Shown: in pieces, positions 1 to 16,989 of the stretch | Numbering within the stretch: position 1 is the first letter of the stretch | How the letters are laid out: each line of letters starts with the position of its first letter | Virus record (IMG/VR): IMGVR_UViG_2778261502_000004 | Coordinates: 1 to 16,989 of that record | DNA from: a virus | Lineage: Duplodnaviria > Heunggongvirae > Uroviricota > Caudoviricetes | Direction: 5' to 3' (one strand) | DNA length: 16,989 nucleotides | Position numbers and translations under genes: made by a program | The notes under the pieces: generated by a model | What the model was told of the DNA's origin: nothing | Databases searched by the model: none | What the model saw: only the letters and a program-made list of their open reading frames with translations

Positions 1-489
1 TCAAATCAAGCATCGCACTCTGAAGCAAGTAGCCATCTGCCTGCTTCCTTTGATCTGCGAGAAGTTTGTGGCAGTGATCACCAATCCCCCCTGTGCGCGA
101 GCAGCTTTCAGTCCAGCTTTTGTTCGTTCAACAATCAGTTCACGCTCCATTTCAGCCAGGGCACCCATCACATGAAAGAAAAAGCGTCCCATTGAGGTAC
201 TGGTATCAATTGAATCCGTCAGACTACGAAAGTTGATGCCTCGTTCGCGCAACTCCTCCACCAGCACGACAAGATGCCGCATACTGCGCCCCAGCCGATC
301 CAGCTTCCAGACAACCAGAGTGTCACCTTCCGATAATGTCCTGAGCAGTTTTTTCAATCCCGGCCTTTCGGACTTTATACCGCTTATCTTGTCTTCAAAA
401 ATCAGCTCGCATCCTGCACAGTTCAGCGCATTACGTTGTAGATCTGTGTTCTGGTCATTTGTTGACACACGTACATAGCCAATAAGCAT
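1..489 (-). CDS. pin: Serine recombinase / DNA invertase (Pin-Gin-Cin-Hin family); catalytic domain intact, C-terminal tail does not look like the usual HTH DNA-binding domain (possible frameshifted pseudogene)
   Basis: ORF 1..525(-); real start likely ATG at 489 (MLIGYVRVSTNDQNTDLQ, catalytic Ser in VRVSTNDQ) with GGGAG 7 nt upstream; last ~28 residues (GLVITATNFSQIKGSRQMATCFRVRCLI) differ from the conserved GRIGGRRPKL...STLYK tail; stop at 1..3. Confidence 0.8.
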   Translation of the reverse strand: MLIGYVRVSTNDQNTDLQRNALNCAGCELIFEDKISGIKSERPGLKKLLRTLSEGDTLVVWKLDRLGRSMRHLVVLVEELRERGINFRSLTDSIDTSTSMGRFFFHVMGALAEMERELIVERTKAGLKAARAQGGLVITATNFSQIKGSRQMATCFRVRCLI

Positions 490-543
490 GGTAGATCTCC
501 CTGACAAAAGCAGGGATGATGCCATTTGCTCGTTATTTCTACA

Positions 544-569
544 TTTTCATAAACGTTGGTTTGGGAGAA
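544..569. repeat. Candidate invertase crossover site (pix/gix/cix-like), left boundary of invertible segment
   Basis: TTTTCATAAACGTTGGTTTGGGAGAA with core AAACG-TT-GGTTT; inverted copy of the site at 2114..2139; the central dinucleotide is complementary between the two sites as inversion requires. Confidence 0.6.
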
Positions 570-914
570 GCGGCGAAAAGGGATGTGGGCACAGGAGATA
601 ATCAGATACCGGATATGGGAGCATTCGCTTCTGGTTCGGGATGGTTCAGGCTACCAGGTGGATATATTGTTCAGTTTGGCACTTTTTCAGGAAACACGAC
701 CCGCTTTATCAGTGGACACTTCCCTATACCATTCCCTAATCAGCCGATGGTTTCAGTCAGTGTTATGTCTGATGCCGTTCAGTCAGACCCGTCGAATCCT
801 GCCCCGCAGGTTTTGTCTGTAAATTTTGAACATATCAGTAATTCAGCGTGGCGTGTGGCAACCAGTGATATCTCACAGCAATACAGATTCAGTTATATTT
901 CGATAGGATGGTAG
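570..914 (+). other. Start-less alternative tail-fibre C-terminal cassette (Sv'), expressed only after inversion
   Basis: ORF 516..914(+) opens with [24 protein letters not shown], the same junction peptide found inside the tail-fibre gene ([24 protein letters not shown]), then an unrelated C-terminus; no credible own start or RBS. Confidence 0.65.
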
Positions 915-916
915 AA

Positions 917-1357
917 ATGCAGAAATATATTTTCAGTGCCGATAAAAATGCGTTTTTCCCTGTGGAGCTTAAAATCGCTTATCAGGAATCCGGCGAATGG
1001 CCCGATGATGGAATCGAAATTGACGACACTGTTGCCGCCGAATTTATGAAGGAAGCACCAGAAGGAAAATACAGAGGCGTCATCGACGGAATGCCTGCAT
1101 GGATTGATATTCCACCGCCAACTCACGAGGAACAAATTGCCGCAGCCGAACTGGAAAAGCAGCAATTGATTGATCAGGTCAACGAATACATAAACAGTAA
1201 GCAATGGCCTGGTAAAGCGGCGATTGGTCGCCTGAAAGGTGAGGAACTGGCGCAATATAATTTGTGGCTGGATTATCTGGATGCACTGGAATTGGTAGAT
1301 ACTTCCAGTGCTCCAGATATTGAATGGCCTATACCTCCGGGGGGACAGGCCAGTTAA
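917..1357 (+). CDS. Tail fibre assembly protein (Tfa/U-like), partner of the alternative fibre cassette
   Basis: MQKYIFSADKNAFFP...GMPAWIDIPPPT...WPIPPGG, typical Tfa family features; AGGA 8 nt upstream of ATG 917; converges on the second tfa. Confidence 0.8.
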   Translation: MQKYIFSADKNAFFPVELKIAYQESGEWPDDGIEIDDTVAAEFMKEAPEGKYRGVIDGMPAWIDIPPPTHEEQIAAAELEKQQLIDQVNEYINSKQWPGKAAIGRLKGEELAQYNLWLDYLDALELVDTSSAPDIEWPIPPGGQAS

Positions 1358-1754
1358 TATTCTCTGGGTCGGTTGTCACATCAGTCGCCTTAATATCATT
1401 CTTATACGTCAGCCACGCCGACAGTTTTGCTCTGTTGGCGTCGCTAATTTCTCCCAGCATCAACTCTGTACGCCAGTCGAGCATCACATCATCAGCATGA
1501 GACAGTAGTTGCTGGCGTTTATTTTCTGCGACCTGAACTAACTCTTCTTTTGTTGGAGGGGGAATATCAGCCCAGGCTGGCATTCCATTCACGCTGGAGA
1601 GAATTTTCCCCTGCGGCCATACACCACCGTATTCCGCTCTTACGGTATCGCTGATTGCAACGGCATCTGATAAATCCCAGCCAGCATCGATATATTCCTG
1701 CATTAGGGACTCGGGAAAAAATGACAGGTTTGCGGGAGACCATAAAAATTCCAT
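1329..1754 (-). CDS. Tail fibre assembly protein (Tfa/U-like), partner of the currently expressed fibre
   Basis: MEFLWSPANLSFFPE...GMPAWADIPPPTKEE...NWPVPPEV; lies immediately downstream of the fibre gene on the same strand. Confidence 0.85.
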   Translation of the reverse strand: MEFLWSPANLSFFPESLMQEYIDAGWDLSDAVAISDTVRAEYGGVWPQGKILSSVNGMPAWADIPPPTKEELVQVAENKRQQLLSHADDVMLDWRTELMLGEISDANRAKLSAWLTYKNDIKATDVTTDPENINWPVPPEV

Positions 1755-1756
1755 AA

Positions 1757-2416
1757 TTAACGCCCTATTGAATACACCATTACATCCAGTGAGCTGGATG
1801 TATATGTACTGGTTGCAAGAAATGAAGAAAGATTGTTATTGGATGCACTGACAAATGGACTCGCCGCCACGTTAATGGTGCGGCTTTCAGTGTTGGCCCA
1901 TGAGCCAATAACCGTTGATGTGAACGGGATTAAATAGTTTGCTGATACTGTAGCCCCTGTAGTACCAGATGCTGCAGGAATACTTACTCTTTTCCACTGC
2001 AACATCCAGTTCTGAGGAAACCGTACATATCCTCCATTCAGTTCATTCCTGAATTCAAAACTACCCATATCCGGGATCTGATTTCCCCCTGTGCCCACAT
2101 CCCGTTTTGCCGCCTCTCCCAAACCAAGGTTTTCGAGAGCCGTTTTCACCGTGCCATCCGCTTTGATATCGCCAAACGGATTTTTGCGGCTTAACAGCAG
2201 CGCACGAAGCGCGGTAAGCAGCTGGTCGTGCCGCGCCTTCTCGAGACTGGCACCGGATGCCTCCACAACGCTGCAAAGCTCCTCCTGCAACATGTCAAAG
2301 TAGTCATCATCCAGATCGGTGGCAGGCGTGCCAGTCTGGGGGTTACCACGGGTAAAACCGTTTTTACCCGCGCCGAACTTATCCTTCTGCGCGGTTTTCG
2401 TGTCTATACGATGCAT
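1757..2416 (-). CDS. Side tail fibre protein (Mu S / e14 Stf-like): conserved N-terminal part joined to a variable C-terminal receptor-binding part
   Basis: 219 aa; N-terminus [47 protein letters not shown] is the conserved tail-fibre N-terminus as I recall it; the crossover site lies inside the gene at the [12 protein letters not shown] codons. Confidence 0.85.
2114..2139. repeat. Candidate invertase crossover site (pix/gix/cix-like) inside the tail-fibre gene, right boundary of invertible segment
   Basis: CTCTCCCAAACCAAGGTTTTCGAGAG with palindromic core AAACC-AA-GGTTT; ~60 bp of inverted homology with 556..616 follows on the inside of the segment. Confidence 0.65.
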
Positions 2417-2419
2417 GGA

Positions 2420-3004
2420 TTACTCCGGATATTTAAAAATTACGTAGGTATGCGACGGGCAGAGTTTGTTAAGCACGCACTCGACAACGGTGTCCCCCCA
2501 GATACGCAGTGCGGAATCACAGGGATCGCCACATGTCATCCAGGTGGTGTTGGTGGCGGCTGGCATGTTGATCTGCCAGTAATACCGCCATTCAGGCGCG
2601 TTCACAGCGTCAGTACAGGCCGATGAGCAGGTGAACGTGCTTTTGTCGTATCGCGTGATGGTGGCATCTGGTCTGCCCAGGGCAGCAAGCTGTGCAAGAT
2701 AAAAATCCTCGTTGATGCCGCCCGCCAGGTTAACCTTCGCATCCAGCCGTTGCTGACGCTGGCGAAGGGTCTGTGTCCCTGCGGGAATACATTCATCCGG
2801 CAGACCGCACAGACGCTCCCAGCGGTTTATCAGTTCAGTGGTGGTGCGCGGATCCAGCTCCCGCATCAGGGCATCCGCACGCTGATGAACGCGGGTTAAT
2901 GACGGTGCCGCACCGGCAATCGCCGGATCGCTGGCTGACCACGCCGGACCGGGGGGCAACAGTGCCGACAACAGACGGATGTAATCATCGTTTGTCACGT
3001 CCAT
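2420..3004 (-). CDS. Tail/baseplate protein of the YmfQ / Mu gp48 type (DUF2313-like)
   Basis: 194 aa [24 protein letters not shown]...[13 protein letters not shown]; sits directly upstream of the tail-fibre gene as ymfQ does in e14; recognised from memory, not aligned. Confidence 0.75.
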
Positions 3005-3140
3005 GAAATCGTCCCCAGTACCGCCAGTTCATTTTTTGCAATGGAGATATTGTCTGCCGGTGCAAGCAACTGATGGCTGTATTCCCCGTTCGCACCGGAA
3101 ATCGCCTCACTGATACGCGATACCTTCAGTTCTCCCTGCG
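2995..3140 (-). pseudogene. C-terminal remnant of the gene that normally precedes ymfQ (baseplate J-like by synteny)
   Basis: Open frame ...[46 protein letters not shown], stop overlapping the ymfQ-like start (ATGGACGTGA); no start codon; about 48 codons only. Confidence 0.3.
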
Positions 3141-3269
3141 GATATAGGGTTTGTCGCGGTTCGGGTATTCATGTGTTTCCACACGGCGACCGGTTCCCGC
3201 ACTTTCTTCTTCAACCTTAAACGGCACGCCGCGAAATGACGCGTCCTGAAGCCTGTCTTTCCACGTCAT
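3126..3269 (-). pseudogene. N-terminal remnant of a Mu N-like DNA-circularisation / tail protein, cut off after 47 codons
   Basis: MTWKDRLQDASFRGVPFKVEEESAGTGRRVETHEYPNRDKPYIRREN* with GGAG RBS; the SFRGVPF...GRR..HEYP.RD.PY motif matches the N-terminus of this family as I recall it; expected position after the tape measure in Mu-like order. Confidence 0.5.
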
Positions 3270-3285
3270 ATATACTCCGAAAATT

Positions 3286-3310
3286 AAAAAGCCACCTATT
3301 AGAAGGTGGC
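3286..3310 (-). terminator. Rho-independent terminator downstream of the 176-aa gene
   Basis: GCCACCT-TATTAGA-AGGTGGC hairpin; on the minus strand it is followed by TTTTT. Confidence 0.7.
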
Positions 3311-3330
3311 CTTGTAATGAATTTTATTAA

Positions 3331-3861
3331 TTAGCGAGTCAGAAACAACGAATCTTTATACTTTTGCTGTTGTTCATTTAAATACTTAGCTGTTTCATCG
3401 CTGGCAAATGGAAATATTACCGTATTTTTAGGCATGGTAATTTCTTTTTTGTCCAGCGTCAGAGTAAACATAGGAACATACTGAGCAGAGTAACGCACCG
3501 CAGAAACGAGCTCTAGTTTAGACTCTTCAATAACACTTAAATTATCCAGGCTAACTTTCTCTTCATCTTTTTTCTTTGACGCATTTAAAGTTTTTATTAC
3601 TTTATTTAATTTCTCCTGAAAATCCTCCTTAAAGTTTTCAGGATTGCCGTCGACAACAAGAATCTGTTCACCCTGATTATCTGGAAAAATAATCTTTGCA
3701 CTTATCAATTTATTTTCTTTATAAACATCACCAAGTTTTATGGCTCCTCCAGATAACTGAATAATATGTTCATCTTTAAAGGAGATGTTGCCAGAGATTA
3801 TGAGAGATGAAAAAATAGCCGCTGCTCCAAGAATTACACTTGCTGTGATATAGCCTTTCAT
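3331..3861 (-). CDS. Hypothetical membrane-anchored or secreted protein encoded by an AT-rich insertion
   Basis: 176 aa; hydrophobic N-terminus MKGYITASVILGAAAIFSSLIISG then a Lys/Glu/Asp-rich domain; visibly AT-rich between GC-rich tail genes; own terminator. Confidence 0.6.
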   Translation of the reverse strand: MKGYITASVILGAAAIFSSLIISGNISFKDEHIIQLSGGAIKLGDVYKENKLISAKIIFPDNQGEQILVVDGNPENFKEDFQEKLNKVIKTLNASKKKDEEKVSLDNLSVIEESKLELVSAVRYSAQYVPMFTLTLDKKEITMPKNTVIFPFASDETAKYLNEQQQKYKDSLFLTR

Positions 3862-3952
3862 TTTTCGCCTATTAACATTTTTCTAAATGTGCATTAATTC
3901 TATCACTCTATTTATGACTTACAACCAGCAATACATGTGAGGGGAATCCTGG

Positions 3953-5785
3953 CTACCAAAATCGGGTATAGCCAACATCGTGATTTATATCAATGCCACT
4001 GGAGCGTGTTTCCGTAACCCGCATACCTGGTGGCATATTTATAAATGATACCTTGATCTCACCATCAACTTTTGGCGCGGTAGCTTTATTAATCATGAAG
4101 GGATTCGAGCCTGTGGCATCGGAGGCGTTGTTTGCCTGAGCCGGATCCACCGCCGGATAAGGAGTGTATCCCCGTGCCGGTATTCCCGTCCCATAAGCAT
4201 CATAAGCACCCGCGCCCCACTGCGCCGAGTTAATGGTATCGACCGTGTCACCGGAACTGCCGGTAAACCATTCAATAATCGGCTTCAGCTTATCCCACAT
4301 ATCCTGAAACCACTTAACAACCGGTCCCCAGTTATTGATCACCATCCCCAGCGGCGACCAGGCAAAAACCTTCTTCAGAAGTTCCCGGCCAGCCTCAAAA
4401 TAAGGACCAATGGTTTCCCAGAGCTTCTTGAAATAAGGTCCGACAACATCCCAGTTAGTGATAATTAATCCCGCAGCCAGAGCAATCGCCGTCGCAATCA
4501 TGCCAATCGGCGTCATCGACATGATCCTGCTGACAATACTGATGGCACTGCCCACGCCCATCAATCCCAGTTTCAGAATCGCAAGACCGGCAGCAAGCCC
4601 GACGACGCCGCGAATAACCCGGGGATTTTCATCCGCAAACTTCGTGAATTTTTCCCCCAACTCCCCCAGCCATTGCGTGATATTTTTAGCGTCACCAGAA
4701 AATGCGCCGCCAATAGCTGCAAGACCGTTAGTTGCGGTCCCCGTCATTGCCTCCCACAGGTTGGACAGCGTACCAAGCTGTGCCTGAACACGTTTATTCA
4801 GGCTGGCCTGTTTATTCATCTTCTGCTGGATCTGATCGTAACCATCCTTTCCTTTATCGATCAGAGCATTGACCACCTGAAGGGTTTCGGCATCATCACC
4901 AAATATTGCCTTAAGTACACCTGTTCGCTTAACGTCGGTCAGTTTTCGCAGCTTTGCCAGTTGCTTAAACATGTTATCAAGACCGCCAAAACTCCCTTTG
5001 CCGTCAGTAAAATCGAGCTGCACTCCGAGTTTCTGGCGGGCCATGACTTTATTGACGTCCCTGATTTTCTTAACGCTTAATCCGGACTGGATAACTTTTC
5101 GCAGGGCATTACCTGCCGACTCCCCGTTCATCCCCATCTGATCCATCATGACGCTGATAGGGGCAAGGCTCTGTGCAGCCTGAAGTCCGTCCTTATTCAC
5201 CATCTTCAGAACAGAACTGGTTTTAGTGAAGAAGGACAACATGTTGGTATCGTCAACGCCCAGATAAAACGCCTTCTGGATAGTGTCGAACAGTCCCATC
5301 ATGTCTTCTGACGCAGTTCCGGTAGCATCCTGCATCTTTGCAGCAAACTCAGCAGCCGCTTCCGGTGTTTTTTTCAGTTGTACCGCAAGATAAGCTGTCG
5401 CTTTACCCACACCACCAAGAATGTTTTCTGCCGGGATCCCCTGACGCACCAGCATCTGCATCATGTTCTGGAAATCAGCCGTTGTACCGGGTAGCTGGTT
5501 ACCCAGGCCAATAGCCAGTTTATTGATGTCCTGAAAGCTCTTTCCAACCTCGCCGTTCGCATCCATCATGGCGACTTTCAGCCCGGTGGCGGCGTTTTCC
5601 TGATCGGCATAAGATTTCAGGGAAAGCGTCAGACCCGCTGCCAGTCCGCCACCAAGCGCCAGCCCACCCTGTGACGCTTCTTCCGCCTGGCGTTTAAATC
5701 CCCGGATTTTCTTTTGCATTTTCGACAGCGCGGGAGAAAGCCTGTCGACACCGGTGATCAACGCCTTAAGCTCAAATTCAGCCAT
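3953..5785 (-). CDS. Phage tail tape measure protein
   Basis: 610 aa, Ala/Gly/Leu-rich with internal hydrophobic stretches; follows the frameshifted chaperone pair, the conserved tail-gene position. Confidence 0.85.
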   Translation of the reverse strand: MAEFELKALITGVDRLSPALSKMQKKIRGFKRQAEEASQGGLALGGGLAAGLTLSLKSYADQENAATGLKVAMMDANGEVGKSFQDINKLAIGLGNQLPGTTADFQNMMQMLVRQGIPAENILGGVGKATAYLAVQLKKTPEAAAEFAAKMQDATGTASEDMMGLFDTIQKAFYLGVDDTNMLSFFTKTSSVLKMVNKDGLQAAQSLAPISVMMDQMGMNGESAGNALRKVIQSGLSVKKIRDVNKVMARQKLGVQLDFTDGKGSFGGLDNMFKQLAKLRKLTDVKRTGVLKAIFGDDAETLQVVNALIDKGKDGYDQIQQKMNKQASLNKRVQAQLGTLSNLWEAMTGTATNGLAAIGGAFSGDAKNITQWLGELGEKFTKFADENPRVIRGVVGLAAGLAILKLGLMGVGSAISIVSRIMSMTPIGMIATAIALAAGLIITNWDVVGPYFKKLWETIGPYFEAGRELLKKVFAWSPLGMVINNWGPVVKWFQDMWDKLKPIIEWFTGSSGDTVDTINSAQWGAGAYDAYGTGIPARGYTPYPAVDPAQANNASDATGSNPFMINKATAPKVDGEIKVSFINMPPGMRVTETRSSGIDINHDVGYTRFW

Positions 5786-5960
5786 GTGTGCGTTTCTCCT
5801 GCTCTATCCTGTTTGCCTGACTGACCAGTAAGGGAATTTCACTGATCGGCATATTCAGCAATTCGAAAGGATTAATGCGCCAGTAGCTGGCGCAGTCAAA
5901 GAAGCGATCAGTGAGGTATTCAGCCGTCAGGCCTGGAGGAAAAAACCAGCCACAAGCCAC
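5778..5960 (-). CDS. -1 frameshift extension of the tail assembly chaperone (G/GT-type fusion product)
   Basis: ORF in the -1 frame overlapping the chaperone 3' end and the tape-measure start; entered through the slippery heptamer at 5939..5945. Confidence 0.6.
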   Translation of the reverse strand: MACGWFFPPGLTAEYLTDRFFDCASYWRINPFELLNMPISEIPLLVSQANRIEQEKRTHG

Positions 5961-6196
5961 GCCGCTGCATTCAGGTCTGCCGGAGACATCTGGTCGACAG
6001 AGTTTTGCGGCACTTTCGCCAGCCGCACAATGTATTTCGACACCACATGCGCCAGAAGTCTGACGGACTCATCCTGATTCATCTGGTAGGGATACCCCAG
6101 CTCGCGGACATCTTTCCCGGTGGGCTCATCAAACTCCAGTACGGAGAGTGTCTCGCCATGAGCGGTAATCGGTTTCTTTAACTCAAGCTCTTTCAT
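5927..6196 (-). CDS. Tail assembly chaperone (Mu gp41 / lambda G-like)
   Basis: 89 aa between tube and tape measure; ends in the slippery site. Confidence 0.65.
   Translation of the reverse strand: MKELELKKPITAHGETLSVLEFDEPTGKDVRELGYPYQMNQDESVRLLAHVVSKYIVRLAKVPQNSVDQMSPADLNAAAWLVAGFFLQA
5939..5945 (-). other. Programmed -1 ribosomal frameshift slippery heptamer T_TTT_TTC
   Basis: Minus-strand GCT GGT TTT TTC CTC sits 4 codons before the chaperone stop; the -1 frame continues FFPPGLTAEYL... to 5778. Confidence 0.6.
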
Positions 6197-6552
6197 TACT
6201 GGTAATCCCCTTCTTCACCGTGGAACTCAAGATCGACCGTGCCTTCTTCGGCATTATGGTTCGCTTCGCCGTGCAGCCAGGCAGACGACAGTACATAGAC
6301 CTGACCGTTCGCCAGCTCGGCAGTGATGGTCATCTCATCAGACGAGGTGATTTTGCTCACCGGAAAATTCTTCGGCACCTTGAAGGTCCCTTTGACATAG
6401 GGCGCACGGTGAGTTTCCTTGCGGTCCACTGAACCGTCCAGGCCGATGATGTCATCATTGACCGTCCTGTTCATGGGCACCTCAATGCCGCCGGTCAGCG
6501 ATAGCTGCTGACCGTCAATTTTGAAATAACAGGTTCCCCCGATACGGGCCAT
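6196..6552 (-). CDS. Phage tail tube protein (Mu M-like)
   Basis: 118 aa MARIGGTCYFKIDGQQLSLTGG...; TAATG overlap with the sheath stop; sheath-tube-chaperone-tape measure order. Confidence 0.7.
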   Translation of the reverse strand: MARIGGTCYFKIDGQQLSLTGGIEVPMNRTVNDDIIGLDGSVDRKETHRAPYVKGTFKVPKNFPVSKITSSDEMTITAELANGQVYVLSSAWLHGEANHNAEEGTVDLEFHGEEGDYQ

Positions 6553-7457
6553 TATGCAGACTCCTCTGAATACTGAAGACGGAACTGGTTAACCAAGGCA
6601 AAGACACGCAACTGGTTAACATAGTCAGGCGGGAACAGCGTGTTCAGGCGGTTCGGATCGCTGGCATCACGCTCCACAACCAGGTACTGCTTAAACAGTT
6701 CGTAGTTTTCCACGATCCCCGCACGCTCAAGCTGACGGTAGGTTGCCAGCAGTTCCCCTTTGATTACCGCCGGGGTGACAATCGCCTGACCGGGACCAAA
6801 GCGGGTACCGTCGCTGGCAAGCTTGTGACGCCCGTACTTACTGGTAATGACGGATTTCAGTTTGCGCAGTACATACGCACTGGTATGCAGCGTCTCGCTG
6901 TCGAGGTAGCTGTTATCCGCAACCCCGTAAGCATTTTTCCTGTACGTGGTGACATCACGCTGAATGCGCAGCCCCCCGCTTTCGACATACGCCGTTGCCA
7001 CGCCATGAGACAGCAGGGTCTGCTGCTCGGTCATCGTGAACCGTTTCCCCTTCGGCGCAGGCAGCATACCCACCAGCTCACCGGTCTGCGTGGGACGTGC
7101 CGGATCGTTGCGGATAAACACCGCTGCGCGGGCGGTACGGCTTGCCGCCAGCTCGTCGGCAGGCGTCTGGGTCTCTTTTTCGTACCCCGCCAGGGTGATG
7201 TGCTGCTGGTTAAACTGGTCACCTGCGTTCACCAGTTCTGACAGTGTGCCGGTCTTTGCCGTATACACATGACCATACAGCTGACGCGCATAGCTCCAGC
7301 GACCGCTGGTATCGTTCATCTCGGTCACTGTCCCACTTCGAACCGTAGCCGCGCTGATGACGGGATTGTCCTGGTTTGTATTGCTTCCAGCCTTCGCTTT
7401 TGTGGCTTTCGCAGTAGCCTGACGGGTCTGTGGTTGTAGAGCGGCAGCCGCGAACAC
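6552..7457 (-). CDS. Contractile tail sheath protein, 5'-truncated; the upstream part of this ORF is probably out-of-frame read-through from an HNH gene remnant
   Basis: 301-aa ORF with GTG start and no RBS; C-terminal two-thirds sheath-like by synteny and by motifs I recall (RKNAYGVADNSYLD, GQAIVTP, VERDASDPNRLNTLFPPDYVNQ); first ~40 residues are low-complexity Ala/Thr/Lys; sheaths are normally over 370 aa. Confidence 0.6.
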   Translation of the reverse strand: MFAAAALQPQTRQATAKATKAKAGSNTNQDNPVISAATVRSGTVTEMNDTSGRWSYARQLYGHVYTAKTGTLSELVNAGDQFNQQHITLAGYEKETQTPADELAASRTARAAVFIRNDPARPTQTGELVGMLPAPKGKRFTMTEQQTLLSHGVATAYVESGGLRIQRDVTTYRKNAYGVADNSYLDSETLHTSAYVLRKLKSVITSKYGRHKLASDGTRFGPGQAIVTPAVIKGELLATYRQLERAGIVENYELFKQYLVVERDASDPNRLNTLFPPDYVNQLRVFALVNQFRLQYSEESA

Positions 7458-7485
7458 GGCAGGCTTTTGGGGTTCGAGGGGGCAT
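7219..7485 (-). pseudogene. N-terminal fragment of a phage HNH endonuclease fused out of frame to the sheath gene
   Basis: MPPRTPKACRVRGCRSTTTDPSGYCESHKSEGWKQ...RGYGSKWD shows the C-x3-GC...YC-x2-H...RGY..W pattern of the HNH N-terminus; AGGA 8 nt upstream of ATG 7485; similarity is lost after about residue 52. Confidence 0.4.
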
Positions 7486-7543
7486 TATTAATGTCCTAAA
7501 TAGTTTCCTCTCTAAAAACTAATTTGTGTTAGGGAAATCATTA

Positions 7544-7587
7544 AATGAAGTGAACCTTTTAGTACCCACTGTAAAATTCACTTCATT
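7544..7587 (-). terminator. Long inverted repeat just downstream of the 169-aa gene (possible terminator or protein-binding site)
   Basis: AATGAAGTGAA ... TTCACTTCATT, 11-bp perfect arms with a 22-nt loop; no clean U-tract. Confidence 0.35.
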
Positions 7588-7592
7588 AATAT

Positions 7593-8102
7593 TTAACCAA
7601 ATACAATGAATGTTCCAAAAGATGCTAATGATATATTTATCAGAGAATCCATACGAGCCTTAATTTCTGGCGTATCCTCGACCTCAGTACGCCATTGATT
7701 GACTGCCTCAATCATATCTCGACAAAACACATCTATTTGCAACTGAAGTTTGCCATTTAAGTGATTTAAATGCACTTGGCAATTTGGCCTAGGTGGTGGT
7801 GTAAAATTAAACTGCATCATTCTTTTCCTGTTCTCTGGATCCTGTCCAGCATGTAAACAAGAACAACGATACAGCCAAAAATCATCCGCATAAAATCGAC
7901 ACTGTTCATGTGTACCGGATGTATATTTATTTTCAAGATAACGAGAAACCCAATCTTTATACCATTTCCCTGTTTCACCCTTACCTATTTTGGGACGTTC
8001 AACGCTCCTGCAAATATCAGGCATAGCAAGAGCCATAAACAATGCCGCTAACCAATTCTCACTTTCAATTGAAGATTCAATTGATTTTATAAACCTTTCC
8101 AT
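7593..8102 (-). CDS. Hypothetical Cys/His-rich protein encoded by an AT-rich insertion between the lysis cassette and the HNH remnant
   Basis: 169 aa MERFIKSIESSIESENWLAALFMALAMPDICRS...YRCSCLHAG...; visibly AT-rich; no family recognised. Confidence 0.6.
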   Translation of the reverse strand: MERFIKSIESSIESENWLAALFMALAMPDICRSVERPKIGKGETGKWYKDWVSRYLENKYTSGTHEQCRFYADDFWLYRCSCLHAGQDPENRKRMMQFNFTPPPRPNCQVHLNHLNGKLQLQIDVFCRDMIEAVNQWRTEVEDTPEIKARMDSLINISLASFGTFIVFG

Positions 8103-8168
8103 AACTCACCTTTATATTATTTGATGATTATATTTATAGCACAGTTACAATCATTTTCCGGAAAATAT

Positions 8169-8420
8169 TTATTCATTTTGATATCCTATTTTTAGAATAT
8201 CCTTTTTATCTCTATTGCATTGCGCTAATGCAGATAACAAACTCGCATTCAGTTCCAGGCTAGCACCATATGTCAGTGGACTAGGTACAACTGGAATCGG
8301 TGTTTCAGAAGTCAGGCTGGCTGGCAGTGGTACCGCCGGAGTGTTCACGTAAACTGTCCGCGTACTTCCGCAACCGGTCAGCAGCGGCAGCAGGCACAGG
8401 ACGTGAAGCACAATCATCAT
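8169..8420 (-). CDS. Outer-membrane spanin lipoprotein (Rz1-like), overlapping the 3' part of Rz in another frame
   Basis: MMIVLHVLCLLPLLTGCGSTR... with lipobox LLTGC followed by a Pro-rich region; start inside Rz. Confidence 0.65.
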   Translation of the reverse strand: MMIVLHVLCLLPLLTGCGSTRTVYVNTPAVPLPASLTSETPIPVVPSPLTYGASLELNASLLSALAQCNRDKKDILKIGYQNE

Positions 8421-8697
8421 CCGCAACAGCCACTTTGATATCTTCCTGGGTTCTCTGTGACTCCAGTGCAATCTGCTGTTTTGCATGCTGGTTAGCCTCT
8501 ATAACTGTATTGATGATTTGCAGTGATTGCAGAACGTTACGGGTAATGGCAGTTGCTGATTCAGCATTTCGTATAGCCTCATCAACACGCTCCTTTTCGT
8601 GCAGATATTTGCTGTAGTAATGCCCGGCAGACCAGATGAAGGAACCAATGACGGTAACAAAGAAGGCAACAATAACCAGCTTATATCTCAGCTTCAT
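8305..8697 (-). CDS. Inner-membrane spanin (Rz-like)
   Basis: 130 aa with N-terminal transmembrane segment (LVIVAFFVTVIGSFIW) and a coiled-coil-like remainder; start overlaps the endolysin stop. Confidence 0.75.
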   Translation of the reverse strand: MKLRYKLVIVAFFVTVIGSFIWSAGHYYSKYLHEKERVDEAIRNAESATAITRNVLQSLQIINTVIEANQHAKQQIALESQRTQEDIKVAVADDDCASRPVPAAAADRLRKYADSLREHSGGTTASQPDF

Positions 8698-9157
8698 TTA
8701 CTACCCCACCAGCCTCTTTAAACCGGGAAATCAGGTCGCCAATTTTATGTTCATACTGACCGTAACCTGCACCAGGTAACGACGCCCAGATATTGCTGCA
8801 ACGATCGATAGCCTGACGGATATCACCGCGATCAATCATCGGTAAAGCGCCACGCTCTTTAATCTGCTGCAATGCCACAGCGTCCTGGCTTTTCGGAGAG
8901 AAGTCTTTCAGGCCAAGCTGCTTACGATAGGAATCCCACCAACGGGAAAGAAGCTGGTAGCGCCCGGCTGCTGTTGATTTGAGTTTTGGGTTTAGCGTGA
9001 CAAGTTTGCGAGGGTGATCGGAGTAATCAGTAAATAGCTCTCCGCCTACAATGACGTCATAACCATGATTTCTGGTTTTCTGCCGTCCGTTATCCGTTCC
9101 TTCTGACCATGCCACCATATCGAGGAAAGCTTTACGCTGAGGATTAAGATTTTGCAT
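8681..9157 (-). CDS. R: Endolysin, lambda R-type lytic transglycosylase
   Basis: 158 aa MQNLNPQRKAFLDMVAWSEGTDNGRQKTRNHGYDVIVGGELFTDYSDHPRKL..., near-identical to lambda R as I recall it; AGGGGTGA RBS. Confidence 0.93.
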   Translation of the reverse strand: MQNLNPQRKAFLDMVAWSEGTDNGRQKTRNHGYDVIVGGELFTDYSDHPRKLVTLNPKLKSTAAGRYQLLSRWWDSYRKQLGLKDFSPKSQDAVALQQIKERGALPMIDRGDIRQAIDRCSNIWASLPGAGYGQYEHKIGDLISRFKEAGGVVNEAEI

Positions 9158-9311
9158 TTTTCACCCCTGTCAGTCGTTCCCAGAAGTACGTCAGTGCAAC
9201 CGAACCCATTGCACCACTAATCCCCGCTGTCGCGAGAATCATGTAAATACTGAATCCACTTTCGATGCTGATCAGGCCACCAATAACACCGGTGAATCCT
9301 GATATCCGGTC
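9147..9311 (-). pseudogene. Start-less hydrophobic C-terminal remnant, probably of the holin gene
   Basis: Open frame ...SGFTGVIGGLISIESGFSIYMILATAGISGAMGSVALTYFWERLTGVKNAKS* ending in the ATG of R, the position of a holin 3' end; bounded upstream by an in-frame stop, no N-terminal part. Confidence 0.45.
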
Positions 9312-9486
9312 TTAAGTCAGATTTCGTAATTGCACCTGACGTGCATTGCTCAAGTTTTTTAGCCAGCACAAAACTGGCTTTTTTATAGCCATTGAAAACC
9401 AGCCGTAAGTAGCCAGGTGTTGAGCCAACTTTTCCGGCCAACTCGCCCTGCTGTTCTTTGGTTAAAGAGTCCCAATACGCTTTCAT
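9217..9486 (-). CDS. Cro-like HTH regulator (YdaS/Cro family) whose 3' end reads out of frame through the holin remnant
   Basis: Start ATG 9486 with GGAGGT RBS (MKAYWDSLTKEQQGELAGKVGSTPGYLRLVFNGYKKASFVLAKKLEQCTSGAITKSDLRPDI); the last 27 residues (RIHRCYWWPDQHRKW...) are Trp/Arg/His-rich, as expected for the wrong frame of a hydrophobic gene; divergent from cI. Confidence 0.6.
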   Translation of the reverse strand: MKAYWDSLTKEQQGELAGKVGSTPGYLRLVFNGYKKASFVLAKKLEQCTSGAITKSDLRPDIRIHRCYWWPDQHRKWIQYLHDSRDSGD

Positions 9487-9576
9487 ACAATATGTACCTC
9501 CGGTGTACATATTACATGATTAAAATGAACCTTCAAGATACTTGTACCTTAACGGTACAAGGGTTTTAATTTCGTT
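9487..9576. promoter_or_regulatory. Divergent immunity control region with two 19-bp palindromic operators and candidate pR and pRM promoters
   Basis: Operators ATGTACC-N5-TGTACAT (9492..9510) and TTGTACC-N5-GGTACAA (9542..9560); minus-strand promoter TTGAAG (9531..9536) / 16 bp / TAATAT (9509..9514); plus-strand TTTAAT at 9565..9570 lies just before the cI ATG, suggesting a leaderless cI message. Confidence 0.55.
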
Positions 9577-10251
9577 ATGAAAACAATCCATGACATCCGG
9601 CGGTCTAACGCCAGAAAACTGAGAGATGGTGTTGGCGGGAATTCTTCCTTTGCCACTATGATTGATCGCGAGCCAACCCAGACCAGCAGGTTTATGGGAG
9701 ATGGTGCTACTAAAAATATCGGTGACAGCATGGCACGACACATCGAAAAATGTTTCGACCTACCTGTCGGATGGCTCGATCAAGAACACCAGACAACGAA
9801 CATCACAAAAAAACCTGATGTTTCAATCACTAATAAACAAATCACATTAGTCCCTGTCATATCATGGGTACAGGCCGGAGCATGGAAAGAAGTTGGATAT
9901 TCTGAGGTTGATTTGAGCACAGCAGAAACGTATCCCTGCCCTGTACCCTGTGGGGAAATGACTTATATCTTGCGGGTGATAGGTGATTCAATGATTGATG
10001 AGTACCGCCCGGGAGACATGATTTTTGTCGATCCTGAAGTACCTGCCTGCCACGGTGACGACGTTATTGCATTGATGCACGATACAGGTGAAACCACCTT
10101 CAAAAGGTTAATAGAAGATGGGACACAGCGTTATCTCAAAGCGTTAAACCCAAACTGGCCTGAGCCTTACATTAAGATCAACGGTAATTGCTCTATAATT
10201 GGTACAGTGATTTTCTCAGGAAAACCAAGAAGATACAAAATCAAAGCCTAA
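9577..10251 (+). CDS. CI-type prophage repressor: phage-CI HTH N-domain plus LexA/S24-type autocleaving C-domain
   Basis: 224 aa; N-terminal ...GDSMARHIEKCFDLPVGWLDQ; C-terminal domain with Ser in VIGDSM and Lys in TFKRL, the S24 catalytic dyad context. Confidence 0.9.
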   Translation: MKTIHDIRRSNARKLRDGVGGNSSFATMIDREPTQTSRFMGDGATKNIGDSMARHIEKCFDLPVGWLDQEHQTTNITKKPDVSITNKQITLVPVISWVQAGAWKEVGYSEVDLSTAETYPCPVPCGEMTYILRVIGDSMIDEYRPGDMIFVDPEVPACHGDDVIALMHDTGETTFKRLIEDGTQRYLKALNPNWPEPYIKINGNCSIIGTVIFSGKPRRYKIKA

Positions 10252-10263
10252 TCAATGTTTATG

Positions 10264-10288
10264 AACCTGCTTCGGCAGGTTTTTTTAT
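10264..10288 (+). terminator. Rho-independent terminator after cI
   Basis: AACCTGC-TTCG-GCAGGTT stem-loop followed by TTTTTT. Confidence 0.8.
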
Positions 10289-10290
10289 AC

Positions 10291-10323
10291 TTGACAATGT
10301 ACCTTTGAGATACATAATGTACC
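10291..10323 (+). promoter_or_regulatory. pL-like early-left promoter with overlapping operator
   Basis: TTGACA (10291..10296) / 16 bp / CATAAT (10313..10318); operator ATGTACC-N5-GATACAT at 10297..10315 with the same 7-5-7 layout as the cro–cI operators; extra half-site ATGTACC at 10317..10323. Confidence 0.65.
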
Positions 10324-10409
10324 CAAGAGAAACAACGAACAGGCAGGACGCCCACGAAGTAGCCGCCTGGGGCATATGAAGTCCAGGATGATTCGTTAGC
10401 AACAAAAAA

Positions 10410-10440
10410 GCGCCCTACAGGACGCTTAGCTCTTTAACAA
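10410..10440 (+). promoter_or_regulatory. Candidate antitermination site: short hairpin followed by an rrn-type boxA
   Basis: GCTCTTTAACAA (10429..10440) matches the core of the rrn boxA consensus TGCTCTTTAACAA; preceded by hairpin GCGCC-CTACA-GGaCGC (10410..10425); located in the 5' leader downstream of the pL-like promoter. Confidence 0.5.
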
Positions 10441-10485
10441 TCTGGTCCCCATCAACAAGTAACTGATAACTTGAGGAGATGTGAA

Positions 10486-10692
10486 ATGCACAAAACAGAA
10501 CCCAAAATCGTCGCGCCTGGCTACACAGATGAGGAAATTTATGAGTGGATGACAAAGAAGCTGGCAGCTATAAACCAGCTTCGTGAAGTGCTGTCTTATC
10601 GACAGGAAACAATAGACTCCTTAAAAAAACTGGATCAGGAAATCACGGTTTTATCACAGGATGTTACTTTAGATATTGTGCAGACAAATTAG
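10486..10692 (+). CDS. Small hypothetical protein, first gene of the pL-like transcript
   Basis: 68 aa MHKTEPKIVAPGYTDEEIYEWMTKKLAAINQLREVLSYRQETIDSLKKLDQEITVL... ; GAGGAG RBS 7 nt upstream; not Arg-rich, so not an N-type antiterminator. Confidence 0.55.
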   Translation: MHKTEPKIVAPGYTDEEIYEWMTKKLAAINQLREVLSYRQETIDSLKKLDQEITVLSQDVTLDIVQTN

Positions 10693-11098
10693 GATCCCAT
10701 TCATTTTCGTCAAAATCATCAAAGTGATGAATTTGTGATCTCCAGTCTCGATAATCTAAAAATTTCTGGGCGGTTACGCTTATTTTATCAAGTGTGAGTT
10801 CATCCTGAATTGAAAGAAGAAGTTCATCAAATTTCATCTCATTAATCTGTTTTGGCATCCAGTGATGCTTCATCAGAATAAGGTGAACCAGAGCCTTTTT
10901 CCCATTCAACTGATTATAGGGAGTGCCGAATTTCTTCCGGTGCTCATGTAAGACAAGGTCCAAAAGAGTAAGTAATGTTGCCCTTGATTCAACTTTGCTT
11001 ATTTCGACTGATGACACTACCCCACTGATTTCAATGCCCCGATACTTTCCAACATTTTCACAGTGGGATTTGTACAGCGTATAGATATTACCGGACAT
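10664..11098 (-). CDS. Hypothetical protein on the opposite strand, AT-rich, 3' end overlapping the 68-aa gene by 29 bp
   Basis: 144 aa MSGNIYTLYKSHCENVGKYRGIEISGVVSSVEISKVESRATLLTLLDLVLHEHRKKFGTPYNQ...; AAGGA-like RBS; soluble; no family recognised. Confidence 0.55.
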   Translation of the reverse strand: MSGNIYTLYKSHCENVGKYRGIEISGVVSSVEISKVESRATLLTLLDLVLHEHRKKFGTPYNQLNGKKALVHLILMKHHWMPKQINEMKFDELLLSIQDELTLDKISVTAQKFLDYRDWRSQIHHFDDFDENEWDPNLSAQYLK

Positions 11099-11113
11099 TT
11101 CTTTTCCTTTTGC

Positions 11114-11162
11114 GTTGTTGGGGATAACCAGATTAACCGAATCCTTGTTGTTGGGGAATAAC
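11114..11162. repeat. Two direct repeats just upstream of the 144-aa gene start
   Basis: GTTGTTGGGGATAACC (11114..11129) and GTTGTTGGGGAATAAC (11147..11162), 17 bp apart. Confidence 0.5.
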
Positions 11163-11382
11163 TAGGTCCACCTCGCCTGATGTGGCTAAAAGCAGGCACA
11201 TAACAGCTAAGTATTTTCAACCAGAGAGAATCCTTAGCGTTGTGGTGAATGCGGCTCAGCGCACGCGGGTTAAGGTTGAGGCTGACAGTCGACCTTCTGT
11301 GGATACCCACCCGCCTGGTGTGCAACCTTCGCCAGGCACCGGGAGGCACCCGGCACCACAACTTTATGCTGTGTGTAGTCTT

Positions 11383-11429
11383 GGCGGTACCAGCTTGTAC
11401 CCTTGCTTCCGGCTGGTACCGTCCTTTTT
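11383..11429 (+). terminator. Strong rho-independent terminator inside the early-left leader (tL1-like)
   Basis: 10–12 bp GC-rich stem (CGGTACCAGC / GCTGGTACCG), 17-nt loop, then TTTTT. Confidence 0.7.
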
Positions 11430-11431
11430 AC

Positions 11432-11516
11432 AAAACAGAGAAGAGCATCACCGGACGACGGGCTCATAACCCAATCCATCCGGGCGGCAGTCACCGCAGG
11501 TGTTCTTCTCTGTTTT
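11432..11516. repeat. 16-bp inverted repeat enclosing a GC-rich ~53-nt segment, right after the terminator
   Basis: AAAACAGAGAAGAGCA (11432..11447) versus TGTTCTTCTCTGTTTT (11501..11516), one mismatch. Confidence 0.5.
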
Positions 11517-11566
11517 GTGGAGAAACTAACCGACCTTGCAGGGTCGATATGATGAGGAGCAGCAAA

Positions 11567-11929
11567 ATGGCTAGCGAACGCAGTACTGATGTGCAGGCAT
11601 TTATCGGGGAGCTGGACGGCGGCGTATTTGAAACCAAAATCGGCGCAGTTCTCAGTGAAGTCGCTTCCGGTGTGATGAACACGAAAACCAAAGGTAAGGT
11701 CTCGCTCAACCTGGAAATCGAACCGTTTGATGAGAACCGAGTGAAAATCAAACACAAACTCTCATATGTTCGCCCGACTAACCGCGGGAAAATTTCCGAA
11801 GAAGACACCACCGAAACGCCGATGTATGTCAATCGCGGTGGTCGCCTGACTATTCTGCAGGAAGACCAGGGACAGTTACTGACTCTTGCCGGTGAACCTG
11901 ACGGAAAACTCCGCGCAGCAGGTCGTTAA
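11567..11929 (+). CDS. yfdP: YfdP-like early-left prophage protein
   Basis: Likely start ATG 11567 with GAGGAG RBS, 120 aa (the ORF track extends it upstream to 11249 without support); size and position match yfdP of the CPS-53 yfdP–yfdT cluster as I recall it. Confidence 0.55.
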   Translation: MASERSTDVQAFIGELDGGVFETKIGAVLSEVASGVMNTKTKGKVSLNLEIEPFDENRVKIKHKLSYVRPTNRGKISEEDTTETPMYVNRGGRLTILQEDQGQLLTLAGEPDGKLRAAGR

Positions 11930-11994
11930 TATCGTTTTTAATTAACTGATTATTTATCTCATCACTGAATATCTTTATATAGTGAGGACTTATT

Positions 11995-12819
11995 ATGTCT
12001 CAGAACTTAGACGCAACCGCAATTAATCAAATCCATGCCCTTATTTCTGCTCAGGGTGTTAATGAAATTATCAGTAAGATTGGTGCCGATGCTGTGGCAT
12101 TGCCTGAGAATTTCCGCATTCATGATCTGGAAAAATTTAATTTAAATCGCTTCCGTTTCCGTGGTGCGCTTTCCACTGCCAGCATCGATGACTTTACCCG
12201 TTATTCTAAAGATCTTGCAGATGAAGGCACCCGCTGCTTTATCGATGCTGATAATATGCGTGCCGTCAGTGTGCTTAACCTGGGTACTATTGATGAACCA
12301 GGTCACGCAGATAACACCGCCACACTCAAACTGAAAAAGACAGCACCGTTCTCTGCTCTGTTGTCTGTTAACGGCGAGCGTAACTCCCAGAAGTCACTGG
12401 CAGAATGGATTGAAGACTGGGCCGACTATCTTGTGGGCTTTGATGCTAATGGTGACGCTATTCAGGCAACAAAAGCGGCTGCGGCTGTCCGTAAAATCAC
12501 GATTGAAGCAAACCAGACCGCTGATTTTGAAGATAATGACTTCAGCGGCAAACGCTCCCTGATGGAGTCTGTCGAAGCGAAGACCAAAGACATTATGCCA
12601 GTGGCATTTGAATTTAAATGCGTTCCGTTTGAAGGTCTGAAAGAACGTCCGTTTAAATTACGCCTCAGTATTATCACTGGCGATCGTCCTGTACTGGTTC
12701 TGCGCATTATTCAGCTGGAGGCGGTGCAGGAAGAAATGGCTAACGAATTTCGTGATCTGCTTGTTGAGAAATTCAAGGACAGCAAAGTAGAAACCTTTAT
12801 TGGTACTTTCACCGCCTGA
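11995..12819 (+). CDS. yfdQ: YfdQ-like protein (DUF2303 family)
   Basis: 274 aa; GAGGA RBS; size and order as in CPS-53; not aligned. Confidence 0.65.
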
Positions 12820-12831
12820 TTTCATTACTGC

Positions 12832-12853
12832 AAATGCCCCTGCGGGGGCATTT
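12832..12853 (+). terminator. Perfect hairpin between the yfdQ-like and yfdR-like genes (weak terminator or attenuator)
   Basis: AATGCCCC-TGCG-GGGGCATT followed by T-ATGG; short U-tract. Confidence 0.35.
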
Positions 12854-12946
12854 ATGGAAACGTAATTTACTCAATAATCGCCGGATGGTGAGGGATTCTT
12901 TTTACCAGAATTCAGCGCGGTGCAGCGCATATACGTGGAGAACAAA

Positions 12947-13483
12947 ATGTCATTTATTAAAACTTTTTCCGGGAAGCATTTTTATTATGACAGGATAAAT
13001 AAAGACGACATCGATATTAACGATATCGCGGTTTCCCTTTCAAATATCTGTCGCTTTGCCGGTCATCTTTCGCACTTCTACAGCGTCGCCCAACATGCGG
13101 TTCTTTGCAGCCAGCTGGTGCCGCAGGAATTTGCTTTTGAAGCGTTAATGCATGATGCAACAGAAGCGTATTGCCAGGACATTCCCGCACCACTGAAACG
13201 CCTTCTTCCTGACTATAAACAAATGGAAGAAAAAATAGACGCCGTAATCCGTGAGAAATACGGGTTACCTCCAGTTATGAGTACGCCCGTGAAATATGCC
13301 GATCTCATCATGCTGGCAACCGAACGCCGCGATCTCGGGCTTGATGATGGCTCTTTCTGGCCTGTACTGGAAGGTATCCCGGCAACAGAGATGTTCAACG
13401 TGATTCCACTGGCACCGGGCCATGCCTACGGGATGTTTATGGAACGCTTTAACGAGTTATCGGAGTTACGCAAATGCGCATGA
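12947..13483 (+). CDS. yfdR: HD-domain phosphohydrolase, YfdR/YfbR-type 5'-deoxynucleotidase
   Basis: 178 aa from ATG 12947 (GGAG RBS; the track's GTG at 12920 is less likely); H..H in SVAQHAVLC and HD in LMHDATEAY. Confidence 0.8.
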   Translation: MSFIKTFSGKHFYYDRINKDDIDINDIAVSLSNICRFAGHLSHFYSVAQHAVLCSQLVPQEFAFEALMHDATEAYCQDIPAPLKRLLPDYKQMEEKIDAVIREKYGLPPVMSTPVKYADLIMLATERRDLGLDDGSFWPVLEGIPATEMFNVIPLAPGHAYGMFMERFNELSELRKCA

Positions 13484-13836
13484 ATGTTTTCGAAATGGAA
13501 GGGTTTCTTCGTGGGAGATGTGTACCGCGAGATCTGAAAGTAAATGAAACAGATGCTGAATACCTGGTGCGTAAATTCGATGCGCTTGAAGCTAAATATG
13601 CAGCACAGGAAAACAAAGTAATACCAGTGTCAACTGAACTGCCACCAGCAAATGAAAGTGTTTTGTTATTCGATGCTAACGGAGAAGGCTGGCTAATTGG
13701 CTGGCGTTCTCTCTGGTACACCTGGGGACAAAAAGAAACCGGAGAATGGCAGTGGACATTTCAGGTCGGGGACCTTGAAAACGTCAATATCACTCACTGG
13801 GCAGTAATGCCAAAAGCACCGGAGGCTGGAGCATAA
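13474..13836 (+). CDS. yfdS: DUF551-type prophage protein (YfdS-like)
   Basis: 120 aa; C-terminal ...LLFDANGEGWLIGW...ITHWAVMPKAPE pattern typical of DUF551; start overlaps the yfdR-like stop. Confidence 0.7.
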   Translation: MRMNVFEMEGFLRGRCVPRDLKVNETDAEYLVRKFDALEAKYAAQENKVIPVSTELPPANESVLLFDANGEGWLIGWRSLWYTWGQKETGEWQWTFQVGDLENVNITHWAVMPKAPEAGA

Positions 13837-14141
13837 TGACCACTTTTACCGACAAAGAACTGATTAAAGAAATTAAAGAGCGTATCAGCAGCCTTGACGT
13901 GCGAGACGATATTGAGCGCCGTGCTTATGAAATCGCACTCCTATCTCTGGAAGTAGAACCAGATGAACGCGAAGCTTATGAATTATTCATGGAAAAGCGT
14001 TTCGGTGACTTAGTAGATCGTCGGAGAGCAAAAAACGGCGATAACGAATACATGGCATGGGATATGACTCTCGGTTGGATCGTCTGGCAGCAACGAGCTG
14101 GTATCCATTTTTCAACAATGTCACAGCAAGAGGTGAAATAA
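13836..14141 (+). CDS. yfdT: YfdT-like early-left prophage protein
   Basis: 101 aa; TAATG overlap with the preceding gene; size and position match yfdT as I recall it. Confidence 0.55.
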   Translation: MTTFTDKELIKEIKERISSLDVRDDIERRAYEIALLSLEVEPDEREAYELFMEKRFGDLVDRRRAKNGDNEYMAWDMTLGWIVWQQRAGIHFSTMSQQEVK

Positions 14142-14491
14142 TGGAGCCATACAGCCTCACACTCGATGAGGCCTGTCATTTTCTCAAGATATCCAGACCG
14201 ACTGCCATTAACTGGATACGCACAGGGCGTCTTCAGGCAACACGCAAAGATCCCACTAAGAATAAATCTCCTTACCTCACAACACGACAAGCCTGCATTG
14301 CGGCTCTTCAGTCTCCGCTGCATACTGTCCAGGTGAGCGCGGGTGATGGCATAACAGAGGAAAGAAAATGTCACTCTTCCGCAGAGGTGAAATATGGTAC
14401 GCCAGTTTCACATTGCCGAACGGTAAAAGATTTAAACAGTCTCTTGGAACAAAGGACAAAAGGCAGGCGACAGAACTCCATGACAAGCTAA
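14141..14491 (+). CDS. xis: Excisionase (P22 Xis-like)
   Basis: Start ATG 14141 (AGGTGA RBS; TAATG overlap with the previous gene), 116 aa [33 protein letters not shown]...; 3' end overlaps the integrase start by ~124 bp. Confidence 0.8.
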
Positions 14492-15531
14492 AGGCTGAAG
14501 CATGGCGGGTCAGCAAACTTGGTGAAATACCTGATATAACGTTCGAGGAAGCGTGTGTCAGGTGGCTTGAAGAGAAAGCACATAAAAAATCACTGGACGA
14601 TGACAAAAGCCGGATCGGATTCTGGCTTCAACATTTCGCAGGAATGCAACTAAGAGACATTACTGAATCAAAAATTTATTCAGCAATGCAGAAAATGACG
14701 AACCGGCGTCATGAGGAAAACTGGAAACTCAGGGCAGAAGCATGCAGAAAAAAAGGGAAACCTGTTCCAGAATACACGCCAAAACCAGCGTCCGTTGCAA
14801 CGAAGGCTACGCATCTTTCATTTATAAAGGCCCTACTAAGAGCCGCAGAGCGTGAATGGAAAATGCTGGATAAGGCACCAATTATTAAAGTGCCCCAACC
14901 AAAGAATAAACGGATCCGCTGGCTGGAGCCCCATGAAGCACAAAGGCTGATTGATGAATGTCCGGAGCCATTAAAGTCTGTTGTTGAATTTGCACTGGCA
15001 ACAGGCCTAAGACGCTCGAACATCATCAACCTTGAATGGCAACAAATAGATATGCAGCGCCGGGTGGCATGGATAAACCCGGAAGAGAGTAAATCAAACC
15101 GCGCAATTGGCGTTGCGCTGAATGATACTGCATGTCGCGTATTGAAAAAACAAATCGGGAATCATCACCGTTGGGTATTTGTGTACAAGGAAAGCTGTAC
15201 CAAACCAGACGGAACGAAAGCGCCAACAGTCAGGAAGATGCGGTATGACGCAAACACAGCCTGGAAAGCGGCGCTGAGACGGGCTGGTATTGATGATTTC
15301 AGATTTCACGACTTGAGACACACCTGGGCAAGTTGGCTGGTTCAAGCCGGAGTCCCGTTGTCAGTGTTACAGGAAATGGGAGGCTGGGAGTCTATCGAAA
15401 TGGTTCGTCGATATGCTCACCTTGCACCTAATCACCTTACCGAACACGCACGGCAAATAGACTCGATCCTAAACCCATCGGTCCCAAATTTGTCCCAGTC
15501 AAAAAATAAGGAAGGTACTAATGATGTGTAA
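14368..15531 (+). CDS. int: Tyrosine-recombinase integrase of the P22 / SfV family
   Basis: 387 aa [24 protein letters not shown]...; C-terminal [10 protein letters not shown]...VRRYAHL carries the catalytic His/Arg/Tyr context; ends 15 bp from the tRNA 3' end. Confidence 0.93.
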
Positions 15532-15545
15532 CTTATTGATTTAAA

Positions 15546-15621
15546 TGGTGCCGATAATAGGAGTCGAACCTACGACCTTCGCATTACGAATGCGCTGCTC
15601 TACCAACTGAGCTATATCGGC
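15546..15621 (-). tRNA. thrW: tRNA-Thr (anticodon CGU), the attachment tRNA
   Basis: Reverse complement reads GCCGATATAGCTCAGTTGGTAGAGCAGCGCATTCGTAATGCGAAGGTCGTAGGTTCGACTCCTATTATCGGCACCA, 76 nt with CCA end and anticodon loop CATTCGTAATG. Confidence 0.97.
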
Positions 15622-15735
15622 CCTGAAAGGACATGTTCACGAACGTGAATCACGGTGGACAAGGTTAAAACTAACCGGGCGATGCGTCAATGGCCTTGTG
15701 AATCAAATGGCTACTTTTGCATCACCCGGTTTTAT

Positions 15736-16989
15736 TTACGCACGAATGGTGTAATCACCAATGCCGATCCACTTGTAAGTGGTCAGTGCTTCCAGCCCCA
15801 TTGGGCCACGCGCGTGGAGTTTTTGTGTGCTTACCGCCACTTCCGCACCCAGACCAAACTGGCCGCCGTCGGTAAAACGCGTAGAGGCGTTAACGTAAAC
15901 AGCGGACGAATCCACTTCGTTAACAAAACGCTGGGCGTTGCGCATATCGCGGGTCAGGATCGCATCGGAGTGTTGTGTGCCGTGTTCACGAATATGGGCG
16001 ATGGCATCGTCAAGATCGCTGACGATTTTGACGTTCAAATCTAATGACAGAAACTCATCGTCATACTCTTCGGCTTTAACAGCAACCACCTTCGCAGGGC
16101 CTGCCTGCAACTGCGCCAGTGCAGCTGCATCTGCGTGTAATGTCACGCCGCTTTCCGCCATTTGTTTGCTTAATGCGGGCAGGAAGCTATCGGCGATGTT
16201 TTTATTCACCAGCAACGTTTCAACCGTATTACATGTGCTCGGACGCTGAGTTTTCGCGTTGACGATCACTTTTAATGCTTCAGCGATCTCTACACTTTCA
16301 TCAACGTAAATATGGCATACGCCTATACCACCTGTGATCACCGGGATTGTCGACTGTTCACGGCACAGTTTATGCAAACCAGCGCCACCACGCGGGATCA
16401 GCATGTCGATGTATTTATCCATACGCAGCATTTCACTGACCAGCGCACGGTCAGGATTATCAATCGCCTGCACGGCACCCGCCGGTAAGCCGCAGGATTT
16501 CAGGGCGTCCTGAATCACCGCCACCGTTGCAGCGTTAGTGCGACACGTTTCTTTGCCACCGCGCAGGATCACCGCATTACCGGTTTTCAGGCACAGCGAA
16601 GCGACATCAACCGTCACGTTCGGGCGCGCTTCATAAATCACGCCAATAACCCCCAGCGGTACGCGACGACGCTCAAGACGCAGGCCGCTGTCCAGTACGC
16701 CGCCATCGATTACCTGCCCCACCGGATCGGCGAGGTTGCACACCTGACGTACATCGTCGGCAATGCCTTTCAGCCGTGCGGGCGTCAGTGCCAGACGGTC
16801 AAGCATCGCTTCGCTAAGGCCATTGGCTCGCGCGTCAGCAACATCCTGGGCGTTAGCGTTGAGGATGATTTCGCTTTGTGCTTCCAGTTCATCGGCGATT
16901 TTTTCCAGCACGCGATTTTTTTCGCGGCTGGAGAGTTGCGCTAATTTATACGAGGCTTGCTTCGCGGCAATGCCCATTTGTTCCAGCAT
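15736..16989 (-). CDS. proA: Gamma-glutamyl phosphate reductase (proline biosynthesis)
   Basis: Complete 417-aa ORF starting exactly at the window end ([27 protein letters not shown]...); recognised as E. coli ProA; adjacent to thrW as in E. coli. Confidence 0.97.

Follow-up and report, generated by a model that had tools for sequence, protein, structure and literature searches.

A truncated, frameshifted PinE/Fin-type invertase gene beside an intact tail-fibre switch in a degraded thrW prophage: an orphaned segment probably inverted in trans among carriers of the same lesion

The analysed stretch of DNA, referred to below as the window (16,989 nt, IMG/VR record IMGVR_UViG_2778261502_000004), comprises a whole degraded E. 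coli prophage at thrW. Read from the proA end, proA, a tRNA gene and the integrase gene are followed by genes for an HTH_17 protein, YfdQ- and YfdR-like proteins, an S24 repressor and lysis. Then come a short sheath ORF, the tail tube and tape measure genes, a gap in the baseplate genes, ymfQ, a fibre switch and a dead invertase gene (Table 1). All that the baseplate gap contains is a 47-aa DNA_circ_N stub together with a 176-aa ORF that has no assigned family. The baseplate J, gp46 and V genes and the head and terminase genes, which are present in relatives, were missing from the window. The same baseplate deletion was found in strain GPEC349-628, but that strain carries an intact pinE and a GIY-YIG gene at the end of its prophage. 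On this gene content the prophage would be unable to make particles, so that the fibre switch would have no host-range role here.

Table 1. Features of the invertase and fibre-switch region and of the proA end of the prophage (window positions).
Feature	Position	Strand	Basis or remark
Truncated, frameshifted PinE/Fin-type serine invertase gene, pseudogene, 162-aa ORF	1..489	-	ORF listing, Pfam, Gin alignment, PGAP
Out-of-frame, diverged stub of the region coding for the DNA-binding domain, ending at a deletion junction just outside the window	1..85	-	62% identity to intact pinE, coding nt 399-491
G6 homopolymer with one base missing (C run on the + strand), frameshift point and identity breakpoint	86..91	-	Alignment to intact pinE
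Intact part coding for the catalytic domain, codons 1-133	92..489	-	97.7% nt identity to D1 pinE, coding nt 1-398, 0 indels
Left 26-bp crossover site TTTTCATAAACG-TT-GGTTTGGGAGAA, central TT 556-557	544..569	+	Core matches the e14 P-segment repeat
Invertible segment, 1,570 bp	557..2126		69-nt inverted repeats at its ends (551-619 / 2064-2132), 88% complementary
Cassette B, silent alternative fibre C-terminus, Gp53-like_C	570..914	+	Pfam PF21882, E 4e-9; translation after flip
Tail-fibre assembly chaperone gene, cassette B	908..1357	+	Pfam Caudo_TAP, E 6e-35
Tail-fibre assembly chaperone gene, cassette A (currently expressed side)	1329..1754	-	Pfam Caudo_TAP, E 5e-27
Current fibre gene, 219 aa: StfP-like constant N-terminus (2416-2127) and cassette A	1757..2416	-	ORF listing
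Right 26-bp crossover site CTCTCGAAAACC-TT-GGTTTGGGAGAG, read on the minus strand, central TT 2127-2126	2114..2139	-	
ymfQ / Mu Gp48-like baseplate gene, last intact tail gene before the internal deletion	2420..3004	-	Pfam PF10076, E 2.7e-26; comparison with PSS-11 and GPEC349-628
Integrase gene	14368-15531		
tRNA-Thr(CGT)	15546-15621		
proA	15736-16989		

The two crossover sites of the switch have the inner half-site GGTTTGGGAGA in common. The window arms TTGGTTTGGGAGAAGC and TTGGTTTGGGAGAGGC match 15 and 14 of the 16 positions, respectively, of the core repeat of the e14 P segment, TTGGTTTGGGAGAAGG (PMC12529663). The constant N-terminus of the fibre is named StfP by the NCBI annotation pipeline (PGAP) in strains PSS-08-1 and NH-21. 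An in silico flip of positions 557-2126 placed this N-terminus in frame with cassette B and gave an uninterrupted alternative fibre ending in ...SIGW. Because the window retains the two 26-bp sites, a pair of in-frame fibre C-termini, the chaperone gene of each and the 5' region of the invertase gene, the switch is, judged by its sequence, a structurally intact substrate that is orphaned but apparently flippable. A scan of positions 1-2600 for promoters and terminators returned no more sites than shuffled sequence.

The longest ORF touching positions 1-489 runs on the minus strand from an ATG at 489 to a stop at 3-1 and has 162 codons, with a PinE-type start (MLIGYVRVSTNDQ). Its sole Pfam domain is the N-terminal Resolvase domain (PF00239, residues 3-135, E = 2.1e-50), and the YVRVST nucleophile motif is present. 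The best match of solved structure was Gin (4m6f; E = 4e-69, 136 residues aligned). With both Gin structures, 4m6f and 3uj3 (193 aa), the alignment covered only residues 1-136 of the ORF, and the last 27 residues (136-162) were non-homologous. Intact PinE of E. coli D1 (184 aa), used for comparison, contains the Resolvase domain together with HTH_7 at residues 138-180. HTH_7 was absent from the window ORF even at a relaxed threshold of E ≤ 10, and at this threshold it was absent also from a frame-restored allele of 164 aa. The arm region reads RIGGRRPKL in PinE, GLVITATNF in the window and GIGDHCHKL after frame restoration, so that GRRP occurs in neither frame. The 162-aa protein falls in a cluster of 1,964 members formed at 90% identity, in which the representative and several of the named members listed are 184 aa long. 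Of the features by which Din-family invertases are recognised, the gene thus retains the catalytic domain and lacks both HTH_7 and the G-R-(R/P)-(P/R) minor-groove arm; for want of this domain and arm, it is filed as a pseudogene rather than as a member enzyme.

Three lesions account for this state. The frameshift lies in the G run at coding nt 399-404, which is one base short of G7 when the DNA is aligned to intact pinE and to near-identical alleles from E. coli. At the same run, identity to intact pinE drops from 97.7% (coding nt 1-398) to 62% (nt 399-491). Restoring the frame gives the tail GIGDHCHKLLADQRKQA against RIGGRRPKLTPEQWEQA in PinE; the restored tail, GIGDHCHKLL..., has lost the GRRP arm. 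Recognisable pinE homology ends within positions 1-39. The DNA beyond the edge was taken from NLUV01000010.1 (assembly GCA_002233275.1), to which the window is 100% identical over 6,489 nt. The 260 nt past window position 1 in that contig consist of an AT-rich spacer and then the 3' end of an autotransporter gene, and they match the counterpart in strain PSS-11 identically. HTH-coding DNA was absent from NLUV01000010.1 beyond window position 1. The approximately 25 terminal codons (HTH helices 2-3) are deleted, and the gene is fused to the spacer and the autotransporter gene. We also considered that the enzyme might be controlled by programmed frameshifting or by phase variation in the G run, and rejected this, since the G7 form of the gene is still truncated and without HTH. 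With a disrupted, truncated frame in an element that lacks essential genes, the gene is a pseudogene of a cryptic prophage.

The original prediction, made from the letters of the window, described an invertase with an intact catalytic N-domain whose last ~28 codons do not encode the HTH tail, and both points agree with the Pfam and Gin results above. It was also correct that the DNA still resembles an invertase 3' end shifted out of frame, by one base in the G run, although the truncation could not be seen from the window. Alignment of this DNA against pinE, as it had proposed for locating the frameshift, placed the shift at 86-91, and the DNA past the window edge held the spacer and the autotransporter gene. 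The possibility that this C-terminus is a normal variant of functional invertases is contradicted by the pseudogene flag in all carriers and by their one shared junction. The claim that an enzyme without HTH should not bind the crossover sites is supported by analogy with Hin, and the damage goes further than the prediction had assumed, comprising the 3' deletion, the frameshift and the loss of the GRRP arm even in the corrected frame. In Hin, the C-terminal 52 residues and GRPR are needed for DNA binding (cited in PMC4122451), and the contact site for Fis is the DNA-binding domain (PMC3798978). By this analogy, neither binding of the crossover sites nor contact with Fis is to be expected of the 162-aa product. 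A Fis enhancer would lie, as in Din systems, in the retained 5' part (92-489).

The truncation junction was found in 27 of 5,426 complete E. coli genomes. It was always chromosomal and at least 99% identical, with one and the same autotransporter gene beside it, and this uniformity points to a single deletion in an ancestor. In most carriers the order is paoCD, a LysR fragment, the autotransporter gene and the truncated invertase. PGAP flagged the gene as a pseudogene in all 27 carriers, with the wording "frameshifted; incomplete; missing C-terminus" in PSS-11, EC21Z-137, PSS-08-1 and LR-50, among others, and named the nearest alleles fin. The G run is G6 in 23 carriers and G7 in two (1217KP and APEC-O117H42), and the region is deleted in the other two. 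Both G7 alleles were marked "incomplete", and their ORF still stops after 164 aa without HTH. The 162-codon ORF is open in 21 carriers. A common extra 1-nt deletion at coding nt 327, inside the catalytic domain, shortens the ORF to 117 aa in ET358, 160-11H1 and EC-07 and to 89 aa in L9. Identity in the invertase 5' part and the cassettes ranges among carriers from 93 to 100%, as against at least 99% at the junction. This pattern indicates that cassettes and invertase 5' part have been exchanged repeatedly between prophages by recombination, with a breakpoint at the G run. Seven of the 27 copies were without at least one crossover site recognisable by pattern search, and on this count the locus is decaying. 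In TUM9868 and EC06 the left site is lost, and there the switch is certainly frozen.

Orientation of the segment was judged by the strand of the tfaE-type chaperone gene, and the 27 carriers split 15:12. Three independent segment families occur in both orientations each, and their members are 99.89-100% identical after an in silico flip exactly at the central TT. The flip pairs are JS01 and 23CRST009 (1,831 bp, 100.00% identity after flip), PSS-16 and F1005 (1,791 bp, 99.94%), and 160-11H1 and EC-07 (1,900 bp, 99.89%); the flanks of the pairs are near-identical too. L9 against 160-11H1 was left out of the clean evidence, as nine differences remained after the flip, clustered in one arm; gene conversion or exchange at the cassette edge may have been involved. 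The arms in the flip-pair genomes share only 15 bp, TTGGTTTGGGAGAAG, made up of the central dinucleotide with the inner half-site and a single base beyond these; the exchange must therefore have taken place inside the crossover site. Efficient RecA exchange needs about 20-30 bp of homology, for which 15 bp is too short, and the shared interval is where Din invertases cut. The pattern argues for site-specific inversion over homologous recombination. The alleles with the nt-327 deletion (117 aa, and 89 aa in L9) also occur in both orientations although the lesion lies in the catalytic domain; inversion would therefore have continued after the death of the gene, with the truncated protein not responsible.

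The haplotype of the window itself was observed in one orientation only. Its flipped form, with the invertase flank joined to cassette A, was found in none of the 5,426 complete E. coli genomes, and other contigs encoding the identical 162-aa protein yielded neither this form nor a further flip pair. Cassette A is essentially absent from the 5,426-genome collection, and an exact 30-mer of it had no match in a collection of species-representative genomes.

We propose that an old single deletion joined a pinE/fin-type gene to the autotransporter region and removed about 25 codons. The remaining stub has diverged and lost the GRRP arm, and loss of one G from the G7 run has put it out of frame. 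The resulting 162-aa product keeps the catalytic domain and, for lack of the DNA-binding domain, would not bind the sites. The orphaned switch would have remained flippable, and the segment would have been inverted repeatedly at the central dinucleotide region in the carrier population. We think it most probable that a compatible invertase of the Din family carried out these inversions in trans, encoded by another prophage, a plasmid or an infecting phage. We consider this explanation as a whole, a dead pinE/fin-type remnant beside an orphaned switch flipped in trans among carriers of the allele, to be well supported and probable. Within it, the lesions, the junction, the intactness of sites and cassettes, the polymorphic orientation and the 15-bp exchange interval are direct observations, and we infer the catalysis in trans, the inactivity of the protein and the function of the enhancer.

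Possible helpers were sought in the carrier chromosomes. By sensitive blastn, 2-8 invertase-like places per chromosome were detected in all but one of the 25 carriers listed, and in GF31 an intact pinE accompanies a further switch locus. Only 6 of 27 carriers had another HTH-coding 3' end of pinE type on the chromosome; it was absent from the chromosomes of PSS-16, F1005, 160-11H1 and EC-07, that is, of both members of two flip pairs. Precedents exist for inversion by an enzyme from another element: PinQ, encoded by prophage Qin, flips the e14 P segment by way of the core repeat given above (PMC12529663), and Fin of Fels-2 supports H-segment inversion without Hin (cited in PMC4122451). On the other hand, deletion of pinE in K-12 is reported to leave the e14 segment locked at the native level of PinQ (PMC12529663), so help from a paralogue is not automatic, and a strain without a close PinE-type helper could be effectively frozen.

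These results divide the claim that the switch would be locked. As a general statement it finds no support in view of the 15:12 split, the three flip pairs and a doubly broken family in both orientations, while it is consistent with the window haplotype, known in a single orientation. The proviso attached to it, that another invertase in the genome might act in trans, is the best explanation for inversion after gene death. PinQ and Fin speak for it; the scarcity of a second pinE-type 3' end among carriers speaks against it.

A narrower form of the locked reading is that the switch is frozen in the strain of the window, which would have no compatible invertase, so that cassette A stays expressed and the locus decays neutrally with the prophage. 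We regard this as unlikely, though deserving of some weight. The cis enzyme is dead, the single orientation of the haplotype fits, K-12 without pinE is reported to be locked despite PinQ and PinR (PMC12529663), most carriers are short of a second pinE-type 3' end, TUM9868 and EC06 have no left site, and in a prophage that makes no particles nothing would select for switching. However, in three carrier lineages the segment is found either way round in near-identical copies, one of these lineages having a doubly broken gene, the population is split 15:12, and both sites and both cassettes are intact in the window. The orientations might instead have been imported by homologous recombination with related phages or loci, or have arisen by RecA exchange between the inverted repeats. 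Such traffic is suggested by the greater variation of the 5' part and cassettes than of the junction, which indicates repeated replacement by recombination, by the presence in strain 2824, in a different setting, of a copy 99.7% identical to the JS01 segment, and by the window arms, 69 nt at 88% identity. We nevertheless hold this account to be improbable: flip partners differ at 0-2 positions in 1.8-1.9 kb, whereas the non-carrier loci listed reach at most 99.7% identity and the intact-pinE loci at most 96.6%; the flanks of the pairs match as well; and the 15 bp shared by the arms in the informative genomes coincide exactly with the invertase crossover core.

Two further accounts concern the gene rather than the segment, and to both we give hardly any credence. 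One holds that the truncated protein is still active, alone or with subunits of a paralogue, and flips its own segment. Its catalytic domain is complete, the DNA is 97.7% identical to a functional-type pinE, and the ORF is open in 21 carriers. Yet no frame encodes a DNA-binding domain, the GRRP arm is lost even when the frame is restored, the Hin data make this region essential for site binding (PMC4122451) and for Fis contact (PMC3798978), and the 117-aa and 89-aa alleles occur in both orientations. The other attributes the frameshift to a sequencing error in the homopolymer and takes the gene for no more than a short variant. The shift does sit in a G6/G7 run, and two assemblies have G7. However, G6 is the state of 23 independent complete genomes and of every contig that encodes the identical protein, and the G7 ORF ends at 164 aa regardless, with the 3' end deleted; the deletion junction practically refutes this account. 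Somewhat apart stands the idea that the module is kept as a host-side, phase-variable unit driven in trans, the dead gene being retained for the cis-acting enhancer in its 5' part. In that case the host would benefit from StfP/StfE-like chimeras, which might block phage adsorption in the way reported for e14 StfE2, and the contrast between the decaying 3' stub and the intact, recombination-refreshed sites, cassettes and first 398 nt would be explained. We assign it a low probability because 7 of the 27 copies have no recognisable site on at least one side.

Returning to the preferred explanation, inversion in trans, everything that it involves is of known kinds. The gene is an ordinary pseudogene within a prophage that is decaying, and RefSeq already flags near-identical alleles as such; decayed invertases are common in defective prophages, and trans complementation within the family is established. 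What is modestly new is the population evidence that an orphaned switch was still flipping with site precision. A dead cis invertase does not equal a locked switch, and strains sharing the same lesion serve as a free "natural PCR" that exposes repeated, site-precise inversion. Since the segment has apparently been inverted repeatedly beside a dead cis gene, invertible segments should be judged by their sites and by the whole invertase complement of the genome, not by the adjacent gene alone. This is relevant to annotators and to those who predict phage host range or phase-variable loci. The pattern fits the known cross-reactivity of the Din family and the flipping of e14 by PinQ from another prophage (PMC12529663).

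Among known systems, the e14 P segment with PinE of E. coli K-12 (ymfQ-stfP-tfaP / tfaE-stfE-pinE) has the same gene order as the window locus. Shared with it are the ymfQ/Gp48 gene, the StfP-like constant N-terminus, a pair of opposed fibre C-termini that each come with a Caudo_TAP chaperone, an invertase gene directly outside the segment, the crossover core TTGGTTTGGGAGAAG(G) and a defective host prophage; the catalytic part of the window gene is 97.7% identical in DNA to a gene annotated as pinE. The two differ in location (thrW here, icd in e14), in segment length (1,570 bp here, 1,797 bp in e14) and in the DNA-binding domain, which the window invertase lacks. Unlike in e14, cassette A of the window stands beside an invertase gene in 0 of 5,426 complete E. 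coli genomes.

PinQ and PinR of Qin and Rac invert a cryptic-prophage switch from elsewhere at the same 16-bp repeat (PMC12529663), which is the model proposed here. In K-12, however, the cis enzyme PinE is intact and is reported to be needed at native expression, whereas in the window the cis enzyme is dead and the trans partner putative. Hin and Fin of Salmonella, as cited in PMC4122451, exemplify the cross-complementation between Din invertases of different elements that we propose. That system differs in being a flagellin promoter switch with a normally functional Hin, while fibre C-termini are exchanged in the window. Gin with the G segment of Mu and Cin with the C segment of P1 resemble the window in their 26-bp sites with central AA/TT and in exchanging fibre C-termini and chaperones. 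Mu and P1 are, in contrast, functional phages with full-length enzymes (Gin, 193 aa), whereas the window ORF aligns at residues 1-136 only and lies in a prophage without baseplate or head genes. Finally, pinB, pinD and pinF of Shigella are Din-family invertase genes that survive with their fibre segments in defective prophages; they are described as active enzymes, unlike the pseudogene of the window.

The truncated invertase gene is 97.7% identical to intact pinE up to a G run (window 86-91) and 62% identical from precisely that point onward (coding nt 399, counted from the ATG). Among the carriers, the E. coli genomes with the same truncation junction, the 5' part of the invertase is 93%-100% identical, versus at least 99% for the junction. 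This pattern suggests that recombination has repeatedly ended at the G run, within the gene, and that the fibre cassettes are exchanged as one unit with the 5' half of the invertase.

Additional 1-nt deletions in the catalytic domain, at coding nt 327 and 236, were found at carrier loci L013 (ET358), L017 (L9), L018 (160-11H1) and L021 (EC-07). The alleles left by these deletions, with ORFs of 117 aa (89 aa in L9), show that the invertase pseudogene is still decaying. The tail-fibre switch is locked for real in some carrier copies. L024 (TUM9868) and L026 (EC06) have lost the left crossover site together with the 5' half of the invertase, and IS66 and IS1 insertions are present on the right side in L009 (1409) and L025 (BA92).

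Comparison of L9 with 160-11H1 after in silico flipping of the segment revealed nine clustered differences confined to one arm (left arm positions 573-618), contrary to the prediction of simple reciprocal inversion; gene conversion or cassette-edge exchange may account for them. GF31 carries a second switch locus of the same type with an intact pinE (NZ_CP172152.1, 2731795-2733994), and strain 2824 (NZ_CM128562.1, 372054-373955) contains a 99.7% identical copy of the segment of carrier JS01, in a context without a matching invertase flank.

Features of the prophage remnant outside the switch
Feature	Position	Strand	Remark
DNA_circ_N stub	3126-3269		47 aa; all that is left in 3005-3952 apart from the 176-aa ORF
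176-aa ORF	3331-3861		in deletion region, beside the DNA_circ_N stub
Sheath ORF	within 6552-9157		301 aa, short; GTG start
Lysis genes LysC, DUF2570	within 6552-9157		
YdaS-like/HTH gene	9217-9510	-	small
S24 LexA/CI-type repressor	9577-10251	+	
tRNA-Thr(CGT)	15546-15621		between integrase and aldehyde-dehydrogenase-family gene

Particle formation is impossible for the prophage in the window. The interval from the sheath ORF to the lysis genes (window 6552-9157) contains no genes for head, portal or terminase. The immunity region (9217-10251), a divergent pair in which the small YdaS-like/HTH gene faces away from the S24 repressor, looks intact despite the missing structural genes.

Within 3005-3952, the baseplate genes between the tape measure and ymfQ have been lost through an internal deletion. 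No Pfam family was found for the 176-aa ORF. The stretch containing it has matches of 99.7% identity in many E. coli genomes, where the underlying features carry the annotations hypothetical protein, DNA circularization protein and tape measure.

At the opposite end (14368-16989), the prophage occupies the thrW attachment site, with the integrase followed by tRNA-Thr(CGT) and then by a 417-aa aldehyde-dehydrogenase-family gene, which we read as proA. The CP4-6 prophage of K-12 occupies the same site, and its genes ykfB, yafW and ykfI are found near the locus in carriers such as PSS-08-1 and TUM9868.

Follow-up and report, generated by a model that had tools for sequence, protein, structure and literature searches.

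A cryptic prophage in thrW of Escherichia coli is a shortened relative of Shigella phage SfV and of e14

The stretch of DNA that was analysed (16,989 nucleotides, in the following the window) is 100% identical to the E. coli draft genome GCA_002233275.1 and contains proA, thrW and a defective SfV/e14-type prophage inside thrW. The element is an ordinary cryptic prophage, related to Shigella phage SfV and to e14 of E. coli K-12, but shortened. In all likelihood, the 15.5 kb considered here are the inner part of a cryptic prophage of ~18.4 kb that occupies the tRNA-Thr gene thrW beside proA, descends from a temperate myophage of the SfV/e14 type, and was trimmed by three illegitimate-recombination deletions. 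In this ancestor, the control region would have been lambdoid, the head HK97-like, and the contractile tail Mu-like.

An intact 36-kb relative (L001) served as the reference for mapping; its homology to the element amounts to 97–99.4% nucleotide identity. The integration, early-left and immunity regions comprise the following features (all positions refer to the window):
15546–15621, minus strand: tRNA-Thr(CGT) gene thrW (ARAGORN)
14368–15531, plus strand: tyrosine integrase gene, intact (integrase matches)
14057–14491, plus strand: xis, intact (phrog_2907, excisionase)
11567–14141, plus strand: early-left genes yfdP, yfdQ, yfdR (5'-deoxynucleotidase), yfdS and yfdT, all intact (L001 alignment, PHROG)
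10486–10692, plus strand: hypothetical gene of 68 aa (PHROG search)
9577–10251, plus strand: cI repressor gene, 224 aa with LexA-like S24 domain, intact (Pfam PF00717)
9493–9559, no strand: two predicted 17-bp palindromic operators of the type TGTACC-N5-GGTACA between cro and cI (pattern search)
9217–9486, minus strand: cro', in which 62 of the 66 Cro codons are followed by 27 foreign ones (alignment to L001)

The attL core consists of the 3' 46 nt of thrW (15546–15591), which on the opposite strand read as the 46-bp thrW att core that was published for SfI and SfV (PMC3636060). A 56-bp copy representing attR was found in L005, ~2.8 kb to the left of window position 1, and the gene of a 733-aa autotransporter is located between position 1 and attR. 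Contrary to what the range given in the first-pass annotation would suggest, the element does therefore not begin at position 1. It displays both characteristics of an SfV/e14-type prophage, namely a position in thrW beside proA, where a copy of the 46-bp core is found at either end, and tail, integration and immunity modules that are homologous at the nucleotide level, as seen in comparisons with SfV, e14 and L001.

The integrase, the excisionase, and CI with its operators had been annotated as intact. This holds true: int, xis and cI are full length, and two palindromic operators are present. Xis and CI are identical to the proteins of L001, an intact prophage, and Int differs in one residue. 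The pattern of the operators matches only at 9493–9509 and 9543–9559, compared to 0.04 matches expected by chance. The cro-cI region (9301–10400) is 98.5% identical in nucleotide sequence to ymfT-ymfK of e14, and CI is predicted to be of the same immunity type as e14 YmfK. Judged from its gene content, the remnant should be repressed by CI and incapable of replication, packaging and lysis. Excision is probably still possible, given that Int and Xis as well as attL and attR are intact.

The breakpoints were mapped by blastn alignment to L001. A total of ~21 kb was lost in three deletions, each with 2–4 nt of microhomology; these sizes are derived from a single mosaic relative, which is not the exact ancestor. 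The deletions left the following junctions:
3005–3269, minus strand: junction 1, where the last ~50 codons of baseplate J continue into the first 42 of the DNA-circularisation gene, joint at 3143/3144 (blastn versus L001)
7328–7485, minus strand: junction 2 and first ~53 codons of the HNH endonuclease gene, joint at 7327/7328 (blastn versus L001)
9144–9304, minus strand: 3' fragment of the holin gene and junction 3, joint at ~9301–9304 (alignment to L001, Pfam)

Deletion 1 removed 4.1 kb of baseplate genes (L001 4078–8225) with a microhomology of 2 nt. An identical junction is found in L015, L017, L018 and L019; it recurs across unrelated samples and loci, and the segment is located at two att sites, thrW and argW. 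Since this junction is common to other remnants, deletion 1 is the older one. Deletion 2 (8.7 kb; L001 12021–20750) took the N-terminus of the sheath, the tail terminator, the connectors, capsid, protease, portal, TerL, TerS, and the cos region. Deletion 3 (8.1 kb, microhomology of 4 nt) took the 5' end of the holin gene, Q, nin-like genes, the replication genes, ymfL, and the 3' end of cro. Q, the replication genes and the last four codons of cro are control functions, which were thus also lost in deletion 3. Junctions 2 and 3 occur in none of the 5,426 complete E. coli genomes; they were seen only in the source assembly and in one SRA-run (Logan) assembly, which possibly represents the same isolate or reads. 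The truncated sheath product was found in the source assembly only and the cro' fusion protein in two contigs only. Deletions 2 and 3 are private to the present strain.

Compared to L001, the element has lost virion, replication and lysis genes, as is typical of a cryptic prophage: capsid, portal, protease, TerS/TerL, the baseplate genes J, gp46, V and P, the N-terminus of the sheath, the 5' end of the holin gene, Q, and the replication genes are gone. The tail and lysis genes that were retained are:
2420–3004, minus strand: gp48/YmfQ baseplate wedge gene, 194 aa, intact (Pfam PF10076)
3953–5785, minus strand: tape measure gene, intact (3953–7327 is 98% identical to L001 8645–12021)
5927–6196, minus strand: tail assembly chaperone gene, intact (same alignment, 98%)
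6196–6552, minus strand: tube gene, intact (same alignment, 98%)
6552–7327, minus strand: C-terminal 52% of the sheath gene (Pfam sheath domains)
8169–8486, minus strand: Rz1/LysC gene, intact (Pfam LysC and DUF2570 over the lysis block)
8305–8697, minus strand: Rz gene, intact (Pfam LysC and DUF2570 over the lysis block)
8681–9157, minus strand: endolysin gene, intact (lysis block 8169–9157)

Of the sheath gene, the C-terminal ~258 of 498 codons are left, and of the holin gene the 3' ~160 nt (positions 44–78 of the 78 positions of Pfam PF16083). The lysis genes (8169–9157) are 91% identical to those of L004. The alignment to L001 agrees with the earlier description of deleted baseplate genes, missing head and terminase genes, and truncated sheath and holin. 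The further statement that every function for particle production is interrupted is correct for these losses but goes too far for the tape measure, the tube, the tail chaperone, gp48, the fibre, both Tfa proteins, the endolysin, and Rz/Rz1, whose genes are intact. The pN/pS values are low throughout (0.03–0.2), for structural and non-structural retained genes alike; the tail genes at 3953–7327 gave 0.0–0.2, and for gp48, a comparison with nine relatives yielded 0.03–0.14.

At the left end of the window, an invertible tail-fibre segment adjoins the remnant of an invertase gene:
1–489, minus strand: pin', serine invertase pseudogene, 162 aa (Pfam PF00239, residues 3–135 only; aligned to the 184-aa PinE of L001)
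551–2132, no strand: invertible tail-fibre segment (repeat search; Pfam Gp53-like_C, Caudo_TAP)
516–914, plus strand: silent alternative C-terminus of the fibre (Pfam)
908–1357, plus strand: Tfa of the silent fibre C-terminus (Pfam)
1329–1754, minus strand: Tfa of the expressed fibre C-terminus (Pfam)
1757–2416, minus strand: tail fibre gene, 219 aa, intact (ORF list; N-terminal half 96–97% identical to e14 and L001)

The segment is bordered by 69-nt inverted repeats (551–619 and 2064–2132) that are 88% complementary, and its architecture is homologous to that of the e14 P segment. As expected for a system of the Din family (Pin/Gin/Cin/Hin type), inverted crossover sites surround alternative fibre C-termini, each with its assembly chaperone (two C-termini, two Caudo_TAP genes). 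In contrast, the invertase of this family, with its catalytic domain and C-terminal HTH, is lacking: pin carries a frameshift after codon ~134 and a 3' truncation, so that the catalytic Resolvase domain is intact and the HTH DNA-binding domain is absent. The claim of an intact invertible fibre cassette could thus not be maintained. The lesion and the adjoining autotransporter gene occur together in at least 21 contigs, and Pin was probably inactivated by a separate, older event. For e14, inversion in trans by PinQ has been documented (PMC12529663).

The accessory genes and a putative RNA are located between these modules:
3331–3861, minus strand: moron 1, membrane-anchored protein of 176 aa, transcription unit 3288–3924 (phrog_5485, full length)
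7593–8102, minus strand: moron 2, cytoplasmic protein of 169 aa (PHROG family, full length)
10664–11098, minus strand: moron 3, ECs1072-family protein (NF033230)
11209–11432, plus strand: STnc100-like structured RNA locus (Rfam RF02076)

All three AT-rich genes are full length, in agreement with the first-pass annotation. They are no orphans, however, because a full-length match to a PHROG family exists for every one of them; the matches within 10486–11098 (68-aa gene and moron 3) are phrog_1744 and phrog_5286. Moron 1 has the properties by which morons are defined. A scan for promoters and terminators located a promoter-like site at 3924–3897 and a terminator at 3313–3288, the GC content is 0.34 versus ~0.51 in the flanks, and the presence in collinear relatives is patchy: at the same position, the gene is absent from L001, L006 and L018 and present in L014 and L022–L031. 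The exact protein occurs in 14,059 blocks of the collection, and all ten sampled contexts were intact tail operons. The AF2 model of moron 1 has a pLDDT of 63, and a fold search with it gave no informative match. Moron 2 is found at a variable position between the lysis and the HNH/terS genes. It possesses the conserved Rx4-6H motif of HEPN proteins; neither residue of R79-x4-H84 varies among 18 sequences with identities down to 35%. Moron 2 is a candidate for a minimal HEPN-fold RNase. The RF02076 match scores 43.4 bits and is thus below the gathering score of 47 (E-value 1e-7; fold z-score -5.5).

The prophage e14, which is integrated at icd of E. coli K-12, belongs to the same phage lineage and shows the same architecture of decay. 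Common to the two elements are int, xis, a ymfK-type CI, cro, gp48/YmfQ, and the invertible Stf/Tfa segment with pin, besides cargo for defence or accessory functions. Each has lost the head, most tail and the packaging genes through large internal deletions, which left fused fragments (ymfN, beeE and jayE in e14; J'::N', sheath'::HNH' and cro'::holin' here). Four blocks are 95–98.5% identical in nucleotide sequence, among them cro-cI (98.5%), ymfQ with the fibre N-terminus (96%), and pin (95%). The present element differs by its site thrW, its SfV-type integrase and KplE1-like yfdP-T early-left genes, and its inactivated Pin, whereas PinE of e14 is intact. Tape measure, tube, chaperone and lysis genes are kept here and absent from e14; the opposite is true for ymfL, ymfM and the replication remnants. 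The cargo of e14 is lit and mcrA, compared to a membrane moron, a HEPN-like gene, an ECs1072-family gene, and an autotransporter gene here.

Among the serotype-converting Shigella phages (SfI, SfII, SfIV, SfV), SfV is the closest cultured phage, with 98% identity over 65% of the query. It shares the thrW att core by proA, int/xis, and the Mu-like tail genes. The 37-kb genome of SfV is complete, with gtrABV beside attP, whereas ~21 kb are missing here and the position of gtrABV is occupied by pin' with the invertible fibre segment and the autotransporter gene. KplE1/CPS-53 at argW of K-12 is a small excisable remnant that has kept integrase and excisionase. Its yfdP-yfdT early-left block is the same as here, and the KplE1-locus remnant of another strain (L015) has the identical baseplate deletion junction. 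In contrast to the present element, KplE1 has another integrase and att site and is devoid of the CI/cro region and of the tail genes.

In the first-pass annotation, the pattern was interpreted as retention of cargo and control functions and not as random decay. This interpretation is supported in part. When three deletions were placed at random, all non-lytic genes were spared in 0.7% of the trials (p about 0.007, in a naive uniform model applied post hoc to n=1 element); because the breakpoints avoid non-lytic genes under this model, purely neutral decay fits imperfectly. That selection, rather than ordinary decay, preserved the cargo and control functions was not demonstrated. The structural and lysis genes have survived just as well as the cargo, with the same low pN/pS values, and the intact frames therefore indicate recency and not selection; likewise, the tail, fibre, endolysin and spanin genes are also intact, so that intactness is not selective. 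A better explanation of the non-randomness is that lethal lytic functions were selected against and that losing CI first is lethal. The pattern would then have three causes, namely recency (no point-mutational decay was seen in the retained genes), counter-selection against lethal lytic functions, and lethality of CI loss while lytic genes remain.

It is conceivable, albeit rather unlikely, that the repressor, the three AT-rich genes and the recombination genes persist because the host profits from them, for instance through immunity or defence against phages, and that selection filtered the breakpoints. Besides the 0.7% value, the sparing of slots 1 and 2 in 3.3% of the trials (given spared end blocks) speaks for this, as do the resemblance of moron 1 to an autonomous transcription unit and the HEPN-like nature of moron 2. 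Furthermore, the independent remnant L021 has deletions of its own, between which moron 1 and a slot-2 gene were left as islands; a useful fibre cassette has a precedent in e14 (PMC12529663), and cryptic prophages can help their host (PMC3105296). However, the statistics are post hoc and concern one element, and the sample of L021 is biased, because this remnant was found through sequence adjoining moron 1. The dead structural genes are equally well preserved, the sister remnant L017, which shares junction 1, no longer contains cI, cro or morons 2 and 3, and the relative L004 has lost the slot of moron 1. PADLOC gave no matches, and the Pin invertase, a supposedly retained recombination module, is dead. 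Finally, junctions 2 and 3 are private and recent, which left little time for selection. Moron 1 was spared by at least three nearby independent breakpoints (window lineage, L017, L021). It is improbable that decay built a defence island, in which deletion 3 would have set the SOS/CI-controlled PR directly upstream of cro'-holin'-endolysin-Rz/Rz1 and the HEPN-like moron 2 as a repressor-gated toxin or abortive-infection module, and moron 1 would have been selected as a host-beneficial envelope protein. If this were true, the element would be a defence island rather than junk.

Mis-joins of several related prophages in a short-read draft are a very improbable origin of the junctions. The source is indeed a draft contig, E. 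coli genomes contain 1–14 SfV-like modules each, and junctions 2 and 3 are confined to the source and one Logan assembly, perhaps made from the same reads. However, the joined sequences are non-homologous and overlap by 2–4 nt, so that repeat collapse cannot yield these junctions; over 9.9 kb that span all three of them, another assembly (L003) agrees at 100% identity, and junction 1 recurs in unrelated samples and loci. We regard as hardly credible a functional derivative, be it a satellite-like element packaged by an SfV-like helper or a tailocin. Int, Xis and both att sites are intact, as are several tail genes, and the junction-1 segment occurs at thrW and argW. Yet the cos site of SfI and SfV is located immediately upstream of terS (PMC3636060), and deletion 2 spans the terS-HNH intergenic region; consequently, the cos or pac signal that defines a phage satellite is missing. 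Replication genes are absent as well, and no contractile particle can be formed, because the sheath is truncated and genes of the baseplate hub, spike and wedge are missing.

An ordinary cryptic prophage thus remains the preferred reading. Its accessory cargo consists of ordinary phage genes, namely those for a membrane protein, a HEPN-like protein, an ECs1072-family protein, an STnc100-like RNA, and the autotransporter outside the window; a benefit of the morons or of the fibre cassette for the host is possible. Khan, Burmeister and Wahl (2020) described a statistical trend over 1,384 prophages, according to which incomplete prophages have lost replication, packaging and lysis genes and are enriched in tail-fibre and integrase genes (PMC7744054). 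The element shows the same losses of replication, packaging and release functions and has likewise kept fibre and integrase genes. Its retained gene set follows this well-documented pattern, of which it is a single instance and not a new principle.

The window matches contig NLUV01000010.1 of the E. coli draft assembly GCA_002233275.1 at 100% identity, and among cultured phages it comes closest to the Shigella serotype-converting phage SfV (98% identity, 65% of the query). Everything to the left of the tRNA gene thrW is prophage DNA, which agrees with the right boundary (15545) of the first-pass annotation. The 3' 46 nt of thrW correspond, in reverse complement, to the att core that was published for SfI, SfII, SfV and SfX (PMC3636060). 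A 56-bp copy of it, attR, is located some 2.8 kb beyond the left edge of the window (13268–13323 in the related locus L005). The element is therefore some 18.4 kb long and extends past window position 1, so that its previously assigned left end had to be abandoned. A 733 aa AIDA/pertactin-type autotransporter gene (GC 36%; L005 10620–12821) is also found to the left of position 1. Since it is located between the truncated invertase gene pin' and attR, it is prophage cargo.

The window was aligned to L001 (NZ_AP045789), an intact relative of 36 kb that occupies the same locus, and to locus L004 for the diverged lysis module. This comparison yielded three clean internal deletions with a total loss of about 21 kb. 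The relevant features are as follows, the three AT-rich ORFs being named morons 1 to 3.

551–619 and 2064–2132: inverted repeats of the fibre segment
3143/3144: junction of deletion 1; lost L001 4078–8225 (baseplate J, gp46, V, P, most of the DNA-circularisation gene); remnant, about 50 C-terminal codons of J fused to 42 N-terminal codons of the DNA-circularisation gene
3331–3861, minus strand: moron 1, 176 aa, membrane-anchored, own promoter-like site and strong terminator
7327/7328: junction of deletion 2; lost L001 12021–20750 (sheath N-terminus, tail terminator, connectors, capsid, protease, portal, TerL, TerS, terS–HNH intergenic region); remnant, C-terminal 52% of the sheath fused to the first ~53 codons of HNH
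7593–8102, minus strand: moron 2, 169 aa, rare family with an invariant R-x4-H motif
~9301–9304: junction of deletion 3; lost L001 23100–31235 (holin 5' end, Q, DUF968, KilA-N, RusA, replication genes, ymfL, last 4 cro codons); remnant, truncated cro (cro') joined to a holin 3' fragment
10664–11098, minus strand: moron 3, ECs1072-family protein
11209–11432 (context 11100–11566), plus strand: putative STnc100-like RNA, Rfam RF02076, whole model, 43.4 bits, E 1e-7 (gathering score 47)
15546–15621: tRNA-Thr(CGT) thrW, chromosomal, window right end
15736–16989: proA, chromosomal, window right end

The alignments bear out the losses listed in the first-pass annotation, namely head, terminase, sheath, baseplate and holin. 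In the holin remnant, the Pfam PF16083 match is confined to positions 44–78 of 78. The cos site of SfI and SfV sits in the terS–HNH intergenic region (PMC3636060), which was taken by deletion 2. Readings as a satellite or a tailocin were rejected, given the absence of cos, replication genes, baseplate and half of the sheath. The overlaps at junctions 1, 2 and 3 are 2, 2 and 4 nt long, which indicates that the deletions arose by illegitimate recombination.

The genes int, xis and cI are full length, as had been annotated; CI and Xis are identical to the L001 proteins, and Int differs in one residue. The proposed CI operators were likewise found: the 17-bp palindrome TGTACC-N5-GGTACA occurs twice in the window, both times in the cI–cro spacer, compared to 0.04 expected occurrences. 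The divergent cro' adjoins the CI repressor and these operators. The claim that control functions were retained fails for Cro, which has kept 62 of its 66 codons and is fused to 27 foreign ones; moreover, deletion 3 extends beyond particle functions to Q and replication. Both attL and attR are present alongside Int and Xis, and the sequence of the element contains no replication, packaging, head, baseplate or holin functions. It would be kept as a silent, immune, probably excisable island.

By deletion 3, the holin fragment, endolysin, Rz/Rz1 and a HEPN-like gene, moron 2, have come to lie directly behind the early promoter PR and cro' (9486–7593, minus strand). The lysis genes and the HEPN-like gene are predicted to be now under CI/SOS instead of late control. 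CI carries a LexA-like S24 domain; SOS induction would lead to its cleavage, and transcription from PR would next run through cro', the holin fragment and the lysis genes to moron 2. Such expression is expected to be harmless because there is no holin. The cro–cI immunity region (window 9301–10400) is 98.5% identical to ymfT–ymfK of the K-12 element e14. Homo-immunity of the two elements is therefore expected, as is cross-regulation by their repressors in a cell that carries both.

The fibre cassette had been described as intact and invertible. This holds for the inverted repeats, both alternative fibre ends and both Tfa genes, but not for Pin, whose gene has a frameshift after codon ~134 and lacks its 3' end. 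The remnant consists of the Resolvase catalytic domain alone; the HTH domain is lost. Inversion by the element's own Pin would thus no longer be possible. Another Din-family invertase could act in trans, as PinQ does on the e14 fibre segment (PMC12529663). The Pin lesion and its junction with the autotransporter gene are common to at least 21 contigs, among them prophages whose tails and baseplates are complete (L006); the lesion is therefore older than the deletions.

All three morons are full length, in agreement with the first-pass annotation, which had called them orphans. None of them is an orphan, since each has a full-length match to a PHROG family. The exact moron 1 protein is listed in 14,059 blocks of a public collection, and in 10 of 10 sampled contexts the gene is found in an intact tail operon, where the tape-measure and DNA-circularisation genes flank it. 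A structure search with moron 1 suffered from a poor model and gave no informative fold match. The model of moron 2 is confident and all-alpha, and its top fold matches are HEPN proteins. Moron 2 is a candidate small HEPN RNase or abortive-infection gene. Pfam, PADLOC and NCBIfam contained no functional match for morons 1 and 2. With its Rx4H motif and HEPN-like model, the moron 2 family is a cheap candidate for defence screening.

The stretch 11209–11432 is annotated by PGAP as "hypothetical protein, frameshifted" in all five relatives examined (L001, L014, L021, L032, L033). Its plus strand folds with a z-score of -5.5, and its sequence shares 90% identity with the ymfH region of e14. Rather than a pseudogene, it is probably a prophage sRNA locus; there is evidence that what annotations of this prophage family regularly give as a frameshifted protein is an STnc100-like RNA. 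A similarity to DicF at 11370–11424 was not significant (E 0.27).

The three junctions differ in their distribution. Junctions 2 and 3, traced by the truncated sheath and the cro' fusion protein respectively, occur only in the source assembly and in one SRA-run assembly. An exact-match search for junction 2 in a contig collection with one genome per species gave no match, which is uninformative at that sampling. An identical junction 1 was found in L017 (~3934), a more degraded thrW remnant, and in three remnants at the argW/KplE1 locus, L015 (~8126), L018 (~8126) and L019. By this distribution, junction 1 (3143/3144 in the window) is older than junctions 2 and 3. SNPs occur within 10–25 nt of it on both sides, and the mosaic structure of the flanking haplotypes reaches as far as the junction itself. 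That it persists at two att sites in such mosaic surroundings is an example of recombination among defective prophages. An independent deletion in the remnant L021 (14150–14250) stops 57 and 19 nt from the junction-1 breakpoints; this closeness may be due to selection, a hotspot or chance. Repeat homology between the deletion-1 breakpoints was not found (local alignment score 18, shuffled 17.2 ± 2.3).

Does this pattern reflect selective retention of cargo and control genes for a host benefit of the cargo, as had been proposed? Such a benefit is possible. When three deletions were placed at random in a 37-kb model, all a priori non-lytic segments were spared in 0.7% of trials and, given spared end blocks, both internal moron slots in 3.3%; note that these tests are post hoc. 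Likewise, the independent remnant L021 has kept moron 1 and a slot-2 gene as islands, in between deletions that differ from those of the window, albeit this remnant was found via sequence adjoining moron 1. However, all genes outside the deletions are intact, useful or useless alike. Contrary to the statement that every particle function is interrupted, tape measure (610 aa), tube, tail chaperone, gp48/YmfQ, fibre, both Tfa, endolysin and Rz/Rz1 are untouched. Compared to nine relatives, pN/pS values are 0.03–0.2 in tail and lysis genes and likewise in cI, int and the yfd genes, with no relaxed selection visible. The substitutions therefore arose in functional phages and, judged from these sequences, the intact frames are a matter of recency.

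The privacy of junctions 2 and 3 also argues against cargo retention: the window arrangement is present in 0 of 5,426 complete E. coli genomes, 1,042 of which have this int at thrW. Furthermore, L017 lacks cI, cro and morons 2 and 3 and still has int, xis, moron 1 and the fibre cassette, and L004 has lost the moron-1 slot. Selective retention is supported in part, by breakpoint avoidance and L021. The underlying observation is also partly confirmed. The simplest reading is the published trend, according to which lytic functions are counter-selected and integrase and fibre genes linger (PMC7744054), with CI indispensable while lytic functions remain.

The first two int-anchored thrW loci sampled were both full-length mosaic prophages, one with lambda-like structural genes; in this sample of two, mosaicism makes deletion mapping unreliable. 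The strong mosaicism of the family is evident from L032 (NZ_CP020520.1 3791500–3835300), which shares the left arm of int, xis and yfd genes at thrW, with lambda-like siphovirus structural genes replacing the SfV-like myovirus genes. The yfdP–T block stems from KplE1/CPS-53. e14 belongs to the same lineage and shows the same architecture of decay: int, xis, the YmfK repressor, cro, YmfQ, the invertible Stf/Tfa segment, pin and cargo are retained, and fused gene fragments from large deletions are present too. Besides cro–cI, ymfQ with the fibre N-terminus (96%) and pin (95%) are closely similar in sequence. The element is an ordinary one, one more e14-like cryptic prophage. It has little significance beyond annotation and illustrates the documented rule that lytic functions are lost first, whereas integrase, fibre genes and repressor linger.

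Follow-up and report, generated by a model that had tools for sequence, protein, structure and literature searches.

A Pin/e14-type invertible tail-fibre segment, very probably orphaned, in a cryptic thrW prophage of Escherichia coli

Can a tail-fibre switch still operate, and still alter the host range of a phage, when the prophage that carries it has decayed? One such switch, known since the 1980s, is the Pin/pix P segment, whose inversion exchanges the tips of tail fibres. A locus resembling it lies in the window studied here (the whole stretch of DNA that was analysed, 16,989 nucleotides), which belongs to a prophage integrated at thrW in an E. coli host. A preliminary description had taken this locus for a complete G/P-type host-range cassette. 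Our analysis supports a G/P-type (Din) invertible tail-fibre segment, as its crossover sites are those of e14 and both orientations occur in relatives, but supports neither its completeness nor a role in host range. Instead, we conclude that the segment is very likely an orphaned e14-type relic in a cryptic prophage, unable to flip by itself or to change the host range of any virion, which a Din invertase supplied in trans could still flip. Features and coordinates are collected in Table 1.

Table 1. Features of the invertible segment and its flanks, in window coordinates.
Feature	Position	Strand	Basis or remark
Pin-family serine DNA invertase pseudogene	1-489	-	Pfam Resolvase N-terminal domain only, E=2e-50, residues 3-135
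Candidate recombinational enhancer, 5' part of invertase gene	405-467	.	Two degenerate Fis-consensus 15-mers
132-aa ORF (external leader + tip A), invertase-proximal "silent" position	516-914	+	ORF list, translation
Leader of the 132-aa ORF	516-557	+	MMPFARYFYIFINV, outside the segment
pixR-type crossover site	544-569	-	26/26 to published pixR (PMC3241671 Table 3) and K-12 e14
Tip cassette A	558-914	+	Pfam Gp53-like_C, PF21882, E=2.7e-9
tfaA, tail-fibre assembly chaperone for tip A	917(908)-1357	+	Pfam Caudo_TAP, E=6e-35; PHROG 188
tfaB, tail-fibre assembly chaperone for tip B	1329-1754	-	Pfam Caudo_TAP, E=5e-27; PHROG 188
Tip cassette B, variable C-terminal part of fibre gene	1757-2125	-	Translation; PHROG 2557 and 1396
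Whole fibre gene as now assembled (constant part + tip B), 219 aa	1757-2416	-	
pixL-type crossover site	2114-2139	+	25/26 to published e14 pixL (PMC3241671 Table 3)
Constant fibre N-terminus, about 96 aa, outside the segment	2128-2416	-	96% identical to K-12 StfP (YcfK) N-terminus
YmfQ / Mu gp48-like baseplate protein, upstream of fibre gene	2420-3004	-	Pfam Phage_Mu_Gp48, E=3e-26
Scar of a deletion of about 4.1 kb	3005-3269	-	blastn against intact relative L001

The two crossover sites read TTTTCATAAACGTTGGTTTGGGAGAA next to the invertase gene and CTCTCCCAAACCAAGGTTTTCGAGAG within the fibre gene, at the boundary between its constant and variable parts. Written on its own strand, the former becomes TTCTCCCAAACC AA CGTTTATGAAAA (minus) and the latter CTCTCCCAAACC AA GGTTTTCGAGAG (plus). 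When one is reverse-complemented, they agree at 20 of 26 positions and are therefore in inverted orientation, with central dinucleotides TT (556-557) and AA (2126-2127), that is, AA on the strand proper to each. This dinucleotide is shared by pix, cix and hix, whereas that of gix is GA (PMC3241671). Comparison with the published pix references (PMC3241671 Table 3) gave the matches listed in Table 1, the K-12 e14 counterpart of the pixR-type site lying at positions 6606-6631 of L002. The same C-variant of the pixL-type site was found in three relatives with intact invertases (L016, L018 and L019). The inverted 26-bp sites with matching central dinucleotides described earlier thus stand, and the comparison with gix, cix and pix proposed at that time identifies them as e14 pix sites, hence as similar to known Din crossover sites.

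The two 26-bp sites constitute the inner ends of a longer inverted repeat of 69 nt (551-619 and 2064-2132, 88% complementary) that runs into conserved coding sequence, so that part of the similarity reflects protein-coding homology. The repeat might thus have arisen by chance, or be nothing but the shared coding sequence of paralogous tips, with no function in recombination. We rule out this explanation, whose probability we consider negligible, on three grounds. The identity to experimentally defined pix sites extends to half-sites beyond the coding homology; when up to 3 mismatches are allowed, the pixL 26-mer has one match where 0.00 are expected by chance, and the dix consensus pattern matches exactly the two sites against 0.10 expected; and relatives carry the segment in different orientations, the breakpoints coinciding exactly with the sites.

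Measured between the centres of the two crossover sites, the segment is 1570 bp long. It contains two sets of a fibre tip and a Tfa chaperone, while the constant N-terminus of the fibre, which is common to thousands of fibres carrying different tips, is located outside. As had been proposed, the two tfa genes are convergent, with a 29-nt overlap of their 3' ends, and lie between two different tips. TfaB is 34% identical to TfaA, and tip B shares only 47% identity with tip A over 70 aa. The translations also bear out the junction peptide common to both tips, which ends in (D/G)NQIPDMG(A/S)F. While tip A belongs to a Pfam family, a Pfam scan returned no match for tip B; a profile search related tip B to AP22 gp53 (4MTM, E=4e-5) and to the R1 pyocin fibre (6CXB, E=3e-4). 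A scan of six proteins against NCBIfam yielded only sub-threshold serine-recombinase families for the invertase and no match for the other five.

Inversion carried out in silico placed tip A in frame behind the constant N-terminus, and the resulting ORF runs uninterrupted for 215 aa, in support of the proposal that the plus-strand cassette joins the constant part upon inversion. That cassette had also been described as lacking a start, which is correct within the segment; outside it, an in-frame ATG (516/519) opens the 132-aa ORF, which adjoins the invertase gene and consists of an StfE-like leader followed by a gp53-like end. PGAP names the product of this ORF "gp53-like domain-containing protein" in relatives, and the exact protein is recorded in 5 contigs. 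Judged from its sequence, the segment belongs to the Pin/e14 type of Din-family invertible tail-fibre segments, with different tips. In relatives, each gene of this locus already has a PGAP annotation.

We modelled both C-terminal domains, as the preliminary description had suggested. The models, each of a single chain, reach moderate confidence, with mean pLDDT of 61 and 69 and values of about 80-88 in the tips (~80 for tip A, 80-88 for tip B). In Foldseek searches, the best fold matches of tip A were R1/R2 pyocin fibre C-terminal domains, and tip B matched 6CL6, 6CL5, 6CT8, 6CXB and 4MTM (probability 1.00, E between 1e-6 and 8e-4 for both tips, at 15-22% sequence identity). Both tips are thus predicted to adopt the C-terminal beta-sandwich fold of R-pyocin fibres (6CL5, 6CL6, 6CT8, 6CXB) and of gp53 of the Acinetobacter phage AP22 (4MTM), a likeness that extends to the sequence-profile match despite only 15-22% identity to these proteins, and both would presumably bind receptors.

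The closest known system is the P segment of K-12 e14 and its invertase Pin (pixL, pixR; stfP-tfaP-tfaE-stfE-pinE), which shares with our locus the pix sites, the 29-nt convergent tfa overlap, the external leader ORF and the gene order ymfQ, constant part plus tip, tfa, tfa', tip' and invertase. Identity is high outside the segment, with 96% for the constant N-terminus, 96% for ymfQ and 96.8% for nt 1-401 of the invertase gene (both at the nucleotide level). In contrast, the variable cassettes are not those of K-12 (StfP/TfaP and StfE/TfaE). Both tips and both chaperones differ; leaving aside the constant part and junction peptide, TfaA alone resembles its K-12 counterpart (TfaP, 54% identity), and both tips are gp53-like here whereas e14 StfE is not. 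Furthermore, the e14 segment is longer (1797 bp), e14 is integrated at icd rather than thrW, and its pinE is active whereas the invertase gene here is a pseudogene. The G segment of Mu (Gin) and the C segment of P1 (Cin) follow the same plan, with a constant fibre N-terminus outside, two tip and chaperone sets inside (constant S, with Sv-U and U'-Sv'), 26-bp sites of the dix consensus, and a Din invertase and enhancer adjoining the segment. In a profile search, the constant part of our locus weakly matched protein S of the Mu tail fibre (5YVQ/8JU3, E ~0.05). Yet Mu gix has GA instead of AA at its centre, and compared with Mu and P1, the fibres encoded here are much shorter (~215-219 aa) and their tips unrelated in sequence. 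Finally, a truncated 162-aa invertase that differs by one residue is recorded in ~80 contigs as "DNA invertase from prophage CP-933H", which points to CP-933H-type E. coli remnants by annotation name only.

The earlier claim of a complete, functional switch finds no support in the adjacent invertase gene. Its catalytic domain is intact (codons 1-134, window 89-489), but a 1-nt deletion after codon 134 (nt 401) shifts the frame at window 88/89. Nucleotide identity to pinE drops to ~65% beyond the deletion and homology fades by about window 37-47, that is, around nt 450 of 555. Three-frame translation gave a scrambled C-terminus, and neither this translation nor Pfam revealed the HTH DNA-binding domain; the gene caller predicts a product of 162 aa with a Resolvase domain only. 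By comparison, the intact counterparts in L016, L018 and L019 encode invertases of 184-197 aa with Resolvase and HTH_7 domains and are accompanied by full baseplates. An assembly error is an unlikely source of the deletion, as the same lesion occurs in many independent assemblies. In relatives, PGAP describes this lesion as "frameshifted; incomplete; missing C-terminus", the ~80 contigs named above carry the near-identical truncated product, and the lesion recurs together with an autotransporter neighbour in complete genomes. In Hin, the DNA-binding domain is required for hix binding and for contact with Fis (PMC3798978). Because the cognate invertase lacks this domain, the local copy would flip only with another invertase acting in trans.

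The 5' part of the same gene contains a candidate recombinational enhancer. Two 15-mers with a degenerate match to the Fis consensus (453-467 and 405-419) have centres 48 bp apart, at ~96 and ~144 bp from that of the nearer crossover site. The Hin enhancer has a similar geometry, with 47 bp between its Fis sites and a distance of ~100 bp to hix (PMC3798978). The interval is 100% identical to the corresponding part of functional K-12 pinE, where the same two motifs occur.

In intact phages of this family, the serine invertase encoded beside the segment binds both 26-bp pix sites, assisted by Fis at an enhancer near the 5' end of the invertase gene itself. It then cuts at the central AA/TT dinucleotide and rotates the strands by 180 degrees. 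Codon Leu97 (LENLGLGE) of the constant N-terminus is thereby connected in frame to the other tip, which brings along its Tfa chaperone. The parts acting in cis are intact here, namely both sites, tips and chaperones and probably the enhancer, with tip B as the one presently joined.

The prophage itself has decayed as well. Window positions 2115-3144 correspond to 8379-9408 of the intact relative L001, whereas 3143-3257 correspond to 13555-13669 (blastn). At this scar, the 3' end of the baseplate J gene (to 3144) joins a 47-codon stub of a DNA-circularization gene (3126-3269; DNA_circ_N, 47 aa). Baseplate genes have thus been deleted; the sheath gene is truncated, and we found no head or packaging genes in the prophage. 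The prophage is defective, as the scar shows, and with these losses neither tip can be used by any virion, so that the term "host-range" cassette does not apply. A simple promoter scan gave counts at chance level, with none found for the fibre operon or the 132-aa ORF, and a terminator-like hairpin (3288-3313) lies upstream of the fibre operon.

Is the switch nonetheless kept active by an invertase encoded elsewhere? Another Din invertase of the PinE, PinQ, PinR or Fin type could flip the segment in trans and maintain a mixed population. Din invertases are known to cross-react, the e14 P segment being a substrate of PinQ, PinR and PinE alike and the H segment one of Fin (PMC12529663). The match of the sites to e14 pix and the identity of the enhancer region to pinE favour such trans action. 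Furthermore, E. coli genomes with matches to this region have them at 2 places in the median and at 10 at most, and the Logan contig L004 ends inside the pin gene, as expected if the genome had a second pin copy.

The orientation of the segment in relatives bears on the same question. Among complete E. coli genomes, tip A was fused to the constant part in 19 and invertase-proximal in 116. In a P2-like prophage (L022), the region 553-2132 aligns at 93.4% over 1580 bp but is inverted relative to the invertase gene, with collinearity breaking exactly at the two crossover sites. B-type tips (at least 90% identity) likewise exist both as 219-aa fused fibres and as leader-plus-B ORFs of 135/136 aa. 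Both orientations thus occur in the family and among close alleles, contrary to the absence of inversion in related genomes that would have counted against the preliminary description. In contrast, the assemblies with exactly this fibre allele, which number only two, both show the same orientation. An exact-sequence look-up of the two flipped products in a collection of 15 billion proteins found neither, and no complete E. coli genome carried the flipped tip-B junction beside this pin flank, tip B being present in only 3 of them. For the two assemblies available, the single orientation and the lack of recorded flipped products fit a locked state and argue against a switch active in trans.

One relative, L005, has the same invertase lesion and yet has tip A switched on, which hints at flipping after the lesion. 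However, L005 is mosaic, the 5' part of its pin gene being a different allele (~90% identity), and homologous recombination explains its orientation equally well. We therefore dropped L005 as proof of flipping in trans. Overall, ongoing inversion by a foreign invertase seems to us possible but rather doubtful, and we infer that the segment does not flip at present.

Another explanation is that the segment has been retained by the host. The e14 proteins StfE and StfE2 are reported to be expressed, and StfE2 to block adsorption of T2 (PMC12529663). By analogy, the locus could be a domesticated anti-phage module of the PinQ/StfE2 type, kept because the product of the 132-aa ORF, made by the cell, blocks phage adsorption. 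This ORF is built like e14 StfE2, with a leader (MMPFARYFYIFINVGLGE) that resembles the e14 leader (MPFACYFFIFINVGLGE) and a gp53-like C-terminal domain. Moreover, the leader residues are nearly invariant among 18 homologues, and the ORFs of the two tips and the two chaperones are still intact although the prophage has lost much else. The conservation of the leader is nevertheless largely imposed by the overlapping pix site and invertase 5' region, and intact ORFs may only mean that the decay is recent. The tips are unlike those of K-12, and besides having no promoter above the chance level of the scan, the ORF shows no good ribosome-binding site, as AGGGA abuts its ATG. We consider this explanation improbable.

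More improbable still is a variant in which the host keeps an orphan switch after the loss of its invertase, flipped in trans by invertases of other prophages, whose leader plus gp53-like protein (from ATG 516/519) masks a surface receptor and blocks phages in either orientation. The PinQ/PinR inversion of e14 that yields StfE2 (PMC12529663) offers a precedent, in that a cryptic prophage has a segment between pix sites which is inverted by an enzyme from another locus, and a short leader plus gp53-like ORF adjoins the invertase gene. It differs in that the leader plus gp53-like ORF of our locus exists in either orientation, so that inversion here would change only the tip of the product and not turn it on or off. 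If true, this would be a two-state form of the PinQ/StfE2 defence, with inversion deciding which receptor is masked rather than whether the protein is made.

The orphaned e14-type relic that we favour is of small significance in itself, as an ordinary remnant of a well-known phage DNA switch. It nonetheless provides a clean case of an invertible module whose parts acting in cis outlast its invertase, and its relatives reveal an A/B tip module common to Mu/e14-like and P2-like tails and flipped exactly at pix sites. Since inversion in e14 was reported in 2025 to yield a protein that blocks phage adsorption, orphan segments of the present kind are also worth testing for such an effect.

The segment at 544-2139 is bounded by two 26-bp crossover sites, both located where the preliminary description had placed them. 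The minus strand of the left site is identical to published pixR (TTCTCCCAAACC AA CGTTTATGAAAA, 26/26), and the right site matches published pixL (TTCTCCCAAACC AA GGTTTTCGAGAG) at 25/26 positions (PMC3241671 Table 3); both matches were also confirmed by direct comparison with the K-12 sequence. The central dinucleotides read TT and AA on the plus strand and are the same dinucleotide when the sites are aligned. They form the inner ends of an inverted repeat of 69 nt (551-619 / 2064-2132, 88% complementary). Within the window, a dix-consensus pattern matched at exactly these two sites (0.10 expected), and the pixL 26-mer, with a maximum of 3 mismatches allowed, matched once (0.00 expected). These matches identify the pair as pix sites of e14, a cryptic prophage of E. 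coli K-12, in agreement with the proposed similarity to known Din crossover sites. A second inverted repeat within the segment (1088-1131 / 1543-1586, 44 nt, 77% complementary) was rejected as a third crossover site: it lacks a dix-like core, corresponds to the conserved Tfa motif GMPAW.DIPPPT and is coding homology of the two Tfa chaperones.

Features of the invertible fibre segment and of the surrounding prophage
Feature	Position	Strand	Remarks
Invertase ORF	1-489	-	start MLIGYVRVSTNDQ; Pfam Resolvase, residues 3-135
Left crossover site	544-569		plus-strand reading TTTTCATAAACGTTGGTTTGGGAGAA
Tip A	558-914	+	Pfam Gp53-like_C
tfaA	917-1357	+	Caudo_TAP chaperone gene
tfaB	1329-1754	-	Caudo_TAP chaperone gene
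Tip B	1757-2416	-	C-terminal part of this 219-aa ORF
Right crossover site	2114-2139		plus-strand reading CTCTCCCAAACCAAGGTTTTCGAGAG
Deletion scar	3005-3269		junction 3143/3144; 3' end of baseplate-J gene and 47-codon DNA-circularization gene stub
176-aa ORF	3331-3861	-	hydrophobic N-terminus; PHROG 5485 (unknown function)
Sheath region	6552-7457 and 7593-9157		truncated sheath gene directly after lysis genes and a 169-aa ORF of unknown function
Prophage end	14368-16989		tyrosine integrase 14368-15531, then tRNA-Thr(CGT) 15546-15621 (-), then 417-aa aldehyde-dehydrogenase-family gene

ORFs, translation and Pfam bore out that two convergent tfa genes, which overlap by 29 nt, and two different fibre tips with a shared junction peptide lie between the sites. 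Tip A stands beside the invertase gene and tip B is joined to the constant fibre N-terminus. Past a shared start of 13 residues followed by (D/G)NQIPDMG(A/S)F, the tips are only 47% identical over 70 residues. As had been predicted for the plus-strand cassette, in-silico inversion at the central dinucleotide fused tip A to the constant part in an unbroken 215-aa fibre. Structure models of both tips had good local confidence (pLDDT about 80-88). They are plausibly receptor-binding tips of different specificities, because both were modelled with the same beta-sandwich as the C-terminal ends of R1/R2 pyocin fibres and AP22 gp53.

Among the complete E. coli genomes searched, both orientations were found. 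In 19 genomes the constant part and tip A formed a single uninterrupted stretch of 648 bp (97-98.5% identity), versus 116 with tip A beside the invertase gene as in the window. Prophages whose pinE is intact and whose baseplate module is full are among those with the fused constant-A state. Inversion is seen most clearly in a P2-like prophage (L022, GCA_038757605.1), in which the invertase gene aligns with that of the window in the same direction and the stretch 553-2132 in the opposite one (93.4% over 1580 bp); collinearity therefore breaks exactly at the two sites. In this prophage, a 394-aa P2 H-like fibre (5251-6435 of L022) carries an A-type tip as a fusion, and a B-type tip adjoins the invertase as a 135-aa ORF (P0122). 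B-type tips of at least 90% identity are likewise recorded in two forms in E. coli and Salmonella, as fused fibres of 219 aa and as leader-B ORFs of 135/136 aa. Colinear counterparts of the module are known with intact 184-197-aa invertases (Resolvase and HTH_7) and complete baseplates; one of them, L018, is 94.3% identical over window positions 39-3144. Since inversion is found among relatives and the sites match known Din sites, the core reading as a Din-type invertible fibre segment stands.

B-type tips were also observed on two other, unrelated fibre N-termini (P0009, 217 aa; P0035, 235 aa). Where A- and B-type tips follow unrelated N-termini, they are always joined at the GLGEAAKR peptide, whose codons lie in the crossover site. 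This suggests that the pix region also serves as a place where phages of different types exchange modules.

The mechanism of Din inversion is established for Hin, Gin, Cin and Pin (PMC3798978; PMC3241671). In intact relatives, invertase dimers bound to the two sites would act together with Fis, which binds an enhancer located in the 5' part of the invertase gene. Both strands would be cut at the central dinucleotide, and a 180-degree subunit rotation would then exchange the tip and chaperone behind the constant fibre part. The window's enhancer region shows 100% identity to its pinE counterpart. It contains two degenerate matches to the Fis consensus, 48 bp apart and about 96 bp from the site centre, which form a candidate enhancer in line with the Hin geometry.

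The cassette had been described as complete, which does not hold for its neighbouring invertase gene. The catalytic domain is intact, but compared with pinE one nucleotide is deleted after nt 401 (window 88/89). Identity drops to about 65% over the following 40-50 nt, beyond which homology is lost in AT-rich DNA beside an autotransporter gene. The C-terminal helix-turn-helix domain, which in Hin binds the site and provides the contact with Fis that inversion needs (PMC3798978), is gone, and the invertase is predicted to be dead. The same lesion is labelled "frameshifted; incomplete; missing C-terminus" by PGAP in relatives. The truncated 162-aa product (P0259, P0262) is on record in many contigs, one variant in about 80 under the source name 'DNA invertase from prophage CP-933H', so an assembly error in a single genome is ruled out. 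As complete genomes carry it next to the same autotransporter gene, it is old and inherited.

Because its own invertase is dead, the window copy should be locked in the tip-B state, unless some other Din invertase works on it in trans. We consider such flipping possible rather than probable. Cross-action is documented for PinQ, PinR and PinE on the e14 segment and for Fin on the H segment (PMC12529663), and strain H9Ecoli (L005) has the same lesion and neighbour gene, yet tip A joined. However, L005 carries a different allele in its pin 5' region (about 90% identity), so recombination could account for this orientation equally well. In favour of a locked state, an exact-sequence look-up found no record of the exact flipped products, and the only two assemblies with this exact fibre allele have the same orientation, a sample too small to decide.

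The plus-strand cassette, said to have no start of its own, indeed has none inside the segment, but an in-frame ATG (516/519) between the invertase start and the left site gives a 132-aa ORF of MMPFARYFYIFINVGLGE and tip A, which PGAP annotates in relatives. In e14 it corresponds to StfE, which has the leader MPFACYFFIFINVGLGE. According to a 2025 paper (PMC12529663), PinQ inverts the e14 segment and so gives rise to StfE2 (leader and gp53-like tip), a protein that blocks T2 adsorption. Since the 132-aa ORF has the same build as StfE2, a role in host defence is conceivable, though improbable. Neither a promoter nor a good ribosome-binding site for it was found in the window sequence. A 9.9-kb contig with the exact fibre allele (L004, Logan SRR3957146) ends inside the invertase gene about 90 bp past this ATG, as expected if a second near-identical pin copy in the same genome broke the assembly.

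The prophage, integrated at tRNA-Thr(CGT) with its own integrase, is defective. The attachment site would be thrW, used by CP4-6 in K-12, and we take the adjoining aldehyde-dehydrogenase-family gene to be proA. Relative to intact relatives, about 4.1 kb of baseplate genes are missing at the scar, and the tail sheath gene encodes 301 aa versus 497 aa in the relative L014. Head and packaging genes are lacking between the lysis and tail genes, and no head, portal or terminase genes are present, hence the prophage cannot form particles. The 176-aa ORF is AT-rich (33-34% GC versus about 50% around), and a strong terminator-like hairpin (3313-3288) follows it immediately before the fibre operon. This stretch (3288-3861) resembles a moron-type insertion that separates the tape-measure gene from the operon. 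Owing to these defects, fibre-gene expression is uncertain and no virion can use either tip; the proposed host-range function is thus lost.

The closest known system is the P segment of e14 with Pin. Sites, layout and constant parts are the same, with the gene order YmfQ (Mu gp48-like), fibre constant part and tip, tfa, tfa', tip', invertase. Identity to e14 is about 96-97% in the constant fibre part, in ymfQ and over the first 401 nt of the invertase gene. In contrast, the tips and chaperones differ from the K-12 ones; the integration site and the dead invertase are further differences. Mu G/Gin and P1 C/Cin work by the same logic with other tips, and the central dinucleotide is different too (GA for Gin). 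The segment is a further member of a long-known family, with genes already annotated one by one in related genomes, and its significance is low.

Follow-up and report, generated by a model that had tools for sequence, protein, structure and literature searches.

The zinc-ribbon motif of HNH endonucleases has been defined together with the "group 1" enzymes, which are encoded beside cos and terminase genes (Xu and Gupta 2013, PMC3592412). HK97 gp74, the prototype of the cos-associated HNH proteins, is described in PMC9410871, which cites Kala et al. 2014, as stimulating the cleavage of cos by terminase. Enzymes of the gp74 type (group 1) combine an N-terminal CxxxxC/CxxH zinc ribbon with a C-terminal HNH domain that carries two CxxC motifs, and their gene lies directly 5' of cos and terS; the intact relatives of the locus described here share both this domain order and this position. 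A second point of reference is SfV (NC_003444), a complete 37-kb phage in which orf53 encodes an HNH endonuclease and is the last gene before cos, and orf11 encodes a tail sheath similar to Mu gpL. In SfV these genes are separated by 8.5 kb that include cos, whereas their counterparts abut in the window analysed here (the whole stretch of 16,989 nucleotides).

Mapping on SfV and on intact relatives resolved the whole window into five collinear blocks and three scars, referred to below as J1, J2 and J3. The element is best read as an SfV-like prophage that is integrated at thrW beside proA in E. coli and has become defective; phages of this kind pair head and packaging genes of HK97 type with a contractile tail of Mu type. 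An SfV-type integrase next to tRNA-Thr(CGU) and proA, together with the collinear gene order, places it among the SfV-like thrW prophages, and it shares 98-99% identity in the cI/cro, early-left and int regions with SfV, which uses the same thrW integration site. Because the segment from int through thrW to proA is 100% identical to ST361-type strains, the host is E. coli. The features outside the immediate surroundings of J1 are as follows.

About 3143..3144, no strand: deletion junction J2, with a 'TA' microhomology, from comparison with intact relatives.
7593..8102, minus strand: accessory ("moron") gene of 169 aa (phrog_18591) in a variable slot between the spanin and HNH genes.
8169..9157, minus strand: intact lysis genes 5' of the HNH remnant, within a 1,978-bp block that is 100% identical to strain 22AR0750 (L006).
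8169-8486, minus strand: Rz1-like o-spanin.
8305-8697, minus strand: Rz-like i-spanin.
8681-9157, minus strand: endolysin.
9301..9304, no strand: deletion junction J3, with a 'GATA' microhomology, at which cro (up to codon 61) continues out of frame into the holin gene (from codon 49).
9577..10251, plus strand: intact cI-type LexA/S24 repressor, 98% identical to the SfV cI region.
14368-15531, plus strand: intact SfV-type integrase at the attachment end of the prophage, its region 98.9% identical to SfV.
15546-15621, minus strand: tRNA-Thr(CGU) thrW, abutting the integrase (joint feature 14368..15621) and followed by proA.

Also intact are early-left genes resembling yfdP-T, the tube, tail assembly chaperone, tape measure and ymfQ/gp48 genes, an invertible tail-fibre segment with its Pin-type invertase, and two accessory genes. 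The slot between spanin and HNH genes is occupied in L009 by a 168-aa gene unrelated to the 169-aa gene of the window, and searches of the flanking accessory genes with Pfam, PADLOC and NCBIfam returned no match for defence or any other function. A stable hairpin (about 7530-7590, z = -3.2) lies 3' of the 169-aa gene and precedes the HNH remnant.

At J1 itself, the remnants of two genes and two open reading frames overlap.

7327..7485, minus strand: HNH remnant (HNH'), codons 1-53 of a 116-aa cos-associated zinc-ribbon HNH endonuclease, from DNA and protein identity and phrog_144.
7219..7485, minus strand: chimeric ORF of 88 aa, composed of the 53 HNH codons, then 35 out-of-frame codons of the sheath gene and a stop, from translation and frame arithmetic.
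6552..7328, minus strand: sheath remnant, codons 241-498 and the stop of a 498-aa contractile tail sheath of the SfV/Mu gpL type, from DNA and protein identity and Pfam.
6552..7457, minus strand: ORF of 301 aa with a GTG start at 7457, in which 43 HNH codons read in an alternative frame are joined, by chance in frame, to the 3' part of the sheath gene.
7327..7328, no strand: deletion junction J1, from three-way alignments with HNH and sheath genes and from BLAST endpoints.

The 88-aa ORF runs on the minus strand from the ATG at 7485 to the stop at 7219 and starts MPPRTPKACRVRGCRSTTTDPSGYCESHKSEGWKQYKPGQSRHQRGYGSKWDS. Its residues 1-53 are identical in protein alignment to the 116-aa HNH protein of 22AR0750 and diverge thereafter; at the DNA level, 7485-7327 is 100% identical to the HNH genes of L006 and L002 and 93% identical to the 5' end of SfV orf53. 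The match to 22AR0750 continues without a mismatch over 1,978 bp (7327-9304), from which we conclude that the resemblance is one of homology and not chance. When 7300-8200 was queried alone, 19 E. coli prophages matched over the full length up to 7327, several of them at 100%, and the annotated order in these prophages is spanin, hypothetical protein, HNH endonuclease. PHROGs recognises HNH' as HNH endonuclease phrog_144 (E=8e-16). The Pfam HNH profile found no match on the 88-aa ORF, because the catalytic domain, which occupies residues 66-112 of the intact homologue (CQLC...DH...N...CWPCH), lies beyond the breakpoint at codon 53 and has been deleted. The His-Asn-His, beta-beta-alpha-metal arrangement with two CxxC motifs that marks a catalytic HNH domain (PF01844) is accordingly missing from the 88-aa ORF; the N-terminal zinc ribbon of the group 1 enzymes is complete, with CRVRGC at residues 9-14 (CxxxxC) and CESH at residues 25-28 (CxxH). 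The surroundings have changed as well: intact relatives have terS some 125 bp 3' of the HNH gene, and an enzyme of this group is expected directly 5' of cos and terS, whereas HNH' abuts the 3' part of the sheath gene.

The sheath remnant is 99.5% identical in DNA to SfV 8231-9158 and 100% identical to E. coli PF9285, and BLAST matches from 7328 downward, covering the sheath 3' part and the tube gene, extend to SfV, SfII, SfI and SfIV at 98-99.6%. In the 301-aa ORF, residues 44-301 correspond to residues 241-498 of the SfV orf11 sheath (255/258 identical, 99% protein identity), so that the C-terminal 52% of the natural sheath is kept. The remnant retains Phage_sheath_1C (PF17482) complete and the subtilisin-like Phage_sheath_1 (PF04984) over profile positions 22-168 only; Pfam and alignment agree that the beta-sandwich domain II (PF17481) and the N-terminal 240 residues are absent. 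All three Pfam domains are present in the intact 498-aa homologue, and the full set that makes up a contractile tail sheath is therefore not found here. A sheath gene should also have its own start and ribosome-binding site after the DUF2635 gene; the native start has been deleted, and GTG 7457 lies inside the HNH gene with no purine-rich Shine-Dalgarno sequence upstream of it. Residues 1-43 encoded by the 301-aa ORF stem from the HNH 5' region, translated in another frame. Intact HNH genes show the same open frame, 49 codons long, and it has been annotated as a gene by mistake so often that its peptide makes up a spurious PHROG family (phrog_32515). With the alignment starting at residue 241 of 498 and the preceding 43 residues derived from the HNH alternative frame, a full-length or a naturally short sheath is ruled out.

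These comparisons bear on a preliminary description of the locus, which had read the frame from ATG 7485 as the N-terminus of an HNH endonuclease and the overlapping 301-aa ORF as a 5'-truncated sheath gene. Comparison of the first 52 residues as protein did reveal HNH similarity (to phrog_144), and the sheath frame gave no full-length alignment to a natural sheath, as that description had anticipated; its observation that the 301-aa ORF begins with a GTG and no ribosome-binding site is likewise borne out. That description can be refined. The stretch of about 40 low-complexity residues at the start of that ORF is indeed foreign to the sheath (43 residues) and can now be named as the HNH gene in an alternative frame, and the HNH piece, correctly recognised as an N-terminus, holds a zinc ribbon only and no nuclease, at a scar that is one of three in the prophage.

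The junction can be placed to the nucleotide. When 6400-8200 was compared by BLAST with phage genomes and with 5,426 complete E. coli genomes, the matches split sharply at 7328/7327, and no record in these collections spans both halves. Three-way alignments with the HNH and sheath genes of L002 and SfV show the HNH parent reading GGGACAGT up to the breakpoint and ATCCGCG after it, and the sheath parent reading CGCTGGT and then GACCGAG; the window reads GGGACAGTGACCGAG across J1, a clean switch from HNH to sheath. A 'GT' on the minus strand is common to both parental sequences and constitutes a 2-bp microhomology, just past which the parents show a weak, imperfect similarity (GT..CCG.G). Such a junction is the signature of illegitimate, microhomology-mediated joining and not of homologous or IS-mediated recombination. 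A deletion mediated by an insertion sequence or a repeat was considered separately and rejected, as IS elements are absent and repeats do not exceed 2-4 bp at any of the three junctions.

The reading frames at J1 determine what the join can encode. At position 7328 the HNH frame stands at the second base of codon 53 and the sheath frame at the first base of codon 241; the two genes are therefore joined out of frame, which rules out an in-frame HNH-sheath fusion protein. The 88-aa and 301-aa ORFs are by-products of the join, and both flanking genes have become pseudogenes through it. The preliminary description had spoken of an HNH N-terminus fused to a 5'-truncated sheath; this holds for the DNA, where the two sequences are joined, and fails for the protein, whose halves are out of frame.

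What was lost between the two endpoints can be read from intact prophages. In each of NT1F25, 23CRST027 and 22AR0750, which carry intact prophages at the thrW-proA site, the J1 endpoints lie 8,730 bp apart, and the window is collinear with all three in order and orientation at this same site; 19A14, with the same structural gene order at another integration site (ybhC), provides a further undeleted reference. In one RecA-independent, microhomology-mediated step, a deletion of 8,730 bp thus joined HNH codon 53 to tail sheath codon 241. It removed the 3' end of the HNH gene, cos, terS, terL, ymfR and the genes for portal, prohead protease and major capsid protein, and in addition those for the head-tail connector and closure proteins, the tail terminator, the DUF2635 gene and 240 sheath codons. 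Because the interval spans the HNH 3' end, cos and terminase through the head genes, the packaging site disappeared together with the whole packaging and head module. The alignments to SfV and the intact E. coli prophages agree with the single deletion proposed earlier, with a breakpoint predicted around 7320-7335 and now at 7328/7327, that took the HNH 3' end, terminase, portal and head genes and the sheath 5' end; the loss is larger than was listed, since cos and the head-tail connector, tail terminator and DUF2635 genes went too, 8,730 bp in total.

The other two scars are of the same kind. At J2, the first approximately 44 codons of the DNA-circularization gene (Mu N-like) are joined to the last approximately 50 codons of the gp47 baseplate gene. 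This cost the baseplate region about 4.1 kb: P, V and gp46 are gone entirely, N and gp47 for the most part. J3 marks the loss of everything between the 3' end of cro and codon 49 of the holin gene, with Q, the late promoter region and the replication genes among the missing parts. Each of J1, J2 and J3 has 2-4 bp of microhomology and has produced out-of-frame gene fragments, as is typical of a defective (cryptic) prophage; with three internal deletions, the packaging, head, tail, replication and late-regulation modules of a viable phage are not complete. Judging from gene content, an element with all three deletions should be unable to replicate, to package DNA, to build heads or tails, or to be packaged by a helper phage. 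It should not be classed as an inducible phage, tailocin or satellite, because cos and the terminase, head, baseplate, replication and late-control genes are missing; a functional tailocin or satellite in particular is ruled out by the truncated sheath, the deleted baseplate genes and the lost cos. The deletions are probably recent, given that the surviving genes are intact and that the 1,978 bp beside the scar (J3 to J1) are identical to live-looking prophages.

We consider it very probable that J1 arose by one intramolecular microhomology deletion in a resident prophage, one of three such events, and yielded two pseudogene fragments. A different history would have two phage genomes recombining illegitimately, for example a superinfecting SfV-like phage with the resident prophage, or a 1,978-bp lysis-HNH fragment inserted into an older deletion from cro to sheath. 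The unequal ancestry of the blocks speaks for it: the J3-J1 block (7327-9304) is 100% identical to 22AR0750, whereas identity to this strain drops to 97.2% and 98.7% in the flanking blocks, which have their best relatives elsewhere. Module mosaicism is, however, the rule in the SfV-like family, as illustrated by ST361, in which a lambda-like structural module stands behind an int region of 100% identity; all five blocks of the window are in the exact order and orientation of intact prophages at the same site, and two deletions require fewer events than a deletion followed by an oriented insertion. A two-parent or insertion origin is thus very unlikely, and the intramolecular deletion remains our preferred reading.

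A search among complete E. coli genomes for a single parent found no reference that matches all surviving blocks at about 100%. ST361 and its relatives were tried as a single intact parent and rejected, as they match int-thrW-proA at 100% and have a lambda-like structural module. The tail block is 97% identical to 22AR0750 and 100% identical to PF9285 over 929 bp, and the lysis-HNH block is 100% identical to 22AR0750; as different blocks have different closest strains, the parent must be a mosaic from outside the collection.

The exact junction is rare. None of the 5,426 complete E. coli genomes contains J1, J3 is likewise absent from complete genomes, and a 26-nt pattern across J1 was not found in GTDB representative genomes or in JGI metagenome contigs. 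This absence could be taken to mean that J1 is an assembly artefact, a chimeric contig of two distant parts of an intact prophage. Against this, only 2 bp are common to the two sides, with no repeat able to mislead an assembler; analogous scars are annotated in finished genomes; and a 9,935-bp Logan contig (run SRR3957146, reported for 2 samples) is 100% identical to 431-10365 of the window, with all three junctions included. We regard an artefact as very unlikely. Since J1 is reproduced in the Logan contig and absent from the complete and GTDB genomes and the JGI metagenomes, the scar is real but private to one lineage. The Logan assembly may stem from the same or a clonal isolate and in that case speaks for the assembly and not for an independent occurrence; a literature search found no mention of the run in papers. 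The 301-aa ORF was called as a gene in one Logan assembly, through which its product is present in a large protein collection; a 256-aa product is absent from the protein collection.

In principle the scar could be a functional new gene, encoding either a chimera of HNH zinc ribbon and sheath or a free zinc-ribbon peptide of 53 residues that would interfere with the packaging machinery of related incoming phages. In favour of this stand the unchanged native HNH start codon and upstream region and the complete CxxxxC and CxxH motifs. The chimera is ruled out because the halves are out of frame, and the free peptide is very unlikely: Q, the activator of the late genes, has been deleted together with the late promoter region, no promoter was found upstream (promoter-like sites are fewer than in shuffled sequence), a hairpin precedes the 88-aa ORF, and the exact product of this ORF does not occur in a collection of 15 billion proteins. 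Both ORFs are predicted not to be expressed. The J1 scar is ordinary prophage decay and not a new gene, a previously undescribed instance of a well-known kind. In an annotation both ORFs should be labelled as pseudogene fragments, the 88-aa one of an HNH gene without its C-terminus and the 301-aa one of a sheath gene without its N-terminus.

The scar alone matters little; its modest value is as a data point for prophage decay. A single element, its genes otherwise intact, here shows three clean microhomology deletions, with near-coincident breakpoints in independent strains. GPEC349-628 and GPEC1176 keep HNH' to about codon 68, joined to the last approximately 99 codons of the tape-measure gene, whereas the window breaks at codon 53; GPEC349-628 also joins N' to 'gp47, with endpoints 25 and 69 bp away from those of J2. 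DLI.5a has a cro'/'capsid junction within about 8 bp of J3, and NR3736 keeps only HNH codons 1-50, beside a different packaging module. All of these contain internal microhomology-type deletions with truncated pseudogenes, as the window does, and none has the 7327/7328 junction. The scars in the window, GPEC349-628, DLI.5a and NR3736 are independent, because each retains sequence that is missing from the others.

Three HNH 5'-half breakpoints thus fall within 45 nt (codon 53 in the window, about codon 68 in GPEC349-628, codon 50 in NR3736). It is conceivable, although we hold it to be doubtful, that deletion endpoints in the SfV-like prophage family may be non-random; the clustering comprises three or four cases that were partly ascertained by similarity searches and should be interpreted with caution. 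Two scenarios may apply: (i) erosion proceeds up to the edges of blocks that the host retains, or (ii) the endpoints mark a mechanistic hot spot, for instance breaks tied to cos/HNH activity in situ. Candidate retained blocks are cI-cro, the lysis genes with the variable accessory slot, a 176-aa accessory gene, and the ymfQ-fibre-invertase segment. If the clustering is true, under either scenario, the locus becomes a natural experiment that shows which of their prophage genes bacteria retain. Endpoint data of this kind could serve, in a systematic survey, to map the prophage genes retained by E. coli.

Set against its closest relatives, the window has the gene order of the intact SfV-like prophages in 22AR0750, NT1F25, 23CRST027 and 19A14, and its lysis-moron-HNH block is 100% identical to 22AR0750, 19A14, E371 and PEC414; in contrast to the window, the 8,730 bp from HNH codon 53 to sheath codon 241 are still present in the intact prophages, as are the baseplate genes and the replication/Q region. 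It differs from SfV also in its accessory content, with a Pin-type invertible tail-fibre segment instead of the gtr serotype-conversion genes. Unlike the gp74-type enzymes of group 1, HNH' has kept the zinc ribbon only; the deletion took the nuclease domain as well as cos and the partner terminase. To judge by shared gene names, two cryptic prophages of K-12, e14 (ymfQ, ymfR, stfP, pinE) and CPS-53 (yfdP-T), would belong to the same decayed family.

Beyond the junction between the 5' remnant of the HNH endonuclease gene (HNH') and the sheath gene, the prophage carries two further deletion scars, J2 and J3:

3139-3146: J2 deletion scar, with ORF 3126-3269 (minus strand)
9301-9304: J3 deletion scar, the third in the prophage, with ORF 9217-9510 (minus strand)

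At J2, the last ~50 codons of the baseplate gene gp47 are fused to the first ~44 codons of a Mu-N-like DNA-circularization gene, with the two gene fragments out of frame and a microhomology of 'TA'; in the ~4.1 kb that was lost, P, V and gp46 went entirely and N and gp47 for the most part. At J3, codon 49 of the holin gene is fused out of frame to codon 61 of cro at the microhomology 'GATA', and the deletion took the replication genes, the Q antiterminator and the late promoter. Following this loss, the PR promoter would read through directly into the endolysin, the spanins, HNH' and the tail remnants. The J3 junction was found in no complete E. coli genome.

Independently decayed relatives from the same prophage family have breakpoints that almost coincide with those of the window:

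GPEC349-628, 15160-15175 and 16221-16252: HNH' up to about codon 68 joined to the tape-measure 3' end, plus a junction of N' with 'gp47
DLI.5a, about 14038-14043: junction of cro' with 'capsid, within about 8 bp of window J3
NR3736, 7001-7150: HNH codons 1-50 adjoining a different packaging module

The endpoints of the N'-'gp47 junction in GPEC349-628 lie 25 and 69 bp from those of J2. Taken together, the near-coincident breakpoints of these relatives suggest that deletion endpoints in the SfV-like prophage family are non-random, reflecting either selection or erosion, or else a hot spot.

The HNH 5' region is also open in an alternative frame:

7329-7457 (minus strand): alternative frame of the HNH gene

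In intact phages, likewise, this +1 frame runs for ~49 codons without a stop; its peptide matches the PHROG family phrog_32515 ('unknown function') at E=1e-19, a family that evidently consists of spurious overlapping gene calls.

Two accessory genes are found amongst the remaining modules:

3331-3861 (minus strand): 176-aa gene, phrog_5485, between the tape-measure and DNA-circularization genes
7593-8102 (minus strand): 169-aa gene, phrog_18591, in a variable slot between Rz1 and HNH

The 176-aa gene has no known domain; it is absent from SfV but present in some relatives (DLI.5a, NT1F25, GPEC349-628), and was kept in both heavily deleted remnants. Searches of Pfam, PADLOC and NCBIfam gave no match for the 169-aa gene, which is followed by a stable hairpin (about 7530-7590, z = -3.2). 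The slot holds no gene in SfV; in GPEC349-628 it is occupied by an unrelated gene of 168 aa, and in 23CRST027 by one of 197 aa. It is likely a cargo or defence hot spot.

The early-left cluster is complete:

11995-14141 (plus strand): yfdP/Q/R/S/T-like genes, including DUF2303/YfdQ and the 5'-deoxynucleotidase YfdR

DnaA binding has been reported for YfdR of the K-12 prophage CPS-53 (PMC4776307), which may be relevant to retention of the early-left arm. The prophage of E. coli ST361 (NZ_CP103704.1) is 100% identical to the window at its int-thrW-proA end, whereas its head/tail module is lambda-like and completely different, illustrating module mosaicism at the thrW attachment site.

The opposite end holds an invertible tail-fibre segment:

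1-2416: invertible tail-fibre segment
1-525 (minus strand): Pin-like serine invertase
551-619 and 2064-2132: 69-bp inverted repeats, 88% complementary
516-914 (plus strand) and the distal part of 1757-2416 (minus strand): two alternative fibre C-termini
908-1357 (plus strand) and 1329-1754 (minus strand): two tail-fibre assembly genes

The inverted repeats flank both the C-termini and the assembly genes. In type, the segment corresponds to Mu G / e14 P.

Follow-up and report, generated by a model that had tools for sequence, protein, structure and literature searches.

A junction between cro and a truncated holin gene in a defective lambdoid prophage of Escherichia coli

How does the immunity switch of a lambdoid prophage come to lie directly against its lysis enzymes, and what might lysis genes do in such a position? 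The question is raised by the window analysed here, the whole stretch of 16,989 nucleotides that makes up positions 1 to 16,989 of IMG/VR record IMGVR_UViG_2778261502_000004, in which a cro-like gene, divergent from a cI-type repressor gene, is followed by a piece of a holin gene and then by endolysin and spanin genes. The window holds a defective lambdoid prophage of the SfV/SfIV/e14 type lying in tRNA-Thr (thrW) next to proA of E. coli, with the tRNA-Thr(CGT) gene at 15546–15621, between int and proA. For phages of the SfV type, which are relatives of e14, thrW beside proA is the established integration site (PMC3636060); the window itself contains no gtr serotype-conversion genes. The features on which the argument turns are listed here by their window positions.

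9577–10251, plus strand: cI-type repressor gene (ymfK-like, LexA/S24 family), 224 aa, intact (Pfam Peptidase_S24, E 1.5e-26)
9487–9576: divergent cI–cro control region with operator-like palindromes (inverted-repeat search, comparison with SfV)
9217–9486, minus strand: Cro′ ORF, 89 aa, ATG at 9486 and stop TAG at 9219–9217 (translation and alignment)
9144–9304, minus strand: holin pseudogene fragment, residues 51–101 of a 101-aa LydA-type holin plus the stop codon (DNA identity, PF16083, phrog_785)
8681–9157, minus strand: endolysin R gene, lambda R-type lytic transglycosylase, 158 aa, intact (1am7, phrog_90)
8305–8697, minus strand: Rz-like inner-membrane spanin gene (DUF2570), 130 aa, intact (phrog_214, coding sequence in 22AR0750)
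8169–8420, minus strand: Rz1/LysC outer-membrane lipoprotein spanin gene, 83 aa (PF23793, phrog_456, lysC in 22AR0750)
7593–8102, minus strand: 169-aa ORF of unknown function between Rz1 and an HNH gene (phrog_18591, E 1e-73)
7327–7328: second deletion junction, the 5′ part of an HNH endonuclease gene fused to the 3′ 60% of a tail-sheath gene (2-bp overlap, AC)
About 3140–3144, minus strand: third deletion junction, the 3′ end of a gp47-like baseplate J gene joined to a DNA-circularisation gene (ORF 3126–3269)

The join between cro and holin

Megablast of the region 8100–10300 divides it into two blocks that are never found together in one place in any record: lysis-side pieces stop at 9304, immunity-side pieces begin at 9301, and a three-way base alignment places the junction at 9301–9304, in a 4-bp overlap (GATA) common to the cro side and the holin side. 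The block 8100–9304 is the lysis cassette of many E. coli prophages, 100% identical in three complete genomes, and the annotations under these matches include ‘phage holin family protein’, glycoside hydrolase, DUF2570 and LysC. The 1978 bases from 7327 to 9304 are 100% identical to the lysis cassette of a prophage at thrW–proA of E. coli 22AR0750. The block 9301–10300 matches the cro/cI region of Shigella phages SfIV (99.4%) and SfV (98.3%), and over 9301–10397 the alignment to SfV cro/cI is gap-free at 98.2%, with 99.8% identity to E. coli L1PEag1. The first-pass annotation had described the immunity region as fused straight to the lysis enzymes, and comparison with intact relatives bears this out base by base. 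We reject a deletion mediated by an insertion sequence, as base alignment finds neither foreign DNA nor an IS element at the 9301–9304 join.

On the immunity side, the join truncates and extends cro at once. Cro′ consists of native Cro residues 1–62 (9486–9301), 100% identical to SfV/SfIV Cro, followed by 27 codons of out-of-frame holin DNA (9300–9220), such that after ...LRPDI (residue 62) the protein reads RIHRCYWWPDQHRKWIQYLHDSRDSGD. Translation and alignment thus agree with the earlier proposal that the cro-like gene passes, after its LRPDI motif, into the wrong frame of a hydrophobic coding region. By identity, and by its position divergent from cI across the operator region, the gene belongs with the SfV/SfIV/e14-type cro genes. 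The native SfV protein is 66 aa long and ends ...SDLRPDIYPKD, a length and terminus that Cro′ lacks, its last four native residues (YPKD) having been replaced. Judged on its sequence, the 27-residue tail is meaningless frame-shifted coding, and it is not conserved: in a tblastn search of 50,697 phage records, the Cro homologues of 29 records align to residues 1–62 only, and the tail (residues 62–89) matches only an out-of-frame reading of the ‘holin protein S’ gene of phage PhiR47_2. Likewise, phrog_35 (‘transcriptional repressor’) covers residues 1–62 only, and the Pfam YdaS_toxin match falls under the cut-off (21.5 bits vs 30). That a wrong frame should stay open for 27 codons is unremarkable, with a chance of (61/64)^27, or about 0.27. 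A single-sequence AlphaFold2 model of Cro′ has a mean pLDDT of 48 and a pTM of 0.30, values too low for it to say anything about the fold. We take 9486 as the start because the 89-aa form beginning MKAY is the one that has been called and matches native Cro; a 97-aa ORF from an upstream ATG at 9510 was considered and rejected, as it is not on record.

On the lysis side, the minus-strand frame 9311–9147 (stop at 9146–9144) reads DRISGFTGVIGGLISIESGFSIYMILATAGISGAMGSVALTYFWERLTGVKNAKS, which from its S onward is residues 51–101 of the 101-aa holin WP_000544528.1; the DNA of the fragment matches the E. coli 22AR0750 holin gene at every base. When the 9147–9311 frame is searched against holin families, as the first-pass annotation had proposed, it matches both PF16083 (Phage_holin_3_3; E 2.9e-9, 37.4 bits against a cut-off of 28.4, profile positions 37–78 of 78) and phrog_785 ‘holin’ (E 2.6e-19, positions 53–105 of 107). 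Hydropathy of the full holin indicates that the fragment lacks, besides its own start, the first transmembrane segment (TMD1, about residues 4–29, the most strongly hydrophobic) and half of the second (TMD2). With residues 1–50, the native start, TMD1 and half of TMD2 lost, we regard it as a pseudogene fragment rather than a functional holin. There is accordingly no complete ORF with the native start and full transmembrane set of a LydA-type holin, and what lies directly upstream of the endolysin gene is only the 3′ half of a holin gene; no other small membrane-protein ORF was found beside the lysis cassette. The holin frame overlaps the endolysin gene (ATG at 9157) by 14 nt before it stops, as it does natively.

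The description of this remnant as start-less needs amending: the native start is indeed gone, but an internal ATG at 9243–9241 opens a 32-codon ORF. This ORF runs from 9243 to 9144 on the minus strand (MILATAGISGAMGSVALTYFWERLTGVKNAKS) and spans the last transmembrane segment of the holin, with no obvious ribosome-binding site before the ATG at 9241–9243. In two public assemblies, gene callers have called ORFs of 32 aa and 46 aa within the holin fragment.

Between cro and holin, about 8 kb and 11–13 genes (replication, Nin-type functions and Q) are absent, as is clear from three relatives in which the interval is complete.

SfV: cro/cI 98% identical; cro-to-holin interval orf36 to orf48, including Q, about 8.6 kb
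E. coli L1PEag1 prophage at thrW–proA: immunity region 99.8% identical; cro-to-holin interval of 13 genes, 7.6 kb
E. coli 22AR0750 prophage at thrW–proA: lysis cassette 100% identical; cro-to-holin interval of 11 genes, about 8.1 kb

Set against SfV and the two E. coli thrW prophages, the window does lack the replication, Q-type regulatory and holin 5′ regions, just as had been suggested from its sequence.

Origin of the arrangement

We think it very probable that the cro-to-holin arrangement arose by one illegitimate-recombination deletion inside a prophage of the SfV/SfIV/e14 type, which put late lysis genes behind pR. A single internal deletion is the simplest origin because gene order and orientation are the same in SfV, L1PEag1 and 22AR0750. 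Such a deletion, of about 7.6–8.1 kb, would have run between the GATA in cro codon 63 and the GATA in holin codon 50/51, removing ymfL, the replication genes, PerC, Dam, RusA, KilA-N, DUF968, Q with its promoter region and holin codons 1–50, and its products would be the chimeric Cro′, the holin pseudogene fragment and an intact R–Rz–Rz1 set near the immunity switch. No complete genome was found that carries both the exact immunity region and the exact holin of the window, and the parent is therefore reconstructed from two relatives, 22AR0750 for the lysis side and L1PEag1 for the immunity side.

It may be asked whether two resident prophages, one with immunity of the SfIV/e14 type and the other with the LydA-type holin cassette, were joined by illegitimate recombination instead. 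The two sides do find their best matches in separate genomes: 22AR0750 is 100% identical on the lysis side but has a different immunity region, L1PEag1 shows 99.8% identity on the immunity side but has a holin of the lambda family, and many E. coli genomes have several places matching segments of the window. However, the two sides keep the collinearity, strand and order found in all the intact thrW relatives, the flanks (int to cI on one side, Rz1 to the tail genes on the other) come from one SfV-type backbone at one site, and lambdoid mosaicism easily gives a parent with both modules, so that we consider a join between two prophages very unlikely. An assembly chimera of two prophage regions, which might be suspected since repeated prophage modules are often collapsed or wrongly joined in short-read assemblies, appears to us to have next to no chance of being correct. 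A 145,890-bp contig of NCBI assembly GCA_002233275.1 is 100% identical across the junction over 12,270 bases, and a separately assembled Logan contig from SRR3957146 is 100% identical across it over 7,149 bases, although the read sets of the two may not be independent. A one-residue variant (C48Y) of the chimeric Cro′ occurs on a third contig, and the join falls at a 4-bp overlap, not inside a long repeat. We conclude from the two assemblies, identical across it, that the junction is real.

The junction is also rare, and probably recent. Among the 15 billion proteins of one collection, Cro′ is seen on about three contigs and the exact R protein on 237; the full-length holin cluster has 286 member sequences, one listed member being on at least 1000 contigs. 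The junction itself occurs in 0 of 5,426 complete E. coli genomes and 0 of 50,697 phage records, and the junction 36-mer ACACCGGTGAATCCTGATATCCGGTCTTAAGTCAGA has 0 exact matches among species-representative genomes, a result of no weight for rarity, as that set has one genome per species. This distribution bears on a further reading, in which the locus would be a selected, domesticated endolysin–spanin operon under SOS/CI control, serving in wall remodelling, vesicle production or assisted lysis in trans in the manner of DLP12. In its favour, the loss of neighbouring genes has spared R, Rz, Rz1, cI and the control region, and the cryptic DLP12 lysis operon S–R–Rz/Rz1 has been reported to modulate vesicle production (PMC7918800). 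Yet the DLP12 module keeps its holin, the module in the window is without one and the Cro tail is frame-shifted junk; moreover, a nearly full-length prophage carries the retained genes with 100% identity, which leaves no time for decay and makes their intactness uninformative about selection. Together with the scarcity of the junction, these points leave domestication extremely improbable, and we give only slightly more credence, still very little, to the related idea that an accidental, Q-independent endolysin–spanin operon run by CI and SOS is exploited by the host as a lysis helper. If that were so, R and Rz/Rz1 would be pre-loaded on DNA damage, with lysis following once the holin of another prophage fires or the membrane is damaged, and co-resident phages, toxins or vesicles would be released faster. 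Nothing suggests selection for the rewired lysis genes.

Predicted control and activity of the lysis genes

If a deletion within one prophage did put the lysis genes behind pR, the state of the switch upstream of them matters. By sequence it has the parts of a lambdoid immunity switch, namely a CI of the S24 type, a divergent cro and operator palindromes. The counterpart of the cI gene in E. coli L1PEag1 is annotated ymfK, LexA family protein, and the region 9487–9576 corresponds to the ‘putative operator region’ annotated in SfV; inverted repeats are found at 9541–9561 (CTTGTACC/GGTACAAG) and as 15-nt arms at 9483–9497 and 9505–9519, and the cI–cro intergenic region differs by one base from that of the intact relative L1PEag1. 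A candidate pR can be picked out by eye on the minus strand (TTGAAG at 9536–9531, a 16-nt spacer and TAATAT at 9514–9509, with 8 of 12 matches); a consensus promoter scan flagged no minus-strand promoter upstream of cro, this candidate being under its threshold.

Downstream of this switch, the minus strand from 9486 to 8169 has no strong predicted intrinsic terminator. Minus-strand cro does contain two weak terminator-like hairpins (9416–9399 and 9391–9375), and as both are also in native cro, pR must read through them anyway. About 60 nt separate the Cro′ stop codon from R–Rz–Rz1 downstream of it, R retains a Shine-Dalgarno sequence of its own (GGGGTG, 5 nt before the ATG), and the RNA fold from the Cro′ stop to the R start is nothing notable (z = −1.43). 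We infer that read-through from pR into R–Rz–Rz1 under CI control is plausible, since the deletion removed any tR-type terminators along with late control by Q and pR′, and the transcript should then cross into the lysis genes. In lysogeny, CI would repress pR, keeping cro′ and the lysis genes silent; on SOS induction, RecA-stimulated self-cleavage of CI through its S24 domain would release pR, from which cro′, R, Rz, Rz1 and the 169-aa ORF would be transcribed early and independently of Q.

The genes so placed are intact. R is a full-length, soluble endolysin of the lambda R type (GH104), matching lambda lysozyme (PDB 1am7; E 4.2e-96) over residues 2–157 of 158 and phrog_90 ‘endolysin’ (E 5e-63), with no Pfam match at E <= 0.01, and it contains a WSEG motif whose Glu19 is presumably the catalytic residue, as in lambda R. 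Rz matches phrog_214 ‘Rz-like spanin’ (E 4.4e-46) and, slightly under the Pfam cut-off of 26.6 bits, PF10828 (E 3e-5, 24.4 bits). Rz1 matches PF23793 LysC (E 7.3e-16) and phrog_456 (E 1.1e-24), carries the lipobox LLTGC and partly overlaps Rz, at its 3′ end and in a different reading frame, so that the pair, a type II membrane protein and an overlapping lipobox protein, has the make-up of a two-component spanin. All three genes are base-identical to the annotated intact genes of E. coli 22AR0750. The 169-aa ORF beyond them (7593–8102), probably co-transcribed with Rz1, occupies the same position in 22AR0750 and is absent from the L1PEag1 relative; it has no Pfam or PADLOC match, and no long hydrophobic stretch was seen in it by eye.

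Soluble endolysins get to the cell wall by way of the lesions that canonical holins open (PMC9239132). The maximum 15-residue Kyte-Doolittle hydropathy of R is 0.56, and R has no hydrophobic window or N-terminal signal-anchor. A SAR endolysin, for which a holin would be dispensable, was rejected on this ground: with no hydrophobic N-terminal segment, R cannot export itself. As R is soluble, of the lambda R type and without a holin, no lysis would be expected; R would stay in the cytoplasm, the spanins would be blocked by intact murein, and lysis would follow only if another prophage supplied a holin or the membrane were damaged.

A decaying prophage and its known relatives

The cro–holin deletion is one of three in the window. 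The second, at 7327–7328, was found from blastn maps against SfV and 22AR0750 and by base alignment, and lies within two minus-strand ORFs (7219–7485 and 6552–7457), of which the 301-aa ORF 6552–7457 has sheath domains from profile position 22 on; cos, terminase, portal, head and the 5′ part of the sheath gene, about 8.7 kb in comparison with 22AR0750, have been lost here. At the third (about 3140–3144), the DNA-circularisation gene (PF07157) keeps its first 47 codons, and about 4.1 kb of baseplate genes are gone. The overlaps at the three junctions are 4, 2 and about 5 bp. Having thus lost its early genes and holin, its packaging and head genes and part of its baseplate, the element can neither replicate, package nor lyse. 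The cro–lysis arrangement, as one of three deletions in a dead prophage, is a by-product of decay and not a designed operon, and we regard the cro–holin fusion as ordinary prophage decay. Most plausibly, the remnant still confers superinfection immunity of the SfIV/e14 type.

Beyond its annotation and bookkeeping, the importance of the locus is small. It offers a base-resolved example of lambdoid prophage decay, with three short-overlap deletions in one element, and shows how such deletions make chimeric ORFs that are kept in databases under normal family names: RefSeq WP_249538688.1, an exact match to Cro′, is labelled ‘YdaS family helix-turn-helix protein’ though 27 of its 89 residues come from frame-shifted holin DNA. 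The placing of late lysis genes behind an early promoter may also be usable as a natural construct for testing holin dependence in a wild strain.

Three other segments of the window stand out from its relatives or carry rearranged genes. First, neither SfV nor the 22AR0750 prophage has 3297–3958, a segment between the tape-measure and DNA-circularisation genes that looks like a moron; its minus-strand ORF (3331–3861, 176 aa) has a hydrophobic N-terminus by eye and belongs to phrog_5485, of unknown function, with no Pfam or PADLOC match. Second, the stretch from cI to the early-left operon (10398–11167) is unlike that of SfV and is common to many E. coli prophages. Its minus-strand ORF (10664–11098) encodes an ‘ECs1072 family phage-associated protein’ of 144 aa (phrog_5286, of unknown function), and a second, small ORF is convergent on the plus strand (10471–10692); terminator-like hairpins at 10263–10282 and 10408–10427 flank these, and there is no PADLOC match. 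Finally, the minus-strand ORF at 1–525 is a Pin/Gin-like serine invertase in which only the resolvase N-terminal domain is matched (residues 15–147); its C-terminal DNA-binding part is replaced by unrelated sequence, so that it is probably frameshifted. It adjoins tail-fibre and tail-fibre-assembly ORFs on both strands (516–2416), which suggests an invertible host-range segment, one that may now be frozen.

Among known systems, the closest are SfV, SfIV, SfI and the full-length thrW–proA prophages of L1PEag1 and 22AR0750. The window has in common with these the tRNA-Thr site by proA and the int–xis–early-left genes in the same order and orientation, with identities of 98–99.8% in cI/cro, 89–100% in R–Rz–Rz1 and 96–97% in the Mu-like tail genes. 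In contrast to the window, they have a complete holin and a cro–holin interval of 7.6–8.8 kb, and they possess the terminase, head and baseplate genes of a kind that the window has lost at its three junctions. The holin fragment compares in the same way with the LydA-type holins (PF16083, phrog_785): the 9144–9304 frame fits the C-terminal half of the family above the Pfam threshold, but of the 101 residues of the full-length homologue the window keeps 51–101 only.

A functional parallel is offered by the holin-defective (S-null) mutants of lambda, in which a soluble R-type endolysin and Rz/Rz1 are likewise present without a functional holin. In these mutants, endolysin is expected to build up in the cytoplasm, with no lysis until the membrane is breached, in line with the principle given in PMC9239132. 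The lysis genes of lambda itself are late genes that need antitermination by Q at pR′, whereas in the window Q and pR′ have been deleted and the lysis genes should be read from the early pR. As a remnant, the window resembles e14, CPS-53 and DLP12 of K-12, lambdoid and SfV-related elements that keep the immunity pair and fragments of modules; the tie to e14, documented for SfI and SfV (PMC3636060), extends to nomenclature, RefSeq using e14 gene names for relatives of the genes found here (ymfK for the repressor, ymfT for cro). DLP12, like the window, retains a lysis operon (PMC7918800), but its lysis module still has a holin and has not been placed behind pR.

Follow-up and report, generated by a model that had tools for sequence, protein, structure and literature searches.

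The window analyzed here, a 16,989-nucleotide stretch of viral DNA (IMG/VR record IMGVR_UViG_2778261502_000004), very probably carries the immunity region of a temperate phage of the SfV/SfIV/e14 type, which has survived in a heavily deleted prophage as a repression circuit made up of CI and its operators. The module is an ordinary one and largely already described, with its operator region, its repressor and its leaderless transcript all to be found in databases or the literature. Our comparison appears to add to this incrementally, with a six-base operator half-site, a set of five sites and a geometry that seems to be fixed across the gamma-proteobacteria. The features of the region are listed in Table 1.

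Table 1. Features of the immunity region, with positions in the window
Feature	Position	Strand	Description
cro' (ymfT-like)	9217..9486	-	62 native codons followed by 27 foreign codons
Deletion junction	9300..9301	.	cro codon 62 joined out of frame to the middle of the holin gene
Putative operator OR1	9492..9510	.	ATGTACC TCCGG TGTACAT; PWM 21.4 bits, rank 3
Predicted PR for cro	9509..9536	-	-35 TTGAAG 9536..9531, 16-nt spacer, -10 TAATAT 9514..9509, start near 9502
Candidate weak middle operator	9525..9543	.	ATGAACC TTCAA GATACTT; 11.7 bits, rank 5
Putative operator at cI promoter	9542..9560	.	Perfect palindrome TTGTACC TTAAC GGTACAA; 22.5 bits
PRM	9542..9577	+	-35 TTGTAC 9542-9547, 17-nt spacer, -10 TTTAAT 9565-9570, predicted start at A of ATG (9577)
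cI (ymfK/cohE type)	9577..10251	+	224 aa; helix-turn-helix N-terminal domain and S24 autopeptidase domain
Intrinsic terminator after cI	10263..10288	+	Annotated as terminator in the SfV and Ayreon records
pL-like promoter	10291..10318	+	TTGACA 10291-10296, 16-nt spacer, CATAAT 10313-10318; 11/12
Putative operator OL1	10297..10315	.	ATGTACC TTTGA GATACAT, in pL spacer; 24.6 bits, rank 1
Candidate operator OL2	10317..10335	.	ATGTACC CAAGA GAAACAA, over pL start site; 16.9 bits, rank 4

Relationship to known immunity regions

Between position 9301 and ~10400 the window shares ~99% identity with the ymfT-ymfK (croE-cohE) immunity region of e14, a cryptic prophage of K-12, and likewise with many prophages of E. 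coli; among 5,426 complete E. coli genomes, 2,831 have matches to parts of the region. The module is also present in the Shigella phages SfIV and SfV, in phages cdtI, 2H10 and Ayreon, and in a dozen Stx2c-converting phages. Identity to SfV, SfIV and e14 runs at 98–99% at the DNA level across cro, the spacer, cI, the terminator and pL, and the operator half-sites of SfV, e14 and an Stx2c phage are the same as those of the window; judged by these half-sites and by its CI, which is 100% identical to that of SfIV, the module belongs to the SfV/SfIV/e14 immunity type. The SfV GenBank record (2002) annotates the same 90-bp spacer as a 'putative operator region'. The window's prophage differs from e14 in its location, since e14 sits at icd and the prophage studied here adjoins tRNA-Thr(CGT) and proA, and it differs from SfV, SfIV and e14 alike in having lost the last four residues of Cro. 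The 2004 analysis of e14 by Mehta et al. is said to have located the sites bound by the repressor and by Cro through a comparison with SfV.

Resemblance to phage λ is evident in the divergent cI and cro genes, the back-to-back promoters and the repeated 17-bp operators of two-fold symmetry at OR and pL, and further in the S24 repressor with its predicted self-cleavage, the probably leaderless cI mRNA and the terminator followed by pL downstream of cI. With repeated symmetric operators predicted over PR, PRM and pL, the region thus appears to have the organization of a lambdoid immunity region. Its operator sequence is unrelated to that of λ, and the arrangement differs too: the λ OR has three sites 23–24 bp apart, whereas the OR of the window has two strong sites 50 bp apart and one weak, conserved site that overlaps the -35 of PR, with spacings of 33 and 17 bp. 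Unlike in λ, the palindrome at 9542-9560 lies over the core of PRM (centre at -26), where its left arm doubles as the -35 hexamer, and the cro ribosome-binding site falls inside OR1.

Palindromic sites in the spacer and at pL

The spacer between cro' and cI is 90 bp long (9487-9576), bounded by the cro' ATG at 9486 on the minus strand and the cI ATG at 9577. The sequence-only reading of this stretch had placed palindromes of a 7-5-7 form at three points, two of them in this spacer and the third at a pL-like promoter. The positions hold. A pattern scan of the whole window found exact TGTAC-N7-GTACA at 9493-9509 and 9543-9559, both in the spacer, and a copy with one mismatch at 10298-10314, between the -35 and -10 of the pL-like promoter. 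The exact 7-5-7 form is another matter, as it is found only at 9542-9560; the other two sites each depart from it by one base, with right arms TGTACAT at 9492-9510 and GATACAT at 10297-10315. Run over the full sequence, as that reading had proposed, and with up to one mismatch allowed, the scan returned four matches where 0.24 ± 0.54 were expected, and four or more were obtained in none of 200 shuffles. Three of the four are in the switch; the fourth, at 16737 within proA, is the chance one. Chance is excluded as the source of the switch palindromes.

We also scored 16,971 window positions with a PWM trained only on sites of non-E. coli relatives, and the five highest scores are the five switch sites. 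The three strong sites of the earlier proposal are among them, and two weaker ones that it had overlooked, at 9525-9543 and 10317-10335, are indicated by the PWM and by their recurrence in relatives, so that the operators probably number five and not three. OR1 overlaps the -10 and predicted start of PR, and the cro Shine-Dalgarno sequence, GGAGG, is within its spacer in a predicted leader of 16 nt. The candidate middle site covers the -35 of PR and has its centre at -43 relative to the start of cI transcription. OL1 and OL2 are 20 bp apart.

A half-operator-like sequence, CTGTACC CTGTG GGGAAAT, is present inside the cI coding region at 9941-9959 and is kept in e14 and SfV; it scores 8.6 bits, a score at which about one chance match is expected. 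LexA boxes were considered and rejected, as CTGT-N8-ACAG has 7 matches against 5.2 expected, which is chance level, and none of them is in the switch.

The CI repressor and its probably leaderless mRNA

The gene at 9577-10251, named cI in the sequence-only reading, encodes a CI/LexA-type repressor, an identification borne out by Pfam, by the catalytic residues and by an AlphaFold2 model. Residues 93-212 match Peptidase_S24 (PF00717, 1.5e-26), and the sequence matches in the PDB are the λ CI C-terminal domain, UmuD and LexA. The cleavage and catalytic motifs read VQA100-G101, GDS138M and FK176RL, that is, an Ala-Gly site and a Ser/Lys dyad, and S138 and K176 are nearly invariant among 39 homologues. 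The Pfam search of CI gave no helix-turn-helix match. In the AlphaFold2 model (pLDDT 80.7 overall, 85-93 over residues 1-70), helices at 4-19, 22-28, 33-40 and 50-59 make up a four-helix N-terminal domain, and the best PDB structural match of the whole model is λ repressor, including the full-length structure 3BDN. Among proteins of solved structure, the one closest in sequence to the N-terminal domain is Rep of Salmonella phage SPC32H (PDB 5D50, E = 6e-4, residues 1-74). As this match is limited to the N-terminal domain, Rep and CI differ in their C-terminal parts. The paper on the Rep structure reportedly describes inactivation by an antirepressor and not by self-cleavage.

The cI ATG had been noted to follow its -10 element by about 7 bp without a ribosome-binding site, and indeed six bases separate TTTAAT (9565-9570) from the ATG at 9577, with no Shine-Dalgarno sequence between them. 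The suggestion that cI is probably leaderless agrees with the published start site of the near-identical e14 gene ymfK: the dRNA-seq study of Romero et al. (2014) gives it a class I start site with a leader length of 0 (PMC4681348, Table S3) and includes it among five leaderless E. coli mRNAs. The window is the same as e14 base for base from 9523 through the cI ATG, the single spacer difference being at 9522. Because the e14 start maps to the A of the ATG, the leaderless call had already been shown experimentally on a near-identical sequence, and a leaderless cI mRNA in the window's own strain would match that K-12 mapping, from which it is transferred. The 17-nt distance from operator to ATG, the position of the -10 and the lack of a Shine-Dalgarno sequence are kept as far as Pseudomonas and Vibrio phages, and the most conserved part of the cro-cI spacer is the TAAT core of the cI -10. 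The same K-12 lysogen data set lists no start site for PR or pL (PMC4681348), an absence of signal only, which fits with repression of both.

Repressors are kept in two other defective K-12 prophages, RacR in Rac and DicA in Qin, and their mRNAs are leaderless or near-leaderless in the same dRNA-seq study (PMC4681348). Their partners, too, are Cro-like proteins, of the YdaS family. To our knowledge, neither RacR nor DicA has an S24 self-cleavage domain, and the window's CI has one.

Conservation of the putative operators and the protein likely to bind them

The divergent relatives used for comparison were four phages, those of Hafnia, Edwardsiella, Pseudomonas and Vibrio, together with 36 genomes from other species that range from Atlantibacter to Halomonas and Vibrio. 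In almost every relative whose CI is of the S24 type, TGTACC-N5-GGTACA is present with its first T at -84/-85, at -34 to -38 and at ~+721 from the cI ATG, the last of these just past the cI terminator; the OR1 position at -84/-85 is kept in ~35 of them. Positions 6 and 12 of the motif, on which the choice of sites did not depend, have an information content of 1.2 bits each, and the half-site is therefore TGTACC; the N5 is unconstrained. A conservation profile anchored at the ATG has its maxima at the half-sites and the cI -10 and is low in the spacers. Matches to the middle site, of 7-15 bits, are found at -50 to -53 in most relatives, and an OL2-like site is found at +740 to +742 in many. 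The conservation of the middle site could come instead from the overlapping -35 of PR.

A protein-seeded IMG/VR search returned identical copies only, and these supplied the near-identical copies used for polymorphism analysis. Variation among ~80 such copies is confined to the spacers and a single position where G and A are both tolerated, and the half-site cores are unchanged. A motif-first scan of IMG/VR for TTGTACC-N5-GGTACAA gave 119 contigs, in 84 of which an ORF with the CI N-terminal signature begins exactly 16 nt past the 19-mer.

That the inverted repeats function at the RNA level, as hairpins or terminators, as might be thought of 9541-9561 with the T-run that follows it, which one scan listed as terminator-like, seems to us scarcely credible. 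Their arms are conserved in sequence and not just in complementarity, and the same arms recur at three loci per genome; the loop bases vary, compensatory changes in the arms are absent, and Rfam has no match at E <= 1 across 9000-11300. In addition, 9541-9561 is upstream of the mapped cI start and so outside the cI transcript.

A second question is whether the palindromes might be mainly sites for Cro (YmfT), or for a host factor, and not operators of CI. Cro homologues accompany the motif in every relative examined and, because the two genes always occur together, the comparison by itself is unable to assign the sites to one protein or the other. CI and Cro share operators in lambdoid phages, so that use of the sites by Cro would not be exclusive of CI. 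OL, 755 bp away from OR, bears the same motif, as a prophage repressor predicts, and wherever the motif is present, from Enterobacterales to Pseudomonas, the CI N-terminal domain is conserved with its TQxSR helix; as to host factors, the switch sites differ from LexA boxes in the spacing of TGT and ACA. We accordingly regard sites meant chiefly for Cro or a host protein as quite improbable, and the comparative evidence for CI and these operators as a cognate pair is strong. Since a search of the available literature found no EMSA, footprint or ChIP for YmfK or SfV CI, and likewise for CohE and the SfIV operators, we infer the binding by CI itself; a search for PhiR29/PhiR49 gave nothing relevant.

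A homologue search with the CI N-terminal domain alone gave fragments. Proteins of 127-131 aa from Hydrogenovibrio and Thiomicrospira (L123, L125, L126 and L128) are 51-55% identical to this domain and are without S24. Their genes have no TGTACC-N5-GGTACA at the conserved upstream positions, and in two cases one match lies shortly after the gene. On this evidence they delimit the operator-repressor family, and they may represent a related repressor family with other operators.

Cro, PR and the deletion junction

The switch as a whole had been described as intact. This is true of CI and its sites; Cro is damaged by the deletion at 9300/9301. In alignments with K-12 e14 and an intact relative, homology of cro' stops at 9301. 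Native Cro has 66 residues, of which 62 are kept here, and because the junction is out of frame the last four are replaced by 27 foreign ones, with loss of the conserved aromatic residue (Tyr or Phe) that follows LRPDI. Profile searches still match cro' to Pfam YdaS_toxin (2e-4) and to PHROG 35, 'transcriptional repressor'. As sequenced, the truncated and fused Cro' does not appear to provide a functional partner for CI. On the other side of the junction, the holin gene of the intact relative corresponds to window positions 9144-9449, and only 9144-9300 remains. Lost with the start of the holin gene are the early genes found downstream of cro in the intact relative, from ymfL through the replication genes and genes of the late region; absent too is ymfM, the SOS-inducible division inhibitor of e14. 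For ymfM/sfiC, the literature discusses the e14 repressor as the likely SOS-sensitive regulator.

The predicted PR is a weak match to consensus (8/12) and falls under the threshold of the promoter scan. Both of its hexamer positions are conserved among relatives, and in Edwardsiella phage EPP-1 the -10 position reads CATAAT.

The pL-like promoter and its operon

The pL-like promoter is annotated as a promoter in phage Ayreon, and the genes under it are small ORFs, yfdQ/R/T-like genes, xis and int. Its leader runs for 161 nt (10325-10485) before the first ORF (10486-10692), and the first ~75 nt are conserved in e14 and SfV. A put/nut-like RNA element in this leader was considered and dropped, as the leader folds no better than shuffled sequences (z = -0.10) and has no Rfam match. 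SfV-type phages are reported to be without N, cII and cIII, and the SfIV paper describes the cI/cro pair (PMC3851460).

Decay of the prophage and persistence of the module

The left part of the window has genes for a Pin-like invertase, tail fibre, baseplate, tape measure and tail tube, a C-terminal sheath fragment, spanins and a λ R-like endolysin. As had been concluded from the sequence, the prophage is unable to replicate or assemble, for replication, terminase, portal and head genes are all absent. The tail sheath gene (6552-7457) retains a C-terminal fragment only (profile positions 242-493 of 493), joined to an unrelated N-terminus of 44 residues, and this fusion points to a second internal deletion that would have removed the head and packaging genes. 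At the left end of the window a Pin-like serine invertase gene (1-525, minus strand) adjoins oppositely oriented fragments of tail-fibre and tail-fibre-assembly genes; by analogy with e14 pinE/stfE, positions 1-2416 look like an invertible host-range segment. Directly downstream of PR and cro', at 8169-9157, are a λ R-like endolysin gene whose product has no signal-anchor sequence and genes for Rz/Rz1-type spanins, with no holin gene. SOS induction would be expected to express the genes at 8169-9157, and lysis is unlikely to follow.

The survival of CI and its operators in such a remnant had been attributed to retention for immunity or for control of the remaining cargo. The alternative is that the deletions are simply recent, and that the module is intact for that reason and not through selection. 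CI matches that of SfIV (KC814930) with 100% identity, and DNA identity across the region is 99%, so recent decay would explain the intactness equally well; moreover, the 9300/9301 junction is spanned in none of the 5,426 complete E. coli genomes, an indication that it is young and particular to the strain. Against this, the module also survives in e14 of K-12, an old prophage that decayed independently, and the matches to parts of the region in the 2,831 genomes noted above fit long persistence, which is no proof of selection. We put recent decay at slightly less than an even chance, and retention of the switch for immunity or cargo control is plausible.

Proposed circuit

In the circuit that we favour, a CI dimer would bind 17-19-bp operators of the form TGTACC-N5-GGTACA. 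At OR1 it would mask three elements of PR, its -10, start site and ribosome-binding site, and so shut this promoter off. At OL1, between the -35 and -10 of pL, together with the weaker OL2 at the start site, CI would shut off the operon that extends through xis and int. Occupancy of 9542-9560, at the -35 of PRM, by CI or Cro would limit transcription of cI, in the case of CI as autoregulation. Cooperativity or activation may come in addition from the weak middle site, whose position, -43, is the one from which λ CI activates PRM. The cI mRNA is predicted to begin at the A of the AUG and to be translated without a leader. After DNA damage, RecA-stimulated self-cleavage of CI at Ala100-Gly101 would relieve the repression of PR and pL. 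All that PR could yield in this remnant is a damaged Cro, the endolysin without its holin, the spanins and tail fragments, and the circuit would for this reason be a repressor-operator relic, no longer able to serve as a lysis-lysogeny switch. Immunity should still extend to phages that share its operators, among them SfV, e14-type and Stx2c phages.

It may also be asked whether the SfV/e14-type switch works by a logic distinct from that of λ. The palindrome at 9542-9560, on this view the strongest operator, forms the -35 of cI, which would make autorepression obligatory; a weak site is present at -43, and OR1 encloses the cro ribosome-binding site. The geometry of OR (33 + 17 bp) and of OL (20 bp) appears constant across Enterobacterales, Pseudomonas, Vibrio and Halomonas. 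We consider the distinct logic tentative and rather doubtful. Were it indeed distinct, this widespread module, found also in Stx2c- and Cdt-converting phages, would offer a model switch of its own kind that is amenable to study.

Implications for toxin-converting phages

The comparative definition of the operator as TGTACC-N5-GGTACA, together with the five predicted sites, provides targets for work on a repressor that Stx2c- and Cdt-converting phages also use. A host in which such a remnant retains CI is predicted to be immune to these phages, and this would bear on the acquisition of toxin genes by strains that carry it.

Follow-up and report, generated by a model that had tools for sequence, protein, structure and literature searches.

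What would a ribosomal-type boxA do in the early-left leader of a prophage in which no N gene is seen? The question was raised by a stretch of viral DNA of 16,989 nt (the window, analysed here at its full length), for which a sequence-only reading had offered three options: N was lost, read-through relies on host Nus factors alone, or a 68-aa protein encoded downstream is an unusual antiterminator. The second option appears to be the best fit among them. With a probability of about 0.6, boxA is regarded here as a functional, N-independent signal of the rrn spacer type, placed in a composite early-left RNA module of SfV/SfIV/e14-like prophages, and the phage probably borrows the anti-termination machinery of host rRNA operons and needs no N protein. 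The module is made up, in this order, of a hairpin, boxA, the 5' arm of a long-range helix, about 0.45-0.9 kb of antisense RNA, the 3' arm, a small hairpin, and an STnc100-like sRNA with its terminator. Its anatomy, its conservation at multiple loci, the covariation of the helix, the assignment of the helix to the plus strand and the matches to the rrn spacer and trailer were observed directly. Among these features, the minus-strand gene with its terminator, the long-range helix and the rrn spacer match had not figured in the earlier reading.

The prophage, its early-left promoter and boxA

The window is a defective prophage of the SfIV/SfV type integrated at thrW, with a tRNA-Thr (15549-15621) giving the only Rfam match at gathering thresholds. 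Positions 9301-15591 were 99.3% identical to Shigella phage SfIV and contained cro, cI, the early-left genes, xis and int. On the left side of cro the lysis and tail genes form a patchwork with deletions, from which the prophage was recognised as defective. When positions 1-9300 were compared with SfIV, lysis genes were found directly after cro, and beyond them incomplete genes for sheath, tube, tape measure and baseplate, as well as tail-fibre genes and a gene for a Pin-like invertase (1-525); in the same comparison no replication, Q or head genes were present in the window prophage.

After the ymfK-like repressor gene (S24 peptidase, 9577-10251) come a terminator (10263-10282) and a predicted strong promoter on the plus strand, TTGACA-16-CATAAT (10291..10318), which agreed with the consensus at 11 of 12 positions and is overlapped by two ATGTACC operator half-sites. 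Nine copies of the half-site WTGTACC were counted against 2.9 expected, with clusters in the cI-cro intergenic region and at this promoter. SfV and Ayreon have kept this promoter, and their annotations name it as one. It is predicted to occupy a position like that of lambda pL, so boxA, about 104 nt downstream in the same orientation, would be that far into the predicted early-left transcript. Between them lies a structured 5' leader (10326..10407, plus strand) common to SfV, which has no boxA; hairpins were folded at about 10340-10369 and 10367-10386, and stem variants between loci were CTGG/CCAG, CCGG/CCGG and CCCA/TGGG. A further half-site, TTGTACC (11395-11401), was seen in the loop of the sRNA terminator described below, beside a GGTACC palindrome; it may be a coincidence or another repressor site.

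The boxA (10429..10445, plus strand) consists of the core GCTCTTTAACAA followed by TCTGG, and matches the boxA of the rrn 16S-23S spacer with its 3' flank. The core (10429-10440) is present as a single copy in the window, where 0.13 matches per shuffled window would be expected with up to one mismatch. It was in agreement with the UGCUCUUUAACAA core at all 12 positions and fitted the gamma-proteobacterial consensus GYTCTTTAANA, which was derived experimentally (PMC5725501). The stretch conserved beyond the 12-mer, GCTCTTTAA[C/A]AATCTGGAT, was identical to the boxA of the rrnB 16S-23S spacer with its 3' flank at 18 of 19 nt. Judged by sequence, the 12-mer is a genuine rrn-type boxA and a chance match is excluded, which bears out the earlier observation of such an element in the early-left leader. 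It is a putative NusB/NusE site, which would recruit SuhB, NusA and NusG. A permissive Rfam scan gave no match at boxA; an STnc100 match was found elsewhere.

The absence of an N gene, remarked on before, held for the window and for complete SfIV alike. None of the early-left ORFs of the window matched an N family, and in the complete 39.8-kb SfIV genome neither a second boxA or nut site, nor a nutR-like copy, nor an N-like ORF or Arg-rich early protein was found, the only recognisable antiterminator being Q. No N-like gene or second boxA was found in the window, SfIV, SfV, Ayreon, e14 or the Qin dicB operon. A lambdoid nutL, with its N gene lost or with an unrecognised N such as the 68-aa product, would agree with the position of the site after a repressor-controlled early-left promoter, as nutL in lambda, and with the heavy deletion of the window prophage. 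But complete SfIV has just the one boxA, and no boxB-type hairpin was found in the 45 nt after boxA, the only adjacent hairpin being 5' of it. As for the 68-aa ORF (10486..10692, plus strand, phrog_1744), it is indeed the first ORF downstream, starting at 10486 and not at 10487 as the earlier reading had implied. Its product is YdfC-like and acidic, with 8 K+R against 12 D+E, only two Arg and a net negative charge, so the description of it as non-basic and unlike an Arg-rich N was correct; it is also missing from most cassettes that follow the same boxA, which tells against a role as antiterminator. Both the loss of N and an unrecognised N are therefore very improbable.

Variable cassettes around a conserved boxA

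Next to boxA on its 5' side, where rrn operons have boxB, lies the hairpin AAGCGCCC-TACA-GGACGCTT (10408..10427). On the minus strand it folded at -11.5 kcal/mol as a perfect 8-bp stem including a G·U pair, followed by U6 (tail TTTTTTGT / UUUUUUGU), which is the form of an intrinsic terminator. On the plus strand it is weak, with about -7.5 kcal/mol, a C·A mismatch and a poor U-tail, UUAGCUCU. From the stronger minus-strand fold and the U6 tail, the hairpin was assigned primarily as a minus-strand terminator, and in the proposed mechanism it would mainly terminate the transcript of the cassette described next. The order of hairpin and then boxA, which the earlier reading had compared with rrn leaders, is that of rrnB, in its leader as in its 16S-23S spacer; the hairpin itself calls for a different interpretation. 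The A-tract with the same hairpin recurred as a terminator, in the same orientation, in unrelated phage contexts. In an AT-rich viral contig (L080) the terminator hairpin AAAGCGCCC-N4-GGACGCTT occurred five times, spaced about 1.4-1.7 kb apart, apparently as a repeated gene-end signal.

The cassette of the window contains the 68-aa ORF, which lies in the loop of the helix, and a 144-aa gene of the ECs1072 family (10664..11098, minus strand, phrog_5286), the two being convergent with an overlap of 29 nt. The 144-aa gene is a variable accessory gene: in other loci it was replaced by unrelated minus-strand genes, of which at least eight kinds were distinguished by N-terminal sequence, encoding 77-255 aa. 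Among about 20 cassettes found after the same boxA, the 68-aa gene was present only in the window type and as a diverged copy in locus L086. No function was assigned by Pfam, PHROGs or PADLOC to the 68-aa protein, the 144-aa protein or two common cassette proteins, and no convincing sigma-70 promoter for the minus-strand cassette gene was found by scan or by eye. The enclosed RNA, about 0.45-0.9 kb, is mostly untranslated and antisense to the variable accessory gene; in the window its part from 10950 to 11100 is C-rich relative to G.

Two side observations concern these genes. The convergent YdfC-like/ECs1072-family pair recurred in diverged form in L086, and ymfJ/ymfI (L131, e14 of K-12) occupy the corresponding place in a similar arrangement, so that the two genes may form one cassette with linked functions. 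The interval from repressor to early-left genes is a hotspot of minus-strand genes (L005-L010, L018-L100, L298-L306), with families starting MTRDD... (apparently membrane proteins) or VIAELSAAM... (coiled-coil and zinc-ribbon) and others that are lipoprotein-like. None of these was recognised by Pfam or PADLOC, and they are candidates for exclusion or defence genes expressed in the lysogen.

In other loci a block of about 45 nt, ACAAAAAAGCGCCC-N4-GGACGCTT[A/C/T]GCTCTTTAACAATCTGG, was kept where repressor, leader and cassette gene all differed, and a minus-strand gene adjoined the block in every such locus. The constraint on boxA was assessed by three scans, anchored on the hairpin, on boxA with TCTGG, and on the 3' arm of the helix. 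The first gave 56 matches, with GYTCTTTAANA 0-2 nt past the stem in 31 distinct contexts; the hairpin loops varied freely, and within the 11-mer only position 10 (C/A), an N in the consensus, varied. Just two exceptions of the same family were seen. The second scan gave 82 distinct contexts, including the L135/L157 group, in which boxA is accompanied by a different, non-terminator hairpin (GCCGGA-N12-TCCGGC), and L163, in which it has no hairpin. The third scan was blind to boxA and found a strict boxA upstream in 84 of 89 family loci, at 436-903 nt from the 3' arm (median 580); four of the other five had a boxA with one mismatch and one had none. Six further matches to the 3'-arm pattern and matches in Electrothrix genomes were unrelated sequences and were set aside. 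Prophages with the same architecture were found in seven genera of Enterobacterales (Scandinavium, Edwardsiella, Symbiopectobacterium, Buttiauxella, Sodalis, Kosakonia and Citrobacter), represented by eight species.

Loci lacking boxA were also informative. SfV and the window have promoter and leader in common as far as about 10397, after which SfV carries a different, plus-strand cassette (orf33) and no boxA; Ayreon has yet another cassette and no boxA; for both, homology to the window resumes at about 11166. These loci without boxA are those without a minus-strand cassette. The e14 element of K-12, with a similar convergent gene pair, has no boxA either.

It is clear from the scans that boxA is kept beyond its neighbours in homologous loci, and the question is what keeps it. 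The match might be silent, the block of about 45 nt being retained as a minus-strand terminator or as a homology junction for cassette exchange. Such a view would account for the hairpin being the better terminator on the minus strand and being a terminator elsewhere without boxA, for the block always standing at the 3' end of a minus-strand gene, and for sequence identity stopping abruptly just past it. The presence of boxA is moreover confounded with that of a minus-strand cassette and terminator, as conservation of a recombination junction would have it. However, no known terminator constraint acts on 17-20 nt of 5' flank, and free variation of the loops stands beside an 11-mer that changes only where the consensus tolerates it. 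Since boxA is kept with a non-terminator hairpin or with none, it is not merely a part of the terminator, and the near-identity of its flank to the rrn spacer (18 of 19 nt) is joined by pairing with a covarying partner hundreds of nucleotides away. A silent boxA is accordingly considered unlikely.

Alternatively, boxA could be repressive, as at suhB and C. koseri CKO_00699, blocking translation of the 68-aa ORF, promoting Rho termination and damping early-left expression. The distance from the end of boxA to the ATG at 10486 is 46 nt, inside the 50-nt criterion (PMC5725501), and the geometry in L086 is comparable. But most family loci have no plus-strand ORF after boxA, so repression of the suhB kind cannot explain the family-wide conservation, and the paired 3' arm would be left unaccounted for. 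This explanation, too, has a low probability, and an N-independent signal of the rrn spacer type is preferred.

The long-range helix and the downstream sRNA

In the family, boxA runs straight into the 5' arm of a long-range helix of 18-25 bp, the 3' arm of which lies beyond the cassette: the sequence from boxA position 11, AATCTGGATATCCCCAACA, is complementary to GTTGTTGGGGATATCCAGATTAAC past the cassette gene. In the window the 5' arm AATCTGGTCCCCATCAACAA (10439..10458, plus strand) begins within boxA, and the 3' arm CGTTGTTGGGGATAACCAGATTAA (11113..11136, plus strand), about 670 nt away, is found just upstream of the Shine-Dalgarno of the minus-strand gene. The two arms pair at -25.0 kcal/mol with a 3-nt bulge, making this helix less regular than the family consensus, and it was present in both the minimum-energy and the centroid fold of positions 10400-11180. 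The corresponding duplex of rrnB, formed by the spacer flank and the 23S trailer GATTTTCAGCCTGATACAGATTAA, has an energy of -26.1 kcal/mol, and 10 of 11 nt of the window 3' arm were identical to the rrn 23S trailer.

For 42 distinct arm pairs the mean duplex energy was -28 kcal/mol, against -11 for shuffled left arms. Covariation was measured on an ungapped alignment of 37 distinct loci over 18 pairs, with 500 shuffles. In the true register 88.4% of cells were paired, compared with 23-50% when the arms were slid, and none of the 500 shuffles reached any of the helix measures. Double-sided changes, such as ATGAC/GTCAT and GTAACCCTC/GAGGGTTAC, were seen at 9 of the 18 pairs, a count that does not represent independent events because the loci are related. 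The cells that are not Watson-Crick comprised 39 G·U on the plus strand against 9 A·C, which are G·U on the minus strand, and the plus-strand duplex was the more stable in 31 of 42 loci. This wobble asymmetry and the greater stability of the plus-strand duplex indicate that the helix is selected in the RNA that carries boxA.

Directly past the 3' arm a conserved local hairpin, CCUUGUUGUU-GGGG-AAUAACUAGG (11143..11166, plus strand), contains the TTGTTGTTGGGGA motif once more. Its G·U positions would be A·C on the minus strand; it covaried in L157, L163 and L196, with plus-strand G·U pairs across loci.

Could the repeats act elsewhere, with boxA adjacent by accident? By pairing its two UTRs they might stabilise the cassette mRNA, or cassettes might be exchanged at them as DNA or ssDNA sites, for it is precisely the variable gene that stands between the arms, the 3' arm is 5-20 nt upstream of the Shine-Dalgarno of the cassette gene, and the cassettes are highly diverse. 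Against this, the wobble pairs and stability favour the plus strand, cassettes were found in one orientation only and with no dedicated recombinase present, and both arms resemble the leader-trailer helix of rrn 23S; these points make the idea improbable. The repeats were also considered as invertase sites, given the Pin-like gene, or as transposon ends, and this was rejected on account of the single cassette orientation, the constant genomic context and the strand-specific wobble. The helix is thus best placed in the boxA-carrying RNA, as part of the rrn-type module.

Of the conserved early-left protein genes on the downstream side, yfdP (11567..11929, plus strand) comes first, and the interval of about 470 nt between it and the 144-aa gene was non-coding and highly structured (z = -5.07). 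A putative sRNA homologue of the STnc100 family (RF02076) lies there (11209..11432, plus strand); the covariance model was matched over its full length (1-206 of 206) with E 2e-8, at 43.4 bits and so just below the gathering score of 47. The STnc100 sRNAs are known from prophages and are relatives of PasD (bioRxiv 10.64898/2026.05.13.724894). The DicF model gave a weak match at 11370-11424. In annotations of this region, SfIV_34 (226 aa, in SfIV) and a 'frameshifted' pseudogene called by PGAP overlap 11209-11432, and both are probably mis-calls.

The terminator at 11383-11429 (12-13 bp stem, then U5), already noticed by the sequence-only reading, is real and proved to be the 3' end of this STnc100-like sRNA. 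What had been implied further, that boxA serves read-through of it, does not stand up. Antitermination complexes of the rrn type act against Rho, whereas intrinsic terminators are not overridden by them and indeed mark the ends of the rrn operons. A link between boxA and read-through at 11383-11429 is for this reason unlikely, and the complex would not be expected to override the sRNA's own terminator.

A further hairpin with a near-perfect stem of about 25 bp (11425..11526, plus strand) starts in the U-tract of that terminator and ends about 40 nt before the ribosome-binding site of yfdP; it was invariant in SfV and Ayreon. It is plausibly a second target of RNase III, and may bear on the expression of yfdP-int past the terminator.

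Proposed function and comparison with known systems

When the early-left promoter is derepressed, NusB/NusE would bind boxA, together with NusA, NusG and SuhB, by analogy with rrn operons and CRISPR arrays. The predicted transcript must cross 0.45-0.9 kb of antisense, largely untranslated RNA, and Rho resistance conferred by boxA is proposed for this reason: the Nus complex would keep RNA polymerase Rho-resistant across the stretch. The complex would also hold the 5' arm near the RNA exit channel, and the helix could form once the 3' arm emerges; the antisense RNA would then be looped out, and perhaps a cut by RNase III would release the downstream sRNA or mRNA. In the published work, boxA is necessary and sufficient for the rrn antitermination complex (PMC10250234) and boxA complexes protect long untranslated RNAs from Rho (PMC7665894). 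In the tethering model, one strand of the leader-trailer helix, the 5' one, is kept at the RNA exit channel through boxA for as long as the trailer has not emerged, and RNase III cleaves the helix afterwards (PMC10250234).

Lytic phages, too, have the same 17-mer, GCTCTTTAACAATCTGG, behind promoters, and in several of them a strong complementary partner lies downstream. In phage ACG-C91 (SP6/K1E-like; L172, 1683-1950), where the site is upstream of an ocr-like gene, the partner is at +236 and pairs at -36.8 kcal/mol; partners were also found at +548 in L137 and at +660 in L183 (-38.4 kcal/mol). In L158 boxA precedes a tRNA array and has a weaker partner at about +5 kb, and L156 and L195 are further lytic-phage loci of this group, in which the 17-mer boxA after early promoters leads into one arm of a helix, the strong partners standing 236-660 nt further on. 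The lytic-phage boxA with its partner arms suggests a more general device of boxA plus helix in phages. A broader proposal can be made only tentatively, namely that the 23S processing unit of rrn is mimicked, in portable form, in many phages, so that in prophages RNA antisense to an accessory gene expressed in the lysogen would be passed, looped out and excised by RNase III, and an STnc100-type sRNA delivered, and in lytic phages early genes or tRNA arrays would be bracketed; such a device would be widespread, N-independent, Nus-dependent and undescribed. If phage early leaders do contain a conserved boxA of the rrn spacer type fused to a covarying helix, phages would copy the transcription and processing signals of host rRNA wholesale and without N, it would be explained how an early operon escapes silencing by Rho while carrying an opposite-strand accessory gene at a hotspot of diverse uncharacterised genes, and production of prophage sRNA of the STnc100/PasD family would be tied to induction. 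The module would also be a compact and naturally varied system for the tethering by rrn complexes that is proposed in long-range helix formation.

To our knowledge, the Nus complexes demonstrated so far that depend on boxA are, lambdoid systems with N aside, those of rRNA operons, of leaders of the suhB type and of CRISPR arrays. No description of the phage boxA-helix element was found in the literature searched, nor could it be identified in the list of candidate boxA sites given by Baniulyte et al. 2017 (PMC5725501). The Nus-dependent mEpimmI phages were considered and set apart as a different group, with the N-like Gp17.

As at nutL of lambda, P22 and phage 21, where host Nus factors are likewise implicated, the early-left leader of the module carries its boxA beyond the repressor gene; unlike those phages, it has no boxB 3' of boxA, no N and no nutR. 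Its boxA is of full rrn consensus, compared with the weaker CGCTCTTA of lambda, and read-through of intrinsic terminators is not expected. HK022 put gives N-independent antitermination by a cis-acting RNA, in which two stem-loops act directly on RNA polymerase with no boxA or Nus. In both cases a lambdoid-type phage without N has an early leader RNA that itself modifies transcription, in the present case putatively. The Qin dicB operon is similar in having a YdfC-family gene and an sRNA in a repressor-controlled operon of early-left type. DicF is made by processing, including by RNase III. The Qin operon differs in having no consensus boxA and in encoding DicF, where the sRNA of the window is STnc100-like.

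As in the suhB and CKO_00699 5'-UTRs (PMC5725501), a consensus boxA stands less than 50 nt from a start codon, in the window and L086 only; those elements repress translation and promote Rho termination, whereas most members of the phage family have no adjacent ORF. CRISPR arrays (2020, PMC7665894) resemble the module in having a promoter-proximal consensus boxA before a long untranslated RNA, with no N and with protection from Rho proposed. A leader-trailer helix is not described for CRISPR leaders, and the RNA that would be protected in the phage is an antisense stretch in a phage operon.

The closest likeness is to the 16S-23S spacer of E. coli rrn, in which a hairpin and boxA are followed immediately by the 5' strand of a long-range helix; the helix energies are similar to those of the rrn 23S leader-trailer, and in both cases a small structured RNA comes next, with an intrinsic terminator. 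Unlike in rrn, what lies inside the phage helix is no stable rRNA but about 0.45-0.9 kb of RNA that is antisense to an accessory gene for a protein; the promoter is a phage promoter under repressor control, and the hairpin before boxA is at the same time a terminator on the opposite strand. Antitermination by boxA and Nus factors is thus already known; its putative N-independent use in a phage early-left leader would be new, as would the fusion of boxA to an rrn-like leader-trailer helix around an antisense cassette and the predicted coupling to an STnc100-type sRNA.

What the first reader, a model, noticed from the sequence alone, without database searches (positions are those of the whole stretch)
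10486..11098. Convergent, overlapping orphan gene pair between pL and the early-left genes
A 68-aa gene on the induced pL-like transcript and a 144-aa AT-rich gene on the opposite strand overlap by 29 bp at their 3' ends. The 144-aa gene has its own upstream region with two direct repeats, so it can be expressed in the lysogen, and pL transcription after induction would run antisense through it. This is the region where lambdoid phages carry rex, sieB and similar exclusion genes, making the 144-aa protein a candidate prophage-encoded defence factor switched off on induction.
Basis: inference. Interest (0 to 1): 0.65.

Follow-up and report, generated by a model that had tools for sequence, protein, structure and literature searches.

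The report
Conserved convergent prophage gene pair
Two small overlapping genes that face each other just downstream of a prophage's repressor are not orphans: they travel together through many enterobacterial phages, always oriented so that lytic transcription reads one and runs antisense through the other, which fits an accessory gene active in the dormant prophage plus its off-switch, but the function is untested.

Summary
A 68-aa ORF (B, 10486-10692 +) and a 144-aa AT-rich ORF (A, 10664-11098 -) overlap by 29 bp. They lie downstream of a strong promoter (10291-10318) that overlaps operator-like palindromes also found between cI and cro.

"Orphan" is wrong. A belongs to NCBIfam ECs1072 / PHROG 5286, and a profile search finds 76 clusters. 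B belongs to PHROG 1744, with at least 159 clusters. Ten of 12 independent A lineages (35-72% identity, Escherichia, Serratia, Klebsiella, metagenomes) keep a B homologue converging on and overlapping A's 3' end by 29-146 bp. This holds next to cI/pL, in a cro-side operon, and between antiterminator Q and the lysis genes. B always runs with the lytic operon and A always runs against it. Both are under purifying selection (dN/dS 0.14-0.31).

The site is a cargo slot holding at least five unrelated alternative cassettes, including e14 ymfJ/ymfI.

A gives a confident all-alpha model (pLDDT 94) with no match in Pfam, PADLOC, PDB or BFVD.

Best reading, by inference: A is made in the lysogen and is shut off on induction by antisense transcription plus B protein, the logic of Tha/Ith. 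A defence role is plausible but untested.

The parts
9577..10251 (+). cI-type repressor (LexA/S24 family, ymfK/CohE-like)
   Evidence: Pfam Peptidase_S24, E 1.5e-26. The homologous gene is annotated ymfK / LexA family protein in a 99.7% identical E. coli prophage.
10263..10282 (+). Intrinsic terminator ending the cI transcript
   Evidence: Terminator scan: 8-bp stem followed by a T run.
10291..10334 (+). pL-type early-left promoter (TTGACA 10291, CATAAT 10313-10318) with two operator-like palindromes (10298-10314, 10318-10334)
   Evidence: 11 of 12 consensus match. The palindromes are related to those at 9492-9510 and 9543-9559 between cI and cro. Repression by cI is inferred.
10330..10399 (+). 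Conserved structured leader RNA at the 5' end of the pL transcript (unclassified)
   Evidence: Found in 51 phage records. It has an invariant 29-nt core and three base pairs with compensatory changes. No Rfam match. Not found in HK022, and only one copy per prophage region searched.
10408..10427 (-). Intrinsic terminator for minus-strand (A) transcripts; on the + strand it is a hairpin preceding the boxA-like sequence
   Evidence: 8-bp stem followed by TTTTTT on the - strand. Shared by three other minus-strand cargo cassettes.
10429..10440 (+). rrn-type boxA-like sequence GCTCTTTAACAA
   Evidence: Single exact occurrence in the window. The resemblance to rrn boxA is from my own knowledge and was not tested.
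10439..10459 (.). Left copy of the cassette-flanking inverted repeat (AATCTGGTCCCCATCAACAAG)
   Evidence: Inverted repeats I4 and I7. Motif statistics. Variants are retained at the left junction of three other cassettes.
10486..10692 (+). Gene B, 68 aa, acidic small protein (PHROG 1744), first ORF of the pL transcript
   Evidence: PHROG 1744, E 6e-35, full length. Homologues share M..EP...G.(S/T).E(E/Q)(I/L)..W(M/L)..K(L/V) in 8 lineages. dN/dS 0.14-0.26.
10557..10582 (-). First terminator-like hairpin downstream of A, inside B on the opposite strand
   Evidence: 9-bp stem followed by TTTGTC. This is a consensus match only.
10664..10692 (.). 29-bp overlap of the two 3' ends
   Evidence: An overlap of 29-146 bp is present in all 9 A/B pairs measured.
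10664..11098 (-). Gene A, 144 aa, ECs1072-family all-alpha protein
   Evidence: NCBIfam NF033230, 157.8 bits against a cut-off of 70. PHROG 5286, E 1.5e-90. 76 family clusters. AF2 pLDDT 94.3. dN/dS 0.20-0.31.
11099..11160 (-). A's 5' UTR and putative promoter: -10-like GGTTAATCT (11138-11130) bracketed by two direct repeats TCCCCAACAAC (11157-11147 and 11124-11114, minus-strand sense)
   Evidence: for the repeats. A positionally conserved TGnTAnnnT lies 28-40 nt upstream of the A start in 9 of 12 lineages. This region is shared with three unrelated minus-strand cargo genes. No canonical sigma-70 match was found on this strand.
11209..11432 (+). STnc100/PasD-like prophage sRNA region with terminator, downstream on the pL transcript
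   Evidence: Rfam RF02076, 43.4 bits (gathering score 47), E 1e-7, full model length. Elsewhere this region is annotated as ymfH or as a frameshifted hypothetical CDS.

Best explanation
A and B are two real protein genes that form one conserved, horizontally mobile, convergent module of temperate enterobacterial phages.

Location here. The module occupies a swappable cargo slot directly downstream of the repressor-controlled early-left promoter.

Shown:
- A and B are inherited together.
- Their 3' ends always overlap.
- B always points the same way as the adjacent lytic operon (pL, the cro-side operon, or the Q-dependent late operon), and A always points against it.

Inferred mechanism:
- In the lysogen pL is repressed, and A is transcribed from its own weak extended -10-type promoter at about 11130-11138. 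The transcript ends at the intrinsic terminators at 10582-10557 or 10427-10408, so it covers part or all of B in antisense.
- A protein, a soluble all-alpha fold with no known relative, provides a lysogen-stage accessory function. The most likely one is exclusion of, or defence against, other phages.
- When the repressor is inactivated, strong pL transcription runs head-on through A. This causes transcriptional interference and double-stranded RNA.
- The same transcript produces B, a small acidic helical protein that I propose neutralises A.
- The phage's own lytic programme is thereby spared.

This is the logic shown experimentally for Tha/Ith in S. aureus prophages.
For: Gene reality:
- Full-length family profile hits for both genes.
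- 76 A clusters and at least 159 B clusters.
- dN/dS well below 1 for both genes, including the part of B that lies outside the overlap.

Module:
- 10 of 12 independent A lineages carry a B homologue converging on A with a 29-146 bp overlap.
- A lineage found through B (S. Typhimurium DT104) retains an A remnant.
- A and B identities co-vary, r = 0.63 over 36 non-independent pairs.

Orientation rule:
- B is proximal to and co-directional with cI/pL in the window, L011, L017, L018 and L025.
- In L019 B lies in the operon divergent from the S24 repressor. Calling that the cro side is my reading of the gene layout.
- B is co-directional with antiterminator Q and the holin in L021, L026 and L027. 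L016 has the same layout upstream of its lysis genes; the Q identity there is my inference.

pL control: operator-like palindromes overlap the promoter.

A's own expression signals:
- A positionally conserved TGnTAnnnT upstream of A.
- Minus-strand terminators downstream of A.
- The same 5' UTR and terminator are reused by three other minus-strand cargo genes in this slot.

Hotspot: at least five unrelated alternative cassettes sit between identical flanks. 407 of 5426 complete E. coli genomes carry this cassette.

Precedents:
- Tha/Ith: a small overlapping antisense gene encodes the inhibitor of a prophage defence protein (PMC11087260).
- BstA is encoded downstream of cI and has self-immunity (PMC8585504).
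- e14 ymfI-ymfJ, in the same slot downstream of a repressor annotated with the same protein accession in near-identical prophages, is listed as a convergent excludon (PMC12288877).
- ymfJ transcript and protein rise late in the SOS response, by about 4.8 log2 (PMC11002266).
- ECs1072 gave a signal in uninduced O157 Sakai (PMC2241611).
Against: - There are no expression data for this locus.
- No canonical sigma-70 promoter was found on the minus strand. In this window the -10-like element lacks the TG.
- A-B protein interaction was not tested.
- Two A lineages (L012, L023) lack B. B is often frameshifted at an A7 tract in database entries. So B is not indispensable wherever A exists.
- In Q-adjacent copies B would be made late, which fits an antidote only if A acts on late steps.
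- The prophage in this window is itself defective.
Confidence: 0.4

Rival explanations
1. Toxin-antitoxin or abortive-infection-type module. One product (A, or B) is growth-inhibitory and the other is its antidote. The convergent overlap sets their ratio, and the module stabilises the prophage or kills infected cells.
For: - The two genes are tightly co-inherited with co-varying divergence.
- One partner is small and acidic.
- The module is mobile between phage slots.
- A-only and B-only remnants exist, as is seen for decaying TA loci.
Against: - Classical type II TA pairs are co-directional operons with a DNA-binding antitoxin. Here the genes converge, and neither has a recognisable toxin, antitoxin or HTH domain.
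- A-only loci (L012, L023) and a B-only locus (L026) both persist, so neither product looks unconditionally toxic.
Confidence: 0.15
2. Both proteins serve the phage's own life cycle rather than defence. For example, they could form a lysis-lysogeny or early-gene timing device in which B, made first from pL, and A, made from the opposing promoter, modulate a host or phage factor, and the antisense overlap makes their expression mutually exclusive.
For: - B is the first ORF after pL, a position where lambdoid phages place regulators.
- The equivalent e14 gene ymfJ is induced with the prophage.
- A short stretch of B (residues 12-27) aligns with the functional helix of lambda CIII.
- A conserved leader RNA and a boxA-like site precede B.
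Against: - The CIII resemblance is not significant (hhalign probability 1.2%), and Pfam Lambda_CIII did not hit.
- The same module also sits between Q and the lysis genes, a late-operon position where an early decision device would arrive too late.
- The slot tolerates complete replacement by unrelated genes or by a single gene. That is typical of dispensable cargo, not of core regulators.
Confidence: 0.15
3. The functional unit is RNA. The convergent transcripts form an excludon or antisense pair that controls read-through from pL into the sRNA and early-left genes, and the ORFs are secondary.
For: - Overlap of the 3' ends is universal among the A/B pairs measured.
- Terminators for the A transcript lie inside or beyond B.
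- 5'UTR/3'UTR complementarity of the minus-strand mRNA is kept in four different cassettes.
- ymfI-ymfJ is scored as an excludon.
Against: - Both ORFs are conserved at the protein level with saturated synonymous change and dN/dS of 0.14-0.31.
- Protein motifs persist at 20-35% identity, where the nucleotide sequences are unalignable.
- RNA-level regulation is compatible with, and already part of, the best explanation.
Confidence: 0.07

Closest known systems
Tha/Ith of Staphylococcus aureus prophages (Rostol et al. 2024, PMC11087260)
   Same: - A prophage gene active in lysogeny is paired with a small gene that overlaps it on the opposite strand.
- The small gene's protein product switches the larger one off on induction.
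[quoted passage not shown]
- The pair is located in the lysogeny/immunity region.
   Different: - There is no sequence or fold relationship. Tha has a HEPN domain; A has no recognisable domain.
- tha lies in the cI operon and ith has a constitutive promoter. Here the small gene B is on the repressor-controlled lytic transcript, and the larger gene A is the one with its own promoter.
- The hosts are Gram-negative.
- Nothing has been tested experimentally here.
e14 prophage ymfJ/ymfI pair of E. coli K-12
   Same: - It occupies the same slot, between the same conserved flanks, downstream of a repressor annotated with the same protein accession in near-identical prophages.
- It is also a convergent pair with overlapping 3' ends: a + gene first on the pL transcript and a - gene antisense to it.
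- It is scored as a convergent excludon, and ymfJ is induced with the prophage.
   Different: - The proteins are unrelated to A and B (BLASTP shows nothing).
- The ymf pair was not shown here to be a mobile conserved module.
- Its function is likewise unknown.
BstA/aba (Owen et al. 2021, PMC8585504) and the lambda/P22 exclusion genes rexAB and sieB(-esc)
   Same: - They are lysogen-expressed accessory or defence genes encoded immediately downstream of the prophage repressor.
- BstA and SieB come with a built-in way for the resident phage to escape its own weapon.
- The aba element includes short direct repeats at the start of the gene. The SieB-Esc point is from my own knowledge.
   Different: - There is no homology to A or B (PADLOC and Pfam negative).
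- BstA self-immunity is a DNA element, not a second protein.
- I did not establish the strand of those genes relative to cI.
NCBIfam NF033230 'ECs1072 family phage-associated protein'; PHROG 5286 and PHROG 1744
   Same: A and B are full-length members of these families.
   Different: These are families of unknown function. Neither database links the two, and no paper in the searched library mentions them apart from one microarray table.

Membership tests
NCBIfam NF033230 (ECs1072 family) / PHROG 5286, for A | Whole-protein score above the curated cut-off; full-length profile match | tested here: met
   157.8 bits against a cut-off of 70, residues 4-144 on profile positions 2-142. PHROG 5286, E 1.5e-90, positions 1-144 of 144.
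PHROG 1744, for B | Full-length profile match | tested here: met
   E 6e-35, positions 1-68 of 68.
Tha/Ith-type defence with antisense self-immunity | A small gene overlapping the larger gene on the opposite strand | tested here: met
   29-bp overlap here, and 29-146 bp in all 9 A/B pairs measured.
Tha/Ith-type defence with antisense self-immunity | HEPN-domain effector homologous to Tha | tested here: not met
Tha/Ith-type defence with antisense self-immunity | Effector transcribed from the cI promoter; inhibitor transcribed from a constitutive antisense promoter | tested here: not met
   A is on the strand opposite to cI. B lies downstream of the operator-bearing pL promoter.
Tha/Ith-type defence with antisense self-immunity | Anti-phage activity of the large protein and its inhibition by the small protein | not testable with these tools
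   This needs plating and induction assays.
Known anti-phage defence systems (PADLOC-DB v2) | Match to any defence protein model | tested here: not met
   No families at E <= 10 for A or B. None for the alternative cargo proteins either.
BstA/aba | BstA-homologous protein downstream of cI; aba DNA element with terminal direct repeats spanning the gene start | tested here: not met
   The position downstream of cI is met. However, no Pfam domain of any kind was found in A or its relatives. The direct repeats lie upstream of A, and any aba-like role for them is untested.
Type II toxin-antitoxin | Co-directional bicistronic operon; recognisable toxin and antitoxin domains | tested here: not met
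   The genes are convergent, and there are no toxin or antitoxin domains.
Convergent excludon | Overlapping transcripts from convergent neighbours with mutually exclusive expression | tested here: inconclusive
   The ORFs overlap, and the terminators for A lie inside or beyond B. The transcripts themselves were not observed. The analogous ymfI-ymfJ pair is scored as an excludon.
Lambda CIII, for B | Homology to the CIII amphipathic helix region | tested here: not met
   hhalign probability 1.2%, 16 aligned columns. No Pfam Lambda_CIII hit.
HK022 put antiterminator RNA, for the leader element 10330-10399 | About 70-nt two-stem RNA just downstream of PL, with a related second copy downstream of PR | tested here: not met
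   The size and the position after pL are similar. However, a covariance model of the element finds nothing in the HK022 genome at E <= 10, and no second copy in the window, the SfIV region or the E. coli 1428 prophage.
Rfam RF02076 STnc100, for 11209-11432 | Score at or above the gathering threshold | tested here: inconclusive
   43.4 bits against a gathering score of 47, E 1e-7, model positions 1-206 of 206. It is not reported at the gathering threshold.

The most novel reading that the evidence does not exclude
A/B is a previously unrecognised prophage defence system of Enterobacterales with built-in self-immunity. A, with a new all-alpha fold, blocks incoming phages in the lysogen. B, the small overlapping antisense gene placed on whichever lytic operon is adjacent, is its cognate protein inhibitor. 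The module rides in a dedicated expression slot made of a shared promoter and 5' UTR, a terminator and flanking inverted repeats, and that slot exchanges cargo between phages.
Probability: 0.3. Interest if true: 0.75.

Novelty: new variant of a known kind. Interest (0 to 1): 0.55.

Why it matters
If A is a lysogen-stage exclusion or defence protein and B is its induced inhibitor, this would be a Gram-negative counterpart of the Tha/Ith principle. It would be built from unrelated proteins and wired the other way round. It occurs in about 7.5% of complete E. coli genomes (407 of 5426) and in Shigella, Salmonella, Klebsiella, Citrobacter and Serratia prophages.

The strict orientation rule gives a purely genomic signature for finding more such switch-off pairs: the small gene runs with the lytic operon, the large gene runs against it, and their 3' ends overlap.

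The slot itself has reused flanks and interchangeable cargo. It sits next to an unclassified conserved leader RNA and a prophage sRNA. It is a compact place to look for new accessory functions in SfV/e14-like phages.

Tried and rejected
Searches on A:
- Pfam, PADLOC and NCBIfam gave only the unknown-function family.
- A PDB sequence profile search gave nothing.
- BFVD gave nothing.
- The afdb50 library was not available.

Searches on B:
- Only coiled-coil noise in the PDB.
- No Pfam hit.
- The lambda CIII lead was rejected.

Other checks:
- Homology of A or B to the other cargo proteins of the slot (ymfJ, ymfI and four others): none. None of those proteins is a known defence protein.
- The search for related loci failed with the broad alignments. 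With the narrow alignment it returned only 3 loci.
- A second, pR-side copy of the leader RNA, and any relationship to HK022 put: none.
- A literature search for the family accessions, or for a described defence system at this locus, found nothing beyond one microarray table.
- I considered whether the flanking inverted repeats mark an invertible or transposable cassette. No inverted orientation was seen in any locus, and the repeats belong to the shared flanks rather than to the cargo. I therefore left them unexplained.
Full report
**Context.**
- The window is a degraded SfIV/e14-like prophage. Bases 9301-15250 are 99.3% identical to Shigella phage SfIV.
- It ends with an integrase (14368-15531), tRNA-Thr(CGU) (15546-15621, minus strand) and an aldehyde-dehydrogenase-family gene that I take to be proA.
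- Homology to SfIV stops inside the 3' end of cro at 9301. To the left come a lysozyme and tail genes, so the replication and Q regions are missing.
- In window orientation the layout is: cro remnant (-), cI (9577-10251, +, Peptidase_S24), a terminator (10263-10282), then a near-consensus promoter TTGACA-16-CATAAT at 10291-10318.
- Palindromes of the form TGTACC-N5-GGTACA lie between cI and cro (9492-9510, 9543-9559). Related copies lie on top of the promoter (10298-10314, 10318-10334).
- The promoter is therefore a repressor-controlled pL equivalent. The control is inferred from the operators and was not measured.

**Observation.** All elements of the finding are present.
- B is 68 aa from ATG 10486 to 10692, with GAGGAG 7 nt upstream of the start.
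- A is 144 aa, 10664-11098 on the other strand. The overlap is 29 bp.
- A is 37.9% GC, against 48% for the window.
- The two direct repeats upstream of A are exact 11-mers, GTTGTTGGGGA, at 11114-11124 and 11147-11157. A third, inverted copy with one mismatch sits at 10446-10456, just upstream of B.
- That is three copies against 0.34 expected, all at the edges of this locus.

**The genes are not orphans.**
- A is a full-length member of NCBIfam NF033230 ("ECs1072 family phage-associated protein", 157.8 bits against a cut-off of 70) and of PHROG 5286. B is a full-length member of PHROG 1744.
- A word-indexed search finds only close relatives of A. A profile search over 1.84 billion representatives finds 76 clusters, nearly all single-domain proteins of 145-155 aa.
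- The alignment shows near-invariant L50, R54, L64, G66, A69, H72 and W80, and an invariant W134.
- A profile of B finds at least 159 clusters at the 90% level in Escherichia, Shigella, Salmonella, Citrobacter, Klebsiella, Enterobacter, Kluyvera, Serratia, Xenorhabdus and Arsenophonus. All are "hypothetical" and none has a Pfam domain.

**The pair is a conserved module.** I fetched genomic context for A homologues at 72% down to about 25% identity. Among 12 independent lineages, 10 have a small ORF converging on A and overlapping its 3' end by 29-146 bp.
- Those with the small ORF: the window, L011 (E. albertii), L013, L016 (Serratia quinivorans), L017, L018, L019, L021, L025 and L027 (Klebsiella).
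- Those without it: L012 and L023.
- The small ORFs are homologous to B. They share M..(E)P.(I/F)...G.(S/T).E(E/Q)(I/L)..W(M/L)..K(L/V) followed by a long helix-like segment, and an HMM built from them scores E 1e-21 to 1e-34 on each.
- A lineage found through B (S. Typhimurium DT104, L026) has an intact B next to a C-terminal remnant of A.
- A and B identities co-vary across lineages, r = 0.63 over 36 non-independent pairs.
- dN/dS is 0.20-0.31 for A and 0.14-0.26 for B. The value for B is 0.17 over the 59 codons that lie outside the overlap. dS is saturated, so these are rough values.
- B is therefore a real protein gene and not a by-product of A's 3' UTR.

**Orientation rule.**
- In the window, L011, L017, L018 and L025, B is the first or an early ORF downstream of the S24 repressor and points the same way as pL.
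- In L019 B lies in the operon divergent from the repressor. I read this as the cro side from the gene layout.
- In L021, L026 and L027 B follows antiterminator Q (Pfam Antiterm) and precedes the holin on the same strand. L016 has the same layout upstream of its lysis genes, though the Q identity there is my inference.
- In every case A points against the lytic operon.
- A module that moves between early and late operons yet keeps this polarity argues for one thing: B is meant to be read by lytic transcription, and A is meant not to be.

**The site is a cargo slot.**
- Half of complete E. coli genomes (2817 of 5426) match the flanks. Only 407 carry this cassette.
- Between the same flanks, other prophages carry different cargo:
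  - ymfJ(+)/ymfI(-), another convergent overlapping pair, in e14 of K-12;
  - single minus-strand genes of 171, 159 or 167 aa;
  - a 91-aa plus-strand gene.
- These proteins are unrelated to A, to B and to each other, and none matches Pfam or PADLOC convincingly.
- The junctions fall at 10397-10454 on the left and at 11114 or 11168 on the right.
- The three single minus-strand genes share two things with A:
  - the upstream region from 11114, which holds both 11-mers (the first slightly degenerate in two of the three) and the -10-like element, with each start codon 16-17 nt from the junction;
  - the downstream intrinsic terminator at 10427-10408.
- The slot therefore supplies ready-made minus-strand expression signals.

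**A's promoter.**
- The consensus scan finds no sigma-70 site on the minus strand.
- However, in 9 of 12 lineages the best or near-best extended -10-like match (TGnTAnnnT) lies 28-40 nt upstream of A's start codon, within otherwise unrelated sequence.
- In the window the corresponding GGTTAATCT (11138-11130) lacks the T of TG. It is bracketed by the two TCCCCAACAAC repeats, which looks like operator sites around a weak promoter. This is inference.
- The only expression datum is indirect. The family's namesake ECs1072 appears in a microarray table of uninduced O157 Sakai as 2.1-fold down at the transition out of exponential growth (PMC2241611).

**What A and B are.**
- With the 46-sequence alignment, AlphaFold gives pLDDT 94.3 and pTM 0.88 for A: a compact bundle of about eight helices.
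- A is soluble and mildly acidic (pI 6.4). B is acidic (pI 4.8), and its only matches are coiled coils.
- Residues 12-27 of B align with the same residues of lambda CIII, but at 1.2% probability.
- Mechanism therefore cannot be read from the sequences.

**Most likely mechanism.** The anatomy fits a two-state switch.
- Lysogen: pL is off, and A is made from its own promoter. Its transcript ends at 10582-10557 or 10427-10408 and is antisense to part or all of B.
- Induction: pL fires and transcribes the leader, then B, and then runs head-on through A.
- The experimentally established parallel is Tha/Ith of S. aureus prophages. There, a small overlapping antisense gene encodes the inhibitor of a defence protein expressed in the prophage, and opposing transcription makes the two states exclusive. 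Both the inhibitor protein and, to a lesser degree, the antisense transcription matter (PMC11087260).
- BstA shows that a defence gene sitting just downstream of cI needs a self-immunity device (PMC8585504).
- In the same slot of e14, ymfI-ymfJ is scored as a convergent excludon, and ymfJ (the B position) rises about 4.8 log2 late in the SOS response with its protein detected (PMC12288877 and PMC11002266).
- I therefore favour this reading: A is a lysogen-stage accessory protein, probably for exclusion or defence, and B is its induced antagonist.
- What is shown: the genes, the pairing, the polarity and the slot. What is inferred: the timing, the A-B antagonism and the defence role.
- Counter-evidence:
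  - two A lineages lack B;
  - B is often frameshifted at its A7 tract (10623-10629) in database entries;
  - there is no defence homology.

**Rivals.**
- A TA/Abi-like pair has no domain support, the genes are convergent, and single-gene survivors exist.
- A life-cycle timing device is hard to square with the late-operon copies and with free replacement of the cargo.
- A purely RNA-level excludon is contradicted by selection at the protein level.

**Novelty.**
- Both protein families are catalogued but uncharacterised.
- I found no paper that mentions them functionally or notes their pairing.
- The architecture is a variant of a known principle, prophage defence with antisense-encoded self-immunity, built from unrelated parts and wired the opposite way.

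**By-products.**
1. A 70-nt structured RNA lies at the very start of the pL transcript (10330-10399). It is conserved in 51 phage records across at least ten genera and has three covarying pairs. It is absent from Rfam and from HK022, and occurs as a single copy per prophage region searched. It is followed by a hairpin and an rrn-type boxA-like GCTCTTTAACAA. This suggests a processive-antitermination leader.
2. The GC-rich 11168-11548 region, annotated elsewhere as ymfH, gp34/gp35 or "frameshifted hypothetical", holds an STnc100/PasD-like sRNA.
3. Twenty-nucleotide inverted repeats flank the cargo and are maintained, with variant-specific changes, in four different cassettes. They would pair the 5' and 3' UTRs of the minus-strand mRNA at -19 to -30 kcal/mol.

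Noticed in passing
window 10330-10399 (+): Unclassified conserved structured RNA at the 5' end of the pL transcript. It has an invariant 29-nt core, ACAGGCAGGACGCCCACGAAGTAGCCGCC, and then a hairpin and an outer helix with compensatory changes. It occurs in 51 phage records, including SfV, SfII, ST64B, mEp237, mEp460, SPN3UB, ZF40, and Yersinia, Pantoea, Klebsiella, Providencia and Aeromonas phages. In the six loci with annotation (four phage genomes plus e14 and Ec042T5 among the E. coli prophages) it lies roughly 80-130 nt downstream of a repressor gene of differing type. It has no Rfam match, no copy in HK022 and no second copy in the prophage regions searched.
   Followed up: partly
window 10408-10440 (+): A hairpin followed by GCTCTTTAACAA. 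From memory, this matches 12 of the 13 positions of the E. coli rrn boxA (TGCTCTTTAACAA). Together with the leader RNA it may form a nut-like antitermination site. The same hairpin read on the minus strand is a canonical intrinsic terminator.
   Followed up: no
window 11209-11432 (+), within GC-rich 11168-11548: Full-length match to Rfam STnc100 just below the gathering score (43.4 against 47 bits, E 1e-7), with a DicF-like 3' part and a terminator. Public records annotate the region as protein: ymfH, SfIV gp34/gp35, or 'frameshifted hypothetical'. A 2026 preprint links STnc100 to the PasD prophage sRNAs.
   Followed up: partly
window 10439-10459 and 11114-11157; L005, L006, L007 junctions: About 20-nt imperfect inverted repeats (AATCTGG.TATCCCCAACAA and its complement) sit exactly at the cargo junctions. 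They are kept, with cassette-specific variants, around four unrelated cargos. In the minus-strand mRNA they would pair the 5' UTR with the 3' UTR just before the terminator, at -18.6 to -30.1 kcal/mol, about 1.4-4.2 sd below shuffled controls. Their role is unexplained.
   Followed up: partly
window 8600-9510: The prophage is defective. Homology to SfIV and to the E. coli 1428 prophage begins at 9301, inside the last codons of cro. This gives a 97-aa Cro fusion ORF. The replication, Q and other pR-operon genes are replaced by a lysozyme (8681-9157) and tail genes, and the tail sheath ORF is only 301 aa.
   Followed up: partly
window 10623-10629 (A7 tract inside B): Many database variants of B switch frame at this homopolymer, giving 80-aa and 61-aa forms seen on 5-13 contigs each, including the E. 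albertii locus L011. They could be sequencing errors, decay or phase variation.
   Followed up: no
L031 1305-1720 (Pantoea phage AH07); L032 1298-1788 (Yersinia phage YeP1); L004 2677-3264 (e14): Other phages that carry the same leader RNA also have a convergent gene pair, unrelated in sequence, as the first genes after pL. The convergent-pair layout at this position is therefore recurrent.
   Followed up: no
L006 1826-2305 (-), L005 1717-2232 (-), L007 1771-2274 (-): Alternative single-gene cargos of the slot, none with a family match. By eye, the 159-aa protein has an apparent pair of hydrophobic helices, the 171-aa protein has a coiled-coil segment plus CxxC...CxxC, and the 167-aa protein is helical. 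They are candidate accessory or defence genes expressed from the same shared promoter and terminator.
   Followed up: partly
window 11228-11250 (+) versus 11109-11125 (+): The 5' part of the STnc100-like RNA contains GCGTTGTGGTGAAT, which resembles the repeat GCGTTGTTGGGGAT. It could therefore base-pair with the 5' UTR of A's mRNA (ACAACGC, just upstream of the RBS) (families D5 and D7). This is speculative.
   Followed up: no
window 15546-16989: The prophage abuts tRNA-Thr(CGU) and a 417-aa aldehyde-dehydrogenase-family gene, probably proA. From memory, this is the thrW-proA attachment site used by SfV-group phages.
   Followed up: no

Follow-up and report, generated by a model that had tools for sequence, protein, structure and literature searches.

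What does a lambdoid prophage keep in the 468 nt just before the first gene of its early-left operon? The window (the whole stretch of viral DNA analysed here, 16,989 nt) is an SfV/SfIV/e14-like lambdoid prophage of E. coli, and the segment in question, 11099-11566, lies between a minus-strand gene of the ECs1072 family and yfdP. An earlier note, made from the sequence alone, had described this segment as structured, GC-rich, non-coding DNA, and had suggested either a terminator/antiterminator leader or a small RNA gene that ends at the terminator. The neighbourhood is arranged as follows.

Minus strand: cro-like gene ymfT (layout from annotated relatives)
9577-10251, plus strand: cI-like gene ymfK (layout from annotated relatives)
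10486-10692, plus strand: small, unverified ORF between ymfK and the ECs1072-family gene
10664-11098, minus strand: ECs1072-family gene, adjoining the 11099-11566 stretch
11567-11929: yfdP, with its ATG at 11567, directly 3′ of the stretch
3′ of yfdP: yfdQ and more genes, then xis, int and finally tRNA-Thr
15546-15621: tRNA-Thr (ARAGORN)

The 468-nt stretch is matched at 100% identity by many E. coli chromosomes and at 97.7-99.8% by phages Kati and SfIV. It forms the distal portion of a long untranslated leader that precedes yfdP, yfdQ ... xis and int, the genes of the early-left operon, and it stands at the entrance of that operon, a place taken in phage lambda by PL, nutL and N. ST64B, mEp460, phiES15, e14 and Qin likewise use this slot, which extends from the repressor region to the first early-left gene, and the corresponding slot is non-coding in ST64B, mEp460, Kp4866 and phiES15. 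The description as structured and GC-rich was borne out. The GC content is 0.53-0.61 there, compared to ∼0.40 in the flanks, and the segment 11236-11570 has a minimum free energy (MFE) of -150.6 kcal/mol, compared to -117.3 ± 5.2 kcal/mol for shuffled sequences (z = -6.4, with 0 of 100 shuffles folding as well).

The stretch consists of three parts: a structured domain, a linker with a terminator, and a second hairpin element located before the ribosome-binding site (RBS) of yfdP. Three features had been missed in the earlier note, namely that a conserved long hairpin forms a separate element, that the domain contains a pseudoknot, and that the putative promoter of the operon is located ∼920 nt upstream. 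The individual features are listed below.

11104-11128 and 11139-11161, plus strand: degenerate copies of the motif at the 5′ edge of the domain (GAAUCCUU..GUUGUGGUGAAU), from repeat families D1/D2 and by eye
11168-11205, plus strand: 38-nt block, 97% identical in Cronobacter phage phiES15
11240-11361, plus strand: domain of the STnc100/PasD/sRNA-17 type, 122 nt, pseudoknotted (Rfam, our own model, covariation)
11240-11247 with 11354-11361, plus strand: helix P1
11251-11255 with 11261-11266: hairpin P2, with a bulged A11263 and the loop UCAGC
11272-11278 (AAGGUUG) with 11323-11329 (CAACCUU): pseudoknot, the second strand within the P4 loop
11313-11320 with 11330-11337, plus strand: helix P4
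11339-11353: hairpin P5, CCGGG-AGGCA-CCCGG
11337-11358: near-invariant 22-nt core, CACCGGGAGGCACCCGGCACCA
11362-11384, plus strand: single-stranded linker (sequence comparison)
11385-11429, plus strand: intrinsic terminator with the stem CGGUACCAGC/GCUGGUACCG, a 17-nt loop and the tail UCCUUUUU
11430-11518, plus strand: second conserved RNA element, a long hairpin (outer stem ∼19-25 bp)
11451-11455 with 11479-11483: inner stem CCGGA/UCCGG of the long hairpin
11484-11497: side hairpin GCGG-CAGUCA-CCGC of the long hairpin
11519-11566, plus strand: conserved GUGGAGAAACUAACC, then a small hairpin (11529-11548)
11554-11559, plus strand: Shine-Dalgarno sequence GAGGAG of yfdP

The RNA-family search and covariance analysis that the earlier note had called for identified a domain of the STnc100 type with strong covariation. 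A gathering-mode Rfam scan of the window gave no hit in this stretch. A permissive search of 801 nt with the Rfam STnc100 model (RF02076) returned 43.4 bits (E = 5e-8; gathering cut-off 47), with the whole model, positions 1-206, aligned to 11209-11432. MFE folding recovers the same helices as this model. Our own covariance model, R1, scores the window at 93.1 bits, and the same slot at 92 bits in ST64B and phiES15, 50 bits in Kp4866 and 27 bits in mEp460. An R1 search of the window found this one copy only, with none in the late region. Rfam scans for known ribozyme and riboswitch families yielded nothing above noise.

The common architecture starts with P1 (UGGUG paired with CACCA, plus covarying pairs), the junction AAU, P2 and the first pseudoknot strand. 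It continues with a variable insert, with P4, whose loop takes the other pseudoknot strand, and with P5, which is stacked on P1. The conserved block GGUGAAU corresponds to 11244-11250 of the window, where the CACCGGGAGGCACCCGGCACCA core is also found. Among 28 representatives, 90.9% of the cells are paired, compared to 75% in shuffled alignments (0 of 500 shuffles as high) and 42-47% when the structure is slid. Compensatory change was observed in 18 of the 26 domain pairs, covering P1, P2 and P4, and in the P2 hairpin of the window (GCGGC/GC-A-CGC) every change from the usual CCCCC/GG-A-GGG is compensated. A MAFFT-based count was impossible for the pseudoknot because its register differs between subfamilies. 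In its place, a matched-versus-mismatched test was used, in which the complementarity of a strand to its own partner exceeds that to partners from across the family (p ∼4e-8, 51 distinct helices).

Phage lambda has a look-alike of its own, GTGCTCTTTCCGTTGTGCTGAAT...CAGCACAAC, at 44.85-44.96 kb; the R1 model finds no copy in the lambda genome.

The terminator that had been proposed at 11383-11429 was confirmed. Its 10-bp stem (11385-11394 with 11412-11421) is free of mismatches, and TCCTTTTT follows up to 11429. A consensus scan missed this terminator only because the loop limit of that scan is 8. The stem covaries between genera, with GGCGG...CCGCC and the U-run fixed. Within the linker, Salmonella, Klebsiella, Cronobacter and other genera conserve the segment GCUGUGUGUAGUCUUGG (11368-11384), which occupies the place where the seed of a small RNA would be. 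A search of the window for a target of this segment gave the self match only.

Together, the domain, the linker and the terminator form a predicted RNA of ∼190 nt, a positional homolog of sRNA-17. The full-model match to STnc100 and this positional homology lend support to the suggestion of a small RNA gene ending at the terminator, while the transcript length of ∼250 nt that had been envisaged has to be revised to a predicted ∼190 nt (11239/11240-11429). sRNA-17 of E. coli K1 RS218 originates from an mEp460-like prophage, and its length was determined as 193 nt by 5′/3′ RACE and Northern blotting (Sun et al. 2020, PMC7719688). Like the window RNA, it lies in a lambdoid prophage, upstream of yfdP and on the yfdP strand. 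We located it through the supplementary alignment of these authors and phage mEp460. It runs from GTTGTGGTGAATGCGCAGG to ...CTGGTACCGCTCTTTT, corresponding to mEp460 L004 2856-3048, exactly 193 nt, and this interval comprises the domain, the linker and the terminator. In our reading, the ends of sRNA-17 would be the first base of P1 and the terminator U-run of an mEp460-type prophage.

The counterpart of sRNA-17 in the window is 11239-11429, whose ends are the same as those of sRNA-17 and whose interior differs. Near-identity covers 15 nt on the 5′ side and ∼60 nt on the 3′ side (CACCACAAC and the terminator), the interior is replaced, and 139 of 215 aligned columns (∼65%) are identical. The two RNAs share an architecture (GUUGUGGUGAAU..., a structured domain, CACCACAAC, a linker and the GGCGGUACCAG terminator), have similar lengths (193 nt for sRNA-17, a predicted 190-191 nt for the window), and are found by one covariance model. 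They differ in P2, the pseudoknot, the linker and the P5 loop, with P5 being CCGGG-AGGCA-CCCGG in the window and CCGG-AGAUCAGCA-CCGG in sRNA-17. For sRNA-17, control by ArcA and phenotypes have been shown, and its promoter is bound by ArcA-P (PMC7719688). Replacement of sRNA-17 by a resistance cassette increased yfdP 95-fold (Sun et al. 2020, PMC7719688). Such a rise could fit the loss of the terminator in cis, with read-out from the cassette as an alternative source. The published effect of the deletion on yfdP would gain a cis explanation in this way.

The window copy also belongs with STnc100 and with PasD1 and PasD2 of enteropathogenic E. coli (EPEC). In addition to the full-length model match, they have in common GGUGAAU and CACCGGGAGGCACCCGGCACCA, the same helices, and a terminator that follows. 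The window copy differs in its score, which is below the STnc100 gathering cut-off, in the compensatory replacement within P2 (GCGGC/GCACGC instead of CCCCC/GGAGGGG), and in its location. STnc100 is usually placed in the late region, from Q to lysis/stx/nanS-p, whereas the window copy is located between the immunity region and yfdP.

The 22-nt core is present without change in at least 120 viral contigs, which represent 109 different contexts. Most members of the family lie between Q-like antiterminator genes or stx2B on one side and holin or nanS-p genes on the other. Late-region relatives with the core score 52-208 bits with the Rfam STnc100 model, and late-region members often have a sigma-70 promoter predicted to start transcription a few nt before P1. 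Some members form tandem arrays of 3-4 copies. The window copy represents a second group, within early-left operons. In E. coli K-12, a copy in prophage e14 (76.9 bits) lies under the annotated CDS ymfH, and another in prophage Qin (72 bits), with a compensated P5 (CCUGG/CCAGG), lies between dicF and the dicB start codon. A hairpin with a U-run follows within 130 nt in 130 of 170 unique family contexts (76%), and the U-run has a median distance of 56 nt from P1. In some relatives, such as those of Qin dicB and Buttiauxella yfdP, the terminator is absent and a gene follows directly 3′. Since these relatives stand directly before a gene with no terminator, the domain must act on its own.

Several members are known as RNAs. 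STnc100 copies are expressed in EDL933, with one verified by Northern blotting, EcOnc27 has been described as Hfq-binding, and PasD1/2 were found by Hfq RIL-seq and depend on Hfq for stability. The available part of the preprint that ties PasD to STnc100 mentions neither sRNA-17 nor a pseudoknot, and sRNA-17 was stated to have no Rfam homolog (Sun et al. 2020, PMC7719688). One pseudoknotted domain is common to elements that are kept apart in the literature examined: sRNA-17 of meningitis E. coli, STnc100/PasD of EPEC and EHEC, ymfH of e14 in K-12, and the leader of dicB, a division inhibitor, in Qin. In our reading, the connection with K-12 ymfH and with the dicB leader is made here for the first time. 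In K-12, the copies of e14 and Qin provide genetically easy test beds for a family that is abundant in pathogens.

The DicF/Qin system offers a further parallel. It likewise belongs to an early-left operon under a repressor, with a small RNA that ends at a GGCGGUA(U/C)CAG...CCGCC terminator. The order in Qin is reversed, the DicF terminator coming first and the domain second. The linker and terminator of the window weakly resemble DicF (RF00039). As a DicF candidate the window was rejected, at 19.4 bits (E = 0.15) compared to 28.5 for e14, 76.7 for true DicF and a cut-off of 48, and the DicF seed sequences are not conserved in the window.

Upstream of the domain, the direct repeats reported in the earlier note are present, but weak (17-18 nt at 76-78% identity). 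Inspection by eye indicates that a single 25-nt motif recurs in degenerate form, at 11104-11128, 11139-11161 and 11228-11252. Its last occurrence is the true 5′ edge of the RNA domain, and the two upstream copies (11104-11161) are probably recombination scars. Blocks overlapping 11168-11205 are also matched by Klebsiella and Hafnia phages in BLAST searches, and a comparison with Kosakonia L337 indicates that this segment includes a truncated look-alike of the 5′ end of the domain (AUGUGGCUAAAAGCAGGCA). No sigma-70-like promoter was found just upstream of 11240 on either strand, and none for the minus-strand ECs1072-family gene, with relaxed thresholds included in both cases. The TAAC/GTTA repeats (11124-11204), judged by eye, have a spacing that does not fit 11-bp phasing and are unconvincing as an ArcA site. 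As no promoter lies just upstream of 11240, the 5′ end of the RNA would derive from processing or from a weak or activator-dependent promoter.

A good promoter was seen only at 10291-10318 (TTGACA-16-CATAAT). It is overlapped by TGTACC operators, with similar operators between the cI-like and cro-like genes, and a hairpin with an rrn-type boxA (GCUCUUUAACAA, 10429-10440) is located ∼105 nt downstream of it. The following course of events is our inference as regards the promoter, the origin of the RNA 5′ end, the terminator as a barrier and what the long hairpin does. The early-left transcript would start at the 10291-10318 promoter, and the boxA would make RNA polymerase resistant to Rho over the largely untranslated leader of ∼1.2 kb. 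Transcripts would cross ∼900 nt before the domain is transcribed, and many would stop at 11429. A start or a cut at ∼11239 would then give a stable small RNA of ∼190 nt, its 5′ end trimmed to, and protected by, helix P1. The 3′ half of this RNA (linker, hairpin and U-tail) resembles an Hfq-type small RNA, and the proposed product would match the RACE-mapped sRNA-17 as well as the Hfq-bound relatives PasD and EcOnc27. The terminator would at the same time act as a barrier, keeping the expression of yfdP to int low unless polymerase reads through, and the read-through RNA would carry the long hairpin, which likely serves in processing or in the translation control of yfdP.

We put the probability of this reading, a small RNA combined with a transcription barrier in the early-left leader, at about 0.7. 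In its main part, the stretch adds a new sequence variant to an already known prophage small RNA. Several points count against the reading. The window copy falls under the Rfam threshold (43.4 vs 47 bits), and its interior differs from that of sRNA-17. Just upstream of 11240 no promoter was detected, the rise of yfdP was measured in a cassette replacement strain, and some relatives have a gene directly after the domain with no terminator between them. sRNA-17 was seen in untreated cultures, although a lysogen is expected to keep its early-left promoter repressed. In addition, the near-invariant core and the pseudoknot are left unexplained by a simple small RNA or barrier.

The other possibility raised in the earlier note, a terminator/antiterminator leader, did not hold. 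The 5′ arm of the terminator has no upstream partner in the nascent transcript, and constrained folding that forbids the terminator comes at a cost of 17 kcal/mol. Both this terminator and the long hairpin downstream of it form together, each with a pair probability of ∼1.0. Neither nascent-RNA folding nor constrained folding revealed mutually exclusive terminator and antiterminator structures, and the switch was rejected on these two grounds.

The same result bears on the proposal that the 122-nt domain acts in cis as a sensor, resembling a riboswitch or binding a host factor, that tunes termination or translation before toxic phage genes (holin, kil, dicB, early-left genes) and yields the small RNA as a by-product. 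Such a role would suit a near-invariant core and a pseudoknot held within highly variable helices. It would also suit the location of the members, which invariably lie in 5′ leaders where leaky expression of the operon would be harmful, and which stand before a terminator or directly before a gene, in the manner of riboswitch expression platforms. The tandem arrays, in which the full STnc100 model, terminator stem included, scores every one of the 3-4 copies, point in the same direction. However, a sensor of this kind is at odds with the lack of any mutually exclusive structure involving the terminator, and the domain is joined to the terminator by a variable linker that is not complementary to it. 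No ligand or factor is indicated, no Rfam riboswitch matches, and the relatives are small RNAs, abundant and associated with Hfq, that have targets in trans. We regard the sensor as unlikely.

Structured RNA at the head of lambdoid early operons is also known from HK022 put and lambda nut, and a put-like role was examined, in which the domain would bind RNA polymerase and promote read-through of its own and later terminators, in place of N. Neither an N gene nor a boxB-type pairing partner was identified in the window leader, unlike in lambda. The lack of an N-like gene between the early-left promoter and yfdP agrees with a put-like role, as do the position at the head of long operons and the promoter-bearing relatives, in which the domain starts within a few nt of the predicted start, as in putL. 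However, put has ∼70 nt and two stems, compared to 100-140 nt and five helices for the domain, and similarity to HK022 put was rejected, as neither BLAST nor a covariance model gave a hit in HK022 21.0-32.5 kb. Most members lie downstream of Q antiterminator genes, where read-through is already supplied, the rrn-type boxA upstream offers another route, and the terminated RNA accumulates in cells in the case of STnc100 copies and sRNA-17. The put-like role is accordingly very improbable.

The absence of a protein-like ORF, claimed in the earlier note, was upheld by a comparison of the window, ST64B, mEp460, Kp4866 and phiES15, in which stops or 1-nt indels break every frame. ST64B requires a frameshift, its upstream open frame being out of the yfdP frame, and phiES15, mEp460 and Kp4866 carry stops. 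A conserved frame, which the note had held would speak against its view, was not found among these five phages, and the protein-coding reading was rejected on this comparison. The sole 'conserved peptide', GRHPAPQ, is a translation of the invariant RNA core. CDSs are annotated in the databases (SfIV_34/35, a PGAP 'frameshifted' pseudogene and K-12 ymfH); because no frame is conserved, these calls are very probably wrong. That the stretch encodes a YmfH-like protein (11182-11469 or 11242-11552) or a 226-aa YfdP starting at 11249, as a 226-aa ORF in frame with yfdP, a 95-aa ORF and the annotations of SfIV_34/35, e14 ymfH and the PGAP pseudogene might suggest, is scarcely credible in view of frames that are not conserved among phages and helix substitutions that are compensatory.

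The small RNA and barrier proposed above are followed by the second conserved element. The 16-bp inverted repeat noted earlier proved to be longer, with arms of 25 nt (11430-11454 and 11494-11518) that are 84% complementary. Covariation in an alignment of 17 sequences (A2) indicates 93% paired cells, compared to 88.5% in shuffles (0 of 500 as high) and 37-51% when slid, and 11 of the 33 pairs of the long hairpin have compensatory change. Many genera of Enterobacterales have retained the hairpin ahead of their yfdP homologs, and its most conserved interior block is GACGGGCUCAUAACCCAAUCC. A literature search returned no report of this element. By its position before the first early-left gene it recalls the RNase III site of the lambda N leader, which likewise forms a hairpin.

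The tip of the hairpin, CGGGCUCAUAACCC (11459-11472), equals the anticodon stem-loop of the E. coli initiator tRNA-fMet in 14 nt without mismatch, the tRNA sequence having been checked against annotated tRNA-Met genes (four per genome). The match extends to 17 nt with one mismatch, and scores 29 compared to 13.3 ± 2.2 for shuffles (0 of 2000 as high). It comprises the three G-C pairs and the CUCAUAA loop that are hallmarks of the initiator tRNA; only this 3-bp stem and the loop are common to both RNAs, and the flanks differ. A complete cloverleaf was rejected, since ARAGORN finds tRNA-Thr only and no Rfam tRNA hit occurs within 10900-11700 at E values up to 10. In our reading, an initiator-tRNA look-alike in the second hairpin has not been observed before.

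Mimicry of tRNA in an mRNA leader is known from the thrS operator, where it is located just upstream of the ribosome-binding site; the look-alike in the window is also in a leader just upstream of an RBS. It may engage factors that recognise tRNA-fMet, such as the 30S P site, MetRS or anticodon-loop nucleases, with the VapC toxins of Shigella and Salmonella as candidates for the latter, and such engagement would protect or time the early program of the phage. The broader proposal, that the look-alike and the 22-nt core both act as decoys or sensors for core host machinery, is speculative and rather doubtful. If functional, the look-alike would be a new case of phage-host RNA mimicry at the entry to the early-left operon. 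The tip varies among relatives: CUCAUUA and CUCAUUC occur in some lineages, Providencia, Scandinavium and e14 differ, and some relatives have no such motif. An identical 21-mer is present in a hairpin of an unrelated, GC-rich phage contig, where a tRNA and an exonuclease/RecT module follow.

The early-left operon of the window phage probably begins with a long, largely untranslated leader upstream of yfdP, and the following features lie just before its start and along its length (window positions; strand where assigned):

10263–10282, cI terminator
10291–10318, near-consensus promoter TTGACA-16-CATAAT, directly 3′ of the cI terminator
10408–10427, hairpin immediately upstream of the boxA match
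10429–10440, boxA match GCTCTTTAACAA, a 12-nt match to the boxA of rrn operons
10664–11098, minus strand, ECs1072-family gene

The promoter is overlapped by ATGTACC motifs, which are similar to the TGTACC...GGTACA repeats found between the cI-like and cro-like genes (9487–9576). Judged from these sequences, the promoter and its overlapping motifs, in the region 10263–10325, are likely the early-left promoter and operator. The boxA match lies ∼105 nt 3′ of this putative promoter, and no N-like gene is present in the window phage. An rrn-type boxA at this distance, in a phage lacking an N-like gene, suggests antitermination of the leader by host Nus factors.

The presumed early-left transcript starts with ∼60 nt (CGAACAGGCAGGACGCCCACGAAGTAGCCGCC...GGATGATTCG) that the window phage (10330–10400) has in common with Salmonella phage ST64B (L003, 2665–2730). 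After this common segment, ST64B has 350 nt more of GC-rich leader, with its own terminator-like hairpin at about 2905–2950. ST64B and SfV lack the ECs1072-family gene, which looks like an inserted moron. This gene and the presumed early-left transcript run towards each other, and the leader RNA would therefore be antisense to the gene. A search of the window for sigma-70-like promoters, relaxed thresholds included, found none for this gene.

Many relatives (L318, L334, L340, L328, L003 and L005) carry a conserved insert in the terminator loop, ...CUUCC...GGAGGA(A/U)GA(A/U)GAUAAUGUUCUG.... These loops sit upstream of yfdP homologs, and their insert contains both a Shine-Dalgarno-like sequence and an AUG. 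The terminator loop of the window lacks this insert.

Two copies of the RNA domain are found in prophages of E. coli K-12 or a K-12-like strain. In e14 (L347, 2380–2693), the RNA domain, together with the terminator and the long hairpin, lies under the annotated protein gene ymfH, which is directly followed on its 3′ side by xisE; this copy has mutations in the loop of P5 and in the tRNA-like tip. Over-expression of 'ymfH' triggered the retron-Sen2 toxin in a published screen, which might be an RNA effect. In Qin (L346, 3883–4110), the stretch from the DicF terminator to the dicB start codon is filled by a member of this domain family (72 bits), whose P1 is lengthened to about 20 bp through GUGAAUUUUGUG/CACAAAAUUCAU.

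In lambda, the segment between tR′ and gene S at 44.84–44.96 kb (L230, 1040–1160; GTGCTCTTTCCGTTGTGCTGAAT...CCGGAAGCAGAACCGG...CAGCACAAC) looks like a reduced version of the domain, with a boxA-like GCTCTTT upstream; the covariance model gives no score to this look-alike.

Full STnc100 elements also occur in tandem arrays, four in L016 (2265–3380) and three in L024 (342–1038), with the terminator within the model match. Both arrays are in late regions of viral contigs and adjoin tRNA genes. C4 antisense RNA and isrK elements (Rfam matches above threshold) are located upstream of Rha/antirepressor-like genes in ST64B (L003, 409–597) and mEp460 (L004, 324–512). The 21-nt motif GACGGGCUCAUAACCCAAUCC of the long hairpin is found again in a different hairpin of an unrelated GC-rich phage contig (L250, about 10400–10700), where a tRNA-like sequence and a YqaJ-exonuclease/RecT module lie downstream of it.

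Follow-up and report, generated by a model that had tools for sequence, protein, structure and literature searches.

By sequence, the five genes at 11567-14141 of the window (the whole stretch of viral DNA analysed, 16,989 nucleotides) are near-identical copies of the yfdP-yfdQ-yfdR-yfdS-yfdT block described for CPS-53 (KplE1), a cryptic prophage of E. coli K-12, and they make up the distal portion of an early-left operon under repressor control, in a decayed SfV/SfIV-like prophage at tRNA-Thr(CGU). Together they are a composite block with three components: an obligate pair, yfdP-yfdQ, a frequent add-on, yfdR, and two interchangeable mosaic genes, yfdS and yfdT. The best explanation of this arrangement, to which we give somewhat better than even chances, is that such a composite block, common to CPS-53, SfV and SfIV, serves host takeover by blocking DnaA-dependent initiation at oriC.

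The block is already known from the literature: its genes have names, are annotated in thousands of genomes and have been characterised in part. The first-pass annotation, made from the sequence alone, had likened the cluster to yfdP–yfdT of CPS-53; this finding is correct but ordinary, since the genes are near-identical to the described block. What is added here is the composite nature of the block and the purifying selection on all five of its genes.

Gene structure and known copies of the block

Five tightly packed genes of 120, 274, 178, 120 and 101 aa had been described, and all are confirmed as open reading frames (ORFs) on the same strand:

yfdP, 11567..11929, + strand: 120 aa; conserved partner of yfdQ
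yfdQ, 11995..12819, + strand: 274 aa; DUF2303
yfdR, 12947..13483, + strand: 178 aa; HD-domain phosphohydrolase
yfdS, 13474..13836, + strand: 120 aa; mosaic small protein with C-terminal DUF551; 10-nt overlap with yfdR
yfdT, 13836..14141, + strand: 101 aa; mosaic small acidic protein; start codon overlaps the yfdS stop

The genes yfdQ, yfdS and yfdT correspond to + strand ORFs as listed (11995-12819, 274 aa; 13474-13836, 120 aa; 13836-14141, 101 aa). The starts of yfdP and yfdR are internal ATGs, at 11567 inside a longer ORF (11249-11929), giving the 120-aa yfdP, and at 12947 inside ORF 12920-13483, giving the 178-aa yfdR. The yfdP start at 11567 is correct, as the YfdP homologues of four distant phages share their first residue with the 120-aa protein and the RefSeq annotation has coordinates identical to this version; the 226-aa yfdP annotated in phage SfIV thus has a wrong start. 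A gap of 65 nt separates yfdP from yfdQ. Each of yfdR, yfdS and yfdT overlaps the gene after it (R-S −10, S-T −1 and T-xis −1 nt), whereas yfdQ is followed by a gap of 127 nt that contains a hairpin. All five proteins are acidic (pI 4.8-5.9; YfdQ 4.97, YfdP 5.88). The dN/dS ratios against the K-12 copies, 0.06-0.14 per gene and 0.09 overall, establish that the five genes are real, and purifying selection acts on all of them.

The sizes and order of the K-12 genes, to which the first-pass annotation referred, are exactly equal to those found here, and the annotated K-12 coordinates give the same overlaps. Ungapped BLASTP alignment to K-12, which had been proposed as a check, yields 118/120 identical residues for YfdP, 272/274 for YfdQ, 174/178 for YfdR, 114/120 for YfdS and 97/101 for YfdT (98, 99, 98, 95 and 96%, respectively). 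At the DNA level, a single collinear blastn segment of 2,647 bp joins window 11548-14194 to positions 9586-12232 of the K-12 locus with 96.7% identity, ending within xis, and RefSeq gives the five genes the same yfd names. The flanks, in contrast, are unlike: in K-12 the block lies between a yfdO remnant and ypdJ/torI, in a prophage at the argW site, whereas in the window it is preceded by an STnc100-like element and followed by a different xis-int pair and the tRNA-Thr(CGU) site. Phages SfV (orf29-32) and SfIV (gp30-34) are 99.2-99.7% identical to window 11400-14500; SfIV is collinear with the window over ~9301-15591, covering repressor, block, xis and int. Both are complete functional phages, whereas the prophage of the window is a deleted remnant.

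When window 11400-14500 was used as the query, matching DNA was present in 3,884 of 5,426 complete E. coli genomes, with at least 80% of the region in 1,574. A scan of viral contigs for related loci returned only near-identical E. coli prophage copies.

Prophage setting and regulation

The cI-like repressor gene is followed in the window by a PL-like promoter and its operator-like repeats, then by the block, and last by xis and int; placement of the block between repressor and integrase recurs (80 species). The elements around the five genes are as follows:

9577-10251: cI-like gene; phrog_4 transcriptional repressor with a UmuD-like S24 part
10263-10282: terminator-like hairpin after the cI-like gene, just ahead of the PL-like promoter
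10291..10334, + strand: predicted PL-like early-left promoter; TTGACA-16-CATAAT, 11/12 consensus matches
10298-10314: operator-like site TGTACCTTTGAGATACA, overlapping the PL-like promoter
10318-10334: operator-like site TGTACCCAAGAGAAACA, overlapping the PL-like promoter
12834..12851, + strand: G+C-rich hairpin ATGCCCC-TGCG-GGGGCAT followed by TTAT, in the 127-nt gap after yfdQ
14141..14491, + strand: excisionase (xis); Pfam HTH_17 1.6e-08, phrog_2907 excisionase 1e-50; start maybe 14057 (RefSeq)
14368..15531, + strand: tyrosine integrase (int); Pfam Phage_integrase 3e-48 and RefSeq annotation of a 99.7%-identical locus
15546..15621, − strand: tRNA-Thr(CGU), by ARAGORN and Rfam tRNA (71.8 bits); prophage end and integration site

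The tRNA gene is followed by proA, and the RefSeq context reads tRNA-Thr, proA, proB. The prophage is without replication genes; it is deleted between cro and the endolysin gene and has also lost the head genes and most baseplate genes.

Judging from the consensus match and the repeats, the stretch 10291..10334 probably acts as promoter and operator, and sites related to the repeats are also found upstream of the repressor gene (9493-9509 and 9543-9559). A terminator-bearing sRNA-like (STnc100-like) element lies ahead of the block. The hairpin at 12834..12851, which the terminator scan missed, could possibly be a partial terminator that divides a yfdPQ unit from yfdRST-xis-int; 'yfdPQ' is listed as a K-12 operon in the paper on the host regulator SrsR (PMC9181523).

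The YfdP–YfdQ pair and the composite nature of the block

The composite nature of the block is apparent from its gene content across phages. YfdP lies directly upstream of YfdQ in 79 of 80 species-level genomes, the 80th locus being cut by a contig end, so that every locus whose upstream sequence could be read has the pair, and such loci range from enterobacteria to phages of Marinobacter, Vibrio and Xanthomonas. Within 6 kb after YfdQ in these 80 genomes, YfdR is found in 59, YfdS in 6 and YfdT in 4, and phages of Vibrio, Halomonas and Xanthomonas as well as Stx phages have the pair but no YfdR. The pair is among the commoner early-operon gene pairs in temperate phages of Gammaproteobacteria. 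These counts make yfdP-yfdQ, to which YfdR is often added, the proper unit of study, and not the five-gene block of K-12. A role in the leading region of conjugative plasmids was considered and rejected: of 72,556 plasmid records no more than 23 match, 20 of these 23 are predicted to be non-mobilizable, and among them are several of chromosome size and several of phage size (33-45 kb).

The DUF2303 protein noticed in the first-pass annotation is YfdQ (PF10065; 309.7 bits, cut-off 26.6; match to profile positions 2-269 of 269). For YfdP the local Pfam copy gave no family; the precomputed annotation of a 98%-identical cluster (P0121) and all listed homologues carry PF27127.1. Fold searches with models of YfdP and YfdQ returned no known functional fold and no function. 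Residues 171-197 of YfdQ form a strongly conserved loop that is predicted to be disordered, and YfdP has a conserved motif at its C-terminus. A sequence search identified PDB entry 9o7m as the YfdQ of a Xanthomonas phage, the protein being traced to the Xanthomonas/Xylella phage group; no paper mentioning the entry was found, and its 36 chains may reflect a large assembly.

These observations raise the prospect that YfdP and YfdQ constitute an obligate two-protein phage module with a biochemical activity of a kind not yet described, a reading that we regard as distinctly doubtful. The true role of the pair might then be host takeover or counter-defence, and the published effect of YfdR on DnaA could be a side branch of it.

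YfdR and the HD site

The HD motifs that had been noted in the third gene are borne out by conservation, with H50, H69-D70, E73 and D78 each kept in no fewer than 97% of the 57 homologues aligned; conservation at this level was not confirmed for the Asp ligand nearest the C-terminus. In a PDB search these residues align with those of Atu1052 (2gz4, 3e-14) and weakly with those of YfbR (2paq, E 0.88), the housekeeping HD-domain 5'-deoxynucleotidase. The three proteins have the fold family and the H...HD..E....D motif in common; however, the sequence similarity of YfdR to YfbR is marginal and YfdR is nearer to Atu1052. YfdR scores below the Pfam cut-offs for PF12917 YfbR-like (25.2 versus 25.9) and PF13023 HD_3 (17.5 versus 22.5). 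As these models miss the protein, its HD membership rests on the motif, the similarity to 2gz4 and the PHROG matches, among them phrog_318, 'deoxyribonucleoside 5' monophosphate phosphatase' (3e-110). It is not a YfbR equivalog, given that NCBIfam NF003009 scores 20.5 bits against a cut-off of 122.

The K-12 protein is reported to be a weak 5'-deoxynucleotidase, and binds domain I of DnaA (Noguchi & Katayama 2016, PMC4776307). As that paper relates from Zimmerman et al. 2008, its affinity for nucleotides is much lower than that of YfbR, and its function is called elusive. YfdR differs from YfbR in its reportedly far weaker enzyme activity and in its binding of DnaA. Because the HD site is intact, YfdR probably has a weak 5'-dNMP phosphatase activity alongside DnaA binding.

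Proposed action on DnaA and alternative explanations

In vitro, K-12 YfdR binds the Phe46 surface of DnaA and competes with DiaA and DnaB, and in multicopy yfdQ and yfdR together with either yfdS or yfdT block initiation at oriC (PMC4776307). Based on the 98% identity to this tested protein, the YfdR of the window is likely to be a DnaA-binding inhibitor as well. We propose that inactivation of the LexA-like repressor would allow the operon to be transcribed ahead of xis and int; YfdR would then bind DnaA domain I at Phe46, in competition with DiaA and DnaB, and, with YfdQ and one of YfdS and YfdT as partners, would block new rounds of initiation at oriC. This would amount to a host-takeover or cell-cycle function, with an outcome like that of lambda P acting on DnaA. 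Lambda P and two regulators that recognise domain I, DiaA and B. subtilis SirA, likewise bind DnaA and affect initiation at the host oriC, with lambda P and YfdR reducing it. DiaA and DnaB use the same Phe46 surface as YfdR, and SirA uses the equivalent residue (PMC4776307), whereas lambda P binds domain III. None of lambda P, DiaA and SirA has a sequence relationship to YfdR, which, unlike them, depends in vivo on YfdQ and on YfdS or YfdT as well. The block of initiation has been shown with multicopy plasmids only; deletion of yfdQRST from K-12 leaves initiation unaffected, and the authors state that the overexpression phenotype could be an artefact (PMC4776307). In the same assay yfdQ is required and yfdP is dispensable; yet yfdP is the most faithful partner of yfdQ, and the assay may therefore not report the real function of the pair. 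In the prophage of the window a takeover function would be without current use, as the replication and head genes are lost.

The first-pass annotation had suggested manipulation of nucleotide pools. On this account YfdR would act mainly as a 5'-deoxynucleotidase on dNMPs during phage development, its neighbours being passengers, which we consider possible but fairly unlikely. The conserved HD residues, the match to a PHROG monophosphate phosphatase family and the RefSeq product name of yfdR, 5'-deoxynucleotidase, are in line with it. HD proteins of the YfdR family are found, moreover, in 333 phage records, some of them from lytic and jumbo phages without yfdPQ; they are widespread in such phages of hosts far from E. 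coli, which speaks for a general role connected with nucleotides and not for one specific to DnaA. The low affinity reported in PMC4776307 and the failure to reach the YfbR equivalog and both Pfam cut-offs speak against this account, as does the published phenotype, which proceeds via DnaA binding and needs YfdQ plus YfdS or YfdT. The accompanying idea of anti-defence, in which at least one of the five proteins would neutralise a host immune system, is very improbable. The genes are early-expressed, small and encode acidic proteins, and yfdS and yfdT share a mosaic, variable make-up with many anti-defence loci; these are circumstantial points, and the yfdPQ pair is strictly conserved, not variable. 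PADLOC, whose library is one without anti-defence proteins, gave no defence-model match for the five proteins or two upstream ORFs, comparison of the predicted structures indicated no similarity to a known inhibitor, and the papers searched likewise gave no support.

It is also conceivable, if improbable, that the block is kept for survival of the host under oxidative stress or DNA damage and not for the phage. Intact copies, kept so by purifying selection, in two prophages that decayed independently (CPS-53 at argW and the remnant at tRNA-Thr) and the wide occurrence of the region in complete E. coli genomes would fit such a benefit. As cited in PMC4776307, deletion of yfdQ or yfdS reportedly raises sensitivity to H2O2, and deletion of yfdQ mildly raises sensitivity to MMS; in addition, SrsR binds upstream of yfdP in K-12 (PMC9181523). 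However, the SrsR-bound region of K-12 is absent from the window, where homology begins at 11548, and a pattern search found no SrsR-like boxes in the window. The block should be largely silent in a lysogen, because it lies behind a repressor-controlled promoter and the terminator-bearing sRNA-like element, and active phages may be where the purifying selection took place, given the near-identical copies in SfV, SfIV and Stx phages. We reject the proposal that the YfdP-YfdQ pair serves as an overlooked module for recombination or DNA repair in place of absent Red/RecET-type functions, and hold it to be extremely unlikely. The early-left operon of the window is without a recognisable recombinase, in other phages the pair adjoins SSB, RecT, exonuclease and DnaQ-like genes, and the mild MMS sensitivity of the yfdQ deletion could be read in the same way. 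TL-2011c and Xanthomonas phage Olaya nevertheless carry the pair together with full recombination modules; PMC12315714 argues likewise from phage ArgO145 and judges a recombinase role unlikely. YfdQ and YfdP are acidic, and their predicted models yield no fold match to Rad52, Rad51 or Gp2.5-type annealases.

The mosaic proteins YfdS and YfdT

YfdS matches phrog_583, while its N-terminal 50 aa match other PHROGs. The DUF551 signature proposed for the fourth gene holds marginally (PF04448, 22.2 bits versus 22.0; residues 50-117, profile 3-68 of 68). YfdT matches phrog_660, and searches of Pfam and NCBIfam assigned it to no family. Over its first 42 aa it shares 86% identity with the N-terminus of a 269-aa protein of phage PhiR47_1 annotated as 'Ea22'. 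YfdT was considered as an Ea22 relative, and this was rejected, as it has no detectable similarity to lambda Ea22; only these first 42 residues are common to the PhiR47_1 protein. The position of the block resembles that of the lambda exo-xis region (ea22, ea8.5, orf60a/61/63), which lies between early-left functions and xis-int and likewise contains mosaic small acidic proteins. YfdS is the named K-12 member of the DUF551 family, and DUF551 is also found in some Ea22 variants (PMC10834534).

Identity of the yfdP–yfdT block

The five open reading frames that the first-pass annotation had placed between 11567 and 14141, and had compared in size and order with the yfdP–yfdT cluster of CPS-53 (KplE1), a cryptic prophage of E. 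coli K-12, were found on the plus strand with those positions and sizes:

11567–11929, plus strand, yfdP, 120 aa, ATG inside a longer open frame
11995–12819, plus strand, yfdQ, 274 aa
12947–13483, plus strand, yfdR, 178 aa, ATG inside a longer open frame
13474–13836, plus strand, yfdS, 120 aa
13836–14141, plus strand, yfdT, 101 aa

These sizes equal the annotated K-12 lengths exactly (120, 274, 178, 120 and 101 aa), and the identification is correct, as alignment to K-12 YfdP, YfdQ, YfdR, YfdS and YfdT by pairwise BLASTP was gapless throughout the range of 95–99% identity (98, 99, 98, 95 and 96%, respectively). The five ORFs are real coding genes; relative to the K-12 copies, synonymous changes greatly exceed non-synonymous ones (dN/dS 0.06–0.14 per gene, 0.09 overall). 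The yfdP start at 11567 is that used by RefSeq and gives the same first residue as the homologues of four distant phages, and the 226-aa reading of YfdP in the annotation of Shigella phage SfIV is therefore too long.

At the DNA level, window positions 11548–14194 aligned to the K-12 block as one segment at 96.7% identity, which implies a shared mosaic unit running from 19 nt 5′ of yfdP to ∼50 nt into the excisionase gene; in CPS-53, ypdJ is the remnant of the excisionase gene in which this unit ends. DNA matching window 11400–14500 is found in 3,884 of 5,426 complete E. coli genomes, with at least 80% of the stretch in 1,574 of them, and the RefSeq gene names there are yfdP, yfdQ, yfdR and yfdT. 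The functional Shigella phages SfV and SfIV carry the same stretch at 99.2–99.7% identity, and it is found too in Stx2c phages, among others.

Composite make-up of the block

What our analysis adds to the known block is its composite structure. With the window's proteins we searched the ORFs of 80 loci, each from a different species and encoding a YfdQ relative. A YfdP homologue lies directly 5′ of YfdQ in 79 loci, the remaining one ending at a contig edge. YfdR occurs within 6 kb downstream in 59/80, mostly right after YfdQ, and the pair is found without it in more distant loci (Marinobacter, Kistimonas, Alcanivorax and others); YfdS and YfdT are present in 6 and 4 loci, respectively. YfdR-type HD proteins are found in 333 phage records, many from lytic or jumbo phages. 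The block is therefore a composite: the YfdP–YfdQ pair is obligate, the HD protein is a frequent addition, and the two mosaic proteins are interchangeable. This view fits the partial match of YfdT, of which only the first 42 residues are common to a longer ‘Ea22’-annotated protein of another phage, and the labelling of yfdPQ as an operon in an independent paper. It also fits the contrast in spacing: gaps of 65 and 127 nt, the latter 3′ of yfdQ and bearing a hairpin, give way to overlaps of 10, 1 and 1 nt through yfdR, yfdS, yfdT and the excisionase gene.

The pair, which is widely conserved, recurs with the same ∼55–65-nt gap in Stx phage TL-2011c, Vibrio phage 34E29.1, a Halomonas phage and Xanthomonas phage Olaya, where it adjoins SSB, RecT, exonuclease or DnaQ-like genes and no HD gene is adjacent.

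Protein families and function

YfdQ belongs to DUF2303 (309.7 bits), and YfdP falls in the recent Pfam family PF27127 by the annotation precomputed for the database cluster of YfdP. The DUF551 signature noted for the fourth gene holds, YfdS exceeding the cut-off by 0.2 bit, and the HD motifs noted for the third are kept in YfdR as H50, H69–D70, E73 and D78; at least 97% of 57 homologues share each of these residues. YfdR resembles the HD protein Atu1052 (2gz4, 3e-14), falls slightly below the Pfam YfbR-like and HD_3 cut-offs and is far short of the NCBIfam YfbR equivalog cut-off. In the YfdQ model (pLDDT 75), an N-terminal helix is accompanied by alpha/beta subdomains and by a loop (171–197) of low confidence but strong conservation. 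The YfdP model (pLDDT 67) packs a single long helix against a three-stranded sheet and ends in a disordered tail, which is conserved. Neither gave a meaningful neighbour in a fold-library search, whose entries did not include PDB 9o7m, a solved homologue deposited as ‘YfdQ Protein’. That entry contains 36 same-sequence chains of a protein from a Xanthomonas/Xylella phage group, 98.8% identical to one of Xanthomonas phage MET23-P3; a literature search for it yielded no publication. A DUF2303 protein has been reported as virion-associated in a Burkholderia podophage (PMC9144972). YfdQ is essentially absent from plasmids.

The K-12 block was isolated as a multicopy suppressor of hda-185 over-initiation, and extracts with an excess of four of its proteins inhibited oriC replication in vitro (Noguchi and Katayama, PMC4776307). 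The yfdP/yfdQ/yfbR-like trio is fairly common in early-left operons (2025 lambdoid phage survey, PMC12315714). Given these publications the finding is not new and is already known. The observation and identification made in the first-pass annotation were both correct.

Because the published overexpression data concern K-12 YfdR, 98% identical to that of the window, a host-takeover role via DnaA may be regarded, with moderate confidence, as the best-supported account of the block. As its authors concede, the effect could be an artefact of overexpression, and deletion of the genes gave no phenotype in normal growth (PMC4776307). A nucleotidase role, proposed in the first-pass annotation as manipulation of nucleotide pools, is less supported than the DnaA account: YfdR is structurally homologous to YfbR, the E. 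coli 5′-deoxynucleotidase, and has much lower affinities for nucleotides (PMC4776307, citing earlier work). Benefit to the lysogen under stress is suggested by the increased H2O2 sensitivity of yfdQ and yfdS deletions (PMC4776307, citing earlier work) and is likewise less supported. Recombination is disfavoured, the trio having been judged unlikely to be a hidden recombinase (PMC12315714). Anti-defence, the other role suggested earlier, is disfavoured; none of the block's proteins matched the PADLOC defence-system models.

Operon context and the STnc100-like element

The prophage is lambdoid, and the block lies within its early-left operon. The features that precede the block are:

9493–9509 and 9543–9559, operator-like motif TGTACC-N5-(G/A)xTACA, two copies upstream of the cI-like gene
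9577–10251, cI-like S24 repressor gene, terminator-like hairpin directly after
10291–10318, near-consensus PL-like promoter
10298–10314 and 10318–10334, same motif, two copies overlapping the PL-like promoter
10471–10692, plus strand, phrog_1744 ORF, 73 aa, conserved phage ORF
10664–11098, minus strand, phrog_5286 ORF, 144 aa, conserved phage ORF, antisense to the early-left transcript
11209–11432, plus strand, STnc100-like prophage sRNA match (Rfam RF02076), full model, 43.4 bits, E 5e-08

The layout of the four motifs is as expected of OL and OR, making them candidate operators for this immunity type. The phrog_1744 and phrog_5286 ORFs, which lie after the PL-like promoter and before the sRNA-like element, are convergent with a 29-nt overlap and accompany the yfdPQ pair in 9/80 and 6/80 loci. 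Past the STnc100-like stretch, the plus-strand order is yfdP through yfdT, xis, int, tRNA-Thr(CGU) and proA.

The STnc100-like match, slightly below the gathering score of 47, sits in a G+C-rich 360-nt stretch without an intact ORF, immediately 5′ of yfdP (family background: bioRxiv 10.64898/2026.05.13.724894). RefSeq labels the stretch a ‘frameshifted hypothetical protein’ and the SfIV annotation fuses it into the 226-aa YfdP. It folds better than 200/200 shuffles (z −3.1), ends in a strong hairpin with a U run, and is more likely to be an RNA element than a protein gene. The predicted terminator would separate the PL-like promoter from yfdP; K-12 CPS-53 lacks the stretch.

State of the prophage

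What survives of this SfV/SfIV-like myovirus is a remnant with heavy deletions, lacking the head, terminase, replication and Q genes. Genes marking its present state are:

3953–5785, tape-measure gene, truncated
6552–7457, tail sheath gene, truncated
8681–9157, endolysin gene, next to a holin fragment
∼9286–9486, minus strand, cro-like gene, abutting the holin fragment and endolysin gene, junction near 9304

The cro/holin junction, carried by 0/5,426 complete E. coli genomes in the collection, implies that the early-right operon past cro lacks cII-like, replication and Q genes.

At the window's left end, an invertase gene adjoins oppositely oriented tail-fibre and assembly ORFs (1–2416):

1–525, minus strand, DNA invertase gene, extending beyond the window edge
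516–914 and 908–1357, plus strand, tail-fibre C-terminal and tail-fibre-assembly ORFs
1329–1754 and 1757–2416, minus strand, tail-fibre C-terminal and tail-fibre-assembly ORFs

This arrangement resembles an invertible tail-fibre segment of the Gin/Cin type.
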